Origin: an uncultured virus (IMG/VR IMGVR_UViG_3300024346_006890)
Lineage: Duplodnaviria; Heunggongvirae; Uroviricota; Caudoviricetes
IMG/VR virus record: IMGVR_UViG_3300024346_006890
Length of the DNA: 64,000 nt
Direction: 5' to 3' (one strand)
Each line of letters begins with the position of its first letter. Within the stretch, counting starts at the first letter, position 1. Of this stretch, positions 1 to 64,000 are shown one piece after another. The notes below the pieces were generated by a model that saw nothing but the letters and a program-made list of their open reading frames with translations, was not told the DNA's origin and made no database searches. The translations under genes and the position numbers were made by a program.

Positions 1-1
1 A

Positions 2-718
2 CATGATGTTATCAAGGGTATCGCTCACTCCTATGTGAAGTTTGACAAGACTGAAACAGATCATGTCATCGCACAATGGGACGCTCTGCCAAACTATGTT
101 GGTGATGCTAGCATCCTACCAATCGTTGACGTTTCGGGTTCTATGACTTGCTCAGCAGGTAAGAACACTGGCGTTCGTTGTTTGGACGTGGCAGTTGGTC
201 TAGGCCTGTACCTAGCAGACAAGAACAAGGGTGCGTTCAAGGACACATTCTTAACTTTCTCTAGCAAGCCAGAACTTGTTACTCTAAAGGGTAACATTGT
301 TCAAAAGGTAGACCAAATGTCTAAGAGCAACTGGGACATGAGCACTGACCTACATGCGGCTATGAACAAGATTCTATCCGTTGCGGTTAAGAACTCTGTA
401 CCAGAAAGCGACATGCCAAAGATGTTGCTGATCTTGTCAGACATGCAGTTTAACCAATGCGCTCGTTTCGACGATAGTGCAATGCAAATGATCGAACGCA
501 AGTTCGCAGATGCAGGTTACACTGTACCACAAATTGTGTTCTGGAACCTAAACGCAAGTGACAACGTTCCAGTTAAGGCTGACAAGTCGGGTGCGGCTTT
601 GGTAAGTGGATTTAGTCCAAGCATCATGACAGCTTTGCTGTCCGCTGATCTGGATCAGTTCACTCCAGAAGGTATCATGATGAAGACCGTAATGGTTCCT
701 CGTTATGACCTTAGCTAA
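2..718 (+). CDS. DUF2828-type vWA-domain protein (Ro60/TROVE-related), 5'-truncated
   Basis: Frame is open from the window edge. MIDAS motif DVSGSM, plus LSDMQF, IVFWNL and LVSGFSP, typical of DUF2828 C-terminal vWA domains. Confidence 0.8.
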   Translation, partial: HDVIKGIAHSYVKFDKTETDHVIAQWDALPNYVGDASILPIVDVSGSMTCSAGKNTGVRCLDVAVGLGLYLADKNKGAFKDTFLTFSSKPELVTLKGNIVQKVDQMSKSNWDMSTDLHAAMNKILSVAVKNSVPESDMPKMLLILSDMQFNQCARFDDSAMQMIERKFADAGYTVPQIVFWNLNASDNVPVKADKSGAALVSGFSPSIMTALLSADLDQFTPEGIMMKTVMVPRYDLS

Positions 719-735
719 AAAGTATTAACTTTTAG

Positions 736-761
736 ATAGCACCTTCGGGTGCTATTTTTTT
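736..761 (+). terminator. Rho-independent terminator
   Basis: ATAGCACC-TTCG-GGTGCTAT followed by a T run; cUUCGg tetraloop. Confidence 0.9.
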
Positions 762-764
762 AAC

Positions 765-793
765 TTGACATAGCCAAAATATAATGTTATAAT
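765..793 (+). promoter_or_regulatory. Consensus sigma70 promoter (phage early type)
   Basis: TTGACA(765-770)-N17-TATAAT(788-793) with extended TGn. Confidence 0.9.
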
Positions 794-802
794 GCAGTTA
801 AG

Positions 803-994
803 ATGTATAAAGTAATAGGTAAAGAAGAAACTTTCAAAGTTCTTACACTTGCAGAAGCAATGAACCTTGCCAAGCACATGAATGAATTCGTAAGAATCGT
901 TGGTAAGGATTTTGAAATCGTAGGTAAGTTTGGCGTTGATGAAGTGACCGATCCCAACTACGACGGTTGGATATCAAGAAAACAAGGAGTATAA
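803..994 (+). CDS. Hypothetical phage protein (probably near-leaderless)
   Basis: 63-aa ORF starting 9 nt after the -10 box. Confidence 0.7.
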   Translation: MYKVIGKEETFKVLTLAEAMNLAKHMNEFVRIVGKDFEIVGKFGVDEVTDPNYDGWISRKQGV

Positions 995-995
995 A

Positions 996-1520
996 ATGCC
1001 ATGGATCCAAAACGTATCGATTAGCGATATCAAAAGTGCTCGCCATTTTGAAGCGGGCGAAAACTCTATGCTGATCCAGATCGTTGATCCGGCATACGAG
1101 TTTCCTAGACCTATGAAGCAGTTTAAGGAAGTTTATCAGTTCGAGTTCCTAGACATTGAAGAAGCACACGAGTTCGCCGTCACACAAGAGCAAGCAGATC
1201 GTTTGGTTCAACTATTACAACACGCATTGGAGAACCGTATGCACGTTGTGGTTCACTGTCATGCCGGTGTCTGCCGCTCGGGCGCTGTCTGCGAAGTAGG
1301 TGTTATGATGGGCTTCAACGACACAGAAGTGTTCCGATCGCCTAACCTACTAGTCAAGCACAAGATGATGAAGGCCTTAGGATGGACCTATGACGAGCAG
1401 GAGCCTCACACTATTAATGGGGTTGCTGTTCCAGAAGATTGGACTAACGACAACGAAAAGGTCTTTACACTTGCTGATGCTCGTCGCAAGTATAGATTTG
1501 AACATGGGGATGAACATTGA
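996..1520 (+). CDS. Cys-based protein tyrosine/dual-specificity phosphatase-like protein
   Basis: CX5R loop VHCHAGVCRS; AGGAG Shine-Dalgarno upstream. Confidence 0.8.
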   Translation: MPWIQNVSISDIKSARHFEAGENSMLIQIVDPAYEFPRPMKQFKEVYQFEFLDIEEAHEFAVTQEQADRLVQLLQHALENRMHVVVHCHAGVCRSGAVCEVGVMMGFNDTEVFRSPNLLVKHKMMKALGWTYDEQEPHTINGVAVPEDWTNDNEKVFTLADARRKYRFEHGDEH

Positions 1521-1670
1521 ATGAGAAACTTATGCATTTCCGAAATCCTAAGGTTGATGCAGTTAACTCCTGTAGTTTACAATTTAAAACCTTGGGATCA
1601 ATGGAGCAATCGAGAGCTGTTAGAGTTCTATGGTAATCTCCGTATTGAAATTGAAACAGAAGAATATTAA
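1521..1670 (+). CDS. Small hypothetical protein (49 aa; not in ORF track)
   Basis: Manual translation MRNLCISEILRLMQ...EIETEEY exactly fills the gap between its neighbours. Confidence 0.6.
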   Translation: MRNLCISEILRLMQLTPVVYNLKPWDQWSNRELLEFYGNLRIEIETEEY

Positions 1671-1671
1671 A

Positions 1672-1971
1672 ATGAACGAACGAATTAAAGAACTTGCCCA
1701 CAAGGCTGAGTTTATCGATAAAAGACCTAAAAGACACAATGGTAATGAATGGCGTTGGGGATATATTGACCCTGAACTTTCAGACAAGTTGGAAAAGTTC
1801 GCCGAGTTGATTGTTAGGGAATGTATAAAAGAATCAATGGATGAAATTGTGCCTGACCAAGACATTGCAGAGACCAGCGATCCACTTGCCCGTGAATATC
1901 TCAAGGGCAATAATCAAGGCATTGTAGATGCTGTTGTCAGATTTAGAAATCATTTCGGAGTTGAAGAATGA
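1672..1971 (+). CDS. Hypothetical phage protein (MNERIKELA...EKFAELIVREC...HFGVEE family)
   Basis: Start moved to ATG 1672, just after the upstream stop; paralogous motifs shared with 2431-2649. Confidence 0.75.
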   Translation: MNERIKELAHKAEFIDKRPKRHNGNEWRWGYIDPELSDKLEKFAELIVRECIKESMDEIVPDQDIAETSDPLAREYLKGNNQGIVDAVVRFRNHFGVEE

Positions 1972-2279
1972 TTGATTATCACGAAGCCGTTAGAGAAATG
2001 CACAAGGGTAATGTTGTCAAGTATGTTGGCACTGTTAATGGCAATGTCATGAGCGACAATGGTGCCAGTTTCTGTATGTGCCGTGGTTGTATTTTCTTGT
2101 TTGATGACGGGGTGATCAAATGGAACAAGCTGGGCTATATGGTTTATGATCCAGACTTCCGTTATGAATTGACTGGAGAAACAATTGACCCGAGAGCATG
2201 GAAACCAGAAAAGAATCGAGACCGTAAAGAGACTAAGAGTAAGTTGGGTTATAGTCGTATAGGATTGGGGAATGTATGA
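1968..2279 (+). CDS. Hypothetical phage protein
   Basis: ATGA overlap with the upstream gene; GGAG SD lies inside the junction repeat. Confidence 0.7.
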   Translation: MIDYHEAVREMHKGNVVKYVGTVNGNVMSDNGASFCMCRGCIFLFDDGVIKWNKLGYMVYDPDFRYELTGETIDPRAWKPEKNRDRKETKSKLGYSRIGLGNV

Positions 2280-2434
2280 GTAATCTTTGGTTTAATATTA
2301 GATTTGGTGTAAGGCATTTTCAGTTTTCACGAGACTGGGAAATCTCATTCCGTGTGAATCCTTACTTTATTGAAAACCCTCCTACCAAGTGGTTTGAAGT
2401 TTATTGTTTATTCGGAAAGCAGGTAGGACTATGA
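2276..2434 (+). CDS. Small hypothetical protein (52 aa; not in ORF track)
   Basis: MSNLWFNIRFGVRHFQF...KQVGL; ATGA overlaps at both ends. Confidence 0.7.
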   Translation: MSNLWFNIRFGVRHFQFSRDWEISFRVNPYFIENPPTKWFEVYCLFGKQVGL

Positions 2435-2649
2435 ATAAGATACCAATGTTAGAACGGTTTGCCGCACAAAGTCTTGTGGAGTATGATGGAGAACTAATCT
2501 TCAGTAAAGAAAAGTTCGCCGAGTTGATTGTTCGGGAATGTGCTAGAGTTATTGATCGTGGCGATGGTGAAATGTCAAGTATGGCTGAAACCATTTGGTG
2601 CAATGTGTGTAGAGACGATATTTTAAAACATTTCGGAGTTGAAGAATGA
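2431..2649 (+). CDS. Hypothetical phage protein (EKFAELIVREC...HFGVEE family)
   Basis: Start moved to ATG 2431 (ATGA overlap); paralogue of 1672-1971. Confidence 0.75.
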   Translation: MNKIPMLERFAAQSLVEYDGELIFSKEKFAELIVRECARVIDRGDGEMSSMAETIWCNVCRDDILKHFGVEE

Positions 2650-2831
2650 TTCAATACCCAGCAGATAGCAAACCACACATTAAATGGCATCATGTTGATG
2701 GACCATTGTTGATTTGCCGTGACGGAACACCACACTGGATTACTAAGACAGAACTACTTTGGTTGAGAATGGGATTTATGAACATCAACACACTGGATGA
2801 AAAGTATTGTAAAGAAGATCAAAAGGGTTGA
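2646..2831 (+). CDS. Hypothetical phage protein
   Basis: ATGA-coupled ORF with GGAG SD. Confidence 0.65.
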   Translation: MIQYPADSKPHIKWHHVDGPLLICRDGTPHWITKTELLWLRMGFMNINTLDEKYCKEDQKG

Positions 2832-2834
2832 AGA

Positions 2835-3164
2835 ATGAAACTACGTGAACTGAAAGCATTGGTTGATCGTGCTGTTGAAACTTCACAAGACTATGAAGAC
2901 CATGAAGTTGTAATCGCTGTCAAGTTGCCATATGCTACTGTTGGTGCTATTCCTATGGTCGCTGTAAAATCTGTGAATAAAGGTTTTGATTGGGAGAACG
3001 GTAAGTTTATTCTTACACCTGAAGAAAATCTAACACCTGCTGATCGTGACTTTGCAGAAACTATGAAGAAGTTGCAAGACAAGGTGGGCTGGGCAGAATA
3101 TGAGAACCGTAATCTCAAAGCAGAAATTAAACGATTGAAAAAGCAGCTCGGAGTTGAAGAATGA
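2835..3164 (+). CDS. Hypothetical phage protein with C-terminal coiled coil
   Basis: 109-aa ORF ending in the junction-repeat peptide LGVEE. Confidence 0.7.
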   Translation: MKLRELKALVDRAVETSQDYEDHEVVIAVKLPYATVGAIPMVAVKSVNKGFDWENGKFILTPEENLTPADRDFAETMKKLQDKVGWAEYENRNLKAEIKRLKKQLGVEE

Positions 3165-3355
3165 TGTATTTGCATAAAGATGATTTAAAAAAGATGTTAG
3201 AAGTTTTGGAAAGTTTCCCCAACATCGAAGTACTCAAAGTTGATCAGGACACTAGTTCTGGCATTGGTGCTGTTACTACTGTATCTTTTGATACTGTGGT
3301 TAACGACTGGAACAGTCAAGTTACCATTGAAATCTCCGGAGTAGAAAACTGGTAA
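3161..3355 (+). CDS. Hypothetical phage protein
   Basis: ATGA-coupled ORF. Confidence 0.7.
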   Translation: MMYLHKDDLKKMLEVLESFPNIEVLKVDQDTSSGIGAVTTVSFDTVVNDWNSQVTIEISGVENW

Positions 3356-3376
3356 AAACTGTGGCTTTTTAGCCAC

Positions 3377-3405
3377 TTGACAGTTTGGCTTCTTGAGACT
3401 ATAAT
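3377..3405 (+). promoter_or_regulatory. Consensus sigma70 promoter
   Basis: TTGACA-N17-TATAAT, directly preceded by the palindrome GTGGCT-TTTT-AGCCAC (3361-3376). Confidence 0.9.
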
Positions 3406-3430
3406 AGTATTTTAAAGAAAGGAGCATGAT

Positions 3431-3619
3431 ATGGGTTATAATACCAAATATTTTGACCATGAAGCCCATTATGCTTCTAAGTCAACAAAGGAGCTCGAAG
3501 CCCTGTTAAAAAAGGCTACCGAGTTTGTAGGAAAATATCCCCAGTTTGAATTCAGTTGGCACAACGAATATCGCCAAATGTTGAAACTGAGGATAGCAGA
3601 AAGAATAGGAAGGAAGTAA
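3431..3619 (+). CDS. Hypothetical phage protein
   Basis: AAGGAG SD; lies downstream of the promoter. Confidence 0.7.
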   Translation: MGYNTKYFDHEAHYASKSTKELEALLKKATEFVGKYPQFEFSWHNEYRQMLKLRIAERIGRK

Positions 3620-3620
3620 G

Positions 3621-4226
3621 ATGCCTAGTGTATTTTTAGTTAGCGACACGCACTTTGGTCATGCCGGTGTCTGCCGCTTCACTCGTAACGATGGTGTTAC
3701 GAAGTTACGTCCTTGGACTGATCCTCAGGAAATGGACGAAGCAATGATCAAGGCGTGGAACGAGCGAGTCAAGCCCACTGACAAGGTCTACCACTTAGGT
3801 GACGTTGTTATTAACCGCAAGGCTATGAGCACGTTGGCTCGTTTGAACGGTGACAAGGTCTTGATCCGTGGCAACCACGATATCTTCCGCGACGACGAGT
3901 ACAGGCAGTACTTTAGAGAGTTACGAGCATACCACGTTATGAACGGAATGATCTTAAGCCACATTCCTGTACACAGCGATAGCTTGGGCCGTTTTGGTGT
4001 TAACATCCACGGGCACTTACATGCGAATCGTGTAAAGAAGCCTAGAGGTGTTGATGCACGTACAGGAGAAATCTTGTACAGCGATGAAAACGATCCTCGT
4101 TACCATTGTGTCTGTGTGGAGCAGACTCCGGACTTTGCTCCAATGTTGTTTGAAGATGTAATCAAGCGCATCGAAGCAGAAGGCGGTGTTGTCGGATTTA
4201 AGAGCGGCAACGGTCCTACAATGTAA
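3621..4226 (+). CDS. Calcineurin-like metallophosphoesterase
   Basis: SDTHFGH, HLGDV, RGNHD, SH and HGHLH motifs. Confidence 0.9.
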   Translation: MPSVFLVSDTHFGHAGVCRFTRNDGVTKLRPWTDPQEMDEAMIKAWNERVKPTDKVYHLGDVVINRKAMSTLARLNGDKVLIRGNHDIFRDDEYRQYFRELRAYHVMNGMILSHIPVHSDSLGRFGVNIHGHLHANRVKKPRGVDARTGEILYSDENDPRYHCVCVEQTPDFAPMLFEDVIKRIEAEGGVVGFKSGNGPTM

Positions 4227-4235
4227 GGAGATTAT

Positions 4236-4700
4236 ATGCCAAAATGTTATCAACTTATAGGAGTCCCAGGTAGTGGAAAAACTACCTGGGCAGAGTCTCA
4301 AGATTGGGCTCATCTTTGTGTACATATTAGTACAGATAATTGGATTGAAGTGTTTGCTAAAGAGTTAGGTAAAACATACAGTGAGATTTTTAATGACTTT
4401 ATGCCGGCTGCGGTTAAAGCTATGGCTGCACAAGTTGAACTAGCTGCCGCATCCGGTAGGGATGTTATATGGGATCAGACTAGTACAACTGTTGCCAGTA
4501 GAAAACGTAAGTTTGACATGTTGCCCGACTATGAGCATATTGCTGTAGTATTTCAGACTCCGTCTAGAATCGAATTAAAGAAACGGTTAGACAGTCGACC
4601 TGGTAAGACTATTCCAGACTCAGTGTTAGAAGGCATGCTAGCAAGTTTCCAAATACCAACTGAAGAAGAAGGATTCAGCCAAGTTTGGTATGCGCATTAA
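4236..4700 (+). CDS. P-loop kinase (AAA_33 / polynucleotide-kinase-like)
   Basis: Walker A GVPGSGKTT, ISTD, WDQTST and R...R lid. Confidence 0.85.
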   Translation: MPKCYQLIGVPGSGKTTWAESQDWAHLCVHISTDNWIEVFAKELGKTYSEIFNDFMPAAVKAMAAQVELAAASGRDVIWDQTSTTVASRKRKFDMLPDYEHIAVVFQTPSRIELKKRLDSRPGKTIPDSVLEGMLASFQIPTEEEGFSQVWYAH

Positions 4701-4724
4701 AGGACCTTCGGGTCCTTTTTTTTT
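4699..4724 (+). terminator. Rho-independent terminator (left border of island)
   Basis: AAAGGACC-TTCG-GGTCCTTT plus T run. Confidence 0.9.
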
Positions 4725-4752
4725 GCCTAAAGAATTTGTCTGTAAATACAAT

Positions 4753-5625
4753 ATGCAAAATCAATCTCATAAATATTTTAAAATAAGCGATTTAAATATC
4801 CCCCACTTCGACTATGAGGAATATGGGATAAACGGAGTAGGTAACAAGTGTCTTCCTATAATCTCCATGGACAAGTATATTGATCATTCTCTCGATGATA
4901 CTCTCCATATAGAATGTTGTAAAGGTCTTGCAATTTCTAACAATTATAAAATGGGTATGGTATACGGTGCAATGCCTCCAGAAGAGTCTGTTAGATTCGA
5001 CGGAAAAAATTGTTGGACTGTTATGCTAAATCAACTTGAACAGTACGATCCTACAGGAAAACATAGAGTAGCAATTGAAGAGATTATCAATACAGTTACC
5101 AAAGAAGATAGGATAACTGCGGTTTACAAATATTGCTACTTTGCATTAGGATCTGTCATTCCATGGTTTTATGCACTATACCTAAAAAAGAGTAACTTTT
5201 TTGATAAGACTAAAGATACAGGCGTGTTGACCGAAGATGCAAAACTTTTTCCTAATTTATTAGAATACTTAGAAACTTTACCTTTTAAAACAATTGGGCG
5301 TGTGCTATTTTTTACCACGTATCCAAATGCAGGAGTTGCAACACATAGAGATAGTATTGTAGCCGAACACAAAGATCATAATATTAATCTTTTCTTTTCA
5401 GGCGGGTGGCGTCCTAGTTACATCTGGGATGAAATAACAAAGGAAAAAGTATATTTAGAACAGAATGCTAGAAGTTATTTTTTTAACAATAGAGATTATC
5501 ATGGTGTTGACCCCGAACCTATTTTTAGATATACGCTAAGAGTCGATGGTACTTTTACAGACGACCTAACAGAAGAATTAGGTCTAGAAGATGGTCATAC
5601 TTGGAAATGGTCTTACAAGAAATGA
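4753..5625 (+). CDS. Putative Fe(II)/2OG-type (HxD...H) oxygenase
   Basis: ATHRD...NNRDYHGV...RYTLRVDG. Start moved to ATG 4753 because the longer ORF runs through the terminator. Confidence 0.65.
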   Translation: MQNQSHKYFKISDLNIPHFDYEEYGINGVGNKCLPIISMDKYIDHSLDDTLHIECCKGLAISNNYKMGMVYGAMPPEESVRFDGKNCWTVMLNQLEQYDPTGKHRVAIEEIINTVTKEDRITAVYKYCYFALGSVIPWFYALYLKKSNFFDKTKDTGVLTEDAKLFPNLLEYLETLPFKTIGRVLFFTTYPNAGVATHRDSIVAEHKDHNINLFFSGGWRPSYIWDEITKEKVYLEQNARSYFFNNRDYHGVDPEPIFRYTLRVDGTFTDDLTEELGLEDGHTWKWSYKK

Positions 5626-6408
5626 TTACTTTCTAATTAGACAAATTATCCAGTAGGTAAAATCAAGTTCCCACCAATGGCGTCCACCGTAGTTAGGATT
5701 TTTAGGATCACCGTGGTGATTATTATGCCAGCACTCTCCTAGTATTAATGGAAATAGCCAAGGACTGTTAACACTGTTGTCGCCTGTGTTATAGTTCTGG
5801 TATCCCATCCATCTTATATGATTTAAACTAGTCTGTATAGAATACGAGTGGGTAGTAATCAATGCCGGCAATACTAGCAAATATAAGAATAAATTAATGT
5901 CAATGACTGCTAATACAGCGTAAGAAATCCAAATAATTTTTTTATAGTGTTCGTGTAAAAATACACAGTAGGGATCTCTAAGTAAATCAACAGCTGACCT
6001 AGCGTTTACATGCGGTGTTTTAAACATCCATCCCATATAGCTGTGCCAAAATCCATGCACTGGGCTGTGGGGATCACCGTCTTTATCACTGAATCTATGA
6101 TGATATCCTCTGTGTAGTGTTACCCAAGTAATAGGGCTACCCTGAACTGCTAATACACCAAAATATAGTACAATCTTTCTAACTAGCGGGTGCGTTTCGT
6201 ATCCCCTATGCGTGAGCATCCTGTGAAATCCTGCACTAATGCCTGTTGTTTTTAATGCAACATATCCAATAATTGTAGAGATCCACCACCAGTCAGGAGC
6301 TAGACCTGAAAATAAATTATACAGTGCCCACGCACCGACAATGTGTAACGGGATAAGTCCACCCCAAAGATGTGACTGTTTAAATATATTAAGGAATGAT
6401 TCTTTCAT
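5626..6408 (-). CDS. Membrane fatty-acid desaturase (delta-9/OLE1-like)
   Basis: His boxes HRMLTH, HRGYHH, HNNHH; DGDPHSP; GECWHNNHH; transmembrane segments. Confidence 0.9.
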   Translation of the reverse strand: MKESFLNIFKQSHLWGGLIPLHIVGAWALYNLFSGLAPDWWWISTIIGYVALKTTGISAGFHRMLTHRGYETHPLVRKIVLYFGVLAVQGSPITWVTLHRGYHHRFSDKDGDPHSPVHGFWHSYMGWMFKTPHVNARSAVDLLRDPYCVFLHEHYKKIIWISYAVLAVIDINLFLYLLVLPALITTHSYSIQTSLNHIRWMGYQNYNTGDNSVNSPWLFPLILGECWHNNHHGDPKNPNYGGRHWWELDFTYWIICLIRK

Positions 6409-6919
6409 ATTCTGCAACGTACTGTAGAATATTATTTACCGTATGCTGCCCTAACGGTTTGAATTTCCTATAAATGTCTGGCCAGGGTAAAAGACTAGAA
6501 GATCGACTAGATCTAATCCTAACAATAGCATCGTACATCATTTTATTGTAGTCATTAAACGTAATCCATGTGTGTGCATAGTTTTTAGTTTCTTCGATAA
6601 TCTTAGGAAGAATATGTTGTCCCATTATATAAGTTGTTCTAAATTTTTTAGGAACATACGCTCTTACTAGGGCTAGTGCAGTAGTATCATTTAATTGATT
6701 CCATCCTGCACTGCCTGCATACTCACCTTGTTCTGATATCATTACATAGTAATTCCCAACTGTGAACCTTCCTTTAGAAATTATCCTAAAAAGATTTCCT
6801 AGGGAAGACTCATAATCTGGGTGATAGTTTTCTAGTAGATATGCTTCGTCTATATCTTTAAGACTAGTTCTTAAAAATTCTACTATCTCTGGATTATCTT
6901 TGATAGAAACTACTTGCAT
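6389..6919 (-). CDS. Putative GNAT-fold protein
   Basis: Pattern YYVMI...YAGSAGW...ALVRAYVPKKFRT resembles GNAT motif A; TAATG-coupled to the upstream gene. Confidence 0.5.
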   Translation of the reverse strand: MQVVSIKDNPEIVEFLRTSLKDIDEAYLLENYHPDYESSLGNLFRIISKGRFTVGNYYVMISEQGEYAGSAGWNQLNDTTALALVRAYVPKKFRTTYIMGQHILPKIIEETKNYAHTWITFNDYNKMMYDAIVRIRSSRSSSLLPWPDIYRKFKPLGQHTVNNILQYVAEYERIIP

Positions 6920-8205
6920 TACCAATCTATTTGATACTTAGACATGTTATGTTTAATGTATTCGATTACACTGGGATCATTCATAGTTAGAACTTTATAA
7001 TCCTTGTCTACACCAAACCTAGCATTTGGAACCTGATCCTTGGATAACTTAGATACATCTTGATGAAGAACGACCGTTGCCCCTAATGATCCAATCTTTA
7101 ACTTAAAGTGAAAGTACCAGTCATTTTTATCTAGATCATAGATATATCTTCTAGCTGCCATCTTGTATGTTGACGCACCTATTAACTGGATCTTTTCACC
7201 GTTATTGTTGTTAACCATGCTCCAGCGTTGATAGTCGTCAGTGTTAAACCAGTTTATAACCCAATCGTTAATTGCTTCACCTACATCCACTCGGTCATTT
7301 AGGTATATAGAACATCTAAAGGCACAGTTTACATACTTTAAATTAAAAATTAACCACCACCAGAAGTCGTGTAAGCTGTACACCGGTACTGAACTAGTTT
7401 CTATATTCTTAACCATCTTATTATACCATTGTTCTGGAAAATTAGGGTTATGAACGGGCTCGAAGTCGTAAAGCCAGTTCTTAGTAAATTTTGGTATTGC
7501 AAAGTGTTTAAGAATAATGTCTTTATATTCAGAATAGTGTGTAGTGTCGAATTTATCTTTTATAGACATCAACCTTGCTCGAGATTCGGCAGAAACCATG
7601 GATGCATAAAAATCATAATGTTGATAAAATGATAGCCCGAATACTGTACCAAAAATACAGTCACCTTCGTCTGCTGTTATTGGTCGGTATCCTTGTTCAA
7701 TTAGATCGTCGTACTTGATAGTCATCGAGTCGATAATCTTAAAATTACCCCAAATAAACTTTTTCCAGAGTGTTGGATTTTCTATAATAGAGTGCTTACT
7801 AGCACAGATAACGATATTGGCTAATTCTTCTTTATTTAGATTTTTAATTAAAGCAGTTATAGCTAATGTACTGTCGATACCGCCACTATACATAAGAGCA
7901 AATTTGTGTCCTTGATGTATTAATTCTTTAATTTCATTTGCTCTAGCATCAGTTATCTCGTCGAAATGTTTGTTAAATGCAGGATCATACGATGGCATTT
8001 TAAATTTGTCGGGAACTGTTTGATTCCATGGTAATGACCATTCACCGTCGCGAGGAATAAATCTGTTAGGATTATATCTTAGAGAAAGGTCAATCATAAA
8101 TTGGCCACCGGGAGCTGATTCTTTTCTAACTTCTTGCCAAAAATTTTGTGAATATTTGTTATTAGCAACAGTACTGAATAAAATTTCCGAGTCTACATTT
8201 AACAT
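6919..8205 (-). CDS. PP-loop ATP pyrophosphatase (asparagine-synthetase-C-like)
   Basis: ALMYSGGIDS; ITADEGDCIFG resembles AsnB SGEGADELFG. Confidence 0.75.
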   Translation of the reverse strand: MLNVDSEILFSTVANNKYSQNFWQEVRKESAPGGQFMIDLSLRYNPNRFIPRDGEWSLPWNQTVPDKFKMPSYDPAFNKHFDEITDARANEIKELIHQGHKFALMYSGGIDSTLAITALIKNLNKEELANIVICASKHSIIENPTLWKKFIWGNFKIIDSMTIKYDDLIEQGYRPITADEGDCIFGTVFGLSFYQHYDFYASMVSAESRARLMSIKDKFDTTHYSEYKDIILKHFAIPKFTKNWLYDFEPVHNPNFPEQWYNKMVKNIETSSVPVYSLHDFWWWLIFNLKYVNCAFRCSIYLNDRVDVGEAINDWVINWFNTDDYQRWSMVNNNNGEKIQLIGASTYKMAARRYIYDLDKNDWYFHFKLKIGSLGATVVLHQDVSKLSKDQVPNARFGVDKDYKVLTMNDPSVIEYIKHNMSKYQIDW

Positions 8206-8954
8206 TATACCACCCATACCGTAACATTGTCTGCAATTTCTTTTAAGCTAATACCCATTTCCGGAACAGGCATTTCTAAACAATCGTAAAACATTTCTCT
8301 AAAACCCGATATATCATTTTTGGAATAAGTCTGCCACGCGATGCGTATTTCTTCTAATGCTTCTTCAACACTATTAGCATGATACAGAACATTTTTTATT
8401 ACATGTACCATACCTGAAGGTGCAACAGTAGAGTCGAAACATTCTTGTAATTCCATTGGACTACAGTCGCTTAGATAGTCGTGCAGATATTTGGACTCTG
8501 GAAAGATATTTCTATATGAATCTGAAATAGTAATTGCATGTAAACATTTAAGGACGAATAATGCATACTCTTGCATTTTTAAAATCATTTCTTTTCTAGT
8601 ACCTGTAGCAAATTCAGTAGGCCATCCTTTGTCTACAACTTCTGAATTGAAATTAGTCATGCAAGCAGGTTGTTTAACAGATGACATTAATGAAGATCCG
8701 TAAGTATTCTCCCCTTTTTTATGAACAGTGCCAAACATTAAACAATTCTCGTTAGTCATGTCTGTTACAGTATTCTCATTTAAGATATAACAAACTAGAA
8801 TAATCTTAGACGATAATAACTTAGCAGTTTCAAACATAATCCACGGGTCTAAATTATCCACAATAAGGAATCTATCTAGGGGTGGTGAAAACAAAACATA
8901 ATGATTTTTTGAATTCGTACTTGCAGGGTAATACCTTTTAATTTTTTTATTCAT
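8205..8954 (-). CDS. Hypothetical protein, translationally coupled to the PP-loop gene
   Basis: 249-aa ORF in the operon; TAATG overlap. Confidence 0.7.
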   Translation of the reverse strand: MNKKIKRYYPASTNSKNHYVLFSPPLDRFLIVDNLDPWIMFETAKLLSSKIILVCYILNENTVTDMTNENCLMFGTVHKKGENTYGSSLMSSVKQPACMTNFNSEVVDKGWPTEFATGTRKEMILKMQEYALFVLKCLHAITISDSYRNIFPESKYLHDYLSDCSPMELQECFDSTVAPSGMVHVIKNVLYHANSVEEALEEIRIAWQTYSKNDISGFREMFYDCLEMPVPEMGISLKEIADNVTVWVV

Positions 8955-8955
8955 T

Positions 8956-9816
8956 TTATATCCCTAAAATTGATCTTGCTTCGGCAGGAGATGCAGGTTC
9001 GTTACCCATATCTCGAATAATTCGAACTGCTTTTTCTACTAATTGTGCATTAGTTTCAGCTAATACACCTTTACTAAGATAGATGTTATCTTCGAGCCCA
9101 ACACGAGCATGACCACCACTTATTGTGCTTAGGGCAACAAATGGCATCTGCATAGAGCCTATACCAAACGCATACCATGTACTATCTCTAGGTAGCATCT
9201 GTTTAGCATATTCTAATGTAGCAGGATTAGCACTCCACCCCCATTTAATGCCGCTGGCAATTTGCCAAAGAGGCTGTCCTGTTATAGTGCCTTCCTGTAT
9301 AAACATTTTAGCAATTTCTAAATCGCCGCTGTCGAAAATTTCTAGTTCAGGTTTAACACCGACACTCTGCACAGCTTTAGCCATTTCTCTAGCAACTGCA
9401 ATACTGTTAACTGTAATGTTCTGCGGGCCCCTATTCATAGTGTTTAAATCTAAGCTACAAATATCGGGCCTTAGTTCTAAAATGTGTGCTACTCGTTTTT
9501 CTGCAGGTTGAAAGTTAGGGTAAGAATTACCAAATATAACATTTGCTGGGCCAGTGGCTCCAGGTCCAGTAGTTAAGTTGATCAATACATCGGTATTTTT
9601 TTCTTTAATGCGATCAACAACTTCTTTGTAAAGATCGAGCTTCATGCTAGGTCTTGCAGTCTGCGGATCACGTACATGAATGTGTACCACTGCTGCACCT
9701 GCTGCGGCAGCATCTAAAGCACTATTGGCAATTTGTTCAGGAGTTACCGGCAGATGCGGTGTCTGTTCTATAGTTGTGCCTGCGCCTGTTACAGCACAAG
9801 TTAAGATAGTCTTCAT
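8956..9816 (-). CDS. Beta-keto acid cleavage enzyme family (BKACE/DUF849, Kce-like)
   Basis: TCAVTG, LPVTPEQIA, AGAAVVHIHVRD, GVKPELEIFD and GGHARVGLEDN. Confidence 0.92.
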   Translation of the reverse strand: MKTILTCAVTGAGTTIEQTPHLPVTPEQIANSALDAAAAGAAVVHIHVRDPQTARPSMKLDLYKEVVDRIKEKNTDVLINLTTGPGATGPANVIFGNSYPNFQPAEKRVAHILELRPDICSLDLNTMNRGPQNITVNSIAVAREMAKAVQSVGVKPELEIFDSGDLEIAKMFIQEGTITGQPLWQIASGIKWGWSANPATLEYAKQMLPRDSTWYAFGIGSMQMPFVALSTISGGHARVGLEDNIYLSKGVLAETNAQLVEKAVRIIRDMGNEPASPAEARSILGI

Positions 9817-10556
9817 GCTAGCCTTCCGCCATCCACTTTAATAATTTCCCCAGTAATGTACGGCATACTAGTTACTAACGATTTTATAACAGTTGCTATT
9901 TCTAATCCTGTTCCTACTCTACCTAACGGTATATCGGCTGATACTTTATCATTAAAACCTGGATCTTTGTTAATTCCCGATGTTGCTTTTTCTAAAAATC
10001 CAGGAGCTACACCGAGTACTCTAACATTAGGTGCAAGTCCTCTTGCTAATGTTTTAGTAAGCGAGTTAATTCCAGCTTTGGATGCAGCATACGCTAAGTT
10101 ATTATTTTTTCCGCTATACGCAGATGTTGAGCTAATATTAATCACTAGCCCGTTAGACTCTTTAAGCAATCCTAAGAATTCTCTAATTGTAACAAAAGTA
10201 CCTTTAAGATTAGTTTCGATAATTGAATTAAAAATATCATCTGATAATTTATCGATATGACTGACAGGAACCACTTTGCTAATACCTGCTGCATTAATTA
10301 ATACATCGCACCTACCAAATAGTACTTTAACTATTGCGACAGCATTTTTAATACTTTCAGTGTCAGTAACTGATGCAAGGATTGCTTTGTGATTAAGATG
10401 TTGATTTGGTAAGAGTTTAATCATATCCTCTGCCTCAGTTAGATTTCTTCTAACTAGTGCAACTATAGTCATACCTTCAGCAGCCAAAATTTCAGCAGAG
10501 GCATATCCAATTTGTCCGCAACCACCTGTAATTACAACTACTTTATTCTGATTCAT
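9813..10556 (-). CDS. Short-chain dehydrogenase/reductase (FabG-like)
   Basis: TGGCGQIG, INAAG, NISS, YAASK and YITGEIIKVDGG. Confidence 0.92.
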   Translation of the reverse strand: MNQNKVVVITGGCGQIGYASAEILAAEGMTIVALVRRNLTEAEDMIKLLPNQHLNHKAILASVTDTESIKNAVAIVKVLFGRCDVLINAAGISKVVPVSHIDKLSDDIFNSIIETNLKGTFVTIREFLGLLKESNGLVINISSTSAYSGKNNNLAYAASKAGINSLTKTLARGLAPNVRVLGVAPGFLEKATSGINKDPGFNDKVSADIPLGRVGTGLEIATVIKSLVTSMPYITGEIIKVDGGRLA

Positions 10557-10579
10557 GATTCCTCCAGTGTATACTAAAT

Positions 10580-12010
10580 TTATCCTAAATTTTTATCAAG
10601 TAATAATTTTGTAGCCATATTAACAAGAGACTTTTTATCAATTTTACCGATTGGAGAAAGAGGCCATTTATCAACAATAAAGAAGTCTCTAGGAATCTCG
10701 TATATAGGAAGATTTTTCATAGCATATTCTTTAATTAGATTAGTAGCAATTTCTTCTTTAAGTTTTAAAAATGCATAAGGTCGAACTCCCTTAATGTCAT
10801 CAGGTAATCCAACTACTACGGATGTCTCAACAAATCCGTGTTGCTCCAATACTGATTCAATTTTACTAGGATAAATGTTATGGCCACCACATACGAACAT
10901 ATCATCTGCCCTGCCCTCAAAATAATAAAACCCATCCTGATCAATTGAAAATAGATCTTCTGTTATAAAATAACCGTCACTAGTTGTTTTAAGATCTTTA
11001 TTTGTATAAGAAGATAGCATTGAAGGGCTTTTAATCTCTAGTACTCCATCTGCTAGTCTATAAGATATCCCCTCGATAGGAAAGCCGACACTAAAGTCAG
11101 GAGTAGGTAACGTCGGATGCTTGCCAAAGATGCCAGGACCTACTTCTGTAATCCCATATGCAATTCTTACAGCAGCCATTGGAAATTTTTCTTTCACTGA
11201 ATAAAACAATTTTCTACTTACTGGGGCAGACGCCATAACTATTTGCCTTACACTTGATACGTCAACAGTTTGTACTAGATCTAGAATTGAAGCCATCATA
11301 GACGGGACTGATGTAATAAGATTTACAGAATAAGATTGAATAGCGTTAACAAATGTAGATGCTTCGAAGAATGGAAGTAATATAGCAGTACCGTTTCCTA
11401 GTAGTGATGTTTCTAAAACTGAAAGCCCATTCATATGATAACATGGAGCAGCTATTAACATTCTAATCCGTGAAAAATTATTAGACTTAATACGTTGTTC
11501 TAAAATCCATCTGTGACTAGCGTGTGTTAATCTAACACCTTTTGGATTTCCTGTAGATCCCGATGTATACAATATAACAGCAACATCATTTATAGAAGGG
11601 TTTATAGACGTAAATGTTGAATCGTTAATTGAAATAATATCAGATAGTAAAATATTTTCAGCTGAATTGATTTCAGTGTCCGAAAAAACTAAACTTATAT
11701 TGCTGTCTTTTAAAATATAATCGATCGTACTAGACGGAAACTTTGTGCTTATTAACACAGCAGTATGCCCTGCCTTCAATATACCTAAATATACAATAAC
11801 AAAATTAATAGAGTTGCTAGCAATAATGCCAATATTTGATTTTGGTCTTCTTGATAAAAATGTTGCTATAGATTGTGCTCGAACTTCTAAACTATCATAT
11901 GTTATAGCCTTAGAAGAACTTTCTATAATTGCAACTTTTTGTGAATTAGGTAATAAATCTCCTAGATTTTTAATAGGGTAAGTTTTCGTAATATCTTCTA
12001 GTTGTTCCAT
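10580..12010 (-). CDS. AMP-dependent acyl-CoA synthetase/ligase (ANL family)
   Basis: YTSGSTGNPKG, YGITE, GRADD and PLSPIGKIDK. Confidence 0.92.
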   Translation of the reverse strand: MEQLEDITKTYPIKNLGDLLPNSQKVAIIESSSKAITYDSLEVRAQSIATFLSRRPKSNIGIIASNSINFVIVYLGILKAGHTAVLISTKFPSSTIDYILKDSNISLVFSDTEINSAENILLSDIISINDSTFTSINPSINDVAVILYTSGSTGNPKGVRLTHASHRWILEQRIKSNNFSRIRMLIAAPCYHMNGLSVLETSLLGNGTAILLPFFEASTFVNAIQSYSVNLITSVPSMMASILDLVQTVDVSSVRQIVMASAPVSRKLFYSVKEKFPMAAVRIAYGITEVGPGIFGKHPTLPTPDFSVGFPIEGISYRLADGVLEIKSPSMLSSYTNKDLKTTSDGYFITEDLFSIDQDGFYYFEGRADDMFVCGGHNIYPSKIESVLEQHGFVETSVVVGLPDDIKGVRPYAFLKLKEEIATNLIKEYAMKNLPIYEIPRDFFIVDKWPLSPIGKIDKKSLVNMATKLLLDKNLG

Positions 12011-12872
12011 CGCATGACCTTAGATGTTCTAGTAACTCGGTTCTTTCTATAAAGCACATGGTGTTTGGTATTGAAGCGTTTAACAATTCGTACATCCATG
12101 GAATATTTTCATATCCTGCAAACTTAGGAAAATATAATAAATCATCCCCCCAATGTTTTGCATACAATAAGGGTTTTATATAATAATCGTAACGTAATAC
12201 ATCCTTGAGCGGCTTATTTCTATATAACAAGTCGTTGTCGAAATATTTCCAACCGGTAAAAAAGTAGTCGAATATAGGGTCGCTAATCGAACTTAAAAAG
12301 AGTTCGCTGCTGTCTCCGAACATCTGTATGCTACCTAGTCGTGATATTTTAGTTAACGGGACGTACCTTGCGATTTCAGGATCAGTCCAACTATGGTATA
12401 CGTAGTGTTTGTTTAATTTTCTACTAGTAAAAAACCAAGGATCGTGCATTACTTGTATTACATCAGGACCGCTGGGCAACATACTTACAAATTTATAATG
12501 CAAGGCATGATTAACTGTTATATCTAATTTTTTAGAGATTTCTAAAATCTCATCTTGGGATGCTATTGGATCTATGTTAACTACTTCAGATTTAAATCCG
12601 TACTTTGATTCTAAAAGTTTTAAGTTTTCGTATTCGTTATCGTTAAATCCGTTGAGTCTCATAAAGACACAGTCTATAGGAATTCCTTGCTTGACAAAAC
12701 TAACCAATGCTGTTTGGCTATCTAATCCAGAACTAAGACAGAGTATCAGTTTATGATTTTTTTCATACAATTCTCTTGCTCTAAATTCAGACTCTTCTTT
12801 TAGAGAACCTGGGATTCTAGAACATGAGGTATGCTCAATATAAAATTTTTCATTCTCGAATCCAAAATTCAT
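11970..12872 (-). CDS. PP-loop ATP pyrophosphatase-like protein
   Basis: LCLSSGLDSQ; paralogous to 17834-18718. Confidence 0.7.
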   Translation of the reverse strand: MNFGFENEKFYIEHTSCSRIPGSLKEESEFRARELYEKNHKLILCLSSGLDSQTALVSFVKQGIPIDCVFMRLNGFNDNEYENLKLLESKYGFKSEVVNIDPIASQDEILEISKKLDITVNHALHYKFVSMLPSGPDVIQVMHDPWFFTSRKLNKHYVYHSWTDPEIARYVPLTKISRLGSIQMFGDSSELFLSSISDPIFDYFFTGWKYFDNDLLYRNKPLKDVLRYDYYIKPLLYAKHWGDDLLYFPKFAGYENIPWMYELLNASIPNTMCFIERTELLEHLRSCDGTTRRYYENLPY

Positions 12873-12992
12873 TGTGTTCCTTATAGTGTTTAGCCCGAAT
12901 ATTTACCTACACAAAAACTTAGATAAAAAATTAACTAAAAATAATTTTGGACTTGTCGAGAAACAATATATAAATTATCACAGGATTAGTAA

Positions 12993-13673
12993 ATGTATCA
13001 TATATTGTATTTCTGCCCTAGCGTTAGCAGTGTGTCATCTATCAACGAAATAGAATCTATAAAGTCTGTTGTCGATGTTTTGGAAAAAGAATTATCGATA
13101 GAAATATCCACAGTTCCTACTTGGGAAAGTCTAATGACTATGTTGCAAAGTCCAACATTCGATAAACTGCTAATTGTATTTCGTTTAGACTACTTAGAAC
13201 GAAGTAATATATTGTTAGATGAAGTTTTATCTATGCTTTCCACATTGACTAAATTTGTAGCTGAAACAAAGAAAGTCAACATCGCAGTTGTAGTTCCGAG
13301 GCCTTGCGATTCTAATACTATATCTAAACTAAAAAGAAATAGTGTACTAGGTATCATCCCCGGTATGCGTTTTTTTAGTAAAGAAAGTTCTGTAACTGCT
13401 TATACGGATCTTGTTAAGGGATTAGAACATTGGCCATCTATTGCTATAGATAACAAACGAATCGTTTCTAGAAACGAGATAGGTCTTACAAAAAGACAAT
13501 ATGAAATATTCACCCTTGTAGCCAAACGTGGGCTGAGTAACAAGTCAGTTGCTGGACAACTCGGCATTAGTGAAGAAACAGTTAAGGTGCATGTAGGAAC
13601 TATATTAAAACGTTTTGGTCTTAAAAATCGCACGCAGCTAGCTTTGGCTAATTCTACCGGCGTTTTTCTCTAA
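12993..13673 (+). CDS. LuxR/NarL-family transcriptional regulator with degenerate receiver-like N-terminus
   Basis: C-terminal LTKRQYEIFTLVAKRGLSNKSVAGQLGISEETVKVHVGTILKRFGLKNRTQL is a GerE/LuxR HTH. Confidence 0.88.
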   Translation: MYHILYFCPSVSSVSSINEIESIKSVVDVLEKELSIEISTVPTWESLMTMLQSPTFDKLLIVFRLDYLERSNILLDEVLSMLSTLTKFVAETKKVNIAVVVPRPCDSNTISKLKRNSVLGIIPGMRFFSKESSVTAYTDLVKGLEHWPSIAIDNKRIVSRNEIGLTKRQYEIFTLVAKRGLSNKSVAGQLGISEETVKVHVGTILKRFGLKNRTQLALANSTGVFL

Positions 13674-13676
13674 AAC

Positions 13677-13722
13677 TACCACTGAAGTGGTAAGTTGTTA
13701 TTGTTTTATCATTGTATATAAT
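13677..13722 (+). promoter_or_regulatory. 7-2-7 inverted-repeat operator plus -10 box
   Basis: TACCACT-GA-AGTGGTA (13677-13692), weak -35 TTGTTA (13695-13700), TATAAT (13717-13722). Confidence 0.7.
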
Positions 13723-13744
13723 ATACTAACAGAAAGGATTCCTT

Positions 13745-14197
13745 ATGAAATTAATCGAAAATCATCCACGCACTATTGTTAAAACAGTAACATGGCGTGT
13801 ATTGCTTACTATCAGCCATTTTATCAACGGATTGATTGTTACTGGCAGCATTGCTATGGGACTAAAAATTGCAGGTTGGAGTTTAATTATTAACAGCGGT
13901 TTATATTGGTTGCATGAACGTATTTGGAACTGGTTCCAATGGAACAAAAAGCCGGCAGAAGATAACCGTTTCTTTAAAGACGGCCACCCAAGAACTACGA
14001 CCAAAATGTTAACATGGCGAGCAGTAGTAAACTTCTCTAACTTCTTTATTCCGTATTTTATGACAGGAAGTTGGGGAACAGCAGGGGCATTCTTTACTAT
14101 TGCGGTTATCGTAAATATGGCGCTATTCTACGGACACGAGCGTATTTGGAACGTTATTAAATGGGGCAAAGCTGTAAAAACCGAAGATAACACCTAA
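13745..14197 (+). CDS. Tandem DUF2061 membrane protein
   Basis: Two copies of HPRT..K..TWR...HERIWN..W; AAGGA SD. Confidence 0.8.
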   Translation: MKLIENHPRTIVKTVTWRVLLTISHFINGLIVTGSIAMGLKIAGWSLIINSGLYWLHERIWNWFQWNKKPAEDNRFFKDGHPRTTTKMLTWRAVVNFSNFFIPYFMTGSWGTAGAFFTIAVIVNMALFYGHERIWNVIKWGKAVKTEDNT

Positions 14198-14268
14198 GTA
14201 ATCCAAACGGCATAAATAATTGAGCAGGAGTCATGACCTGCTTAATTTAACGTTAAATGGAGAAAAAT

Positions 14269-15213
14269 ATGACAAAACGTCACGTAAAATGGGTTTTAGC
14301 CCACGAGCCAATTGAGTTATTCATTCGTGCTGCAAAAGTATTTGCTGATGAAGTAAATTCTCGTGCTCCTGAACAACTAGAAATCGAAGTTATGACTATG
14401 AGCGAATATGCTGAAAAGTATAATAACGGTGTTGTAGTTGGTAAACACGACTTAGTAGATTTACTAGATGCAGGCGATATCCAGATGAGTCAAACTTACA
14501 CAATCACATTGGGTAGGATTAACAAAGACTTTTATGCATTAGACCTACCATTCTTGTTTAAAGATCACGACCATGCTAGCCGCGTATTCGAAGGTGAAGT
14601 TGGCGTTGAACTATTAAACAGTTTAGAACAGTCTAAGAAAGTAAAAGGTCTAGCATTTACATATTCCGGCGGATTCCGTATTATTCCTGGTAACGAAACA
14701 GTTGCCAAGATTGAAGACCTCCGTGGTATGAAGATGCGTACAAGTTTCAGCCCAGTTGCTATCGAAACATTTAAGACACTTGGTGCTGATGTAGTTCCGA
14801 TGGAGCTAGAAGAACTAAGCGAGAACTTAGGTACTGCTAATGTAACAGTTGGTGAGAGCACATATCCTCGTGTCTACGCACTTGGACATGACAAAGTTTC
14901 TAAAGTTATTAACCATACAGAACATAGCTTGTTCTTAACAAGTATTCTAATTGGTACTGACTTCTGGAACAGTCTGACACCAGAACTACAAGCAGTCGTT
15001 GCTGAAAGTGCTAAAGTTGCTGCTCGTCATGAGCGTACACTAAGCATCGAAGACATTGCTCTAGTACAGGCTCGTGCAGAAGCTGACGGTATTGAAGTTA
15101 TTAAAATGAGTGCTGAAGAGCAGGCTCGTTTTGCTGAAGCTACTAAAGTAGTTTACAGCAAATTTGAAAACTACTTTACACCAGGCTTAGTACAAAAGAT
15201 TCAACTACACTAA
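14269..15213 (+). CDS. TRAP-type substrate-binding protein (DctP-like) without signal peptide
   Basis: LDLPFLFKDHDHA, GGFR, IEDLRGMKMR, FKTLGADVVPM and FWNSLTPELQAVV; GGAG SD before ATG 14269. Confidence 0.88.
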   Translation: MTKRHVKWVLAHEPIELFIRAAKVFADEVNSRAPEQLEIEVMTMSEYAEKYNNGVVVGKHDLVDLLDAGDIQMSQTYTITLGRINKDFYALDLPFLFKDHDHASRVFEGEVGVELLNSLEQSKKVKGLAFTYSGGFRIIPGNETVAKIEDLRGMKMRTSFSPVAIETFKTLGADVVPMELEELSENLGTANVTVGESTYPRVYALGHDKVSKVINHTEHSLFLTSILIGTDFWNSLTPELQAVVAESAKVAARHERTLSIEDIALVQARAEADGIEVIKMSAEEQARFAEATKVVYSKFENYFTPGLVQKIQLH

Positions 15214-15230
15214 TCTGTAGTTAACACTTT

Positions 15231-15253
15231 AAAAGGCTCTTCGGAGCCTTTTT
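15231..15253. terminator. Bidirectional Rho-independent terminator
   Basis: AAAAGGCTC-TTCG-GAGCCTTTT between convergent genes. Confidence 0.9.
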
Positions 15254-15256
15254 CTT

Positions 15257-16633
15257 TTAGTATTGTGGGTATTCTAAACTCCGTACAACATATTCTTTTA
15301 TTCTAGCATCTACACGGAATTCTATATCAGTTTTATCAATACTATTGTATAGTTCTTCTTTAAACAATCTGCCAACTGATGTATACAAAGAATTCCTAGT
15401 CCAGCAACCGGGTTTTTTATATAAAGTCGATTGGTTCCACAATTGCTTTTCTAATTCGATTGCATCTAAGAATGACCAATGCTTGTTGCTCCAGTTAATT
15501 GAAGATTTAGGGTCATTAAACTTATAACCATATAGTCCATGGTTTCTATCAAACTCGCTTTGCCATACAGAATTTTCTCTAGCTATAAACAATGCTTTAA
15601 AACCCCATTCGTGTATATTGCTATCTATACACCATTGCTGTGCAGTAACTGCATCTTTTTCAGTATCCCCTGGAAGACCGATAATAAGTCCTACTTGTAA
15701 TCCTATTTCCCTATTCCATATATTGTTGATTAGATTAGGGACGTAATCTCTAGCATGTATTCCATTCCATCCCTTGCCAACAGTCTTTGCTGCTTCTGGA
15801 TTTAAAGATTCTATTCCAAAAAATGTTCCTATGCATCCACTATCCTTAATCCACTGTGCCTGATGGGGATGACTATAAATTAAATCGGCTCGTTGATATC
15901 CTACCCACTGTAATTTAAAAGGTAACGATTGCGAAATGTCAACAAGCTGTTGCATTTTACCATCGTCTTCGTTTACTGTGTCGTCAATGAAATAGTAGTT
16001 AGTAACTCCCCAACGCTCATAATTGGAAATCATTTCATTTCTAACATGATTTAAATTTCTAATATAAGTACCGGGAGTCTTACCAATTAGAGGATACTGG
16101 CAAAATTTGCATTTAAACTTGCATCCTCTTCCTAATTCAATAGGCAATGCTTCATTAGAAAAGATAATGTCGCTATCGTCCCACATTTGGTTAGCACATG
16201 TTATATCAAACGGTTTTCTTTCAACTGTATTACCTGATTGAGTATCTAACCACCTTAATAGATTGTCTTCACCTATACCTGAAAATTGAATCCATCTTTC
16301 TAATTCTTTTACTCTGTTAGTGCCAGCAAAATATCCACCAGCAATCCATTGGACTCGATTGTTACTTTCTTCTATTAATTTCCTAACAGCAACAAGTTTG
16401 TCGAGTGTGGTTAAATCAAAGAATGTGGTACTTATACCTATAGCAATAGTTTCATTGCTTAGGAACCTAGATGTAATATTGTAAATATCTTCTATAGTTA
16501 ACTTAGAACAAAAGTCAATAACTTTTACAGTATATCCGTTCTGTGTTAACCAAGATTTTAAAGAGTAGGCACCTGCCGATCGAATGACCCCAGGGTGTTC
16601 AGAAACTGATGTCCATATAATAACGTCTGCCAT
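15257..16633 (-). CDS. Radical SAM protein with N-terminal cobalamin-binding-like domain (class B type)
   Basis: ELGRGCKFKCKFC, FIDDT, FGIES and IIGLPGDT. Confidence 0.88.
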   Translation of the reverse strand: MADVIIWTSVSEHPGVIRSAGAYSLKSWLTQNGYTVKVIDFCSKLTIEDIYNITSRFLSNETIAIGISTTFFDLTTLDKLVAVRKLIEESNNRVQWIAGGYFAGTNRVKELERWIQFSGIGEDNLLRWLDTQSGNTVERKPFDITCANQMWDDSDIIFSNEALPIELGRGCKFKCKFCQYPLIGKTPGTYIRNLNHVRNEMISNYERWGVTNYYFIDDTVNEDDGKMQQLVDISQSLPFKLQWVGYQRADLIYSHPHQAQWIKDSGCIGTFFGIESLNPEAAKTVGKGWNGIHARDYVPNLINNIWNREIGLQVGLIIGLPGDTEKDAVTAQQWCIDSNIHEWGFKALFIARENSVWQSEFDRNHGLYGYKFNDPKSSINWSNKHWSFLDAIELEKQLWNQSTLYKKPGCWTRNSLYTSVGRLFKEELYNSIDKTDIEFRVDARIKEYVVRSLEYPQY

Positions 16634-17781
16634 TAAAATTGTTTTCCAAGTGTAAATATTTTTGTTCGTGTTGGGAAGATGGCTACTTTTTCCCCTGTAG
16701 CTATAGATTTAATGCAAAATCTTTCGTCTATATAATCTAATTCTGATTTGGCGATATATCTCCATGCCTTTATCGCATCAGACATTTCGTTATTAAAAAA
16801 TAACCAGTTATCCCAATCAACTTTTTGTGGAGCGAACGATTTCCCTGCCTGAAATGAATTATCCCATGTAGAATATATTACGTCTTTAATAACATCAAAG
16901 TATAGTTGTAATCTTATATGACGTTCGTGGCTAGGTAAAGGAATCCATTCTTTAGATGGAATTAATGATCGGTATTGAGGATTTGCTTGTAGAAACTGAT
17001 ATACTTTATATGCTTGTTCAAACAAAATTTGTGGTGATTCCGGGCTCCAGTAAAAATACTCTAATCCTTGGTAATTAAAATCTGACGGATATCCGACCTG
17101 AACTATTGCATCTTTAAAGTAAAATCCTACTACATCATTTCTATCCATTGCCAGCATCGGTTTATCAATACCCCAGATAGCAGCAACTTTCTTGCCAGCA
17201 TCGACTAATTCTCGTTCTTTATTATGAAACTCAGTTAATCTTGCAATATCCCCAGGTGATCGCAATTGATTTGCTAACTCAAATTTAATATCGTTAAAAA
17301 ACTTTGGGGTAATTTTTGTAGACCAGTCCGACTGTAAAATTTCAATTTCGGGATGTTCTTGTGCAAGTCGTTCAAGTTTACCTTTAATAGTAAAATCCCA
17401 CTCGCTTAAAAAATTTCCAGGAGACTTATCGTAAGTATTTGGATTGTAAATGTTAGAACCTACAACTTGAAACGGCCATTTTACATAAACTGCATCTAAC
17501 TTAATATTGTTTTGTATAAAAGTTTTTAAGATATTATCACTATCTGCACCGCCCGAGTAATATAAAATAAGATAATCGTATTTTTCTCTAAGTTCGATTG
17601 CTCGTTGTTTGTATAATTCGTCTAAGGTAAATGCACCAAGGTTATCTAAATTATAATTTTCCCAAGTTGAATTAAAATATTTGTACTCAACGTCTATATT
17701 GTTACTTGAGGCATAAATTAGTGCATCAATTTTATTATCGAATGATTGACCGCCCGATACCCAATGCCCGATTTTACTCAT
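16633..17781 (-). CDS. PP-loop ATP pyrophosphatase-like protein
   Basis: LYYSGGADS, WGIDKP and EYFYW; GGAGG SD. Confidence 0.75.
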   Translation of the reverse strand: MSKIGHWVSGGQSFDNKIDALIYASSNNIDVEYKYFNSTWENYNLDNLGAFTLDELYKQRAIELREKYDYLILYYSGGADSDNILKTFIQNNIKLDAVYVKWPFQVVGSNIYNPNTYDKSPGNFLSEWDFTIKGKLERLAQEHPEIEILQSDWSTKITPKFFNDIKFELANQLRSPGDIARLTEFHNKERELVDAGKKVAAIWGIDKPMLAMDRNDVVGFYFKDAIVQVGYPSDFNYQGLEYFYWSPESPQILFEQAYKVYQFLQANPQYRSLIPSKEWIPLPSHERHIRLQLYFDVIKDVIYSTWDNSFQAGKSFAPQKVDWDNWLFFNNEMSDAIKAWRYIAKSELDYIDERFCIKSIATGEKVAIFPTRTKIFTLGKQF

Positions 17782-17798
17782 ATAATTCCTCCATAAAC

Positions 17799-17815
17799 TA
17801 CTTATACGATAAGTA
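17799..17815. promoter_or_regulatory. Palindromic element between divergent genes (back-to-back TAAGTA)
   Basis: TACTTAT-ACG-ATAAGTA lies in the 52-bp gap between two divergent PP-loop genes. Confidence 0.5.
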
Positions 17816-17833
17816 CGCTATAGGACAATTATA

Positions 17834-18718
17834 GTGAAACACGGTTTAGTTTATAGTAAGAATTCTTTAGATTTTTTTGTAGAGTACAATTCGGCTAGTC
17901 GCGACTGGAGTAATTTGCGAGAAGAATTTAGAAACGATGCTAAAATGATATCTAATAATTATGGTCCGGTCTACGTTGGCTTCAGCTCAGGAATCGACAG
18001 TCAAATAATAGCAAGAAGTTTTTTAGATCAGAAACTCGATGCCGAATTTGTTTTTTTACATTACCCAGGGTATAACGACATTGAATATAATCGAGTCAAA
18101 GAGTGCGAATCAACATTCAACTTCTCGGTTAATGTACTCAAGTTAAACATTGATAATTTAAAGGAAGAATGGGTCGCTAGAAGTTTAACTGAAACTCCAA
18201 AATTAATGCATCAGTACACATTCGAATGGTTGAGCAATCAGCTACCTGAACCGTGGCCGTTTATAACTCAAGGGTCATCAGAACCGGCAATAATAGGGAC
18301 CAATAAAGAAAATGTGTCAGTATATCATAATTACTATGATGCAATGGAGCAACGATTTAAACTTATGTCGCAGTTTAGAAAGGTAATAGATTTTCCCTAC
18401 AGCCCAGAATCCATCTCAAGCTATTATACAGATCCTGCATTAAAAACTTTTTGTTCCACTATCAGTTATTTTTCAGCTAACAATAAAACTGAACAATTAC
18501 AACTGTTTAATACATATGCAAAAGCACACGTTAAAGGTAAATATTTCTCAGACTTAATATGGTATAGTAAGTTATCAGGTTACGAAATGTTTCCTAACTG
18601 GGTTGTAAGCGAATTAAATCCATCTACAAGAGTATCTGTGCCATACTGGGAACTGGTCGAATTTCTAGAAACGACAAGAAACAAAATAAAAAAATTCAAT
18701 AGTTGGAACTTCAAATGA
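17834..18718 (+). CDS. PP-loop ATP pyrophosphatase-like protein
   Basis: VGFSSGIDSQ; shares NDxEY and K..GYE motifs with 11970-12872. Confidence 0.7.
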   Translation: MKHGLVYSKNSLDFFVEYNSASRDWSNLREEFRNDAKMISNNYGPVYVGFSSGIDSQIIARSFLDQKLDAEFVFLHYPGYNDIEYNRVKECESTFNFSVNVLKLNIDNLKEEWVARSLTETPKLMHQYTFEWLSNQLPEPWPFITQGSSEPAIIGTNKENVSVYHNYYDAMEQRFKLMSQFRKVIDFPYSPESISSYYTDPALKTFCSTISYFSANNKTEQLQLFNTYAKAHVKGKYFSDLIWYSKLSGYEMFPNWVVSELNPSTRVSVPYWELVEFLETTRNKIKKFNSWNFK

Positions 18719-19395
18719 ATATTAATAATATATTATGGATACCTTTAGACTTACCGCAAGTGCCGAGAGAATTAACTTTAGAAAATATCGAATCGTTTTA
18801 CACACATATTCCGACCTTTACGCCTGACGAACAAAAACAACTTGCTAGGAATAAACAGTATTATAAGTATGCGTGGAACTCATATCGTATAAGAGAAATA
18901 GATCAACAAGCTGCCGGCTGGGAAAACCAGCATAAAGAAGAATCGTGGAGATGGACTGCTAGTGCAAAAGCCAACTGCCCCGGTCTTATTAATTACATAG
19001 AAAATTTTTTACCGCTAACAAAAATAAGAGGAGCATCAGTGATGAGCTCAAAGGGAACGATCCCTGCTCATTATGATCTATCACCTACATTGCCCGACGA
19101 AGAAAAGCAACCTTACATTAACAATGACCCGTGTATGTATAGATTATTGTTAGATGGTAACATCCACCAAGATAGTTTTTTTGTACGTAGAGATGATAAA
19201 AAATATTACGTTAACATGCCTTCTGATGCCCCAGGGTGGGCAATGGGTTCATTTTCATGCTTACACGGTAACGACGAAGAAACACCTTATCAAAAAATTA
19301 TTTTATATATTATTGGTGAAATCGATGTAGACCGCCATCGAGAACTTATTTCGAAGAGTTACGAACGATACAAAGAATATGCCGTTTTAATATAA
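18715..19395 (+). CDS. Putative Fe(II)/2OG-type (HxD...H) oxygenase
   Basis: PAHYD...CLHG; N- and C-termini paralogous to 19387-20088. Confidence 0.6.
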   Translation: MNINNILWIPLDLPQVPRELTLENIESFYTHIPTFTPDEQKQLARNKQYYKYAWNSYRIREIDQQAAGWENQHKEESWRWTASAKANCPGLINYIENFLPLTKIRGASVMSSKGTIPAHYDLSPTLPDEEKQPYINNDPCMYRLLLDGNIHQDSFFVRRDDKKYYVNMPSDAPGWAMGSFSCLHGNDEETPYQKIILYIIGEIDVDRHRELISKSYERYKEYAVLI

Positions 19396-20088
19396 AATTG
19401 CTATATCCTTAAATTTTTCATACGAACGAAGTATTAAATTTTTATTTCGTTCTCTAATTTGTTCTTCGTACTCCGACTTAACAGCTACAAAAACCGCAAT
19501 TCTCTTTCCAGGAACATTAATACACGGCGAGTGAACAGATCTAATATTGTTTACATAATAAGGCTGTGTCGATTTTGGTAAAATACATTTAAAAATTTCA
19601 GTTTGTAATCGAGGATCATTATCATCTAGCGGTGTTTTTAAATCAGGAATTTTATTATATGGCTCTACTGTTTTTCGTATTAGTAACGGATTTTCTTCAT
19701 GCCTATCGTTAATAACATAAAATCTAAATCCATTTAAATCTAGATCTCTATGCCAAAATGCAACACCCTTAACAGTATCCCTGACAGGTAAAAATACAAT
19801 AGATTTAAGTTCGTGCCGTTCGATATTAAAAATTTCTAAGCAATAACGAGCAAATTCTGGGAACTCTTTATCAAAATTATCTAAAAATACTCCGTCATAG
19901 GCGCCGAATGTTAGATCCCACGGGTACTGATCTTTATAGACATTCTCAGAAGTCATTTTTTTATTAGCTGCGGATGATTTTTCTTTTTGCGGATAAACGC
20001 TGACAAGCCAAGATGTAAACTTGTCCACGTTTACAAAAGAGCAATCAGGTAAATCTAAAGGAGTATAAATTATATCAATCGGATCCAT
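19387..20088 (-). CDS. Putative Fe(II)/2OG-type (HxD...H) oxygenase
   Basis: FWHRD...NNIRSVHS...KRIAVF. Confidence 0.6.
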   Translation of the reverse strand: MDPIDIIYTPLDLPDCSFVNVDKFTSWLVSVYPQKEKSSAANKKMTSENVYKDQYPWDLTFGAYDGVFLDNFDKEFPEFARYCLEIFNIERHELKSIVFLPVRDTVKGVAFWHRDLDLNGFRFYVINDRHEENPLLIRKTVEPYNKIPDLKTPLDDNDPRLQTEIFKCILPKSTQPYYVNNIRSVHSPCINVPGKRIAVFVAVKSEYEEQIRERNKNLILRSYEKFKDIAILY

Positions 20089-20698
20089 GTTGTCTAGTTA
20101 GTGGAACATTTCTAAATTCTTGTTTTAATACAGCATGACGAATGAAAACAGTGTGAGGTTTTAATATTTTACCGTAACTTGTTTTATGAACTTCATACTT
20201 AGGGAAAGTGTTAGGCGGAATAACTGCATCTGTATATACTTCGTATCGTATCCATTCCGGACTTTTCTGTTGTAGGCGTGGACCATTTTTAGCATACGCC
20301 TCTGGAATACTCCACCAAAAGTCATAAATTCCCATTTGTTCTGCATCATCCATTGCTTTTCTAAAACAGGCAGAGATATACGGGCCGTAACCTTTTCCTA
20401 AAATAATATTATTATACCTTGAAGCATAATATCGCATAATCCATGCAGGGTTGACAGAAGAAAATGTCTGACATAGTATTGCTTCTAAACTGTTACCTTC
20501 GAAGCACCCTATTAACCTAATTTGTTTACCGTTATTTAAACTAAGGTCAGTGCCTTCTTCTAACACTGCAAGTATATCAGAATTCGACTCTTGTTTAGAA
20601 AATCGTTGTCTACTTTTAATAAGATCTATTACAGCAGTTCTATGAGAGGTATCTAAGATTATTGCTGTATAATTATTTTCTTCCGATGATACTGTCAT
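20075..20698 (-). CDS. Putative GNAT-fold protein
   Basis: LIGCFEGNSLEAIL...GKGYG...AMDDAEQMGIYDFW resembles a GNAT topology. Confidence 0.45.
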   Translation of the reverse strand: MTVSSEENNYTAIILDTSHRTAVIDLIKSRQRFSKQESNSDILAVLEEGTDLSLNNGKQIRLIGCFEGNSLEAILCQTFSSVNPAWIMRYYASRYNNIILGKGYGPYISACFRKAMDDAEQMGIYDFWWSIPEAYAKNGPRLQQKSPEWIRYEVYTDAVIPPNTFPKYEVHKTSYGKILKPHTVFIRHAVLKQEFRNVPLTRQHGSD

Positions 20699-21536
20699 GA
20701 AAATGTCCTTGTACTAGCATGTCGAGTGGATGCATTTCTCCGTAAAACTCATTACTAATCCATGCATCTTCTTCACTGTTATAATCAAACCAGGGGCTGA
20801 ATCCTAACACTAAATGTACCCTCGATGTATTTTCTGTAGTAGTTGGAAAAACTCTGTGAGCAATATTTGTATCCCAGCTGTACATATTACCGTATTCTAA
20901 ATGAGTAGGCGGTTTACCTTTTATTTCAAACATGAATGTATTATCAGTTTTAATCGGAATATTAATTCTAGTATTTTCAAATACTAACTCGTCTCTGTGC
21001 CAATTAAACGACTTTCTTGATTCGTCTGACACATATTTAGAATTAATAACACCAATTCTACTTCTAACATGCGACCTTTTAAAAGACTGCACAAAATCAA
21101 GTAGTTTGGTTTCAGCCACGCATGGAGCAGGTTTTCTAAATGCGTAAGAATCATAATAGCTATTACGCAACGTGCTAAAATTTTCAAATTGCCCGTAAAA
21201 GAATTGCGTTGGGAGATTTTTATCTGTACCTAATGTTTGCTGATTAAGATCACAGTGTTCGGTATAATCTGGATTCATTACAAGACTAAGCCCGCCGTAC
21301 TCCTTGGCCTCGCCTGTCGCACCACGCCATCCTTTGTATCCGTATTGATCTAGTACAGTAAGTGTTGTGCTAGACAGACTGTCTATGTCTAATGAATGAT
21401 TTAAATTGATTAGCTCGTCCGGAGATGCTGCCGGAGCCATTTTAGAAATTATATTTTCTATATTAGAATGATCTCTGATCCATCTCCATATAGAGAATGG
21501 ATCAGGGATCTGTTTTACGTAAAATTTGTATTTCAT
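20673..21536 (-). CDS. Aspartyl/asparaginyl beta-hydroxylase-like Fe(II)/2OG oxygenase
   Basis: NWHRD, RINIPIKT, WDTNIAHRV and RVHLVLG. Confidence 0.75.
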   Translation of the reverse strand: MKYKFYVKQIPDPFSIWRWIRDHSNIENIISKMAPAASPDELINLNHSLDIDSLSSTTLTVLDQYGYKGWRGATGEAKEYGGLSLVMNPDYTEHCDLNQQTLGTDKNLPTQFFYGQFENFSTLRNSYYDSYAFRKPAPCVAETKLLDFVQSFKRSHVRSRIGVINSKYVSDESRKSFNWHRDELVFENTRINIPIKTDNTFMFEIKGKPPTHLEYGNMYSWDTNIAHRVFPTTTENTSRVHLVLGFSPWFDYNSEEDAWISNEFYGEMHPLDMLVQGHFHDSIIGRK

Positions 21537-21570
21537 CGGGTATTTAGTTTTACTAAATTACCCATAAAAA

Positions 21571-21882
21571 TTAAACTTCTTCGTACGTGATAGACCAAAT
21601 TATACCATTAGCTTCGTTATACATGTCGCGTTGGCGCTGATAGTCAGGGAATGTCTCATAGACAATCCTATCAAATTGGTCAGAAATCTCACGAGTTTCG
21701 TACGTTGTCTTAGTAATAACAGTTGTTTGATCTTTATATTTTTCGTATGTAAGAATCTTATCTCTGTAAGTTCTTGATAATTCTAAAATTAAATTCCATA
21801 TAGGACGTGAAGCAGGCAACTGCATGAAGTGCGAAGTCATTGCATTCGGCACAGTGCTTGTGATAATCTTTTTAATAGGCAT
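21571..21882 (-). CDS. Small hypothetical protein (103 aa)
   Basis: AGGAG SD and its own TAAATA element upstream. Confidence 0.75.
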   Translation of the reverse strand: MPIKKIITSTVPNAMTSHFMQLPASRPIWNLILELSRTYRDKILTYEKYKDQTTVITKTTYETREISDQFDRIVYETFPDYQRQRDMYNEANGIIWSITYEEV

Positions 21883-21914
21883 TTTAAACTCCTGTAAAAT
21901 TGCTCTTTTTATAT

Positions 21915-22658
21915 TTATCTAGGTTCGTAGTAAAGATTTGTGTTATCGATATACGGAATAAACTTGTTGAAATCAACTTCACCAAACACCCGTATAGTAA
22001 TACGCAGATCTGGTGTAAATTTCACACCGTGGAAAGCACTATCGTTAAACAACATTGCATTTCCGGGAACTTCATAAACTTTTCCAGTTTTAAACGATTG
22101 TATACTCATAGGAACATTGCCAGTACTAGGTATTAGGCTAACTCCTAAACACCGGGCATAGTCACTAGATAGTTCAAAATTACCGCCTGTGTTCGAGTCT
22201 CGATGCGTAGCAAAAAACGTATTTTCTGTTACAAATACACGTATGCACCCAATTTTAGTAAATGGTAAAGATTCGATGCATTTAATAGTATACGGTGCTC
22301 TGCTAACAATATCGGGAATCCAGTCCCATCCATCTGTTTCGAATTGTTTTATATAGAGAAATTTTGTTGTATTCTTAATGTTATCAGCGTGTTCTCTAAG
22401 ATAAAAAATGTGTTGTCCCCGTAAATCTTTTGTTTCTGGGTGTTTCAACGACATATCAATTGAATCAATTTTATCATACATTTCGTGATTTTCTACCATA
22501 AATGCTTTACCTGCTTTAGCAGCATTTAGGTTTTCTCTATACGGCGGAGTATAGAACCAAGTATCTTTAAGCTCGAGCATTTCTTCTTTAATTTTATCAT
22601 AATCAAAATTAAAATTTAAAGTAGCTGCGAGTATATCTGTGACCTGAAAATTATTCAT
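21915..22658 (-). CDS. Putative Fe(II)/2OG-type (HxD...H) oxygenase
   Basis: LPFTKIG, ATHRD, FNDSAFHGV and RITIRVFG; paralogue of 4753-5625. Confidence 0.65.
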   Translation of the reverse strand: MNNFQVTDILAATLNFNFDYDKIKEEMLELKDTWFYTPPYRENLNAAKAGKAFMVENHEMYDKIDSIDMSLKHPETKDLRGQHIFYLREHADNIKNTTKFLYIKQFETDGWDWIPDIVSRAPYTIKCIESLPFTKIGCIRVFVTENTFFATHRDSNTGGNFELSSDYARCLGVSLIPSTGNVPMSIQSFKTGKVYEVPGNAMLFNDSAFHGVKFTPDLRITIRVFGEVDFNKFIPYIDNTNLYYEPR

Positions 22659-22697
22659 AATATTATTTAACCGCTCTGTTTTTAAGATATATATTTA

Positions 22698-23252
22698 ATG
22701 AATCAGCTTTCTACTCTTAAAATGTATGCAAAGAATAGGAAATTCCCAGAAGCAGTTAAAATTGGGATAGTTCCTAACGACTGGCTCAATTCTGCAAAAG
22801 ATTTTGCAAATAATTTAAGCAACACAAGCGACGTTGCTTTGCAACAACGAGAAGAATCGAATGTTAAAGGCACAGCAATAGACAATTATGATTCGCTGAC
22901 AATATTTTATAATCAGCGATATTTCGACTCGATGCCGTTACCTAGTATAATAACGCAGCTAGATGGAGTACATCATCTACGATTTGGTGTATTAAATGAA
23001 GGTGCAACTATTCCATTTCACATTGATGAACCATTTACTTTAAGATTTATTTGTGTCGTACAAGGGTCACATAAATATCATACCGAAACAGGCAACATTT
23101 ACCTCATGTCAGAGGGAGAATTTTGGTTCATCAACGGATCATTCAAACATTCTATAGAAAATACCTCACCTGGATACCGTATTGCCTTACTCGGAAAGTT
23201 TTCTAGATCAACTACGAATTTGAGTTTAATAAATGAATTACTACGAGCTTGA
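22698..23252 (+). CDS. Aspartyl/asparaginyl beta-hydroxylase-like cupin oxygenase
   Basis: IPFHID, GEFWFINGSFKHSIEN and RIALL. Confidence 0.75.
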   Translation: MNQLSTLKMYAKNRKFPEAVKIGIVPNDWLNSAKDFANNLSNTSDVALQQREESNVKGTAIDNYDSLTIFYNQRYFDSMPLPSIITQLDGVHHLRFGVLNEGATIPFHIDEPFTLRFICVVQGSHKYHTETGNIYLMSEGEFWFINGSFKHSIENTSPGYRIALLGKFSRSTTNLSLINELLRA

Positions 23253-24180
23253 CCCAAAGGATAATCATTTCAGCGATATAATGGTAGACGTTACGCATCG
23301 CTGTAATATGACTTGTAAAAATTGTTACATACCCAATCGAGACTATCCCGACATGGATATAGATAAGTTGATCGAGGCTATAAAACAATTTCCAAAAAGA
23401 GCAATGATGCGTATTGTAGGCGCTGAACCGACTGTTAGGAAAGATTTACCGAGTATAATAAGCCGCATTAGAGAAACAGGTCATAGAGCAACATTACTAA
23501 CTAATGGACTAAGATTAGCAGATGAAGGTTATGTTAAGACACTTAAAGACCACGGGTTAAATCATGTTTACCTAAGTCTTAATGGTGTAGATAATGACGA
23601 CTGGTATTACACCATAGATGAAATGAAGTGTGCTTCTAAAAAAATTAGAGCATTAGAACACCTGCATCAAAATAAATTTGTTATAGACACCGGAACTATT
23701 ATTGTTAGAGGAGTAAATGACGAAGCACCTTCTCGTTTATTAGATTTATATAAACGAAAAAATATTCGACATGCATTGTGTAGAATAAAAAATGTAGGGA
23801 AACTAGGTAGAAGCATGTTCGATACCGATGCCGGCGAGCATAAGTTAACAGTTAACACCAATTATACAATGGATGGATTAATAAAATTAATTTCTGAGCA
23901 AACGAATCTAAGTGTTGACTATATCGAAAGCTGGAGAAACAGACCCATATATGAAAATAAAGATCCAGAGGACAGCAGCTTTATTTTCCCATTAGACCCC
24001 AATAGCGAAGGTAAACTAATGCATCGAAGTGGTATTTGGTTTAAGATTGCTGATTGGAATACATTTGGAAACTCTGACGGTGTTCCGTTGCCTAACAACT
24101 CACGTCGAGGTAGAATGACTGAAGATTTTAAAGTAGCTCCAATGGCAGAGCATGTTAAAAAGAATGAAGGACAATATTAA
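23233..24180 (+). CDS. Radical SAM protein (MoaA-like core, no auxiliary cluster domain)
   Basis: HRCNMTCKNCY, GAEPT, LTNG and VRGVND. Confidence 0.88.
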   Translation: MNYYELDPKDNHFSDIMVDVTHRCNMTCKNCYIPNRDYPDMDIDKLIEAIKQFPKRAMMRIVGAEPTVRKDLPSIISRIRETGHRATLLTNGLRLADEGYVKTLKDHGLNHVYLSLNGVDNDDWYYTIDEMKCASKKIRALEHLHQNKFVIDTGTIIVRGVNDEAPSRLLDLYKRKNIRHALCRIKNVGKLGRSMFDTDAGEHKLTVNTNYTMDGLIKLISEQTNLSVDYIESWRNRPIYENKDPEDSSFIFPLDPNSEGKLMHRSGIWFKIADWNTFGNSDGVPLPNNSRRGRMTEDFKVAPMAEHVKKNEGQY

Positions 24181-25227
24181 ATGAAAACACGTAAGTTAAA
24201 TGGTTTTGGTAGTTTAGGCGTTGAAGTTTACGATTTAGACCTAAAAACTTGTTCCGATGATGAAATTAAAGAATTAGGTAAAGTAGTAGTAGATCAGCTA
24301 GTTGTATATGTTAATGCAAAAAACTGTACTGTTCCACCGGAAAGATTAAATCATATTGCACAGGTGTTCGGTGATCCGTTCGGCGGCCAAGATCAAAGTG
24401 CATACGAGATGGTTAAAGAGAAACGCAAACAACATCAACTAACTAGTAAAGACCTGCAAGTATTGAAAGAATTAAGAAAAATCCGACAGGGTTTAGAACA
24501 TAATCCCGGAATGATTCGTGTAACCGGAAAGCGTGACGACGAGGGCGATTACATGGGAATGTTTGCCCAGGGCGAATTAGATTGGCACAGTGATAGACAA
24601 GGCACTGGTAACTTTGTGCCTATGATTTTGTTACAAGCAGTTGAAGGTACTGAAGGAACATCAACTGAGTTCCTTCAAACAGCCGATGCATACGAAATGC
24701 TATCACCTGAATGGAAAAATATTATAGATAATTTAGTAGGTGTTCATAGATATACCCCCGGAAAAATGGCTCCTGGCTTAAATGCTAGCCAAGATAACAT
24801 TTTAAGAATGAATATGTGCCCTATAGATAATAGTGAAGTTCCGTTTGTTTGTTACAGCCCGGGCGGAAGAAAAGGTGTTAGATTAAGTTATAATACCCTA
24901 GACCATTTTAAAGGTTTTAACAAAAAAGACAGTGATGAAATATTAAAATTTATAATAAGCCACTTTATGAAAGACGAGTATGTCTATCATCAAGACTGGC
25001 AAAATGGTGAATTGGTATTCATGGATCAGACTATTACTGTACATAGGCGACCAACAAAAGATTGCAGTAACCGTGTTATGATTAGACAAACTTGTAATTT
25101 TGATAATATTCTCAGCAAAGGAACACAAGGATTACAAAATGTCGGATTTGAAACTCCTGGAATTATCGTAGACGGGAAGATGATTTCACATAAAGAATAT
25201 TTTGAGAAATTTAGATATGCATATTGA
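24181..25227 (+). CDS. TauD/TfdA-family Fe(II)/2OG dioxygenase
   Basis: LGVEVYDLDL, WHSD, TEF and WQNGELVFMDQTITVHRR. Confidence 0.88.
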   Translation: MKTRKLNGFGSLGVEVYDLDLKTCSDDEIKELGKVVVDQLVVYVNAKNCTVPPERLNHIAQVFGDPFGGQDQSAYEMVKEKRKQHQLTSKDLQVLKELRKIRQGLEHNPGMIRVTGKRDDEGDYMGMFAQGELDWHSDRQGTGNFVPMILLQAVEGTEGTSTEFLQTADAYEMLSPEWKNIIDNLVGVHRYTPGKMAPGLNASQDNILRMNMCPIDNSEVPFVCYSPGGRKGVRLSYNTLDHFKGFNKKDSDEILKFIISHFMKDEYVYHQDWQNGELVFMDQTITVHRRPTKDCSNRVMIRQTCNFDNILSKGTQGLQNVGFETPGIIVDGKMISHKEYFEKFRYAY

Positions 25228-26032
25228 TCCAGATAAATGGCTCGGCGGCGATGTTGCAAAAAAACTAAAAATTAATTTTGCACTATCTCATTTTATTATT
25301 GTTTATTGGTTGTTCACTGACTTTAGTTGGTGGGGACTATTATTAGGCATTGCATCATATGTGTTTATTGGAAAAATGGGAGCAGATGTCGGCTTTCATC
25401 GTTATTTTACACATCGCAGCTTTGAAGTACATCCATTGATTAGAAAATACCTAATGTTAAATGCAACGCTGATAGGTCATGGAAGTGTCTTATTATGGGT
25501 TGCTACACATCGTATTCATCATGCTAAAGCCGACACTGATCAAGATCCGCACAGTCCAATACACCACGGAGTACTTACTACTTGGTTGAGATCTTGGACA
25601 AATACAAATAAACCTAACATGATGTTAATGAAAGACATTATGCGAGATAGTAGCCTAATTTTTTTACATAGACATTATTTTAAAGTGTTCTATGCATTTT
25701 TGATACCATTATTAATATGCTGGGCGGCTGGAAGCATTTATCCTATTTTATTTTTGTTTGCGTTTCCTAATGCTGGATTTTTTAACGAAGCTGGCATGAT
25801 TAATTCTATAGGTCATAAGTGGGGTTATACCACTTACGAAACAAAAGATAATTCTAAAAATAATTTAATTGTTAACATACTAACATTCGGAAACGGGTTG
25901 CATAATACACACCACGCTAAACCGAATTTGTACACAACAGATGTTCACAGTAAATGGTATGAAACCGATCCTATGAAATATATTATTAGGTTAATTGCTA
26001 ATGACGGAAGCAGAGTGGAAAACAAGGTGTGA
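25217..26032 (+). CDS. Membrane fatty-acid desaturase
   Basis: HRYFTH, HRIHH, DQDPHSP and GLHNTHH. Confidence 0.9.
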   Translation: MHIDPDKWLGGDVAKKLKINFALSHFIIVYWLFTDFSWWGLLLGIASYVFIGKMGADVGFHRYFTHRSFEVHPLIRKYLMLNATLIGHGSVLLWVATHRIHHAKADTDQDPHSPIHHGVLTTWLRSWTNTNKPNMMLMKDIMRDSSLIFLHRHYFKVFYAFLIPLLICWAAGSIYPILFLFAFPNAGFFNEAGMINSIGHKWGYTTYETKDNSKNNLIVNILTFGNGLHNTHHAKPNLYTTDVHSKWYETDPMKYIIRLIANDGSRVENKV

Positions 26033-26717
26033 TTTAGCAGCTCTGTATAGAATTGCAGAGCTGCTAAATTGGAGTGATAGTATATTCACACATATTACTG
26101 CTAGAGTCCCAGATGAAGAAAATTCGTATCTTATAAACAGCTACGGATTATTATTCGACGAAGTTACCGCAAGTAATTTAGTTAAGGTAACTACTGACGG
26201 AGAAAAATTATCTCCAGGCCGTATTAATGGTGTTGCATTAACGTTACACAACATTTTGCACTCTAAAAGAAAAAATATAAATTTTATTATCCATACGCAT
26301 ACTCCTACCGGAGTTGCAGTTAGCGCAGATAAAAGAGGTTTATTACCACTTTCCCAACAGTCACTAACTATCATTAATAGTGTAGCGTATCACGATTACG
26401 AAGGTGTATTCTTTTGGGAGGATGAGCAAGAAAGAATAATTTCCGATTTAGGTGATAAAGATATCTTAATATTAAAGAATCACGGATTGGTGGCAACTGC
26501 AAGTAATATTGCTAGTTGTTTTAGCCGAATGTACATGTTAGAATCTGCATGTTCTATCCAATGTAATAGCTACAAAGAATCTACTCTTATAGGTATAGAC
26601 ACCATAAATAAATCAGTCAACAAATCATTCGACGGTTCTAACAGTAAGAGTACTGTACTCATGTGGCAATCAATGCTTAGAAAGTTAGATAGACTAAAAA
26701 TTAATTACAAAGAATAA
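26001..26717 (+). CDS. Class II aldolase/adducin-family protein
   Basis: DLAALYR, THITARVP, FDEVTASNLVKV, HTHT and LKNHG. Confidence 0.9.
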   Translation: MTEAEWKTRCDLAALYRIAELLNWSDSIFTHITARVPDEENSYLINSYGLLFDEVTASNLVKVTTDGEKLSPGRINGVALTLHNILHSKRKNINFIIHTHTPTGVAVSADKRGLLPLSQQSLTIINSVAYHDYEGVFFWEDEQERIISDLGDKDILILKNHGLVATASNIASCFSRMYMLESACSIQCNSYKESTLIGIDTINKSVNKSFDGSNSKSTVLMWQSMLRKLDRLKINYKE

Positions 26718-26718
26718 C

Positions 26719-27366
26719 ATGAACAAATTTTTAAAAACTCACAGAAATAAAATAATTGTTATCTTCCACCATATTGCAATGATAGCTGGATTAGCATACT
26801 ATAATTTTGCTTGGCAATACGTGCTTGCATCGATTGCAAGCGGGTATATCATGTTTGCAATTTTTGGACACGGTGGTCATTTGTATATTAGTCATAAAAA
26901 ATACAAGGATACTTGGTATAACGGTTTGTATGCATTTTTAATTAACGTCTTTACTGCATCCGGCGGAGCATTTAATTTTACCGCGCTACATAGGCACCAT
27001 CACAAATATTCAGATACTGCACAAGATCCACATAGTCCTAGTCAGATTGGTCCATTACGAGTTTACCTCTTAATGTGGCAACATGTGGAGATTAGTCCAT
27101 TAAGCATGAGGGACATGGCAAGGAGCAAGTTTATTATGTTCTTACATCGTAACCAAGTTAAATTGCACTTCCTCGGAGTTCTATTATTAGGGCTCATTGA
27201 TATTAGATTGGTTCTATTCATGGTTGCTCCTAGTGTAGTGTACACTATTCATGTTAACGGACTAGTTAATTGGCTAGGGCATAGAGACGGTGTTGCCAGG
27301 AACATTCCAGAAATTGCATGGCTAACACCTTTAAGTTGGAGACACGGGGATCACCATACCCATTGA
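26719..27366 (+). CDS. Membrane desaturase/hydroxylase (short form)
   Basis: HLYISH, HRHHH, DPHSP, NWLGH and HGDHH at the extreme C-terminus. Confidence 0.85.
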   Translation: MNKFLKTHRNKIIVIFHHIAMIAGLAYYNFAWQYVLASIASGYIMFAIFGHGGHLYISHKKYKDTWYNGLYAFLINVFTASGGAFNFTALHRHHHKYSDTAQDPHSPSQIGPLRVYLLMWQHVEISPLSMRDMARSKFIMFLHRNQVKLHFLGVLLLGLIDIRLVLFMVAPSVVYTIHVNGLVNWLGHRDGVARNIPEIAWLTPLSWRHGDHHTH

Positions 27367-27391
27367 CATTTAATTTAAAATTGTATACAAT
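27363..27391 (+). promoter_or_regulatory. sigma70 promoter (right border of island)
   Basis: TTGACA-N17-TACAAT; the -35 box contains the TGA stop of the desaturase. Confidence 0.8.
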
Positions 27392-27396
27392 ACTTT

Positions 27397-27975
27397 ATGA
27401 CTAAGTTATCTAGAAGTCCAGAACGCAATACATTTCAAAGAGAGGGGTTTCTGAGGCGCCAGGCTGAACACGGATTAACTCCTGAGAATGATAAGGAAAC
27501 TCATGACATGCTAGACTATTACAATTCGTGGGACGAGATTGAACAAGAAAGAGAATCTGATCCTAAATGGAAAAAAGACAATCTCGAATATGATTTGCGC
27601 AGTACAGAATGGATTTTAGAAAAGACTCGTGAAAGCAGAGTGTATGCTCAAAACCTCTATGCTGCTTTATGCAACAACGATTTTATTAAACGAGAAATGT
27701 GGCCCATTCTTAAAGAACAAAAGTGGCATTGCTCGTGGCGTTATGCTGGCGGCATACTTGCACATATGCAACAAAAAGGTGACTACATTGATTGGTATTG
27801 CAGTGGTATTAGAAACGGGCCCGAAGATTTCAATCAAGAAGAATTCGATAAGTTAACCGAAGATCAACAAATAGCATATAAAGAATGTCTAGCATTTGTT
27901 TCCGAAGGAGTAGTCACCGACGAGATTGAACAGGATCTATATAAATTAGGTTGGCTAGTTTCAGAATCTAATTAA
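27397..27975 (+). CDS. Hypothetical phage protein (probably leaderless)
   Basis: 192-aa ORF; ATG is 5 nt after the -10 box. Confidence 0.8.
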   Translation: MTKLSRSPERNTFQREGFLRRQAEHGLTPENDKETHDMLDYYNSWDEIEQERESDPKWKKDNLEYDLRSTEWILEKTRESRVYAQNLYAALCNNDFIKREMWPILKEQKWHCSWRYAGGILAHMQQKGDYIDWYCSGIRNGPEDFNQEEFDKLTEDQQIAYKECLAFVSEGVVTDEIEQDLYKLGWLVSESN

Positions 27976-28046
27976 TAAATGCATCTTGACTTTTTTTACA
28001 TTCTATGTAAAATAATATTAAATAGCTTATAACCAGTTCTATTAAT

Positions 28047-28220
28047 ATGAAAAATTTAACTTTTAACGTAGAAGATATTTTTGAAAATATCCCCGGCGAC
28101 GATGATAACGTTATTATGAAAATTCCACCTGAAGTTCTTGAACAGACAGGGTGGCAAGAAGGTGATACGTTAACTGTTACTCTCGAAGATGGAGCAATTA
28201 TATTAAGTAAAAATGGCTAA
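28047..28220 (+). CDS. AbrB/MazE/SpoVT-like small DNA-binding protein (57 aa; not in ORF track)
   Basis: MKIPPEVLEQTGWQEGDTLTVTLEDGAIILSK swapped-hairpin pattern; TTGACT-N16-TAAAAT at 27986-28013. Confidence 0.7.
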   Translation: MKNLTFNVEDIFENIPGDDDNVIMKIPPEVLEQTGWQEGDTLTVTLEDGAIILSKNG

Positions 28221-28434
28221 AAATTCAGAACTGATTGAGCTTACAGGCAAAATAGAAGAAGTATTGCCTAATTCTACTTTTAGAGTTAAAGTTAATAACA
28301 TGGAACAAATTGTTTTGTGTTATATGGGCGGGAGATTAAAGCAGAACAAAATTAAAGTGATTATGGGAGATTCTGTTAAAATCGAAATAAGCCCATATGA
28401 TCTTACCAAAGGTAGGATAACTTATAGGATGTAA
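28213..28434 (+). CDS. infA: Translation initiation factor IF-1
   Basis: IELTGKIEEVLPNSTFRV...GDSVKIEISPYDLTKGRITYR. Confidence 0.95.
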   Translation: MAKNSELIELTGKIEEVLPNSTFRVKVNNMEQIVLCYMGGRLKQNKIKVIMGDSVKIEISPYDLTKGRITYRM

Positions 28435-28435
28435 T

Positions 28436-29098
28436 GTGAACTCGTTACTTGAACGTGTAAATTTAGTATGTAGACATGTTCAGCGTATGGGCGATAGCCC
28501 ATTAACCTTTAAAAAATTAATTGTATTAATTAGACGAAGTTTTAGAGATAGCGATATTGACATATTGTTAAAGACTAAAAAGAGTAAAATATTAGATAAC
28601 GAACACTATTACGTTGAAGCATTTTATGATGCAGATAACGACTTTAACAACGAAGTTCCAATTGAAGTTTTTATTCACCATAATTTTTCTGATATCAATC
28701 CGTTTAATACTCCCCAAGTTACTGAATTATTAATACAAATATTCGACGCGGTAACACACGAATTACGACATCAACAACAAAGTAAAAAAAGAAATTACCA
28801 AACTTATAGCAATCACGACTCAGAACCGTATTCGAAATATTTGGCAGATCCTGACGAGTTGGATGCATACTCATTAAGTATAGCAATTGAGTTACTAAGA
28901 TATTTGCCAAAAGAACGAGCAGAAAGATATATGAGCAAGCTCACCGTTTTTAGTAAATTAAAACACGGTGCATTTTTAATAAGCCCAACATTGTCGGCTT
29001 ATATCGGACAATTTAAAAAAAATCCATTATTAAAAAAATTGTCCAAAAAAGTGTATAAAAACATCGAAATGATTGACCCTACTCAAATTTTCAAGTAA
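28436..29098 (+). CDS. Hypothetical protein with HExxH motif
   Basis: THELRHQQQ...YLADPDELDAY. Confidence 0.7.
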   Translation: MNSLLERVNLVCRHVQRMGDSPLTFKKLIVLIRRSFRDSDIDILLKTKKSKILDNEHYYVEAFYDADNDFNNEVPIEVFIHHNFSDINPFNTPQVTELLIQIFDAVTHELRHQQQSKKRNYQTYSNHDSEPYSKYLADPDELDAYSLSIAIELLRYLPKERAERYMSKLTVFSKLKHGAFLISPTLSAYIGQFKKNPLLKKLSKKVYKNIEMIDPTQIFK

Positions 29099-29101
29099 AA
29101 T
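29073..29101 (+). promoter_or_regulatory. sigma70-like promoter
   Basis: TTGACC-N17-TAAAAT. Confidence 0.6.
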
Positions 29102-29134
29102 TTGCAGTATCACAACTTATACAAAGAGTGTCGC

Positions 29135-29821
29135 ATGAATGAGTATCCTACTCAACAAGTACTAGAATTGGCTTGCTCTGCTCAACGGATTAACGGTGCA
29201 TATCTTAAAGAAAACGAAAGTGTTTTTTCGGATGACGGAGTATTTCTCTTTTCTAAAAAGACTAACAAAATGCTGATGCTTTGTACTGTAAATTCGGCTG
29301 CATGGTCTGGCGATCCAAAAGAAGCACCGATGCCTCTTAAGGTATTACCTGAAGATGTTATACTAGCCGAGGAAATTAAAAAACACTTTCGAAAATTTAT
29401 GTTTAGTGCTATCGAAGGTGAAAACGATTTCCAAACTAATGTAAACACAATTTTATCTAGTGATACAGTAAAACAAAATCAATTCGGGTATGTAGCATGT
29501 TTACCTAGTACATATGTTCGCGATGTTGCACAAACTAAGGTTAAGCGAGCGGCAAAGACAGTTGATGACGGATTTTTATCAGAAATTGGCAGCAATCTTA
29601 AAGATCTAGATGCAGAAATTATTTCGTCAATCAAGTCAAAAAACTTTGAAGGCTACAATATTGATGCTATAATAAACAATAAGATGGTTTCTTGGTTAAA
29701 CAAAACAAATCTCACCTTAGGGCCTGCTGTTGTTATTAAAGCTAAGGTGAAAGATCATACTAAGCACTATAAGTTTCAGACTTCGGTAACTAGACTTAAT
29801 TATGTAAAGATTGCACAATGA
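29135..29821 (+). CDS. Hypothetical phage protein (possible C-terminal OB-like domain)
   Basis: Start moved to ATG 29135, downstream of the promoter. Confidence 0.7.
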   Translation: MNEYPTQQVLELACSAQRINGAYLKENESVFSDDGVFLFSKKTNKMLMLCTVNSAAWSGDPKEAPMPLKVLPEDVILAEEIKKHFRKFMFSAIEGENDFQTNVNTILSSDTVKQNQFGYVACLPSTYVRDVAQTKVKRAAKTVDDGFLSEIGSNLKDLDAEIISSIKSKNFEGYNIDAIINNKMVSWLNKTNLTLGPAVVIKAKVKDHTKHYKFQTSVTRLNYVKIAQ

Positions 29822-30258
29822 GCTATAACAAAGAAGAATACGAAGCATTTGCTTCCCGAATGGAATCAACATACCCTGAGATGTTTGTAAATCCCTACGG
29901 CGGCTTTGCAGTAGGCGCAGGTTGGTGGCCTATTATTGAAGCATTGTGTCGACAAATTCAACATCATGTAAAGTGGAAACAAGAACAACTAGAAAAATAC
30001 GGACGCGGAGAAGGTTGTGAAACTGTCACCGTAGCACAGATCAAAGAAAAGTTTGGCGGGCTACGCTTCTATTATGATGGCGGCGACAATGTAGTAGACG
30101 GCATGGTGCGTATGGCAGAATCATGGGCAGACCATAGTTGTGAAGAATGCGGCGCTCCGGGTAAACGTAGAAGTGGCGGCTGGGTAAGAACTCTTTGCGA
30201 CGAACACGAAGCAGAACACCAAGCTAGGTATAATGAAAGATTTAAAGATGAAAATTAA
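29818..30258 (+). CDS. Phage protein with C-terminal Zn ribbon
   Basis: QIKEKFGGLRFY, CEECG...TLCDEH. Confidence 0.75.
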   Translation: MSYNKEEYEAFASRMESTYPEMFVNPYGGFAVGAGWWPIIEALCRQIQHHVKWKQEQLEKYGRGEGCETVTVAQIKEKFGGLRFYYDGGDNVVDGMVRMAESWADHSCEECGAPGKRRSGGWVRTLCDEHEAEHQARYNERFKDEN

Positions 30259-31093
30259 AGTTGTGTCAGATTTGCATTTGGAATTTGCAGACATCAACAT
30301 CAAGAATGATGACGGATGCGATGTACTAATTCTTAGTGGCGACATTATGGTTGCTCAGGATCTGCACGACCATCCAGAAATGGATTACGGAATGTACAGC
30401 AATGCTGATCTTAAAAATATTGGACGTAGGCAAGAGTCTGCTTTACGATTCCGTGACTTTTTAAAGCGTGTGAGTTTTCAATTCCCGCATGTTGTTTATG
30501 TGGCAGGCAATCACGAATTCTATCACGGCAAGTGGGTAAAAGGTATTCAGTACCTTCGCGAAACTTGTGCTGTTTACCCTAATGTTCACTTCCTAGAACG
30601 TGATTGTGTCAAAATTGACGATGTTACGTTTGTAGGTGGAACATTGTGGACTAACATGAACAAAGCAGATCCGCTTACACTTCATGCCGTGCGTGATATG
30701 ATGAACGACTTCCGTATCATTAAAAACGATGAAAAGGGCTATACTAACCTTAAGCCTGCGGATACCGTTATTCGTCATCGAGAAACATTGGCATATATTA
30801 AAACTGTAATTGCTGAAAAGCATGACGAGAAGTTTGTTGTTGTAGGACATCATAGTCCAAGTTTCCAAAGCATACATGAATCATACAAGTCAGATATGTT
30901 GATGAACGGTGCTTACCACAGCGACTTGAGTGAGTTCATTTTGGATCATCCGCAGATTAAACTGTGGACACATGGACATACACATCATCCGTTTGATTAT
31001 ATGATTGGTGAAACTCGTATTGTATGTAATCCCAGAGGTTACGAAGGATACGAAACTACAGGCTGGAATCCTAACATTGTACTGGAGGTATAA
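30248..31093 (+). CDS. Calcineurin-like metallophosphoesterase
   Basis: SDLH, SGD, AGNHE, HHSP, HGHTH and CNPRGY. Confidence 0.92.
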   Translation: MKIKVVSDLHLEFADINIKNDDGCDVLILSGDIMVAQDLHDHPEMDYGMYSNADLKNIGRRQESALRFRDFLKRVSFQFPHVVYVAGNHEFYHGKWVKGIQYLRETCAVYPNVHFLERDCVKIDDVTFVGGTLWTNMNKADPLTLHAVRDMMNDFRIIKNDEKGYTNLKPADTVIRHRETLAYIKTVIAEKHDEKFVVVGHHSPSFQSIHESYKSDMLMNGAYHSDLSEFILDHPQIKLWTHGHTHHPFDYMIGETRIVCNPRGYEGYETTGWNPNIVLEV

Positions 31094-31252
31094 ATGGAAC
31101 AAGAAAAAATTAATATTGTAGATTTAACAAGAGTAACAGCTAAGAACTTATATGAAATGCTAATGGAAATTGCAAATCATATTGAACAAATTCAGGCAGA
31201 AAATGCAAAACTTAAACATAAACTTGACGCCGATACAGATGACTTTAAGTGA
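31094..31252 (+). CDS. Small coiled-coil protein (52 aa; not in ORF track)
   Basis: GGAGG SD; MEQEKINIVDL...DTDDFK. Confidence 0.65.
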   Translation: MEQEKINIVDLTRVTAKNLYEMLMEIANHIEQIQAENAKLKHKLDADTDDFK

Positions 31253-31538
31253 TAAAGAGCTAAGTCTATTTAAAAAATGGTTAAAGAGTCATTTAGCATT
31301 TGGTCCAGTAACCGTTATTTTTAATAAAAAAGATGGAACAGAAAGAACAATGATCTGTACTACTAACGCAGATATTGTTCCTCAAATTCCTCATGAAACA
31401 AATACCGATAACCCAATAGACTTTCCAAAACCGAAAAAGAAAGTTAGCGAGGATATCATGCCTGTGTATGACTTAGAATCAAAGGCATGGAAAAGTTTTA
31501 GATGGGATTCAATTAAACAAGTAAGGTTTACATTATGA
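31239..31538 (+). CDS. SH3 beta-barrel (WYL_2-like) phage protein
   Basis: VTVIFNKKDGTERTMICT...VYDLESKAWKSFRWDSI; start moved to ATG 31239. Confidence 0.75.
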   Translation: MTLSDKELSLFKKWLKSHLAFGPVTVIFNKKDGTERTMICTTNADIVPQIPHETNTDNPIDFPKPKKKVSEDIMPVYDLESKAWKSFRWDSIKQVRFTL

Positions 31539-31762
31539 GACGAGTAATTGGTCAGGATTGTGAAATCCTATGTGAAGACAACGGACGAAAAATGGTAGCA
31601 GATATGTTATCCTTTAAAGAACACCATTATCTTAACGTTAGTTTAGAAAAACAGTTAAAATTAGAAATGCGATGGAATGGAAACATTTATGAAGGTAGAC
31701 TTGGCAGAATGAGTTTCACTTCTGAAGGTCCAGTAATTCGAGAATTTAAACAAGGTAGATAA
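31535..31762 (+). CDS. Hypothetical phage protein
   Basis: ATGA-coupled ORF. Confidence 0.7.
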   Translation: MRRVIGQDCEILCEDNGRKMVADMLSFKEHHYLNVSLEKQLKLEMRWNGNIYEGRLGRMSFTSEGPVIREFKQGR

Positions 31763-31763
31763 T

Positions 31764-32210
31764 ATGAAAATCGGACTAAGTTACAGCCGTTGCGTTCGTG
31801 ATATCGTTGACGGTAAAGTGGATATCGACGATGTATTGATCGTTATTGCTAGAACGGATTTTGATCCCCGAGATGCAGAACAGTGGGCCGGTATTTGGCA
31901 AGGTTATGCAGGTGGGTCCGATGCCCAAATGATGCGAGGGTTTTTCGGCGGTTCTAATCCCGAGTGGGCCGGATATCCTGCTGAGGATGAGGACCGTTTC
32001 CGTTCAGTGAGTATTGAACTTTGGGAAACTGGCAAACTGCATCAACCTCGTAAGTTTGGTGCTTACCCTAGTCGTCGTTCAGAAATTTGGCTCGAAGCAG
32101 TTTTGCCTAGTGAAGAACTAGAAAAGAATCCTGCGGCTAAGAATGCTTGGGACAGGTTCCAAATGGTTGCAGGTTTAACAAATGTAAAATTAGATAAGGA
32201 ATACAAATAA
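31764..32210 (+). CDS. Hypothetical phage protein
   Basis: 148-aa ORF with TAATG coupling to clpP. Confidence 0.75.
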
Positions 32211-32800
32211 TGCCAAATTTGGTACCAATGGTTATCGAGCAAGAGGCTCGTGGAGAACGCAGTTATGACATTTACAGTCGTCTGCTTAAAGATAGAATCG
32301 TTATGCTGGACACAGATGTTAACGAACATTCAGCAAGTTTAATTGTGGCACAACTATTATTCCTTGAAAGCCAGGGCAACGAAGACATCCACTTTTTTAT
32401 CAACAGCCCAGGCGGAGTCGTTACTGCGGGAATGGCAATTTACGATACAATGCAGTTTATTAAACCTGATGTTAGCACTATTGTTATGGGCCAGGCTTGC
32501 AGTATGGGCAGTCTACTTGCCACAGCAGGCGCTCCAGGCAAGAGAAAAATGCTGCCAAACGCAAGACACATGATTCACCAGCCCTCGGGCGGTGCAGGCG
32601 GCCAGGCTACTGACATGGAAATTCAAGTTAAAGAGATCCTAAAAATGAAGAAATCTTTAACTGAAATCTATGTTAAGCACAATTCGAAGGGCAAAACCTA
32701 CGAAGAATTTGCTCGAGATATGGAGCGAGACTTCTTTATGAGCGCACAAGAAGCCCTAGAATACGGGTTGATTGACGAAATTGTAACAAAACGCCCATAA
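32210..32800 (+). CDS. clpP: ATP-dependent Clp protease proteolytic subunit
   Basis: [22 protein letters not shown]; triad GQACSMG / MIHQP / MERD. Confidence 0.96.
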
Positions 32801-32831
32801 TATACGCAGTTATTTACATGCCATAGTACAC

Positions 32832-32839
32832 TATAAATA
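32832..32839 (+). promoter_or_regulatory. T4-type late promoter
   Basis: TATAAATA followed by GAGGAG SD and ATG 32857. Confidence 0.65.
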
Positions 32840-32856
32840 CAACAGAGGAGTGTACT

Positions 32857-33588
32857 ATGGCTATCCGAAAGGATTTTAATTGGAGTTTGCTCACAAGAGA
32901 AGCACTTTTTAGTATGTTGAACAACATACAGAGTAAAATTGTTGGCAAACGATTAAGTGTAGAAAAGCTACACCAATTAATGAGCAAGCACATTAAAGCG
33001 CACTTGCCTATAAAAGTTAAGTTCGATCGAGATCCTAAAAACGACAAAGGGTTTGTATATGTAGGTGGCACGTATTACAGCCAATTAGATCAAAATAATC
33101 TTAATAGATACATAGAAATAATTTTTAGTTACAATCCCGATCAACAATACTTTACATTAAGTAGACATCGTTGGACTCGACTATGCATACTTTTTGCAGA
33201 TACAATGTTGCATGAAATTGTGCATTGTAGGCAATACAGAAGTAGAAAATTTAAAGCAATTCCGGGATACGAAAGTACAGCACATTACGCTAGAGCTCGC
33301 AAAGAAGAAGAATATTACGGAGACACTGACGAAATAGGTGCATTTGCATTTAATATTGCTTGTGAACTATACGACAAATTTGGCAACAATTATGGAGAAG
33401 CTGCCACATATTTAGACACAAATCAATATCGTAGACACAAAAGAACATCCTTTTACAAGTACATGGTCACGTTTGGGCATAATCATAATCATCCGATTAT
33501 TAAAAGAATCAAAAGAAAAGCACTTAATCAATTTCCAAATGTAGAAATTGGTAAACCATTTCGAACATCAAATTACTTGACATATTAA
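32857..33588 (+). CDS. Hypothetical protein with HExxH motif
   Basis: LHEIVHCRQ...YYGDTDEIGAF. Confidence 0.7.
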   Translation: MAIRKDFNWSLLTREALFSMLNNIQSKIVGKRLSVEKLHQLMSKHIKAHLPIKVKFDRDPKNDKGFVYVGGTYYSQLDQNNLNRYIEIIFSYNPDQQYFTLSRHRWTRLCILFADTMLHEIVHCRQYRSRKFKAIPGYESTAHYARARKEEEYYGDTDEIGAFAFNIACELYDKFGNNYGEAATYLDTNQYRRHKRTSFYKYMVTFGHNHNHPIIKRIKRKALNQFPNVEIGKPFRTSNYLTY

Positions 33589-33605
33589 TCTACTGATGCT
33601 ATAAT
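33577..33605 (+). promoter_or_regulatory. Consensus sigma70 promoter
   Basis: TTGACA-N17-TATAAT with extended TGn. Confidence 0.9.
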
Positions 33606-33633
33606 AAGGCATTAGTAACTATTAGGAGCAACT

Positions 33634-34950
33634 ATGACTGATCCCTGTCAGTACGTTATTTCAGCTTTGGAAACGCACAACAGTCGTTTGGACAAAGAAG
33701 CAATTATCGAAGTTCAAATGAATGAAAAAAATGATGAGTTTTTTGCAGGATGTCGATTAGCATTAGATCCGATGGTCACATTTGGCCTTAAACAAATACC
33801 GGAGAAAAAAGATGAAGACGGTCCTGGGTTGGATTGGAATAGTTTTGTTAGCAACATTGATGGCCTTATTAATCGTGCAGTCACCGGCAACGCAGCCAGA
33901 GATTTGGTTTCACAAATGATGAAAACTGCGAATAAGTCGCAGTGGAATGATTGGTATCGACGTATTCTTATTAAAGATTTGCGATGCGGAGTAAGTGAAA
34001 AAACTATTAATAAAGTTGTAGAGAAGAAATATGCTCGTTTTGCTATTCCTATGTTCAGCTGTCAGCTTGCTCACGACAGTGCTAATCACGAGAGCAAAGT
34101 TTCGGGAAAAAAGTTCATTGAAGTTAAGTTGGATGGTGTTCGCGTTATTACCATTGTTTATCCAGACGGTCGCGTTGATCAGTTTAGTCGTAATGGTAAG
34201 GAACTTGTAAATTTCCCCCATATTAAAGAACAATTGAGCAAAGTTGCAAGCAGGTTCGACCATCCATATGTTCTCGACGGCGAAGTAATGTCAAGCTCGT
34301 TCCAGGACTTGATGAAACAAGTTCACAGGAAAGACAATGTTAATGCAAACGATGCAGTACTGTATCTATTTGATATTGTGCCGTTAGATAACTTTCAGAA
34401 AGGTTTTTGTAATATTCTGCAAACAGAACGTTCTGCTACACTAAAAAATTGGTTCGAACTTGAACAGAGTAATTTGCCAAATATTCGTATTCTAGAACAA
34501 GAATTGGTAGATCTTGACACTGACGCAGGTAATGTACGATTTAAAGAAATCAATCAAGATGCCATTAATGGCGGATACGAAGGCATCATGATCAAAGAGA
34601 TCAATGCTCCTTATCAATGCAAGAGAACAGTTAACTGGCTTAAACTTAAACCATTTATTGAAGTATCGTTGTCTGTTGTTGCTGTAGAAGAAGGCACCGG
34701 TCGTAATGTAGGAAAACTTGGTGCTTTAGTGTGCGAGGGTGAAGATGACGGAAAAAGAATTCGTGTTAATGTGGGGTCTGGGTTTTCTGATGATTCCCGT
34801 GACTCTTATTGGAGTGGCCGTGACGAGGTCATTGGTAAGGTGGTTGAAGTCCGTGCAGATGCCGTTACTCAAAACCAGGATGGCAGTTATAGTCTACGTT
34901 TTCCGAGGTTTCTCCGTTTCAGAGGCTTTAAAGATGGCGAAAAAATTTAA
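33634..34950 (+). CDS. ATP-dependent DNA ligase
   Basis: EVKLDGVR (motif I), LDGEV, GYEGIMIK, WLKLKP, VGSGF and SLRFPRF. Confidence 0.95.
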   Translation: MTDPCQYVISALETHNSRLDKEAIIEVQMNEKNDEFFAGCRLALDPMVTFGLKQIPEKKDEDGPGLDWNSFVSNIDGLINRAVTGNAARDLVSQMMKTANKSQWNDWYRRILIKDLRCGVSEKTINKVVEKKYARFAIPMFSCQLAHDSANHESKVSGKKFIEVKLDGVRVITIVYPDGRVDQFSRNGKELVNFPHIKEQLSKVASRFDHPYVLDGEVMSSSFQDLMKQVHRKDNVNANDAVLYLFDIVPLDNFQKGFCNILQTERSATLKNWFELEQSNLPNIRILEQELVDLDTDAGNVRFKEINQDAINGGYEGIMIKEINAPYQCKRTVNWLKLKPFIEVSLSVVAVEEGTGRNVGKLGALVCEGEDDGKRIRVNVGSGFSDDSRDSYWSGRDEVIGKVVEVRADAVTQNQDGSYSLRFPRFLRFRGFKDGEKI

Positions 34951-35182
34951 TCTAAGAAGAAGTATGAACAAGGACATCGTCTACGGTGCCCTGCTTGAAC
35001 TTAGCCAAAATCCCAAAGTTTGGCATGAAAGCTCTGTTAGTGCAGAATATAGTCATTTAACAGAAGATGGCAAAGATGCTATTATTCATGTCATTGAGGA
35101 AATGTTTAGAGGCCTACAGACTATACACAGACAAGAAGTCAAAGAAGAAGCTAAACTTCAAACGTTGGAATCACTAAAATGA
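34934..35182 (+). CDS. Hypothetical phage protein
   Basis: Start moved to ATG 34934 to avoid a long overlap with the ligase. Confidence 0.65.
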   Translation: MAKKFNLRRSMNKDIVYGALLELSQNPKVWHESSVSAEYSHLTEDGKDAIIHVIEEMFRGLQTIHRQEVKEEAKLQTLESLK

Positions 35183-35403
35183 AAATCACAGCTCGTCAAT
35201 CGAAAATCAGGACTGTAAAACCAAACGATCCGAGATTCATTTTAAATGACGGTTTGGTCATTTGTCCGAGAGCAGGATTCGAAATCAATGCAGCCTGCCC
35301 TTCGGCCTATAAAGCAGTCTTGCAAGAATGTATTAACGCCGGTTGGATCATACCTATAGCGCATGTCTACGGCAAAGAATTAACAATGGATGCAATGAGA
35401 TGA
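35179..35403 (+). CDS. Hypothetical phage protein
   Basis: ATGA-coupled ORF. Confidence 0.7.
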   Translation: MKITARQSKIRTVKPNDPRFILNDGLVICPRAGFEINAACPSAYKAVLQECINAGWIIPIAHVYGKELTMDAMR

Positions 35404-35582
35404 TAGAAATTGAAAGGGGACAAATTTGGACGGCTCAAAATAGGACTGAATTTTATATAGACGATATTAGACTTACCGAAGAAGGTGTATGGGTACATTA
35501 CACAAATACTTTCACTCAACAAACCTACAGTTGTCTTGAGCCAGCTTTTAGGCAGAGATTTACACCCGTGTTAAATAAATGA
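35400..35582 (+). CDS. Hypothetical phage protein
   Basis: ATGA-coupled; start moved to 35400. Confidence 0.65.
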   Translation: MIEIERGQIWTAQNRTEFYIDDIRLTEEGVWVHYTNTFTQQTYSCLEPAFRQRFTPVLNK

Positions 35583-35596
35583 TTAAGGAGAAAAAC

Positions 35597-36283
35597 ATGT
35601 TCGGAACATCATATACTAATTCTAATTGGCGATCTGCATCTGAGATTAATGGTGCTATGACTCGCGTATACGGTCACATGAGTTTGGCTGTTATAGTGTC
35701 GATGATCGTTAGCCATTTTGTCGGCACCAGTCCAGAACTTCTACAGTTCTTTTTTACCGGAGCTCTTAAGTGGGTTGTAATTTTTGCACCGTTGGTTGCA
35801 ATGTTTGGCATTATGTTTGTCTTAGAAAAGGTAGGTAAGATTGGGGCACAGTTGTTACTATACAGTTTTGCCGCTCTGATGGGTCTAAGTTTTGCAACTA
35901 TTTTTGCTATATTTACTATGGGCAGTATTGCATCAGCATTCATGGGTGCCGCAGTAATGTTTGGTACTATGAGCTTTTATGGATATTTTACTAAAAGAGA
36001 CTTGACTAGCCTTGGACAATTTATGATTGTCGGGTTGATTGCAATTATTATTGCTAGTATCATTAACATTTTTATCGGTAATGCATTGGTTCAGTTAGTA
36101 ATTTCTGCATTAGCTATCATTATCTTTTTAGGATTAACTGCTTACGACACACAAAAAATTCGCGAAGATCTAATGCATGATTCCGGTCCTGTGGCAGAAA
36201 TTCGTGGTGCATTGACATTATATCTCGACTTTATTAACTTGTTTATACACTTGTTACAGCTAATTGGGATTAAGAAAGAATAA
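35597..36283 (+). CDS. Bax inhibitor-1/YccA family membrane protein
   Basis: About 7 TM segments; YGYFTKRDLTSLG, LTAYDTQKI and GALTLYLDFINLF; AAGGAG SD. Confidence 0.93.
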   Translation: MFGTSYTNSNWRSASEINGAMTRVYGHMSLAVIVSMIVSHFVGTSPELLQFFFTGALKWVVIFAPLVAMFGIMFVLEKVGKIGAQLLLYSFAALMGLSFATIFAIFTMGSIASAFMGAAVMFGTMSFYGYFTKRDLTSLGQFMIVGLIAIIIASIINIFIGNALVQLVISALAIIIFLGLTAYDTQKIREDLMHDSGPVAEIRGALTLYLDFINLFIHLLQLIGIKKE

Positions 36284-36408
36284 TGTATAGAGTATATTAT
36301 TATGATTACAATAAAGTAACATCGAGAGATTTTGCTTCATTGCAAGAGGCTTTCAACTTTTGGGGTCGTTTGCCTTTTCAATCTTTTAGAGAAATGGTTA
36401 AAGTATGA
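36283..36408 (+). CDS. Small hypothetical protein (41 aa; not in ORF track)
   Basis: TAATG and ATGA coupling at its two ends. Confidence 0.6.
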   Translation: MYRVYYYDYNKVTSRDFASLQEAFNFWGRLPFQSFREMVKV

Positions 36409-37235
36409 GATCAAGATATTGGAGTTGTTCGAAGTTTGCTGATTGGATTCGCGGTACTGCAAAACTTTCTGCAGGCACTTCAGATCAATGGCACGAATGG
36501 GAAGTTAGCGCAAAAGCAAAGCATCCCATTCGCTACTGGATAGTCGAGGAGGGTCTTGATATGCTTCAAAATTTTGTCAATTGGCCTGTAGATAAAATTT
36601 ATAATGCGAAATACTATATTAATAATCGTTGGGTCACTCGTACTCACGCTCTTACTGCACACCGGAACGATATTTGTCCGGGTAAATGGTGCGACGTTGG
36701 AAATCGGTTTCTGCCCTGCTTGTTTAACGAACTAGTAGACTTTGTTGAAATTGAAACAGCATGGAGTCACATTGCCTGGAGCGACAAGGAAGCAAAAGCA
36801 AAGTACAATGCACCGTTCTGGTCAACTGGTTGGTTCCGTTGGCGTACTTGGCGTTGTCCTCAAGCTGGGCTTGATCACCTTGACTGGGCAATGACACTTA
36901 CCAATGAAGAATGGTTGCCAGAAGAAGAAAAGCACAAAGCAGAACCAACGCTACAAGCAAAGTCAGCTCGTGAAATCAAAGAGCTTTACACATGGTGGAA
37001 GGAAGTATATCCTAACCGGCCAGATCCATACGATGTGTCAGGATGGACTGCTTACTGCGAAAAGGCTCGTGAACTAAATGATGGTCGATTGTTTGGCAGC
37101 AAGGAAACCCCTGAATTAAAAAAACTAAGCGACCGATCACATAAACTGCTACAAAAGATTGAAGCAGACTATGAAAAAGAAGATGAACAAATGATGATTC
37201 GTCTTATCAAAATTCGACAAAGTCTTTGGACATAA
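36405..37235 (+). CDS. Hypothetical phage protein (Trp-rich)
   Basis: 276-aa ORF, coupled to the upstream gene. Confidence 0.8.
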   Translation: MRSRYWSCSKFADWIRGTAKLSAGTSDQWHEWEVSAKAKHPIRYWIVEEGLDMLQNFVNWPVDKIYNAKYYINNRWVTRTHALTAHRNDICPGKWCDVGNRFLPCLFNELVDFVEIETAWSHIAWSDKEAKAKYNAPFWSTGWFRWRTWRCPQAGLDHLDWAMTLTNEEWLPEEEKHKAEPTLQAKSAREIKELYTWWKEVYPNRPDPYDVSGWTAYCEKARELNDGRLFGSKETPELKKLSDRSHKLLQKIEADYEKEDEQMMIRLIKIRQSLWT

Positions 37236-37258
37236 TAAATATAAAAAAGGGGACAAAT

Positions 37259-37522
37259 ATGAAACTAGTAACAGTATTATTTTTAAGCGTAGGATTAGCA
37301 TTTGGATCGGCTGCTTATGCAGGCGGAGAGCCAGCTAAAGGCGAAACCAAAGATGTTAAAGCAGGCGGCAAAACATTAGAAGTTAGAGTGCCAAAATCAG
37401 CAAAAATTAACTGTAAAGATAAAGCCAATGCTGATAAAACAGAGTGCAAGAAACAGCCAAAAGAAATGCCAAAAGTTGAAAAGCCCACAGAGACAGCACC
37501 GGCAGACGCCAAGAAGAAATAA
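37259..37522 (+). CDS. Small exported Lys/Ala-rich protein
   Basis: Signal peptide MKLVTVLFLSVGLAFGSAAYA; one Cys pair; TAAATA upstream at 37236. Confidence 0.7.
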   Translation: MKLVTVLFLSVGLAFGSAAYAGGEPAKGETKDVKAGGKTLEVRVPKSAKINCKDKANADKTECKKQPKEMPKVEKPTETAPADAKKK

Positions 37523-37531
37523 CACTGACAC

Positions 37532-37575
37532 AGCCCGTTCCTCTTTGGCATAGCCATACGAATGGGTTTTCTTTT
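37532..37575 (+). terminator. Possible terminator
   Basis: AGCCCGTTC...GAATGGGTT stem with an inner hairpin, then TTCTTTT. Confidence 0.45.
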
Positions 37576-37588
37576 GGCTAAAAAATAC

Positions 37589-37617
37589 TTGACATTAATG
37601 AACAAATATCATATAAT
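37589..37617 (+). promoter_or_regulatory. Consensus sigma70 promoter
   Basis: TTGACA-N17-TATAAT. Confidence 0.9.
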
Positions 37618-37647
37618 AGATATATAGTGAACAAATAGGATTTCCAA

Positions 37648-38826
37648 ATGGCAACTAAACTTAAAAAGGCTAGCATTGCGTTTCGCCAAAAAGCAAACCG
37701 AGACAACAGTCCTGCTTGGGACGGCTCCCAAGAATGGGATAGCAATAAGTTTAATAAGAATTTCCGTTATGCAATGGATTACTACCGTTTAGAATCTAGC
37801 GTTAAGGATCTAAAGCCTAAGTTAGTAGAATGGATGAATTTGAACGGTTACAAAAAAACTGATTCTAATGCTATTCGAAAAACCAAAGACAAATACTTCA
37901 CCGGTACAATGGTAGCAATTTCTGCTTGCCTAATTCGTGGCATGCCTGAAGTACACGACGGATTTAATGATGGGAAAGATACCGGTGCGTGGTTGCGTAA
38001 CGAAATTGAAAAAGTTATGAAAACAGGCGCGGCGGATCGTGAAGAGGACGAGGATGCGCAAAAAGAAGAAAAACCTGTTGTTTACGTACCTAGCATCCAA
38101 GAACGTGTTCGCGATGCCGCAATGGCGATGACTGAAGAAATTGAAGATGCTTATCAAGGCTTTCAGACTAATCCCGATGAGTTCGATCCTAAAGCATTTA
38201 AAATGCTCAACCTTCTCAAGGGTAAAGGTGCTAAGGCAGCTCATGCACGTATCATTCGTGATTTTTATGCAAAGGATCTTGCAGAGTTAAATGAGCTTGC
38301 TAGCGGTCAAGCAGACGAACAATTGAAAGAAGGTTACAAACATCGTAGTCGTAAACACATTAAAAACTTCATTGCATTCTTGCAGGAAATTGAATCGGCT
38401 TGCAATATGCTGATGCAAGAAGCAAAAATTAACAAGAAACCTCGTGCTAAAAAGCCTACTGATAAAGCAAAGGTTGCTAGTAAGCTCAAGTATAAAAAAA
38501 CTGACGAACCATTGAAGTTAGTTAGTATTAACCCTGTTGATATTATCGGTTCGAAAGAGCTATGGATTTATAATACAAAAAGCCGAAAACTGGGCAAGTA
38601 TGTAGCTAGCGAATATGCCGAACTTGGTATTAAAGGTACTGGCATTACCGGCTTCGACGAAACCAAGAGCATCTGCAAGACTCTGCGCAAGCCTGATGAA
38701 AAACTCAAGGAGTTTAAGGCTGCTGGTAAGATTGCACTTCGGAAGTTCTTGGACGACATTAATGCAACCGACACTCGTATGAATGGTCGCATTAACGAAG
38801 AAATTATCTTACTCAAGGTGGCTTGA
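37648..38826 (+). CDS. Hypothetical large-phage protein (basic C-terminus)
   Basis: 392-aa ORF; LWIYNTKSRKL...KTLRKP...NGRINEEIILLK. Confidence 0.8.
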   Translation: MATKLKKASIAFRQKANRDNSPAWDGSQEWDSNKFNKNFRYAMDYYRLESSVKDLKPKLVEWMNLNGYKKTDSNAIRKTKDKYFTGTMVAISACLIRGMPEVHDGFNDGKDTGAWLRNEIEKVMKTGAADREEDEDAQKEEKPVVYVPSIQERVRDAAMAMTEEIEDAYQGFQTNPDEFDPKAFKMLNLLKGKGAKAAHARIIRDFYAKDLAELNELASGQADEQLKEGYKHRSRKHIKNFIAFLQEIESACNMLMQEAKINKKPRAKKPTDKAKVASKLKYKKTDEPLKLVSINPVDIIGSKELWIYNTKSRKLGKYVASEYAELGIKGTGITGFDETKSICKTLRKPDEKLKEFKAAGKIALRKFLDDINATDTRMNGRINEEIILLKVA

Positions 38827-38838
38827 GATAAGTAATGT

Positions 38839-38882
38839 ATGCGGACTTAGACGCTCATCCCGCATTATAAACTCTGCGTGTC
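38839..38882 (+). ncRNA. Candidate preQ1-I-like riboswitch/pseudoknot leader
   Basis: Stem ATGCGG/CCGCAT, 15-nt loop ending CATC, A-rich tail TATAAACT; loop ACGC can pair with downstream GCGT; sits 5' of a queD-like gene. Confidence 0.5.
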
Positions 38883-38916
38883 ATCAAACTTGCTACCTAA
38901 TTAAAGGAGACTAGAG

Positions 38917-39423
38917 ATGGCAAATCTACAACCCGTACTTTACAAGTACACATCAACAAAAGAATATCACGACGCTTTTCCCTGTGCTTACAGGCAATGG
39001 CGTGCGGATAGTCACTGTAATCTAATTCATGGTTACAGTTTTTCAATGAAGTTCTATTTTGGCACTAACGATTTAGATGTCCGTAACTGGGCGGCTGATT
39101 ATGGTGGTCTAAAAGAACTTAAAAAAGTCTTGGAAGACCAATTCGATCATACTTTAATTGTAGCGGCGGATGATCCAGAAATGGCTACATTCAAACTGCT
39201 ACAAGAAAAGAATATGGCTAAGATTGTTGTTCTACCTAAACTAGGATGTGAAGGACTAAGCGATATGCTCTACAAGTATGTCAACGGTGTTTACATTCCA
39301 GAAATGTGGGGTCCAGGCGAGGCTGCTCGTCTATGGTGCTACCGTGTTGAAGTTCGCGAGACACAAAGCAATATGGCTTTCCGTGAAGGTCATCGTGAAT
39401 GGAACGAGGATCTGTTTGCGTAA
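38917..39423 (+). CDS. queD: 6-pyruvoyl-tetrahydropterin synthase/QueD family protein (atypical)
   Basis: HCNLIHGYSF, DYGGLK, FDHT, GCEGL and VEVRET; AAAGGAGA SD. Confidence 0.8.
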   Translation: MANLQPVLYKYTSTKEYHDAFPCAYRQWRADSHCNLIHGYSFSMKFYFGTNDLDVRNWAADYGGLKELKKVLEDQFDHTLIVAADDPEMATFKLLQEKNMAKIVVLPKLGCEGLSDMLYKYVNGVYIPEMWGPGEAARLWCYRVEVRETQSNMAFREGHREWNEDLFA

Positions 39424-39580
39424 AATTTGGCGCATTTGGGCAAAGGCTCTGGGCGAAAAAGCTGGCAATACGGACGCAGAAGCAGACAAAATTGCTTGCG
39501 TTCGTACTGTAATTGTGTTAATATATGTTATTACTAACTTCTTTATCGTAGCCGGCGTGTTACGTCACTGGTATGACTAA
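39416..39580 (+). CDS. Small membrane protein
   Basis: TTG start after GAGGA; WRIWAKALGEKAG followed by one TM segment. Confidence 0.6.
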   Translation: MRKIWRIWAKALGEKAGNTDAEADKIACVRTVIVLIYVITNFFIVAGVLRHWYD

Positions 39581-40589
39581 AAAAATTGGCTTTGCTTGTA
39601 AGTGGATCGACTTCCCTCATCAAATAGATGGTATTAAACCCAAAGATGATTGTAAACAATACAACACTGGTAGTACCACTGTAGCGTGGTTGCGCAGGCA
39701 ATCTCGCGATGTAGCAGAACAAAAACTATGGGACCTAATGGTAGGTAACATTGAATCAACTCGTAAACTTGTAGAACGTGTAGGAGGTTTAAATGAAAAT
39801 CTTAGGATGGTTCGTATTAGCAGTGATATCCTTCCTGTATATACTGAACCCACTTATAGTTACTTTTGGCGGCAACCCGATGTTAGAGAATATTGTGAAC
39901 GCCATTTTAGTGCTGTTGGTGATAGTGCTCGCGCAAGCAATACCCGTCTTTCTTTTCATCCTGGTCAGTTTACCGTTCTTGCTAGCGATAACCCAGAAAT
40001 TGTGGAAAGATCGATAGAGGAGTTTGAATATCATGTGGATATGGCCCGCTGGATGGGATATGGCAAGACTTTCCAGGACTTTAAAATCAACGTTCACATC
40101 TCGGGTAGAGCCGGCCCCCAAGGCATTCGAGCTGCCCTCCAACGCCTTACCCCCGAAGCGCGAAACACACTCACAATCGAAAACGAAGAAAATGCATGGG
40201 GACTCGACAGCACCCTTGAACTTGCAAAAGATTGTGCCCTTGTACTCGACGTACACCATCACTGGTGCCGTGAAGGAGAGTACATTCAGCCCACCGACGA
40301 TAGATGTAAGCGTGTGATTGATTCGTGGCGTGGTGTGCGTCCTACTATGCATTATTCAGTTAGTCGAGAAGATCTTCTAGTAGATTTCCCTCAAAATGCC
40401 AAACCTAGTATGCAAAGTTTGTTAGAGCACGGATATAAAAAACAAAAACTCATAGCACCCTCTAATTTTGACTGGAATAAATCCGTAAACGAGTGGGCAC
40501 TGAGTTTTTGGGATCAGTTCGATATTATGGCAGAATCTAAGGCTAAAAACTTAGCTAGTATTGCGTTATATGAACAAACGTTGAATTAG
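39573..40589 (+). CDS. uvsE: UV DNA damage endonuclease (UvsE/UvdE)
   Basis: RISSDILP, RLSFHPGQFTVLAS, INVH, TIENEE, LDVHHHW, HYS and MAESKAKN. Confidence 0.92.
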   Translation: MTKKIGFACKWIDFPHQIDGIKPKDDCKQYNTGSTTVAWLRRQSRDVAEQKLWDLMVGNIESTRKLVERVGGLNENLRMVRISSDILPVYTEPTYSYFWRQPDVREYCERHFSAVGDSARASNTRLSFHPGQFTVLASDNPEIVERSIEEFEYHVDMARWMGYGKTFQDFKINVHISGRAGPQGIRAALQRLTPEARNTLTIENEENAWGLDSTLELAKDCALVLDVHHHWCREGEYIQPTDDRCKRVIDSWRGVRPTMHYSVSREDLLVDFPQNAKPSMQSLLEHGYKKQKLIAPSNFDWNKSVNEWALSFWDQFDIMAESKAKNLASIALYEQTLN

Positions 40590-40846
40590 CTTTCTTGCTT
40601 TTTAGCTTTAGGCTTGCGGCCAGCTTTTTTAGCAACAGGCTTTTTTTCACCAGCTGGTTTTTTACTAGCTGGTTTCTTTTTGGCTGGGGCTTGTTGAGTA
40701 ACTTCAACAGTTCCGGCGCCATCAACAACTACTACTGTGGCAGGTGGTTCTCCTAATGCAACAGGAGTTTCAAGTTTATATGGTGCCTCTGGTGCTTTCT
40801 CTTCTGGTGTCTTCCCAAAGAAAAATTCTTTAATTGATTTGAACAT
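40586..40846 (-). CDS. Hypothetical protein with Lys/Pro/Ala-rich histone-like tail
   Basis: AAGGAG SD; PAKKKPASKKPAGEKKPVAKK. Confidence 0.75.
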   Translation of the reverse strand: MFKSIKEFFFGKTPEEKAPEAPYKLETPVALGEPPATVVVVDGAGTVEVTQQAPAKKKPASKKPAGEKKPVAKKAGRKPKAKKQES

Positions 40847-40870
40847 AGTGTTCTCCTTTCGTGAATTTAT

Positions 40871-41158
40871 TTATAATTTACTAATGTCATCTAGACTACT
40901 AGCTGGTTTATCCCAAATAGTTCTACGCTCAGCACCTTTTTTTTGTGCAAATCGCTTACTATCACAGTTATTACAGCAATGAAAGTAATTATTACTTAGA
41001 CGTTTAGGACTTATTTTAGATTTCTCTCTTTTAAATATTTCATTACAATTATCACACCTAAACACAATCGTTGTGCGAGTGCGGATATATTGGTGCTGAT
41101 GTCCTAGTTTACTAGTTCTTGTATAAGTCTTAGCATCACATTCCTCGTATAGATACAT
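40871..41158 (-). CDS. Zn-finger-like hypothetical protein
   Basis: CDNC...CCNNC. Confidence 0.7.
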   Translation of the reverse strand: MYLYEECDAKTYTRTSKLGHQHQYIRTRTTIVFRCDNCNEIFKREKSKISPKRLSNNYFHCCNNCDSKRFAQKKGAERRTIWDKPASSLDDISKL

Positions 41159-41214
41159 GTAACTATTTACATTAAGGTTATAAAAATATACGATAAATAT
41201 TCGAAAGGATTAAA

Positions 41215-41568
41215 ATGATCGCACTATCTGACTCAGCAATTGTTAAAATTAAAGATTTAATCGCAGAAGAAACTAATTCTAATTTAAAACTGCGTGTATT
41301 TGTTCAAGGCGGCGGGTGTTCTGGATTTAGTTACGGATTTACATTCGACGAAGTTGAAAACGAAGATGACTTTATCGTACACGAATCGGGAGTATCTTTA
41401 CTAGTGGATTCTATGAGTATGCAATACTTAAACGGCGCCACTATAGATTACAAAGAAACATTGATGGAATCTAGTTTTACAATTTTAAATCCAAATGCAA
41501 CAACTACCTGCGGGTGCGGTTCTAGTTTTTCAATGGCTGATGATTACTTCGATCATCTAGGGGAATAA
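41215..41568 (+). CDS. erpA: A-type Fe-S cluster carrier (ErpA/IscA/HesB)
   Basis: [15 protein letters not shown] and [14 protein letters not shown]. Confidence 0.9.
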
Positions 41569-41569
41569 T

Positions 41570-44500
41570 ATGGCAAGACAGAGTATTGATATCGGTGTAC
41601 AAGGAAATGACGGAACAGGCGACAGTATTCGCGAATCGTTTCGTAAAGTAAATGAAAATTTTGTCCAGCTCTTTGCTGTTTTTGGTCAAGGGGACACTAT
41701 TAGTTTTACAGATCTAGATGATACCCCAGAAACCTATGGCTCGGATCAAGTTATTGTATCTAATACCGACGGCGATGCGTTGGTTGCTAAAAATCTTGTT
41801 GGCGGTGAAGGTATTGCTGTTGACCATAGCGATGAAAACGAAATTCGTATTATCAGCACAGGCGGAAAGCTAGCTAACGATGTTGCCCCTAACTTAGGCG
41901 GACATTTAAATGCACAAAATTTCAGTATCGGTAATTTAGCAGAGCCTACAGACGAAACTGCTGCATTGTTCAATGATTTACACGATACTAGTATAACAGC
42001 AGACCAATTAGTAATTACTAGAGGATATGCAGACCAGCGTTATCTACAAGCTAGTGGTGGGCCAGGAACCGGTAGTCAAATTCGTGTTAGAGATGAGCCG
42101 GTAGATTCGAATGAATATACTATTGCAATCAGTAATTGGACTAGCGGTTATGCTTTGATACCGGCTCACGGATTTAATAGCGGAAGTAACGGTATAAGTT
42201 ACAAATACTATATCACAGGTACTGTTCCGGCAACCGGATTAACTATAAGCCCAGTTACAACGTATTATCTACACTACATCGACAAAGACAGGATGAGTGT
42301 CCATCCGACACGAGAAGATGCCATTGCCGGAACCAATAGAATTTTTGTTAACATAGATCCGGAGATTAATTCAATTCTTAGAGGTATTGAAACTTTTGTT
42401 GATGCAAGTTACGATCCTACTCTCGAAGGAAATTGGGTCAGTAATGAAGCACTACCTCGAAAGAGTGTTGTTCGTCGTCAAGGCGACACAATGGACGGCA
42501 CACTAATGTTATCTGATCATCCAGGCACATTGGCTGGTGCCGGTAGTCCTAACGGTGCTGATGATTTGCAAGCTGCAACAAAATACTATGTAGACAACAG
42601 CTCGTTTGCAAGTGCTGTTAATTTATTTGTAGCAATGAACGGCGATGATTTACAAGAATTTACACCAGCAGGGAAAGAAGGTCGTGCATTTGCTTATGCA
42701 TTTGCTACCTTAAATGCAGCTTGCCGAAAAGCAGAACAACTGGTAATTGATAGTTTATCAGAACCCGGTCCGTATAGGCAGGCATTGATGTATGGAAATT
42801 ATACAAACCCTGCATACTTGTATAGTTTTAGCACAGGTATTGGTGCTAGAAGAACACTTAATGTGTTTAGTAACGGGGTTGGCGTTGACCAAAGTAAAGA
42901 TGTTAATAATAGAGATCTAAGAGAAGGCAGTATTATTAAGGGATTGTATAGCGGTGCAACAGGAAAAGTTATTACTTACAGTCCCCCTAGTGGATTAAAT
43001 GATTCTTACGTAATTGAATTATTACATGCTAATACTGATATCACAACATTCCAAAGTGACCATGTTCGAGCATCTGCTAAACTATTGAACAACAAAGCAT
43101 TTATTGCAGCAGAGATTGTAGAGTATATTAAAGCAAAATATCCTAGCCTAGTGTTCAACGAAACAAAATGTAATAGAGATGCGGGACTAATTGTTGATGC
43201 TATTGCTTTCGATATTAAGTACGGCGGAAACAAACAATCAATTGTGGCAGGGCGTGCATATTGGAATGGCGTAGTTAGTGTTTTACCGTTGGATCAACGA
43301 AGTCAGACAATAGACGGCATTAATTATATTAATTTACTAGCACAAGATATTATCGATAATGTTGTTATTAGTGCTGCTGTAGGTATTGGGTATGGTAGAA
43401 GAACTAGTGCCATTGATTATCCACAATACTCATCAGGTGAAGCAGGAGAATCCGGAAGTGATACTTCAATTGCAAGATTGGTAGAAAGTATTGTTAATAT
43501 TGTGGAAAATGGTGAGTACGGAGACGGTACCTATTCGGAATTTATCACCGGTGAACCTTTAGAATTTGGTCAACTTATTCCAGAACTGCATATTACTATT
43601 CGTGTTGAAAGTGGTATTTATTATGAGCAGTTGCCTATTAGAGTTCCAACTAATGTCTCTATTAGAGGGGACGAATTCCGCAGAACAATTATTCGACCTG
43701 CACCGGGCGTAAGTACTAGTCCGTGGGCTAGTCTTTATTTTTACAGAGATAGCACATTTGACGGCTTAACTAGAACCTATGTTGGGACAGCAGCTTCTTC
43801 TAGTTATATTGCTCCAGGTGTTGATCCTTTAAACGAGGCAGGATATTATAAAGTTACTCTAGCAGATACTACCGGCGTAGAAGTAGGCATGTATCTTTAT
43901 GTAACTAGTGGTACAGGTATCTTTGCACCGACAACGCAAGTTACTAGAATAATTAGCACTACTGAATTTGAAATTAACGAACAACCAATTATTACACTTT
44001 CAGGCGCTACTGTAAGAGGTTTAAATTCCTCTGGCCTAGCACCAGAAGGATCTAATTTTGGATATCATTACTTAACAGACCCAACAGGCGTAAGTGGTAT
44101 TTTTGATGATACTATTACTAAAACTTCAGGAAATACAAATGCTGCTGCATTGCTAGCTGCTGCTAAATCATCAATACAAAGTGGAGTCATTTCTTATATT
44201 AACTCCACTTACCCCGAACTAGATTACAACGAAACGTTGTGTAGTCGAGATGTAGGTTATATTGTTGACGCAATCACTAACGACTTAATACTAGGAGGTG
44301 TTCATAGAACTATTGCGGCTGGTGAGGCATACTATAGAAATACCAGTTCCGTTATTGCTATCACAACTCAATTAACTGAAACATTAGATGGTATTGATAG
44401 AATTAATACTCTTGCCCAGGCAATTTTAACAGATCCTAGTGCTGAAAGTAATACAGATTTAATTGTTGCTGATTTAATTGACGGTATTAAAAATATTATA

Positions 44501-47500
44501 ATCCGTACAAATAATCCGCCAAAAGCGAACAAAGATATGGATATGTTCTTGATGAACGACGGTACTATAATACGTAACATCACAGGACAAGGTCACGGTG
44601 GTTTTATGATGGTGCTCGACCCAGAAGGTCAGATTCAAACTAAATCACCATACTGCCAAACTGCTACAAGTTTAAGCAGAAGTACGAATTCTCGTAGATT
44701 CTCGGGCGGCATGTTTGTCGACGGGTTCAGCGGAAACTTACCTGCAAGAATTGCAGGTAAAAATAGTAACACTGAATTAATTTTAGATGGTTTAATTGTA
44801 AGAGCTCCATTAGTTCCTAACAGTTTTTATATTGCAGGAGTGCGTTATCAATTAAACGCAGTTGAAGATTATGATCGTTCTGCAGGAACTTGTAGAATTT
44901 TACTAGACGAGTCAACTCCGTATACTGCTGCTTTTAGTTCGCCAATTGATATTATTATCGAAACTGCTGGTAACAGAAGTATGTTGTCTAATGACTATAC
45001 ACAAGTTAACGACTTAGGATACGGATTAGTAACTACAAATAACGGTATCAGTGAAGCAGTATCGTTGTTTACATACTACAATTGGGTTAGTTATTTTGCC
45101 AACAACGGCGGACAAATTCGTTCAGTGAGCGGTTCGAGTTGTAATGGTGTGTATGGTTTAAAATCTTCTGGGTCAGATCCAAATGAAGTCCCCGATCCTG
45201 TTGTACTCGGCGATACTATGGTACAATCTGCTAAGGTTTATAAACGAGATGCTTTTGCTAGTAAAAACGTTGCTGATGATCAAAGTATCTATGTAGATTT
45301 TTACTCGTATGCTAGTGGCACTACTGAGCCTGCAATTTATAATGTTAGTGAGATCGAAATAGATCACTCTAATACTAAATCTTCATTAGTTACTAATACC
45401 CCAACTTTACCTAACAATGTAACAATTGCTAACGCTGGCACAGGGTATAATGTAAACGAATTTGTTCAAGTCGACGGCGGCACTCTTTATTCAGGCGGTA
45501 ACAAAACTAGAATCAAAATTATTGCAGTAAACGGTCTAGGTGCAGTAACTGATTTTGAAGTTGTTGATGCAGGATTATACAGCGTCAATCCGGTAGGCGG
45601 GTATCCAACAGTTTACGGTGCATCTATTACAACCACTGCTGAATCAGGCGGCGGAACTAATTTTAGAATTGCCGGTACTTATCTAGGAGATTTTAGTAGG
45701 TACGAAGTTTCTAATTTAGAAACTACATCGAGCTATGGTGTCGGTATGGATAGCCTTGGTGGTATAGTCTATTCTCCCGGTTCTTTTGTAATCGGACAAT
45801 CATATATTATTACATCATTAGGAGGCAGTCCAAATTTTACAGCAATTGGTGCTAGCGCCAATGCTATTGGTGTAGTGTTTACTGCTATCGGCAGTGGAAC
45901 GGGATCAGGTACTGCAAGTATCTCTAGACGAGTACTAAAGTTAAATTTAAACAGCTCGAGTGGTTCTGGATTACTAGCACCGTTAGAAGACGAGCAAATT
46001 ATTGTTATTCGAGGTTTGCAAAACTTTAGATTTACAGGAGTAGAGCGTGTAAGACCAGTTCGCCCAAGCACTGCTTTAGAATTTACATCTTCTTCTGAAG
46101 CAGGATCTGTTTACAGAACGCTTGCTTACAATTTATCTTACCCCACAGGAGCATCACTGTTATCTTCTAAGTCAATTAGTTTTGTTGCAAGAGTTGGTAG
46201 TACTGCTACTGTTACAACATCCACTAATCACGGATTATCAAGTGGAGATTACGTGACCGTTGTGTGTACTAGTAACAGTTCGTTCGATGCAACTGCTGTG
46301 CCTGTAACAGTAACTGGTGTACAAACTTTTACATATCTAAGTTCAGGAACCACATTAACAACTACTGCTGCTACAGGAACTGTTACTTTTGGCAATCAAG
46401 CTGTACTAACATTCGACAATAGTTATGATCATACAATTGTACAAACAGAGCCTAGTAATATTTCAGCAGGGTACGGATTATCAGTTGGAGATACTAAGAT
46501 AGCTGTTGCTGCATTAACTAGCACATCAACTATTGCAAAGTTAAATTCTGGTACTACAGTATTTTGCTGGGCTGGTGCAATGCATAGAATTACCGGATAT
46601 GTTGTAAGTCCAGTTCCGCATATTACGTTTGTTGATATTGCAACAGGTAGCGGAAGTATTGTTAGCGGTTCTGGATTAAGACAAGGATTTAATATTGTAA
46701 CATCTGTAACATTGCGTTCTAGCTTACAAGCAGGCGAGCAAGCAGAAATTACAGTTAATATTTCAACATGTCGTGCAACCGGTCATGATTTCTTAGATGT
46801 TGGTAGTGGTGGATATAACAATACCAACTATCCAAACAACTTATTAGGTGCTCCTGCACAAACACCTAGTAGATCTAACGAAGTGATTGAAGAAACTCAA
46901 GGACGGGTATTCTATGTAAGTACAGACCAATTTGGTATTTTCCGTGTTGGTAAGTTCTTTACTGTAGACCAGGGTACAGGCAGCGTCACATTTGCAGCAA
47001 GTATTGCATTAAGCAACTTGGATGGTTTAGGATTTAAGAAAGGTACAGTCGTTAAGGAATTCTCAACTGATAACACTATGACTGACAATGCCGATGACGC
47101 AGTTCCGGTTGAAAGTGCTGTTCGTGGATATATCGATAAACGATTAGGTGTTACACACACTGGTGCAACGGTAGCACTATCAGATAGAATTCCAGCATTA
47201 ACTGGTGGTTTCTTACCTGTTAGTGGAAGCCCGACACTAGAGTCTGACCTAAGCATGGGTTCCGTAACTCCGCATAGGATTACAAATCTAACTTACAATC
47301 CTGCAAGTTCGACCGATGCGTCTACTATAGGATACGTTAATACACAAGTTGGACTGCGAGACAGCTTTTATAAATTAAAAGAAGTGAATGTAATGACTCC
47401 AGCAGCCGGAGACTTAGTTGCATTTACAGGTGCTGGCAAGAGTGTTATTAGCACTACTATAGAAGGAGACATCGGAGTCACACTAACTAGTGTAGCTACT

Positions 47501-49144
47501 TCAACGCTAGTGGGTGGCAGATCAACTCCTGGCAGTACTGACACTGGAATTTTAGATGCAACTGGCGTTTCAGTTGCATATGGTATTGAAATTGCAGATG
47601 CTAGCACGTTCCCAGATCCAGGCGGAAGTTATACTGCATATATTCAAATAGGTACTGAAATTCTTTCATACACTGAAATAACAGGTAATATATTAGAAAA
47701 TATCACAAGAAGCAATTTTACAACTATTGCTGCGGCACACTCTTCGGGTGCCGGAGTTATGAGTTTAGATTTGTCAAGATTAAACTTACAAATTCAAGCA
47801 GGTGCAATTGATAATAACGATATTAGTGCAACAGCAGCTATTGCGCAAAGTAAACTGGCAATGAATGCCGCAACTACTCGTGCTAACGCAACTGGTATCA
47901 CACAAGCAGATAGAGGACTTGCAAGTTTCGATAGTGCTAACTTTGTAGTTACAGACGGCTGGGTAGGAATTAAAGCTGGTGGTATTGCACTTGGTGAAAT
48001 TCAAGACATCGCTGCTGGCAGCATTCTTGGTAATTTAACTGGTAGTGCCGCAGCTCCGCAAGAAGTTACAACTAGCGGCATTGTACAAAACGGTATTAAT
48101 TCATTGTTCACTACTATCGATGCTGGCAGTAATGTGTTGACTCGAAGAGTTAATAGTTTAAAAGGGGCAACTACATTTACTAACCTAGTTGGGACGCCCA
48201 TTGCAGGTAGTGGAACATTAACTAATATTCCAGTTTCGAATATTAGCGGAACAGGAAATGGTGCTCTTGTTACAGTGGCCTTTAGCGGAGGTTCGTATAC
48301 CGGTGTTGCTGTAACCTATGGCGGTAATGGGTATGCAGAAGGCGACGAGCTGTATATCCCGGGAACATTGCTAGGCGGAGCAAGCCCAGCAAATGACTAT
48401 AGTTTCACTGTGCAAGTAACAGGTTCAAACATAGATACCGAAGTTTATTTAGGTATAGAGCGAGTAAGCGCGATTGGTGAGATTAACAGTATTGTAAAAA
48501 CTGATTACCTAGGAAACTTAGGTAATGTAGCTAATAAATTTAATAACATTTACTCTACAACATTTACCGGAGCATTATCAGGAAATGCCGCAACTGCAAC
48601 TACTGCTACAAACTTAGCAGGAACTGATATAGGAGGTATTCCGTATCAGAGTGCAAGTAATACTACTACTATTCTTGCAGCAGGTACTAGCGGGCGCTAT
48701 CTAAAAACGCAAGGTCCTGGAAATCCACCAACATGGAGTGAGTTGGTTATTCCAGACGGAAGTGCTGAAAACCTAACTGGTACATTCATTAATTCCGGTG
48801 TAACAGGATCTAGTCTAGTTACATTCGGTGATTTAACAAGAAGAAGTGTTAGTGATGCTGTAGCAGCAGCCGGAACTACCCAAGCTGGCGCGACATTGTT
48901 AACTAAAGAAATTAATATTATTTCTACAGGTAGTGGAGGAGTTAAGTTGCCAGTTGCACTGGCAGGTTATAGAATTATTATTAGAAATAACTTAGGTGCA
49001 ACAATTAATGTGTATCCAAATACTGGAGCACAAATTGCTAACAACGGAGCTAATGCAGCAGTAACGCTTGATCCGGATGCAGCACTTGAATATTTTGCTA
49101 CAAGTGCTACTCAATGGTATAACTTGAACGCTACATTTGCATAA
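41570..49144 (+). CDS. Giant virion structural protein (baseplate/tail-fibre related, 2524 aa)
   Basis: N-terminal IDIGVQGNDGTGDSIRESFRKVNENF (T4 gp9/gp10-like); AATKYYVD fibre motif; Gly/Thr/Ser-rich beta repeats. Confidence 0.8.
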   Translation: MARQSIDIGVQGNDGTGDSIRESFRKVNENFVQLFAVFGQGDTISFTDLDDTPETYGSDQVIVSNTDGDALVAKNLVGGEGIAVDHSDENEIRIISTGGKLANDVAPNLGGHLNAQNFSIGNLAEPTDETAALFNDLHDTSITADQLVITRGYADQRYLQASGGPGTGSQIRVRDEPVDSNEYTIAISNWTSGYALIPAHGFNSGSNGISYKYYITGTVPATGLTISPVTTYYLHYIDKDRMSVHPTREDAIAGTNRIFVNIDPEINSILRGIETFVDASYDPTLEGNWVSNEALPRKSVVRRQGDTMDGTLMLSDHPGTLAGAGSPNGADDLQAATKYYVDNSSFASAVNLFVAMNGDDLQEFTPAGKEGRAFAYAFATLNAACRKAEQLVIDSLSEPGPYRQALMYGNYTNPAYLYSFSTGIGARRTLNVFSNGVGVDQSKDVNNRDLREGSIIKGLYSGATGKVITYSPPSGLNDSYVIELLHANTDITTFQSDHVRASAKLLNNKAFIAAEIVEYIKAKYPSLVFNETKCNRDAGLIVDAIAFDIKYGGNKQSIVAGRAYWNGVVSVLPLDQRSQTIDGINYINLLAQDIIDNVVISAAVGIGYGRRTSAIDYPQYSSGEAGESGSDTSIARLVESIVNIVENGEYGDGTYSEFITGEPLEFGQLIPELHITIRVESGIYYEQLPIRVPTNVSIRGDEFRRTIIRPAPGVSTSPWASLYFYRDSTFDGLTRTYVGTAASSSYIAPGVDPLNEAGYYKVTLADTTGVEVGMYLYVTSGTGIFAPTTQVTRIISTTEFEINEQPIITLSGATVRGLNSSGLAPEGSNFGYHYLTDPTGVSGIFDDTITKTSGNTNAAALLAAAKSSIQSGVISYINSTYPELDYNETLCSRDVGYIVDAITNDLILGGVHRTIAAGEAYYRNTSSVIAITTQLTETLDGIDRINTLAQAILTDPSAESNTDLIVADLIDGIKNIIIRTNNPPKANKDMDMFLMNDGTIIRNITGQGHGGFMMVLDPEGQIQTKSPYCQTATSLSRSTNSRRFSGGMFVDGFSGNLPARIAGKNSNTELILDGLIVRAPLVPNSFYIAGVRYQLNAVEDYDRSAGTCRILLDESTPYTAAFSSPIDIIIETAGNRSMLSNDYTQVNDLGYGLVTTNNGISEAVSLFTYYNWVSYFANNGGQIRSVSGSSCNGVYGLKSSGSDPNEVPDPVVLGDTMVQSAKVYKRDAFASKNVADDQSIYVDFYSYASGTTEPAIYNVSEIEIDHSNTKSSLVTNTPTLPNNVTIANAGTGYNVNEFVQVDGGTLYSGGNKTRIKIIAVNGLGAVTDFEVVDAGLYSVNPVGGYPTVYGASITTTAESGGGTNFRIAGTYLGDFSRYEVSNLETTSSYGVGMDSLGGIVYSPGSFVIGQSYIITSLGGSPNFTAIGASANAIGVVFTAIGSGTGSGTASISRRVLKLNLNSSSGSGLLAPLEDEQIIVIRGLQNFRFTGVERVRPVRPSTALEFTSSSEAGSVYRTLAYNLSYPTGASLLSSKSISFVARVGSTATVTTSTNHGLSSGDYVTVVCTSNSSFDATAVPVTVTGVQTFTYLSSGTTLTTTAATGTVTFGNQAVLTFDNSYDHTIVQTEPSNISAGYGLSVGDTKIAVAALTSTSTIAKLNSGTTVFCWAGAMHRITGYVVSPVPHITFVDIATGSGSIVSGSGLRQGFNIVTSVTLRSSLQAGEQAEITVNISTCRATGHDFLDVGSGGYNNTNYPNNLLGAPAQTPSRSNEVIEETQGRVFYVSTDQFGIFRVGKFFTVDQGTGSVTFAASIALSNLDGLGFKKGTVVKEFSTDNTMTDNADDAVPVESAVRGYIDKRLGVTHTGATVALSDRIPALTGGFLPVSGSPTLESDLSMGSVTPHRITNLTYNPASSTDASTIGYVNTQVGLRDSFYKLKEVNVMTPAAGDLVAFTGAGKSVISTTIEGDIGVTLTSVATSTLVGGRSTPGSTDTGILDATGVSVAYGIEIADASTFPDPGGSYTAYIQIGTEILSYTEITGNILENITRSNFTTIAAAHSSGAGVMSLDLSRLNLQIQAGAIDNNDISATAAIAQSKLAMNAATTRANATGITQADRGLASFDSANFVVTDGWVGIKAGGIALGEIQDIAAGSILGNLTGSAAAPQEVTTSGIVQNGINSLFTTIDAGSNVLTRRVNSLKGATTFTNLVGTPIAGSGTLTNIPVSNISGTGNGALVTVAFSGGSYTGVAVTYGGNGYAEGDELYIPGTLLGGASPANDYSFTVQVTGSNIDTEVYLGIERVSAIGEINSIVKTDYLGNLGNVANKFNNIYSTTFTGALSGNAATATTATNLAGTDIGGIPYQSASNTTTILAAGTSGRYLKTQGPGNPPTWSELVIPDGSAENLTGTFINSGVTGSSLVTFGDLTRRSVSDAVAAAGTTQAGATLLTKEINIISTGSGGVKLPVALAGYRIIIRNNLGATINVYPNTGAQIANNGANAAVTLDPDAALEYFATSATQWYNLNATFA

Positions 49145-49154
49145 GGATTAAGAA

Positions 49155-50582
49155 ATGGCTATTAAAACAATAAATTTAGGTCTGCCCGATAAGGGTAACG
49201 GGGATCCGTTACGTACTGCCTTTGGTAAAATAAACGACAACTTTGCTGAGCTATATGCCAAAGATGCTAGCGATGTAAATCTAAGTGCTATTAATTCTAG
49301 TCTTATTCCTGACACAAATTTAGCATACGATTTAGGTAGTGAAACAAATCGTTTCCGTGATTTGTATCTAAGTGGTAGCACTATTGACTTAGGTGGCACT
49401 ACATTAAGCGTAGTAGGCGGCGAACTACAAATCGGTGGCACTAGTCTTACTGAAACGATAACAGCAGGTCTTGCTTCTCAAGGTGGGTTAACTTCTACTC
49501 TTACTGTAGGTGAAGATTCTCAGACAGGTGGCTTACTATATGACAGTGGTGGCGCTCAATTAATTTCAATACAGAATCCAGAAGGCAACTTTAATACACT
49601 TACAGCAAGAGCAACGATTGCCGGCGGGCAAGTTATTTTAGAAGCACGAGAAGAAATCAACAGTGATCCGCAAACAACTGCCTTAGGTCAACTGACTTTA
49701 AATACAGGAACGTTTGCTGTTGGTGTAACTACTGGCTTACCCGGTGCTGGTAAAGAAATGATCTTTACTCCGGACAGTTTGTATTTGCCTGTTCGAATTG
49801 AACACGAAACAGACAGCAACTTTGTTATTAGAACTAGTGACTATAATGCAGGCAATCCTATCGTTAATGATTTTACATTCGGTATTGATGGTAGCTTAAC
49901 ATCGACTACATTTAACGGAACACTAAAAGGCAACGTTGACAAGATTGATGCGTTTACTGTATCTGCTAAACAAATAGGTGTTGATCAAACGCCAATCATG
50001 TGGTCATTTGTTAACACCTACGGCAGCGGACAGACTCTTAGCATACCGCGAGCAGATTGGCCGTTTGTGCTATCTGAAACATACGGATGGAATAGTACAC
50101 AAGTTAATGGTGTTGGTATATTAGATGGTGTATTGCTTGATGACGTTATTATTGACGAAACAGGCGATCCTATAACTGTTACAGCGAATATAAACAATGG
50201 TTCGTTTATAGAGGGAGAAACTTATACCTTAACGCTAACTGAAGCAATAGTTGTAAGTTCAAGTACACTTAGTTTATCTACAGACGGTATACTAAGTGTA
50301 GACGATGGTTATGGCCGTGTTGTTACAACACATGTAGATACAAATTATCTATGTTTTGATCAATCTGTACAAATTGGTGGTGGTGGCACAGGTAATCGAC
50401 TCTTGCTTGCACATTCTATGGTTGCTATTTTATCTACTGCTCCTGAATCTAGCATAGGATCAGTTGATGATCTATTAGGTCAAGTAGCGTTCGACGGTAC
50501 ATATATGTATTATTGTACTGCTCCATATGACGGTGTCACAAACATTTGGAAACGAATTACATGGTCAGGTGACACTTGGTAA
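49155..50582 (+). CDS. Virion structural/tail-fibre protein
   Basis: INLG..DKGNGDPLRTAFGKINDNFAELY; YDLGSETNRFRDLYLSG; C-terminal YMYYC...WKRITW. Confidence 0.8.
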   Translation: MAIKTINLGLPDKGNGDPLRTAFGKINDNFAELYAKDASDVNLSAINSSLIPDTNLAYDLGSETNRFRDLYLSGSTIDLGGTTLSVVGGELQIGGTSLTETITAGLASQGGLTSTLTVGEDSQTGGLLYDSGGAQLISIQNPEGNFNTLTARATIAGGQVILEAREEINSDPQTTALGQLTLNTGTFAVGVTTGLPGAGKEMIFTPDSLYLPVRIEHETDSNFVIRTSDYNAGNPIVNDFTFGIDGSLTSTTFNGTLKGNVDKIDAFTVSAKQIGVDQTPIMWSFVNTYGSGQTLSIPRADWPFVLSETYGWNSTQVNGVGILDGVLLDDVIIDETGDPITVTANINNGSFIEGETYTLTLTEAIVVSSSTLSLSTDGILSVDDGYGRVVTTHVDTNYLCFDQSVQIGGGGTGNRLLLAHSMVAILSTAPESSIGSVDDLLGQVAFDGTYMYYCTAPYDGVTNIWKRITWSGDTW

Positions 50583-50649
50583 TTTATTATAAAACGCCAA
50601 AACTACTAAACTATAAACCCTGCTAAATATATAAAAGAGAGTTCAACTT

Positions 50650-51477
50650 ATGTCAATTTTAACAGTTAATTTAGGAACATATGCAAACGACGGAAACGGT
50701 GACGATTTACGCACGGCGTTTGAAAAATCCAATAATAACTTCACAGAGTTAGATTTAACACGAGTTATTACTGCTGATAATTTAGGTTCAGGTGCTCCGG
50801 TTTTTAAAGAAAAAATAGGTAACAATTTACAACTTAGATCAATCATAAGCGGGCTAAACATTGCTGTAACTTACACTGACAACGAAATTAGCATAGCTAC
50901 TCCGGACAGCATTAATTCGGTAGAAGAAGATACAAACCCTCAACTGGGCGGCGACTTAAATTTAAATGGTCATTTAATTACCGGAACTGGAAATATATTA
51001 ATAAGCGGTAATATAGTAGCTCAAGAAATTGCTGGAAATTTAACAGGTAATTTAACTGGCGATGTAACTGGAAATTTAACAGGTAATGTAACTGGCGATG
51101 TAACTGGAAATTTAACAGGTAATGTAACTGGCGATGTAACTGGAAATGTAACTGGCGATGTAACTGGAAATTTAACAGGTAATGTAACTGGATTAGTCAG
51201 CTCGATAGGAAATCATAATTTATCAGCTCTTGGAGATGTTAGTTCTAGCATACCAGTAATCGGTCAAACACTAACCTGGAGCGGTAGTGAATGGGGGCCT
51301 TCTACAATTGTAGCAGGAGTTAGTAAGATCATTGCAGGGACGAATGTAACTATTTCTCCAACTGACGGCATCGGTGAAGTAACAATTAACTCGTTAGGTG
51401 GCGGTGGCGGTGGGGATTTAGATTTTGGATCATTTTTATCTCCTGCAGGATTTTCATTAGATTTAGGTTCTTTCTAA
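50650..51477 (+). CDS. Virion structural/tail-fibre protein with tetrapeptide repeats
   Basis: NLGTYANDGNGDDLRTAF; DTNPQLGGDLNLNG; (G[ND][LV]T)x13. Confidence 0.8.
   Translation: MSILTVNLGTYANDGNGDDLRTAFEKSNNNFTELDLTRVITADNLGSGAPVFKEKIGNNLQLRSIISGLNIAVTYTDNEISIATPDSINSVEEDTNPQLGGDLNLNGHLITGTGNILISGNIVAQEIAGNLTGNLTGDVTGNLTGNVTGDVTGNLTGNVTGDVTGNVTGDVTGNLTGNVTGLVSSIGNHNLSALGDVSSSIPVIGQTLTWSGSEWGPSTIVAGVSKIIAGTNVTISPTDGIGEVTINSLGGGGGGDLDFGSFLSPAGFSLDLGSF
51034..51189 (+). repeat. Coding tandem repeat, 13 x 12 bp with a 36-bp higher-order unit
   Basis: Units GGAAATTTAACA / GGTAATGTAACT / GGCGATGTAACT. Confidence 0.95.
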
Positions 51478-51493
51478 GGTTTAGGGGAAAACA

Positions 51494-52075
51494 ATGGCAT
51501 TATTATTAAGACGCGGCTTAGAAGCAGATAGACTAAGCATAACTCCGGAGGAAGGTGAATTAATTTATGTAACAGACACTAAATTAATCTACGTCGGAGA
51601 CGGGGTTACACCTGGTGGTATTTTGGTTGCAGGTGGCGGGACTCCATCGCCTACTCCTACATATTCATTAGCAAGAAGTGCTGCTACAGTGAATGAAGGC
51701 GGTTCTGTAACAATTACATTAACAACGACAAATGTGTCTAACGGAACTAGTGTTCCTTATACTATCACAGGAACTGGAATTACTGCTGCTGATTTAGGAT
51801 TAGGAGCATTAACCGGTAATTTTACTGTAAATTCTAACTCTGCTAGCTTAATTTTAAATATTGCCAATGATTTTACTACAGAAGGTAGCGAAACATTTAC
51901 ACTAACTTTAAACAGTATTGTACCCACAACTAGCATAAATGTAACAATTACTGATACATCTACAGCAATAATAGATGGCGGTAGCCCAAGTTCAACAAGT
52001 TTTGATTTAGTATTAGATGGCGGTAGCCCAATTACAAGCAGTTTTAGTGCTATCATTGACGGCGGTACACCGTAA
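51494..52075 (+). CDS. Tail-associated protein (Mtd_N-like plus Ig/Calx-beta-like domain)
   Basis: LRRG...EGELIYVTDTKLIYVGDG; VNEGGSVTITL...TEGSETFTLTL; three DGG[ST]P repeats. Confidence 0.75.
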   Translation: MALLLRRGLEADRLSITPEEGELIYVTDTKLIYVGDGVTPGGILVAGGGTPSPTPTYSLARSAATVNEGGSVTITLTTTNVSNGTSVPYTITGTGITAADLGLGALTGNFTVNSNSASLILNIANDFTTEGSETFTLTLNSIVPTTSINVTITDTSTAIIDGGSPSSTSFDLVLDGGSPITSSFSAIIDGGTP

Positions 52076-52116
52076 TTTAAAATATGCATAAATAACAACA
52101 TAGAGGATTTTTTAAC

Positions 52117-54684
52117 ATGCCACAACAGATTATTTTAAGAAAGGGTACCGCAGCAGATTGGACAAGTGCGAATCCTGTTCTAGCAGCGGGTGAACCAGGT
52201 GTTGAAACTGACACAGGTAAATTTAAGATCGGTGACGGATCAACTGCATGGACTTTGCTCGATTACGCAGTACCGACTGTACCAACTGATATTAGCGACC
52301 TATCAGACACTACCAATCTTATTCCAACGATCTTATCCGATCTATCTAATGTTTCAAGCAGTGCGCCAAGTACAGGACAAGTTTTAAAGTGGGACGGTGC
52401 CCAATGGGCGCCTGGTACTGATTCAACAGGCACTGGCGGTGGCGCAGCAACATTAAACGAACTTACAGATGTTGATACAGCTGGGGTAGTCGACGGTGAT
52501 GTATTAACATATAACACTGGTGTGTGGGTCGCTAGTCCAGCGGCTAGTATTCCATTAACACTAGACGACTTGTCGGATGTTGATTCAGCTAGCGCAGTAT
52601 CTGGTAATATAATTAGATACAACGGCACATCTTGGATTGCAGGGGCAGCAGATTTAAATACAACACTTTCTGATGTTAACATTGACAACTTAACTCTTGC
52701 AGCTGGTAATTTCTTAACTTATACTGCCGATGATTTTTGGACAAACGTTCCACTTAATAGCTTTGCGTCAGTAATAGCAAATACAACACCGATAACTGCC
52801 GAAGGCGTAACTGGTGGTTTACAGTTACTCGGGGGCACTGGCATCACAGTGACTGGCGACGATGTTGCAAAAACAATTACATTAGAACTCAACGGCGATG
52901 CACTTACATTTACCGGCACTACTAACGTAGAAATAATGCGTGTTAACGATGTTATTGAGCCGCCAAGCGGATTTCCGCTGAGAGTTAACGGTGGTCTACA
53001 GGTAGGTAACGACACAGTTTCAGGTTTAATTTATTCTATACATTCAACCTATTCACCGTTCTGGTATAAAGGTTGGGTGTTTGCGCAACACCATGAAACT
53101 CCCGATGTAATGAATTTTAATTTTTACAGAACGCGAGGCACTTCAGCTATACCAGCCACGATCCAAAGTGGAGATAAATTAGGCGAGATAGGTTTTTACG
53201 GATGGAACGGCGTTACTCAGATGCCTGGTGCGGCGATCACTGTAGATACTACAGCAGCCCCAGGTGCAACAAACGTTCCTACTAGAATTAGAGTAGCTAC
53301 CAATAATGGAAGTGGGATTGCATACAGAGCAGAATTTGCTAGTTCAGGTGAATTTAAAGTCGATAATATAACTGCTCTTACAACAAATAGTAATTTAACA
53401 CTTTCAGGAAACGGCACTGGTGTTGTTAGTTTACCTGCTGGCTCTACAGTAGGCGGGATTCCAATTGGCAGTATTCAAATCCAAGGATCTGTCGCTGACT
53501 TTGCATCACTTCCTGGCACAAGTACTATAGGTTACTTATATGTTACAGCAGATAACGGTCATGGTTATGTGTGGGACGGTGCAGCATGGATTGATGTTGG
53601 ACAAATCCAAGGTCCACAAGGTATTCAAGGCCTTCAAGGCGTTGACGGAAATGCTGCAACATTACAAGTAGGAACAGTCACAACTGGTGCACCGGGAAGT
53701 TCTGCAACTGTTACTAACGTAGGAACAGCTACTGAGGCAGTATTTGATTTTGCTATACCTCAAGGTACTGCTGGTACCGACGGTGCTGCCGGTGCTGATG
53801 GCCTCGGATTCACTGGAGGTTCATACAATGGTGCTACCGGAATTGTAACATTTACATCAGACGATGGATTAGGTTTTTCTACAGAGGATCTAAGAGGTGC
53901 TGATGGTGCTCCTGGTACTCCTGGTGCTGATGGTGCTGCTGGTGCTGACGGTGCTGATGGTATAGGTGTTCCTGCAGGTGGTACAGGAGGTCAAGTACTT
54001 GCTAAAATTGATGGTACTGATTATAATACACAATGGGTTAATCAATCCGGCGGTATTGCATTAACAGATTTAAGTGTAACTACAGCAACTGCCGGTACAG
54101 CATCACTAAGTTATGATAATAGTTTAGGCGTATTCACATACACGCCACCGGATTTAACTGGTTATGCATCATCAAGCTCGGTTCCTATTAACTTAGCAGA
54201 TTTAGCTGATGTAAGTGCAACATCACCGTCAACAGGCCAAGTGTTAAAATGGGATGGTGCTGCATGGTCTCCTGCTACTGATGCAACAGGCGGTGGTGGC
54301 AGTATGGGTTCTAGAACAACCGTAAATGGATCTTCTGCTAGCCTTGTCGACGGCGGGACTGGACCTATTAACATTGTCGGATATAGCAGTTACATGCTTA
54401 TGAAAGTACAGACCAGTGCTGCTGCTTGGGTAAGAATTTATACTAGTGAAGCAGCTAGAATTGCTGATGCAGGTCGTGCTGAAGGTACTGATCCTACTCC
54501 AGGATCTGGTGTTATTGCCGAAGTAATTACAACTGGTGCTGAGACTATCTTAATAACTCCCGGAGCGTTAGGATTTAACGACGAAGGACCAGTAACTACT
54601 AATATTCCAATTAGGGTTACTAATAAAAGTGGCGGAACAACAGCCATTGCAGTCACATTGACTGTATTACAATTAGAAGCATGA
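52117..54684 (+). CDS. Tail fibre protein (Mtd_N N-terminus, collagen-like repeats)
   Basis: LRKGTAADWTSANPVLAAGEPGVETDTGKFKIGDG; LSDV...GQVLKWDG repeats; GXY runs. Confidence 0.85.
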   Translation: MPQQIILRKGTAADWTSANPVLAAGEPGVETDTGKFKIGDGSTAWTLLDYAVPTVPTDISDLSDTTNLIPTILSDLSNVSSSAPSTGQVLKWDGAQWAPGTDSTGTGGGAATLNELTDVDTAGVVDGDVLTYNTGVWVASPAASIPLTLDDLSDVDSASAVSGNIIRYNGTSWIAGAADLNTTLSDVNIDNLTLAAGNFLTYTADDFWTNVPLNSFASVIANTTPITAEGVTGGLQLLGGTGITVTGDDVAKTITLELNGDALTFTGTTNVEIMRVNDVIEPPSGFPLRVNGGLQVGNDTVSGLIYSIHSTYSPFWYKGWVFAQHHETPDVMNFNFYRTRGTSAIPATIQSGDKLGEIGFYGWNGVTQMPGAAITVDTTAAPGATNVPTRIRVATNNGSGIAYRAEFASSGEFKVDNITALTTNSNLTLSGNGTGVVSLPAGSTVGGIPIGSIQIQGSVADFASLPGTSTIGYLYVTADNGHGYVWDGAAWIDVGQIQGPQGIQGLQGVDGNAATLQVGTVTTGAPGSSATVTNVGTATEAVFDFAIPQGTAGTDGAAGADGLGFTGGSYNGATGIVTFTSDDGLGFSTEDLRGADGAPGTPGADGAAGADGADGIGVPAGGTGGQVLAKIDGTDYNTQWVNQSGGIALTDLSVTTATAGTASLSYDNSLGVFTYTPPDLTGYASSSSVPINLADLADVSATSPSTGQVLKWDGAAWSPATDATGGGGSMGSRTTVNGSSASLVDGGTGPINIVGYSSYMLMKVQTSAAAWVRIYTSEAARIADAGRAEGTDPTPGSGVIAEVITTGAETILITPGALGFNDEGPVTTNIPIRVTNKSGGTTAIAVTLTVLQLEA

Positions 54685-54685
54685 T

Positions 54686-57160
54686 ATGTCTGATAATTTT
54701 AGAGAGTTTATTGTAACCCTCAAGGATAAAAAAGATTTAGAACAATTTTACCTTGACATGGAGAATTCAGGTACATCAGGAAATGTACCTGAAAGAGCTG
54801 TAGAATGTGTTAGTAGACGATCAATTAGTCGAAACACCCACTACAAGTTAACTAAGGAAGAAGTTGAAAAACTTAAAGCCGATCCTAGGGTTGAATCAAT
54901 AACTCTTAGATTGAAAGACATGGGTGTTAAAGCTAGTTTGCATAGCCAAACTGGCACCTGGAGTAGGGCCGACACTATCGATGTTGATCAGAAAAATTGG
55001 GGTTTGTATCGAACTACCTTAGTTGACAATGTCCCCGGTTGGGGATCAGAAAGTGGATCTAGTTCTCAAACGTCAACAATTAATGTGACGCCGTCGGGGA
55101 AAGATGTTGATATTGTTGTTTTAGATGAAATGCTTTATCCAAGTCATTCCGAATTCGATTCTCGTGTAGTGCAATATGACTGGTTTGCAAATCATAACAT
55201 TGCAGTCTGGCCTGAAAACCCAAATACAAATTATCAATACAATTTTTATTCGGGCGGCAACAACCATGCAACACATGTTGCTGGTATTATCGGTGGAAAT
55301 ACACAAGGCTGGGCTAGAGGTGCCAATCTTTATAATTTCAGGCATGATACATCAGATGTAAATGGAGCACCTGGCGATTATACACCATCACAGTATGTCA
55401 TCGATTATATTAGAGAATGGCATAACAATAAAAACACAAACCCAGAAACTGGTAGCACTAACCCAACCGTTGTTAACTGTAGCTGGGGTTTAGGCATCGG
55501 TGTAAATTATACTAATACAATTACCGGTAGTGGTAATAGTAGATTTAGCGAAATATTTTATAGAGGTTCTGTTGTTACTCCAGAAAGTATTGGACGAACA
55601 CCTGTAGACACAGGATTCAGTGGCGTTTGTAATGCTACAACACGACTAGCTACTCTTTCAAATTTAGTCAATGGCGGGAACAGACTTACAACTTCAGGTA
55701 CTGCAACTGGTGCATGTACATCGATTACGTTAAATTTACAAGGCGATGTCGGCATGACAGACTTAGGTGCACCGACATCATCTTCTGTTGACGGAGTTGA
55801 TGTGTACGACGATGCGTATTGGTCAGTGACTATCCCATTCACAGTAACGTATTGCGGAGGCGACTACACAACTTGCTCCGTTAGTACTAATAGTTTTGTA
55901 ATGTTTGGCGGTAGTGCATCTCAAGGATATACATATATTGTTGGAGCAAGTAGTCCGCCTGCTAGAAAAATTACTATATCAGCCGGTGACCGAAGTTGTC
56001 AAAGACTACTGACTAAGACTACAGGAACTACACCTAATAGAGAATTTACTGTTAGATGGGAAGGGCATGATGCTGCAAACGGCGGATTGCTAGGCAGTCC
56101 TACTACAGTCTGGGAAATAACATTTTACGAAAATACACCTACACAAATTGATTTGCATATTGGGAATAATGCATCATTTAGAGGTGAATTTACATTAGCT
56201 GACTTAGAAACTTACGGAATTGTACAAACAGGCTTCGATGCTCCATATCGAGATGCTGCGATGGATGCTGATATCACGGATGCTATAAATGATGGTATTA
56301 TTTTCGTTGGTTCAGCTGGCAACGGCGGATTTAAAGTTGATGTAGCAGGTGGCGGCGACTATAATAACTACTTTGTAGATAACGGCGAACCGTTTTATTA
56401 TCATAGAGGGGCAACGCCGTCAGCTAGTCACCCTAATGTTATCTGTGTAGGAGCATTCGATAGCTCCAGTCAAGAAAATAAATCAACAGTTAGTAATACC
56501 GGTCCAAGAGTAGATGTATATGCACCGGGCAAGAATATTATATCGTCAGTGTATGATAGTTTAGGACCAAATGGCGGAAACACTTCTGGTGCTGTCAACG
56601 ACGGCAGTGCTATACTTAATACATTAACTTCAGTATCGAGAAATGCAGGGAATACTGCTACAATATTTACTAGTTCACCTCATGGATTAACTGGGGATCC
56701 AATTAGTATTTCTTGCAGCGACTCTACCTTCAACGCTACTATGGTCAGTCCAATCATAACTGGATTACAAACTTTTGAATATACTAATGAAGGTGCCGAA
56801 TTGGCGGAAGTTGCTGCTACCGGTACTATAACCGTAGGGTATTTTTATCAAAAGTATAACGGAACTAGTATGTCCGCAGCGCAAGTCACTGGCATAACTG
56901 CCTTAGCATTAGAAACATATCCAAACATGACTTCGTACGATGCGAAAGAATATATAGTCGGCCATGCGCAGTCTAATAAAATGTTTACAACTGGAGGCGG
57001 CCATACTGATTATACATCACTGCAATCTGGAAATAACAAAATTCTTTATTATTACAAAGAGCGAGCAGATGAAGGTTTGGCATTCCCTAAACTAAATTGG
57101 AAGCTTCGACCGACTACAGGATCTGTATATCCAAGAACACGAATTAGAAAAACTCGCTAA
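54686..57160 (+). CDS. Subtilase (peptidase S8) with inserted domains
   Basis: Triad DIVVLD / HATHVAG / NGTSMS; oxyanion SAGN. Confidence 0.88.
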   Translation: MSDNFREFIVTLKDKKDLEQFYLDMENSGTSGNVPERAVECVSRRSISRNTHYKLTKEEVEKLKADPRVESITLRLKDMGVKASLHSQTGTWSRADTIDVDQKNWGLYRTTLVDNVPGWGSESGSSSQTSTINVTPSGKDVDIVVLDEMLYPSHSEFDSRVVQYDWFANHNIAVWPENPNTNYQYNFYSGGNNHATHVAGIIGGNTQGWARGANLYNFRHDTSDVNGAPGDYTPSQYVIDYIREWHNNKNTNPETGSTNPTVVNCSWGLGIGVNYTNTITGSGNSRFSEIFYRGSVVTPESIGRTPVDTGFSGVCNATTRLATLSNLVNGGNRLTTSGTATGACTSITLNLQGDVGMTDLGAPTSSSVDGVDVYDDAYWSVTIPFTVTYCGGDYTTCSVSTNSFVMFGGSASQGYTYIVGASSPPARKITISAGDRSCQRLLTKTTGTTPNREFTVRWEGHDAANGGLLGSPTTVWEITFYENTPTQIDLHIGNNASFRGEFTLADLETYGIVQTGFDAPYRDAAMDADITDAINDGIIFVGSAGNGGFKVDVAGGGDYNNYFVDNGEPFYYHRGATPSASHPNVICVGAFDSSSQENKSTVSNTGPRVDVYAPGKNIISSVYDSLGPNGGNTSGAVNDGSAILNTLTSVSRNAGNTATIFTSSPHGLTGDPISISCSDSTFNATMVSPIITGLQTFEYTNEGAELAEVAATGTITVGYFYQKYNGTSMSAAQVTGITALALETYPNMTSYDAKEYIVGHAQSNKMFTTGGGHTDYTSLQSGNNKILYYYKERADEGLAFPKLNWKLRPTTGSVYPRTRIRKTR

Positions 57161-57171
57161 GGAATTAAAAT

Positions 57172-59847
57172 ATGTCAATGATAGACTATGTTAAAAAGCG
57201 AGAATACATTGTAACATTAAAGAACTTCGAAGACTTAGAAGCATTTTACGCTGAGATGCAAGACTTTGGAAAGTTTCCAGGAAGCTGTGCTCCTGTTCGA
57301 GAAGTCGATTGTATCGAGCAACGACCTAGTAGCAGAAGTACACATTATTTGTTAACTGACTGGGAAGCAAGTGAATTAAGAGACGACATTCGAGTTCAAT
57401 CAGTTGAGTTACATCCGTCATTAAAAGGTATAACAGCAGGAGAATTTGCAGCTACAAAAACACAAACTTCTAGTAACTGGAATAAATCAACTAGTACTAG
57501 TAGCAATATGTTAAATTTTGCACTGCTTCGTTGTACAGAAGAAGTAAATAGAGCAGGGTGGGGAAGCGACGGAACACCCAATGCTACAGGAACTGTAACA
57601 TTAAGTGCCACTGGTAAAAATGTCGACGTTGTTATAGTTGACGGGGACGGAGTTGCACTAGGACATCCTGAGTATGCAGTAAACGCAGACGGCACAGGTG
57701 GAACAAGATTTAATGAATATAACTGGTATCAACATAATTTAGCAGTTAAAGGAACAGCTCCCGGAACTTACACATATAGTCCATCAGTATACAGTAGTCA
57801 TGCAACGCATACAACAGGAACTACCGCAGGTAATACGCAAGGATGGGCTAGAGATGCTAATCTTTACAATATATATTATCTAGCAGGTGACGGAGCAGAT
57901 TACAACTTTCCTTGGGTTATGGACTATGTTAGAGAATTTCATAGAACTAAATCTATTAATCCGGAAACTGGGCGCAAGAATCCTACAATAACAAACAATA
58001 GCTGGGGAATGAGTATATTTCCGGCAGAATGGTCATTTTCCGATATCACAGCAGTAACTTATAGAGGAACTAGGTACACTCCTAGCGCAGGCGGTGCAAC
58101 ATATACAGGATATAGCGGAGTTTGTACTTCTAATGCTAGATTGGCTACACTTGTTGGTGAAGAAAATATCGGTAACAGAATTTCAACAGACGGGCCTTAC
58201 ACTCCGCCATCTGGTTCAATTTTATCTAAACCTACTACTTGGATACAAGAGGGACAATCAGCATACCTTGCAGATTTTGCACAACCGGATCCAAGTTACG
58301 AATTAACTATAAGTGGGCCGGCTGATATTAATTTAATTCATAATGTTGCCATGGACGCTGTTAGTGGTGCTATGTCAATCTCCGGACTTATTACCGTTAG
58401 AGATCAATCATCAAATATTGTTCATACATTCTCCGATGCTGCAAGCAGCACCGATGGCGGAACTATTGAAATAAACGCATCAGCGACTAATATTTCTTTA
58501 CCTAACATTCAAACTTATACTGTAACATTTGATACAACTATAACTTCCGACGGACAAAATATTACCTATGCCACTGGCATGAGCTTAACTGTTATAACAG
58601 AATCAACACCTGCAACAGCTACGGTAACAGAAATTACAAATTCGCTATTAGGTGCAGCATCATTAACACCGTCTACTACGCCAACTTCAGGAAATAATGA
58701 TGATGGTTTTTGGGAATTAACGCTACCTTTTAATATTTCATATCTCGGAAACAGTTATAATACAATTTATGTTGGTACTAATTCATATCTTACATTTACA
58801 GCAGGATCTGTTGCTTACTCAAGCCTCGGAGCAGCGAATCCTAATTTACCAAAAATAATGTGGAGTTCTGCAGATAACAGTGTTCAGCGTATATATTATG
58901 GGGTAGAAGGTACTGCTCCAAATAGAGTTTACAGAATAAGAGTAGAAGGCAACGGTGGTGTTAGCGGTACATTAGGATCTCCTAATATGGTGTCTGAGTA
59001 CGTTTTCTATGAGGATACTCCTAATCAGATAGATTTACAACTAGGTGCAAATAATAGAAAAACAACATCTAGCGGATTTACTTCAGGACAATTAAATTCC
59101 TGGGGATTTATTTCTGGACAACGTATACCTGCCAGAGTCGCTGCACTAGATGCCGATGTCGAAGATGCTATGGCAGAAGGTATTATCTACGTAGGAGCAG
59201 CTGGTAACGGATTATGGAAACACGATGTGCCGGGCGGTCTTGACTGGAATAATACTTTTGAGATGGGTACTAGATACCCAGGGCAAGTTTATTATTACAT
59301 GAGAGGTTCCAGTCCAACTGCAAATGATACAACTAGTCACCCTGACGGCACTTACGAATTACCAAATATTTGTGTAGGTGCAACAGATTTACAAACAATC
59401 GATCAAAAATCTTACTATAGCGATTGTGGCCCAGGTGTTGATATTTGGGCTCCAGGAACTGGTATATTGAGTGCATATAACTCCGGTGTTTCTGATCCTA
59501 GAAGTACTGGGACGACATATTATCTAGGAAAAATAAACGGAACTAGTATGGCTAGTCCTCAAGTCTGCGGAGTTCTTGCGTGTGCATTAGAATTAAATCC
59601 TCATTGGAATCAGGTGCAGGCAAAAGCATTTATTACGGGTGTTGCTAAATCGAATCAGGTAATATCTACATCTGGCGGGCCGGCTGATATTAGAGATACT
59701 CAAAATGCTGCTGACAAATTCTTGTTTTACAGGAACGATCGTCCTAGTAGCGGTCAAACTTTACCAAAAAACACACAAGGTGTGCGCCCCAACAATGGTT
59801 TAGCATGGCCGCGTCCTAAAATTTATAGATACGGTAGTTCATACTAA
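57172..59847 (+). CDS. Subtilase (peptidase S8) with inserted domains
   Basis: Triad DVVIVD / HATHTTG / NGTSMASP; AAGN. Confidence 0.88.
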   Translation: MSMIDYVKKREYIVTLKNFEDLEAFYAEMQDFGKFPGSCAPVREVDCIEQRPSSRSTHYLLTDWEASELRDDIRVQSVELHPSLKGITAGEFAATKTQTSSNWNKSTSTSSNMLNFALLRCTEEVNRAGWGSDGTPNATGTVTLSATGKNVDVVIVDGDGVALGHPEYAVNADGTGGTRFNEYNWYQHNLAVKGTAPGTYTYSPSVYSSHATHTTGTTAGNTQGWARDANLYNIYYLAGDGADYNFPWVMDYVREFHRTKSINPETGRKNPTITNNSWGMSIFPAEWSFSDITAVTYRGTRYTPSAGGATYTGYSGVCTSNARLATLVGEENIGNRISTDGPYTPPSGSILSKPTTWIQEGQSAYLADFAQPDPSYELTISGPADINLIHNVAMDAVSGAMSISGLITVRDQSSNIVHTFSDAASSTDGGTIEINASATNISLPNIQTYTVTFDTTITSDGQNITYATGMSLTVITESTPATATVTEITNSLLGAASLTPSTTPTSGNNDDGFWELTLPFNISYLGNSYNTIYVGTNSYLTFTAGSVAYSSLGAANPNLPKIMWSSADNSVQRIYYGVEGTAPNRVYRIRVEGNGGVSGTLGSPNMVSEYVFYEDTPNQIDLQLGANNRKTTSSGFTSGQLNSWGFISGQRIPARVAALDADVEDAMAEGIIYVGAAGNGLWKHDVPGGLDWNNTFEMGTRYPGQVYYYMRGSSPTANDTTSHPDGTYELPNICVGATDLQTIDQKSYYSDCGPGVDIWAPGTGILSAYNSGVSDPRSTGTTYYLGKINGTSMASPQVCGVLACALELNPHWNQVQAKAFITGVAKSNQVISTSGGPADIRDTQNAADKFLFYRNDRPSSGQTLPKNTQGVRPNNGLAWPRPKIYRYGSSY

Positions 59848-59890
59848 ACTGCTCTCTCGTTTTTGGGTAAATACATAAACCGGAGCTAAA

Positions 59891-62800
59891 ATGGCGCTAT
59901 CTGTATGGACACAATTATCGGGATATAGTTTTGGGACTATAAATGAAAGACAAACTGTTAATATCCCACTTCCCGTTCTGTTTACCGCTAATGTAACATT
60001 TAAAGTTATTAGTGGTAAATTACCACCAGGTTTACGAATTGTAAATAGCAATATTGTCGGTACGCCTTACGAAGTTCCAAGAACTACAGATTTTAAATTT
60101 GTAATACGTGCCAGTAATACAGACGGAATTTCTGATAGAACTTTCTATTTCACAGTAGAAGGCGCCGACGAACCAAATTGGGTCACTCCTACCGGGCCGT
60201 TGCCTGTAGGAAGCAACGATGCATATTATATTTTAGATAGCAGTTATATAGATTTTCAACTAATAGTTAGTGATACAGATACTGCTACTGGACAAAAACT
60301 TCACTTTTTTATTGCCAGCGACGAAGGCGAACTTCCTCCCGGACTTGTATTAACTACAGAAGGGCGTATTACTGGATTTGTACAACCGTTATTAGCTGTT
60401 CCACTAGCTGCTGGTAGCGGATCGTACGACGAGGGATTGTATGATCAAGTAGCATATGATTTTGGTTATCGACCAAGCAACGGATACGACACTTACGTAT
60501 TTGATTTAACAGTATTCGACTTTAGCGTCCCAACCGGTCGACCTAGAAAACTTAATAGAAATTACGAATTCTTAGTAACTGTAACAGACGGTGATACTAT
60601 TGCTAAAAGAAAATTTAGAATATTTGTAGTCGGCGACGATTTCTTTAGAGCAGATAATATTGTTGAGCAAGCAGGAACTGGAGTATACACTGCTGACATA
60701 ACTTACGTTAGGGCTCCGATATTTACTACGCCGAACTATTTAGGTTTACGTAGAGCAAACAATTACCAGACGTTTATGATTGAAACATATGATGGGTTTA
60801 CTGATCTAGGACCTATCACGTATCAGTTGTCTGATGTGAATTCTTTAATTAGCGGTATTTGTATTCGAGAATTGCCCACTGATAATATTGTAGGATCGTT
60901 GTTTATAAGATTAGAAAGATCGAGCGATGTGCCACAAGTAGGATACAAGATTAGTTTTAATGGTGAGTTTGACGGTGCTACAGGCGCAATCTATGAAATT
61001 ATAGATGTAGATGTGTTAGGTGGGGATATCTATAGACTCACTTTAGACACTGGGTTAGAAATGACTATTCCTAATAGTACTGGAATATACATGGGCACAA
61101 TGTCTGAACTACCACCAAGGATGGAATTTGATTTTACTACTGGAGAAGTATTCGGTGTTGTTCCTTACCAACCAGCAATTACGCAAACTTACCAGTTTAC
61201 AATTAAGGCATATCGATTTGGACAAGGCTCTGAAAAAGCAGTTAGTAGACGTGTGTTTACTGTTGACATATTAGGAGAAGTAGAAAGTGTAATGAGTTGG
61301 ATTAGTCCAACAGATTTAGGAACTATAGACTCTGGCTACGTAAGCACACTAGCAATAAAGGCAGCTTCTACATTATCAACTAGTGCAATTCTATACACAC
61401 TAGAAAGTGGCAGACTTCCTTTAGGATTAACTCTAAACTTAGATGGCGAAGTTACTGGAAAGGTTAATCAGTTATCTAGCTTGTTCCGATATAAAAGTTA
61501 TTGGAAAAGCTCAACCTCGTACAACCCGCGAGATATTGTAAAAATAAACAACATACGAGGTATTAAGAGTGTAACTAGAAGAAAAAATATAGCTAGTGTT
61601 GTAACCAGCGTTGATCACGATTTCTTAACGGGCGACTTAGTTGAAATTGTGTCAGATGATTTAGGATTTAATTACTACAATGCAGTTGAGGTAGATATTT
61701 CTCCTATACAATTAGAATCATTTACTAGTATTACAGGATCCGGGCCTTATAGAATAACATTTGCAATACCTACTCAGAAAATTGCTCCATTGGCTCCTGT
61801 AGTTACATTAATAAGCGGAACAGCAATTTCAACTGCACCTGCTGTTTATAATAATGTTTCTGCATCAAGCTCAACAGGTTTGGGTACCGGTGCACGATTT
61901 AGAGTTGAAAAAGGAAACAACGGAATTTTAGGCACACCGACATATGTTGGAGTGACAACAATATCATTGCTAGATCCCGGAACTGGGTATCTCCCAGGCG
62001 ATAGGATAACTATTTCTGGTGCTGATCTCGGAGGGACTAACGGAACACACGATTTAACATTTACAACATCCACCGGTCTTGAATTTTATTACAGGATCAA
62101 CGGAAACAGTAATACTAATTTCAATGGAAGATTCTTTGCAACATCTTCAACATCGAGTAGTATAACATTAAACTTCGAAGAAGATCCGGGAACTTGGGGT
62201 TCAGGCACTATTAGTGTTACAACTGGTCCTGGCACCTATGAAGGACAAACTTTAATAATACCAGTAAACTACTTTAACTATCCAAATAAAGGCAAATCGT
62301 TATCGATGAAGGTAGCTAGCGGTACTACTTACAATGCTCCAATATATTACAAGGCAAATACTGCACACACTTCAGGATTAACATTTAACGCCGTTTACTG
62401 GGATCTATATCGGTTCCCTGAAGAAGATTTGTCATTAACTACTTTTGATCAGGGAAGTTTAACAATTGACGGTAACGAAACTTCGTTAGATAGAAAATAC
62501 ACGTTTACAGTACATGCTAGAGATCAATTAGGTTATAGTGCTGTTACTAAAACATTTACCTTAACTGTTAATACACCTAACGATACTTACTACAGTAATA
62601 TTAGTACTCGTCCATTTTTAAAACTTGAACAACGAGATATGTTCAAGGAATTTATAAATGACCCTTCTGTGTTTAATCCATCATTAATTTACAGGCCAAC
62701 AGATACATACTTTGGGATACAACGAGATTTAAGGATGTTAGTGTTTGCAGGAATAGAAACTAAGTCTGCCGCAGAGTATGTAAGTGCGATGGGTAGAAAT

Positions 62801-63433
62801 CACAGGACTAAGAGATTTAAATTTGGCGAAGTTAAGAAAGCAGTTGCTAAAACTCCAGGTACTAACGATGTAATTTACGAAGTGATATACTTAGAAATGT
62901 TAGACCCTCTAGAAAAAGATGGTAAACATTTACCGCTATCGCTTAAATTAAATTCGTCTAATGTGCAAATAAAAGTAGACCAAACTGGAGAATTTTATAA
63001 AGGACCATTTGATACAGTTAACCCATACTGGAAACGTCCAATACCTTTATATGCGACAATAGACAGGAATGACATTTTTGCTGGCGACTCTGGTTCAAGA
63101 ATTAAATTGCCATCGAGCATTAGTTTATGGCGGTATCGAATTAAAAATATGACTAACACCCAAAGTGAAAGAAACTACTTACCGCTTTGGATGCGTAGTA
63201 TTCAACCGGAACAAACCCAAGAAATCAACTTTGTTCCAGCAGTACCATTATGTTACTGCAAACCAGGTGGAGCAGATGAGATTATACTGAATATAAAAAA
63301 TTATATTAAAAATAACCCATTTAACTTCAATTTATTAGATTATACCGTTGACAGATATATAATAGATTCTGTCGAGGGTGAGTACACAGATAAATATCTT
63401 GTATTTAGAAACGATAGGACTACAATAACATGA
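59891..63433 (+). CDS. Virion structural protein with putative Ig (He_PIG-like) repeats
   Basis: Repeated SGKLPPGL / GELPPGL / GRLPLGL...G.ITG units. Confidence 0.8.
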   Translation: MALSVWTQLSGYSFGTINERQTVNIPLPVLFTANVTFKVISGKLPPGLRIVNSNIVGTPYEVPRTTDFKFVIRASNTDGISDRTFYFTVEGADEPNWVTPTGPLPVGSNDAYYILDSSYIDFQLIVSDTDTATGQKLHFFIASDEGELPPGLVLTTEGRITGFVQPLLAVPLAAGSGSYDEGLYDQVAYDFGYRPSNGYDTYVFDLTVFDFSVPTGRPRKLNRNYEFLVTVTDGDTIAKRKFRIFVVGDDFFRADNIVEQAGTGVYTADITYVRAPIFTTPNYLGLRRANNYQTFMIETYDGFTDLGPITYQLSDVNSLISGICIRELPTDNIVGSLFIRLERSSDVPQVGYKISFNGEFDGATGAIYEIIDVDVLGGDIYRLTLDTGLEMTIPNSTGIYMGTMSELPPRMEFDFTTGEVFGVVPYQPAITQTYQFTIKAYRFGQGSEKAVSRRVFTVDILGEVESVMSWISPTDLGTIDSGYVSTLAIKAASTLSTSAILYTLESGRLPLGLTLNLDGEVTGKVNQLSSLFRYKSYWKSSTSYNPRDIVKINNIRGIKSVTRRKNIASVVTSVDHDFLTGDLVEIVSDDLGFNYYNAVEVDISPIQLESFTSITGSGPYRITFAIPTQKIAPLAPVVTLISGTAISTAPAVYNNVSASSSTGLGTGARFRVEKGNNGILGTPTYVGVTTISLLDPGTGYLPGDRITISGADLGGTNGTHDLTFTTSTGLEFYYRINGNSNTNFNGRFFATSSTSSSITLNFEEDPGTWGSGTISVTTGPGTYEGQTLIIPVNYFNYPNKGKSLSMKVASGTTYNAPIYYKANTAHTSGLTFNAVYWDLYRFPEEDLSLTTFDQGSLTIDGNETSLDRKYTFTVHARDQLGYSAVTKTFTLTVNTPNDTYYSNISTRPFLKLEQRDMFKEFINDPSVFNPSLIYRPTDTYFGIQRDLRMLVFAGIETKSAAEYVSAMGRNHRTKRFKFGEVKKAVAKTPGTNDVIYEVIYLEMLDPLEKDGKHLPLSLKLNSSNVQIKVDQTGEFYKGPFDTVNPYWKRPIPLYATIDRNDIFAGDSGSRIKLPSSISLWRYRIKNMTNTQSERNYLPLWMRSIQPEQTQEINFVPAVPLCYCKPGGADEIILNIKNYIKNNPFNFNLLDYTVDRYIIDSVEGEYTDKYLVFRNDRTTIT

Positions 63434-64000
63434 CAAGTGCAATAATTTCGTCAACGATAGACGCAGATTTTCCAATTGCTGGCCAGGACAACGATAGCCA
63501 GGGTTTTAGAGATAATTTCACAATTATCAAAGATGGACTAGCAACTGCTGGCGCCGAAATTACCGTGCTGCAAGATAATACTGCAAAAACTAATGCAGAC
63601 AATGATTTTAACGGCAATGTAATCGATAATGCTCAAACTAACAGACTTTTCGGAACAGTTTATACCACTACAACTACATCACTTACAAATGTCAGTTTAA
63701 ATAACGGAGAATACCAAGATATTACCGTTAGTGGCAACCATACATTAACATTAGTTGATTGGCCAGGTACAGGTTTGTACGCTAAAATTAAACTTGGATT
63801 GAAAAGTAACGGAGCAACAAGGACAATTACATTTGCTACTGAAGCTGGCGGAGTTATTAAAAAAGAAATCACTCAAGCGTTGGCTGCTGCAACCGGAGCA
63901 GACAGATCACCGTCTAGCGGTGCCACAACTTCAGGTTATTTAAGTTTTCTAAAATCTAACTTAACTAATACATTCCAAGCGTCTGAAAGACTGTTCGGAA
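63430..64000 (+). CDS. Virion structural protein, 3'-truncated (not in ORF track)
   Basis: ATGA-coupled; MTSAIISSTIDADFPIAGQDNDSQGFRDNF...; no stop seen before the window end. Confidence 0.75.
   Translation, partial: MTSAIISSTIDADFPIAGQDNDSQGFRDNFTIIKDGLATAGAEITVLQDNTAKTNADNDFNGNVIDNAQTNRLFGTVYTTTTTSLTNVSLNNGEYQDITVSGNHTLTLVDWPGTGLYAKIKLGLKSNGATRTITFATEAGGVIKKEITQALAAATGADRSPSSGATTSGYLSFLKSNLTNTFQASERLFG

What the first reader, a model, noticed from the sequence alone, without database searches (positions are those of the whole stretch)
4725..27366. A 22.6-kb biosynthetic-cluster-like island wired into a jumbo phage genome
Seen: about 26 genes sit between a terminator (4699-4724) and a sigma70 promoter (27363). 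They encode an acyl-CoA ligase, SDR, BKACE, three desaturases, seven HxD...H oxygenases, four PP-loop ATPases, two radical SAM enzymes, a class II aldolase, two GNAT-like proteins, a regulator and a binding protein. There is no integrase or transposase, and the genes carry phage-type signals (cUUCGg terminator, TAAATA elements). Established: these families activate, desaturate, oxidise, methylate and amide-ligate acyl or peptide substrates; the combination matches no pathway I know. Inference: the phage makes a modified lipid or small molecule (signal, membrane remodelling, anti-defence), or heavily modifies a virion or surface component.
Basis: partly seen in the sequence, partly recalled or inferred. 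Interest (0 to 1): 0.88.

Follow-up and report, generated by a model that had tools for sequence, protein, structure and literature searches.

The report
Mosaic enzyme island in marine phage
An uncultured marine phage carries a real 23-kb block of 27 enzyme genes, assembled from cassettes that sister phages and a few bacteria carry separately, and it probably builds or edits an amide-linked acid or lipid whose identity is unknown.

Summary
There are 27 ORFs at 4753-27366, between a cUUCGg-loop terminator (4699-4718) and a TTGACA-17-TACAAT site (27363). The named families are confirmed except the two "GNAT-like" proteins, which have no support. Five of the seven "HxD..H oxygenases" rest on motif and profile links only.

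The island is phage-native. Sister viral contigs keep the same flanking genes but hold about 11, 14 or 30 kb of different content. One sister carries only the left cassette and another only the right. Contigs from three marine metagenomes cover 3500-23499 with no joint.

So this is a hypervariable locus filled with separately travelling cassettes, not one fixed pathway. The most conserved unit is new. It consists of a DctP-like binding protein without a signal peptide, an AsnB/beta-lactam-synthetase-like PP-loop ligase, and a partner with no fold match. BKACE, SDR and an acyl-CoA ligase often accompany it. The same unit forms operons in rare bacterial MAGs.

My best reading is activation of a carboxylic acid and amide formation, followed by oxidative tailoring of an acyl metabolite or lipid (confidence about 0.4). 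The product is unknown. This scan noted a similar island earlier on other DNA.

The parts
4699..4718 (+). Left border: intrinsic terminator with an 8-bp stem, TTCG loop and T-run, after the kinase-like backbone gene 4236-4700
4753..5625 (+). g01: cupin-like putative Fe/2OG oxygenase from a large unannotated family. H198, D200, H250 and R263 are invariant. In several loci it is paired with a desaturase
5626..6417 (-). g02: membrane di-iron desaturase of the delta-9 (DesA/DesC-like) type with three His boxes
6389..6925 (-). g03: unknown protein; the GNAT call is not supported
6919..8217 (-). g04: PP-loop (SGGIDS) stand-alone synthetase domain of the AsnB / beta-lactam-synthetase / TsnB9 type, with no glutaminase domain
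8205..8954 (-). g05: conserved partner of g04. R28, S48 and K50 are invariant. No fold match in the PDB
8956..9816 (-). g06: beta-keto acid cleavage enzyme (BKACE)
9813..10556 (-). g07: short-chain dehydrogenase/reductase
10580..12010 (-). g08: AMP-forming acyl-CoA ligase (ANL family)
11970..12872 (-). g09: PP-loop protein (SSGLDS), paralogue of g15
12993..13673 (+). g10: regulator with a C-terminal LuxR/GerE helix-turn-helix. No homologue found in the related loci
13745..14197 (+). g11: membrane protein with two DUF2061 repeats
14257..15213 (+). g12: DctP (TRAP) type binding protein without a signal peptide. It keeps the GFR arginine and is 87% identical to its homologue in L002
15231..15252 (+). 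Internal TTCG-loop terminator between the convergent genes g12 and g13
15257..16633 (-). g13: radical SAM enzyme (CxxxCxxC), nearest to the B12-type methyltransferases. The B12 domain itself was not detected
16633..17781 (-). g14: PP-loop protein (SGGADS)
17834..18718 (+). g15: PP-loop protein (SSGIDS)
18703..19395 (+). g16: HxD..H protein linked to g01, g21 and g17 by profile comparison
19387..20088 (-). g17: HxD..H protein with only a weak profile link to g16
20075..20698 (-). g18: unknown protein; the GNAT call is not supported. Conserved in L113/L114 at 59% identity
20673..21536 (-). g19: HxD..H protein with a weak Asp_Arg_Hydrox match
21571..21882 (-). g20: unknown 103-aa protein, conserved in L113/L114 at 46% identity
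21915..22658 (-). g21: paralogue of g01 (hhalign probability 95%)
22698..23252 (+). g22: Asp/Asn beta-hydroxylase-type cupin
23233..24180 (+). g23: radical SAM enzyme, nearest to the MoaA / TrsS / Tes core
24181..25227 (+). g24: TauD/TfdA-family Fe/2OG dioxygenase
25202..26032 (+). g25: membrane desaturase with three His boxes
25995..26717 (+). g26: class II aldolase/adducin-family protein
26719..27366 (+). g27: short desaturase-like protein with three His boxes
27363..27391 (+). Right border: TTGACA-17-TACAAT promoter-like site before g28 (27397-27975), the first conserved backbone gene

Best explanation
The block is the variable filling of a conserved 'plasticity' locus in an uncultured marine myovirus. 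The locus lies between a metallophosphoesterase/kinase gene pair and gene g28. It holds at least two enzyme cassettes that travel separately.

Cassette A (about g02-g12) has a core triad:
- g12, a cytoplasmic DctP-like protein that should bind a carboxylate.
- g04, an AsnB/beta-lactam-synthetase-like PP-loop enzyme that should adenylate a carboxyl group and pass it to an amine.
- g05, a partner protein with no fold match.
An acyl-CoA ligase, a BKACE and an SDR accompany the triad. Together these three could interconvert an acyl-CoA, a beta-keto acid and a beta-hydroxy acid.

Cassette B (about g16-g27), together with the scattered desaturase/cupin pairs, radical SAM enzymes and extra PP-loop paralogues, supplies oxidative and methylating tailoring.

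I infer that the cassettes act in the infected cell's cytoplasm and inner membrane. There they would make or remodel an amide-linked acyl metabolite or lipid head group or acyl chain.

What is shown: the island is real, phage-native and mosaic; the cassettes are conserved; the enzyme families are as named. What is inferred: the direction of the chemistry, the common substrate, and the benefit to the phage.
For: Phage-native and mosaic:
- The left flank gene (3621-4226) has homologues at 87-90% identity in G002, G004 and G005, and g28 has homologues at 55-59%.
- The distance between the two flank genes is about 30, 14.7 and 10.8 kb there, against 23 kb in the window.
- G002 carries g04-g09, g11 and g12 but none of g16-g24. 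G004 carries g16 and g18-g27 in the same order at 45-85% identity but none of g03-g08 or g10-g15.
- All four islands contain at least one PP-loop protein, one desaturase and one cupin-like protein.

Assembly:
- Contigs of runs X1, X2 and X3 cover 30 of 30 bins of 3500-23499 with no joints.
- An X4 contig spans 4619-4829, across the left border.

Triad conservation:
- g05 sits next to g04 in 5 of 5 viral loci, and g12 plus g11 are present in 4 of 5.
- In 7 bacterial MAG loci, g12 is present in 6. g05 is present in 6: five by tblastn, and L089 by position and alignment.
- BKACE, SDR and ligase are present in 3 of the 7. In L090 the six genes lie in one strand-consistent run.

Chemistry:
- The g04 model has pLDDT 89. 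VIA Z-scores are 12.2 (TsnB9), 10.7 (beta-lactam synthetase), 10.5 (human Asn synthetase) and 9.2 (carbapenam synthetase).
- S111, G112, G113, D115 and S116 are invariant in 38 sequences.
- g12-type proteins start at the mature domain with no hydrophobic leader in 9 of 9 cases. TctC-type and second DctP-type proteins in the same loci do have leaders.
- The GFR arginine aligns with the one in solved DctP proteins.
- BKACE matches Pfam over its full length at 320.6 bits.

Lipid-type context in bacteria: an MBOAT protein in L090, and a fatty-acyl-AMP-ligase-like protein, an NRPS C-A-PCP module and a desaturase fusion in L091.

Phage delta-9 desaturases are experimentally shown lipid enzymes (PMC5776448, passages).
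Against: - No substrate or product was identified.
- Solved DctP proteins and known BKACE enzymes handle small polar acids (the latter is recalled knowledge), which fits a fatty-acyl substrate poorly.
- The cassettes occur apart, so a single product for all 27 genes is unlikely.
- g13 relatives stand alone in 77 of 80 viral loci. g01 stands without other island families in 3 of the 5 loci that are at least 20 kb long.
- Five of the seven 'oxygenases' have no family assignment above a cut-off.
- g08 scores about equally as a fatty-acid ligase and as an o-succinylbenzoate ligase.
- No acyl carrier protein, glutaminase or obvious amine-supplying enzyme is present in the island.
- No fused forms were found that would tie g04 to a partner (weak evidence).
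Confidence: 0.42

Rival explanations
1. The island is a bag of unrelated auxiliary metabolic genes. It is simply where this phage lineage parks acquired genes, and each gene or small cassette acts on a different host process. Desaturases would act on membrane fluidity. SDR, BKACE and the ligase would break down a host beta-hydroxy acid to acetoacetate and acyl-CoA for energy. The oxygenases would have assorted targets. There would be no common product.
For: - Sister islands show mosaic content.
- g13 and g01 often travel alone.
- Sister islands also hold unrelated genes: TctC-type periplasmic binding proteins with signal peptides, and a nitroreductase.
- Hypervariable regions with AMGs, radical SAM cassettes and Asp/Asn hydroxylases are described for marine T4-like phages (PMC7029224, passages).
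Against: - The same three families (PP-loop, desaturase, cupin-like) recur in all four sister islands.
- They also recur in the bacterial loci L089 and L093.
- They also recur in an island noted earlier by this scan on other DNA.
- The six-gene run in L090 looks like one operon.
- Multiple paralogues (4, 7 and 3) suggest repeated steps on related substrates.
Confidence: 0.3
2. The enzymes modify a protein or peptide, either RiPP-like or a virion or host protein. AsnB-like enzymes would amidate or cyclise Asp/Glu or a C-terminus. AspH/TauD-type enzymes would hydroxylate residues. Radical SAM enzymes would methylate or cross-link.
For: - g22 is an Asp/Asn beta-hydroxylase-family protein.
- g13 has weak matches to RiPP and protein C-methyltransferase radical SAM models, and g23 to peptide-maturase models.
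- AsnB-like enzymes do act on peptides (lasso cyclases, thiopeptide amidation); this is recalled, not tested here.
Against: - The intergenic gaps are too short for an unannotated precursor gene (ORF map). The only small ORF, g20 (103 aa), has no repeats or known leader.
- BKACE, SDR, the CoA ligase, a carboxylate-binding protein and membrane desaturases have no role in peptide maturation.
- No protease or transporter is present in the island.
Confidence: 0.12
3. The enzymes modify nucleic acid (DNA base or tRNA). PP-loop enzymes of the QueC/TilS type would work with 2OG oxygenases and radical SAM enzymes to hypermodify phage DNA or host tRNA.
For: - The PP-loop regions of g09 and of relatives give weak QueC hits: E 0.05 for g09, and 1.1e-5 for L003:3956-5029.
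- A QueD/PTPS gene lies at 38917-39423.
Against: - g04's fold matches AsnB-type synthetases better than tRNA or nucleotide PP-loop enzymes (Z 12.2-9.2 against 8.3 or less).
- No DpdA/TGT, FolE or QueE was found among the island proteins.
- Desaturases, BKACE and DctP do not fit this reading.
Confidence: 0.05
4. The block is an assembly chimera or bacterial contamination joined to phage DNA.
For: - Island GC is lower than the backbone: 35.6% against 40.2%, p = 9e-6.
- Cassette A has bacterial counterparts.
- Contigs of X1, the possible source run, break at 4725/4733.
Against: - Both flanks are conserved around variable islands in three sister viral contigs.
- Coverage is even and there are no joints in three samples. 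An X4 contig bridges 4619-4829.
- The backbone-type TTCG-loop terminator also occurs inside the island.
- The GC3 difference is small: 0.283 against 0.327, p = 0.04.
It rests on g27-g28 adjacency in L114.
Confidence: 0.02

Closest known systems
Hypervariable AMG regions of marine T4-like cyano- and pelagimyophages (PMC7029224; search listing and passages only)
   Same: Conserved backbone modules are separated by non-syntenic regions. These regions hold radical SAM cassettes, Asp/Asn beta-hydroxylases, transport-related genes and desaturases. Their content differs between close relatives.
   Different: This phage is only distantly related to isolates; its best backbone hits are at or below 37% identity. 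The locus lies between a phosphoesterase/kinase pair and g28. The PP-loop / g05 / cytoplasmic DctP / BKACE cassette is not mentioned in the passages I read.
Cyanophage delta-9 lipid desaturases, vFAD (PMC5776448; abstract start and passages)
   Same: Phage-encoded membrane desaturases of the DesC/delta-9 type with three His boxes.
   Different: There are three divergent copies here, 25-35% identical to one another. Some are paired with cupin-like proteins, and they sit among ligases. The closest isolate hits are only 28% identical: an Acinetobacter phage and Pelagibacter phage Mosig. Activity is untested.
Stand-alone AsnB-superfamily synthetases: TsnB9, beta-lactam synthetase, carbapenam synthetase (PDB 7ylz, 1jgt, 1q15)
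   Same: PP-loop motif and synthetase-domain fold, with Z of 12.2, 10.7 and 9.2. The expected chemistry is carboxylate adenylation followed by attack of a nitrogen nucleophile.
   Different: There is no N-terminal glutaminase-like domain and no Pfam Asn_synthase hit. Sequence identity is 9-12%. The protein is always paired with g05 and a DctP-like protein.
BKACE pathways such as 3-keto-5-aminohexanoate cleavage in lysine fermentation (the family's chemistry is recalled)
   Same: Full-length BKACE match. The best PDB relative is a 3-keto-5-aminohexanoate cleavage protein at E 7e-81. An SDR and a CoA ligase are neighbours.
   Different: The score is below the NCBIfam equivalog cut-off (252 against 382 bits). 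No other lysine-fermentation genes are present. The substrate is unknown.
Earlier scan note e1-5944895 (another genome): phage island of amide-forming ligases
   Same: PP-loop paralogues, a desaturase, a hydroxylase and a cytoplasmic binding protein lie together in an uncultured aquatic phage. That stretch shares 7 of 180 short words with g04.
   Different: That island has an ATP-grasp ligase and five PP-loop genes. This one adds BKACE, SDR, a CoA ligase, two radical SAM enzymes, TauD and an aldolase. I also find the core unit in bacterial genomes, so it is not phage-only.

Membership tests
AsnB-superfamily (class B) synthetase domain - g04 | PP-loop SGGxDS ATP-pyrophosphatase motif | tested here: met
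   SGGIDS is present. S111, G112, G113, D115 and S116 are invariant in 38 sequences. The profile aligns this motif to LarE, GMP synthase and Asn synthetase at E 0.04-0.14.
AsnB-superfamily (class B) synthetase domain - g04 | Synthetase-domain fold | tested here: met
   VIA-align: TsnB9 Z 12.2 (269 aligned, rmsd 4.6), beta-lactam synthetase Z 10.7, human AsnS Z 10.5. Foldseek is weak, with a best E of 1.3e-3.
AsnB-superfamily (class B) synthetase domain - g04 | N-terminal Ntn glutaminase domain | tested here: not met
   Only about 80 residues precede the PP-loop domain. There is no glutaminase Pfam hit. Structural matches begin at model residues 33-76.
AsnB-superfamily (class B) synthetase domain - g04 | Sequence-family membership (Pfam Asn_synthase) | tested here: not met
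   No hit even at E up to 5.
BKACE (PF05853) - g06 | Full-length match above the curated cut-off | tested here: met
   320.6 bits against a cut-off of 24.8, covering profile positions 1-274 of 274.
3-keto-5-aminohexanoate cleavage enzyme equivalog - g06 | NCBIfam equivalog score | tested here: not met
   252.4 bits against a cut-off of 382.
TRAP transporter DctP solute-binding subunit - g12 | DctP domain and carboxylate-binding arginine | tested here: met
   Pfam 175.5 bits and NCBIfam TRAP_S1 138 bits against a cut-off of 50. The GFR motif aligns with solved DctP chains.
TRAP transporter DctP solute-binding subunit - g12 | Signal peptide (periplasmic location) and DctQ/DctM partners | tested here: not met
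   No hydrophobic leader in 9 of 9 g12-type proteins. No DctQ/DctM hit among the island proteins.
Membrane di-iron fatty-acid desaturase - g02, g25, g27 | Three histidine boxes | tested here: met
   HxxxxH, HxxHH and HxxHH are present in all three. g02 and g25 are above the Pfam cut-off; g27 is not.
Membrane di-iron fatty-acid desaturase - g02, g25, g27 | Four transmembrane helices | tested here: inconclusive
   A crude hydropathy scan found only 1-2 segments above threshold. No dedicated predictor was run.
B12-dependent (class B) radical SAM methyltransferase - g13 | CxxxCxxC radical SAM core | tested here: met
   CKFKCKFC is present. Pfam Radical_SAM scores 37.0 bits against a cut-off of 29.5.
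B12-dependent (class B) radical SAM methyltransferase - g13 | N-terminal B12-binding domain | tested here: inconclusive
   No PF02310 hit in g13. There are weak B12/rSAM NCBIfam hits; the best is the PhpK family at 88.6 bits against a cut-off of 600. A relative in L089 does carry PF02310.
Fe(II)/2OG oxygenases - g22, g24 | Family match above the cut-off | tested here: met
   g22 Asp_Arg_Hydrox 27.3 bits against 22.6. g24 TauD 76.2 bits against 27.
Fe(II)/2OG (AspH-like cupin) oxygenases - g01, g16, g17, g19, g21 | Family match, or HxD..H plus a 2OG-binding arginine in a cupin fold | tested here: inconclusive
   The g01/g21 family keeps an invariant H..D...H...R. Sub-threshold AspH hits occur in 2 of 18 and 4 of 51 family members. 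There is no PDB sequence hit.
GNAT acetyltransferases - g03, g18 | Any sequence match to GNAT | tested here: not met
   No Pfam hit at E up to 5. The best PDB hit is one GNAT at E = 1 for g03 and none for g18. There is no similarity to the GNAT in L091. The fold was not tested.
Known anti-phage defence systems | PADLOC model match | tested here: not met
   Only generic hits: the radical SAM core to pVip (46.8 bits) and PDC-M51A, and the HTH to CARF models.
Hypervariable island of T4-like phages | Conserved flanks with non-syntenic, variable content among relatives | tested here: met
   the same flank genes enclose about 10.8, 14.7, 23 and 30 kb of differing content.

The most novel reading that the evidence does not exclude
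Phages and a few bacteria share an undescribed, carrier-protein-independent route to an amide-linked acyl compound, for example an N-acyl amine or amino-acid lipid, or a small amide signal. In this route an acid is made into a CoA ester (g08). BKACE running in the condensing direction extends it to a beta-keto acid (g06), and the SDR reduces that to a beta-hydroxy acid (g07). A cytoplasmic TRAP-type binding protein, recruited as a substrate carrier, holds the acid (g12). An AsnB-like ligase with a partner of no known fold amide-links it (g04/g05). Desaturase/cupin pairs, radical SAM enzymes and further PP-loop paralogues then diversify the product. The phage would use this to rebuild the membrane or surface chemistry of the infected cell.
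Probability: 0.2. Interest if true: 0.85.

Novelty: new variant of a known kind. Interest (0 to 1): 0.62.

Why it matters
Marine T4-like phages are known to carry many unexplained oxygenases, radical SAM enzymes and desaturases in their variable regions. This island links those genes to a conserved, testable core: a binding protein, a ligase and a partner, with or without BKACE, SDR and a CoA ligase. The same core also forms operons in bacteria.

If the core makes an amide-linked metabolite or lipid, three things follow:
- Viruses would be shown to run a multi-step biosynthetic chemistry inside abundant ocean bacteria.
- A large orphan PP-loop family would gain a function. That family has at least 479 clusters at 90% identity.
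- A solute-binding-protein fold would be shown working inside the cell.

If the genes are unrelated AMGs, the locus is still a clear example of cassette shuffling at a fixed phage hot spot.

Tried and rejected
- Complex prediction for g04 with g05 gave no verdict (score 0.31 against a mark of 0.32). It counts neither for nor against binding.
- The g05 model (pLDDT 80) had no structural match above Z 4.3 among 48,161 chains. This is a missing match, not proof of a new fold.
- A profile of the g01 family against PDB sequences gave nothing.
- A search for longer fused forms of g04 gave nothing.
- The Atlas search for g05 gave no usable hit.
- Megablast of 4000-28000 against isolate phages found no match. 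tblastn of g04, g06 and g13 against isolate phages also found none.
- G001, the nearest held record, is identical only to window 41073-64000 and does not reach the island.
- hhalign of the g01 profile against the N-terminal half of the 597-aa desaturase fusion in L091 found no relation.
- The T4 late-promoter motif TATAAATA is under-represented: 2 copies against 9.5 expected.
- There are no tRNA genes in the window.
- A terminase search of the five MAGs found none on the contigs that carry the cassette, so I dropped the idea that those contigs are mis-binned phages.
- Literature searches found no paper describing this cassette, judged from listings and abstract starts only. 'BKACE' + 'phage' gave 2 papers, of which 1 was listed, on phosphonates. 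'jumbo phage' / 'asparagine synthetase' / 'radical SAM' / 'desaturase' gave 1 irrelevant paper. The phage / TRAP / DctP / AMG search gave 18 papers with 10 listed.
- Run X4 left 14 of 30 bins uncovered. I draw no conclusion from that.

Full report
WHAT IS THERE

The window is phage DNA. Outside the flagged block every gene is on the + strand. PHROGs profiles identify a prohead protease, an ATP-dependent DNA ligase, baseplate and tail-fibre proteins, a QueD-like enzyme and an endonuclease. An IMG/VR virus record (G001) is 100% identical to window 41073-64000.

Isolate phages are only distant relatives:
- The ligase is at most 37% identical to any isolate protein.
- One conserved protein is 33% identical to its homologues in about 285-kb Pseudomonas phages.
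- Megablast of 4000-28000 finds nothing.

Whether the phage is 'jumbo' cannot be read from 64 kb. CheckV completeness figures shown for related fragments imply roughly 190-360 kb: 24 kb = 13%, 63 kb = 18%, 83 kb = 23%. These figures are rough.

THE BLOCK

There are 27 ORFs from 4753 to 27366, arranged in seven alternating transcription units:
- g01 (+)
- g02-g09 (-)
- g10-g12 (+)
- g13-g14 (-)
- g15-g16 (+)
- g17-g21 (-)
- g22-g27 (+)

The left border is a clean terminator at 4699-4718 with a TTCG loop. Terminators of the same style occur at 734-757 in the backbone and at 15231-15252 between g12 and g13. The right border is a TTGACA-17-TACAAT site at 27363, just before g28.

Thirteen proteins pass Pfam cut-offs: two desaturases, BKACE, SDR, an AMP-forming ligase, a LuxR/GerE regulator, DUF2061, DctP, two radical SAM enzymes, an Asp/Asn-hydroxylase-type cupin, TauD and a class II aldolase.

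g27 is a third desaturase-like protein, on paralogy and its His boxes.

g04, g09, g14 and g15 carry PP-loop motifs and are linked by profile comparison.

g01, g21, g16 and g17 form a loose family. Its g01/g21 branch keeps an invariant H-x-D...H...R across 18 sequences. That branch has 578 representative clusters at E up to 0.001. None of the members I sampled reaches the AspH cut-off: 4 of 51 gave sub-threshold hits. One member is fused to a Rieske ring-hydroxylating oxygenase. I therefore call these four proteins probable oxygenases, not proven ones.

The GNAT idea for g03 and g18 found no support.

No integrase or transposase was detected.

IS IT REALLY PART OF THE PHAGE?

Yes, on three lines of evidence.

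1. Conserved flanks around variable content.
- Five viral records were searched for both flank genes.
- In G002, G004 and G005 the flanking phosphoesterase (3621-4226) is 87-90% identical and g28 is 55-59% identical.
- The two genes lie about 30, 14.7 and 10.8 kb apart there, against 23 kb in the window.
- G003 and G006 are more distant, with the phosphoesterase at 41% identity.

2. Even read-derived coverage.
- Contigs of marine-metagenome runs X1-X3 cover all 30 bins of 3500-23499 at 99% identity or more, with no joints.
- X1 may be the source sample.
- A contig from a fourth run, X4, spans 4619-4829 across the left junction.
- X1's own contigs break at 4725/4733, at the hairpin and T-run. 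I read this as an assembly-graph break, because depth stays even there.

3. Composition. The island differs only modestly from the backbone: GC 35.6% against 40.2%, and GC3 0.283 against 0.327.

It rests on the g27-g28 adjacency in L114.

IT IS A MOSAIC

- G002 holds homologues of g04-g09, g11 and g12, plus extra PP-loop and g01-like genes. It holds none of g16-g24.
- G004 holds g16 and g18-g27 in the same order at 45-85% identity, and none of g03-g08 or g10-g15.
- G005 holds only a PP-loop gene, a g01-like gene, a desaturase and a g19-like gene.

The window's island is therefore cassette A joined to cassette B. All four islands contain at least one PP-loop protein, one desaturase and one cupin-like protein.

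Other genes move on their own:
- Relatives of g13 were found in 107 viral stretches. In 77 of the 80 loci kept, no other island family lies within 10 kb. In 50 of the 80 the gene sits just downstream of a conserved neighbour that I take to be a gp32-like gene. That label is my reading of the sequence, not a family search.
- g01 has 19 viral relatives at 55-68% identity. Of the five loci that are at least 20 kb long, two carry other island families.

THE CONSERVED CORE

- g04 belongs to a family with at least 479 clusters at 90% identity. All that carry a name are called 'hypothetical', and none has a Pfam domain.
- g05 lies beside g04 in 5 of 5 viral loci, and g12 plus g11 are present in 4 of 5. 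The fifth contig ends before them.
- A scan of one genome per prokaryote species found 7 loci in MAGs labelled Burkholderiales, Pseudobdellovibrionaceae, Bdellovibrio, Pseudobdellovibrio, Alphaproteobacteria, Xanthobacteraceae and 'bacterium'.
- Of those 7 loci, g12 is present in 6 and g05 in 6. BKACE, SDR and the ligase are present in 3. Desaturase/g01-like pairs are present in 2, and a g13-like gene in 1.
- The flanks of these loci are ordinary bacterial genes: AcrB, ClpXP, ABC transporters, an NRPS module and an MBOAT protein.
- No terminase lies on these contigs.
- GC ranges from 34% to 65%, so the unit has resided long enough in very different genomes to take on their composition.
- It is rare in bacteria: 2 of 151 genomes in one order.

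WHAT THE PARTS SUGGEST

- g04. The model has pLDDT 89. Its best matches are the synthetase domains of TsnB9 (Z 12.2), beta-lactam synthetase (10.7), asparagine synthetase (10.5) and carbapenam synthetase (9.2). It has no glutaminase domain. By analogy it should adenylate a carboxyl group and transfer it to a nitrogen nucleophile.
- g12. It is a DctP-type protein that keeps the carboxylate-binding GFR arginine. It lacks a signal peptide in all 9 g12-type sequences examined, whereas other binding proteins in the same loci have one. This points to a cytoplasmic carboxylate binder.
- g05. R28, S48 and K50 are invariant, and no fold match was found.
- g06, g07 and g08. BKACE enzymes interconvert a beta-keto acid plus acetyl-CoA with acetoacetate plus an acyl-CoA (recalled family chemistry). 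With an SDR and a CoA ligase, this gives a short route between an acid, its CoA ester, and beta-keto and beta-hydroxy acids. The direction cannot be told from sequence.
- Desaturases. They are of the delta-9 type, which has been shown to act on lipids in cyanophages (PMC5776448, passages).

Taken together, I favour a carboxylate-to-amide chemistry with oxidative tailoring, acting on an acyl metabolite or lipid in the infected cell. My confidence is about 0.4 for this functional reading, and above 0.9 for 'real, phage-native, mosaic island'.

The lipid-type neighbours in bacteria support the acyl theme weakly. These are MBOAT, a fatty-acyl-AMP-ligase-like protein, an NRPS C-A-PCP module and a desaturase fusion. 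The small polar ligands that are typical of DctP and BKACE argue against long chains.

RIVALS

- Unrelated AMGs parked at a hot spot (0.3). The mosaicism fits. The recurrence of the same three families everywhere does not.
- Protein or peptide modification (0.12). No precursor gene was found, and half the enzymes would have no role.
- Nucleic-acid modification (0.05).
- Chimera (0.02).
- PADLOC found no defence-system membership.

PRIOR KNOWLEDGE

Variable regions with radical SAM cassettes, Asp/Asn hydroxylases, transport genes and desaturases are described for pelagimyophages (PMC7029224, passages). Multiple 2OG oxygenases are described for cyanophages (PMC9146016, one passage). Three searches found no paper on the PP-loop / g05 / cytoplasmic-DctP / BKACE unit; I judged these from listings only.

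This scan noted a similar island before on other DNA (e1-5944895). I agree with its general reading. I add that the core unit also exists in bacterial genomes and that the island is modular.

Noticed in passing
L010-L086 (viral loci): Relatives of the g13 radical SAM enzyme hold a fixed position in many marine viral contigs. In 50 of 80 loci the gene lies directly downstream of a conserved gene that looks gp32-like; that label is my reading of the sequence, not a family search. An epimerase-like gene often lies further upstream, and structural genes lie downstream on the other strand. The function is unknown.
   Followed up: partly
L002:4906-5859, L003:16504-17445, L003:11248-12132: Sister islands carry TctC-family solute-binding proteins that have clear signal peptides. 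These are likely periplasmic uptake AMGs, unlike the leaderless g12 type.
   Followed up: partly
window 14257-15213 against L002:16035-16979: g12 is 87% identical between the window and L002, while the neighbouring cassette genes are only 39-58% identical. This could reflect unusually strong constraint or a recent exchange of this one gene.
   Followed up: no
window 35579-36283: A phage-encoded Bax1-I (BI-1/YccA-type) membrane protein, Pfam 178.7 bits.
   Followed up: no
window 38917-39423 and 39573-40589: A QueD/PTPS-like gene and a UvdE UV-endonuclease lie in the backbone. No other 7-deazaguanine pathway genes were seen among the window proteins I scanned.
   Followed up: no
window 996-1520: A dual-specificity phosphatase-like protein (PTP-SAK / DSPc) lies upstream of the island, near a metallophosphoesterase and an AAA_33 kinase-like gene.
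   Followed up: no
window 3658-3661: Contigs of runs X1 and X2 diverge from the window here (loose ends). This suggests a co-occurring strain variant at the start of the phosphoesterase gene.
   Followed up: no
P0290 (672 aa): One member of the g01 family is fused to a Rieske domain plus a ring-hydroxylating alpha-subunit. Another (P0297) is fused to a glycosyltransferase fragment.
   Followed up: partly
L091 (bacterial MAG locus): The g05-g04-g12 unit lies within about 10 kb of an NRPS C-A-PCP module, a fatty-acyl-AMP-ligase-like gene, a GNAT, two alpha/beta hydrolases and a 597-aa desaturase fusion. The setting looks like a lipopeptide-type gene cluster.
   Followed up: partly
window 41570-49144: A 2524-aa protein with tail-fibre and baseplate PHROG matches, followed by several large structural proteins of 824-1180 aa. 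Two of these are paralogues (both match phrog_9158).
   Followed up: no
L005:12563-13542: In another phage the triad is followed by a 2OG-FeII_Oxy_5 protein and a Cpn10 (GroES-like) gene.
   Followed up: no
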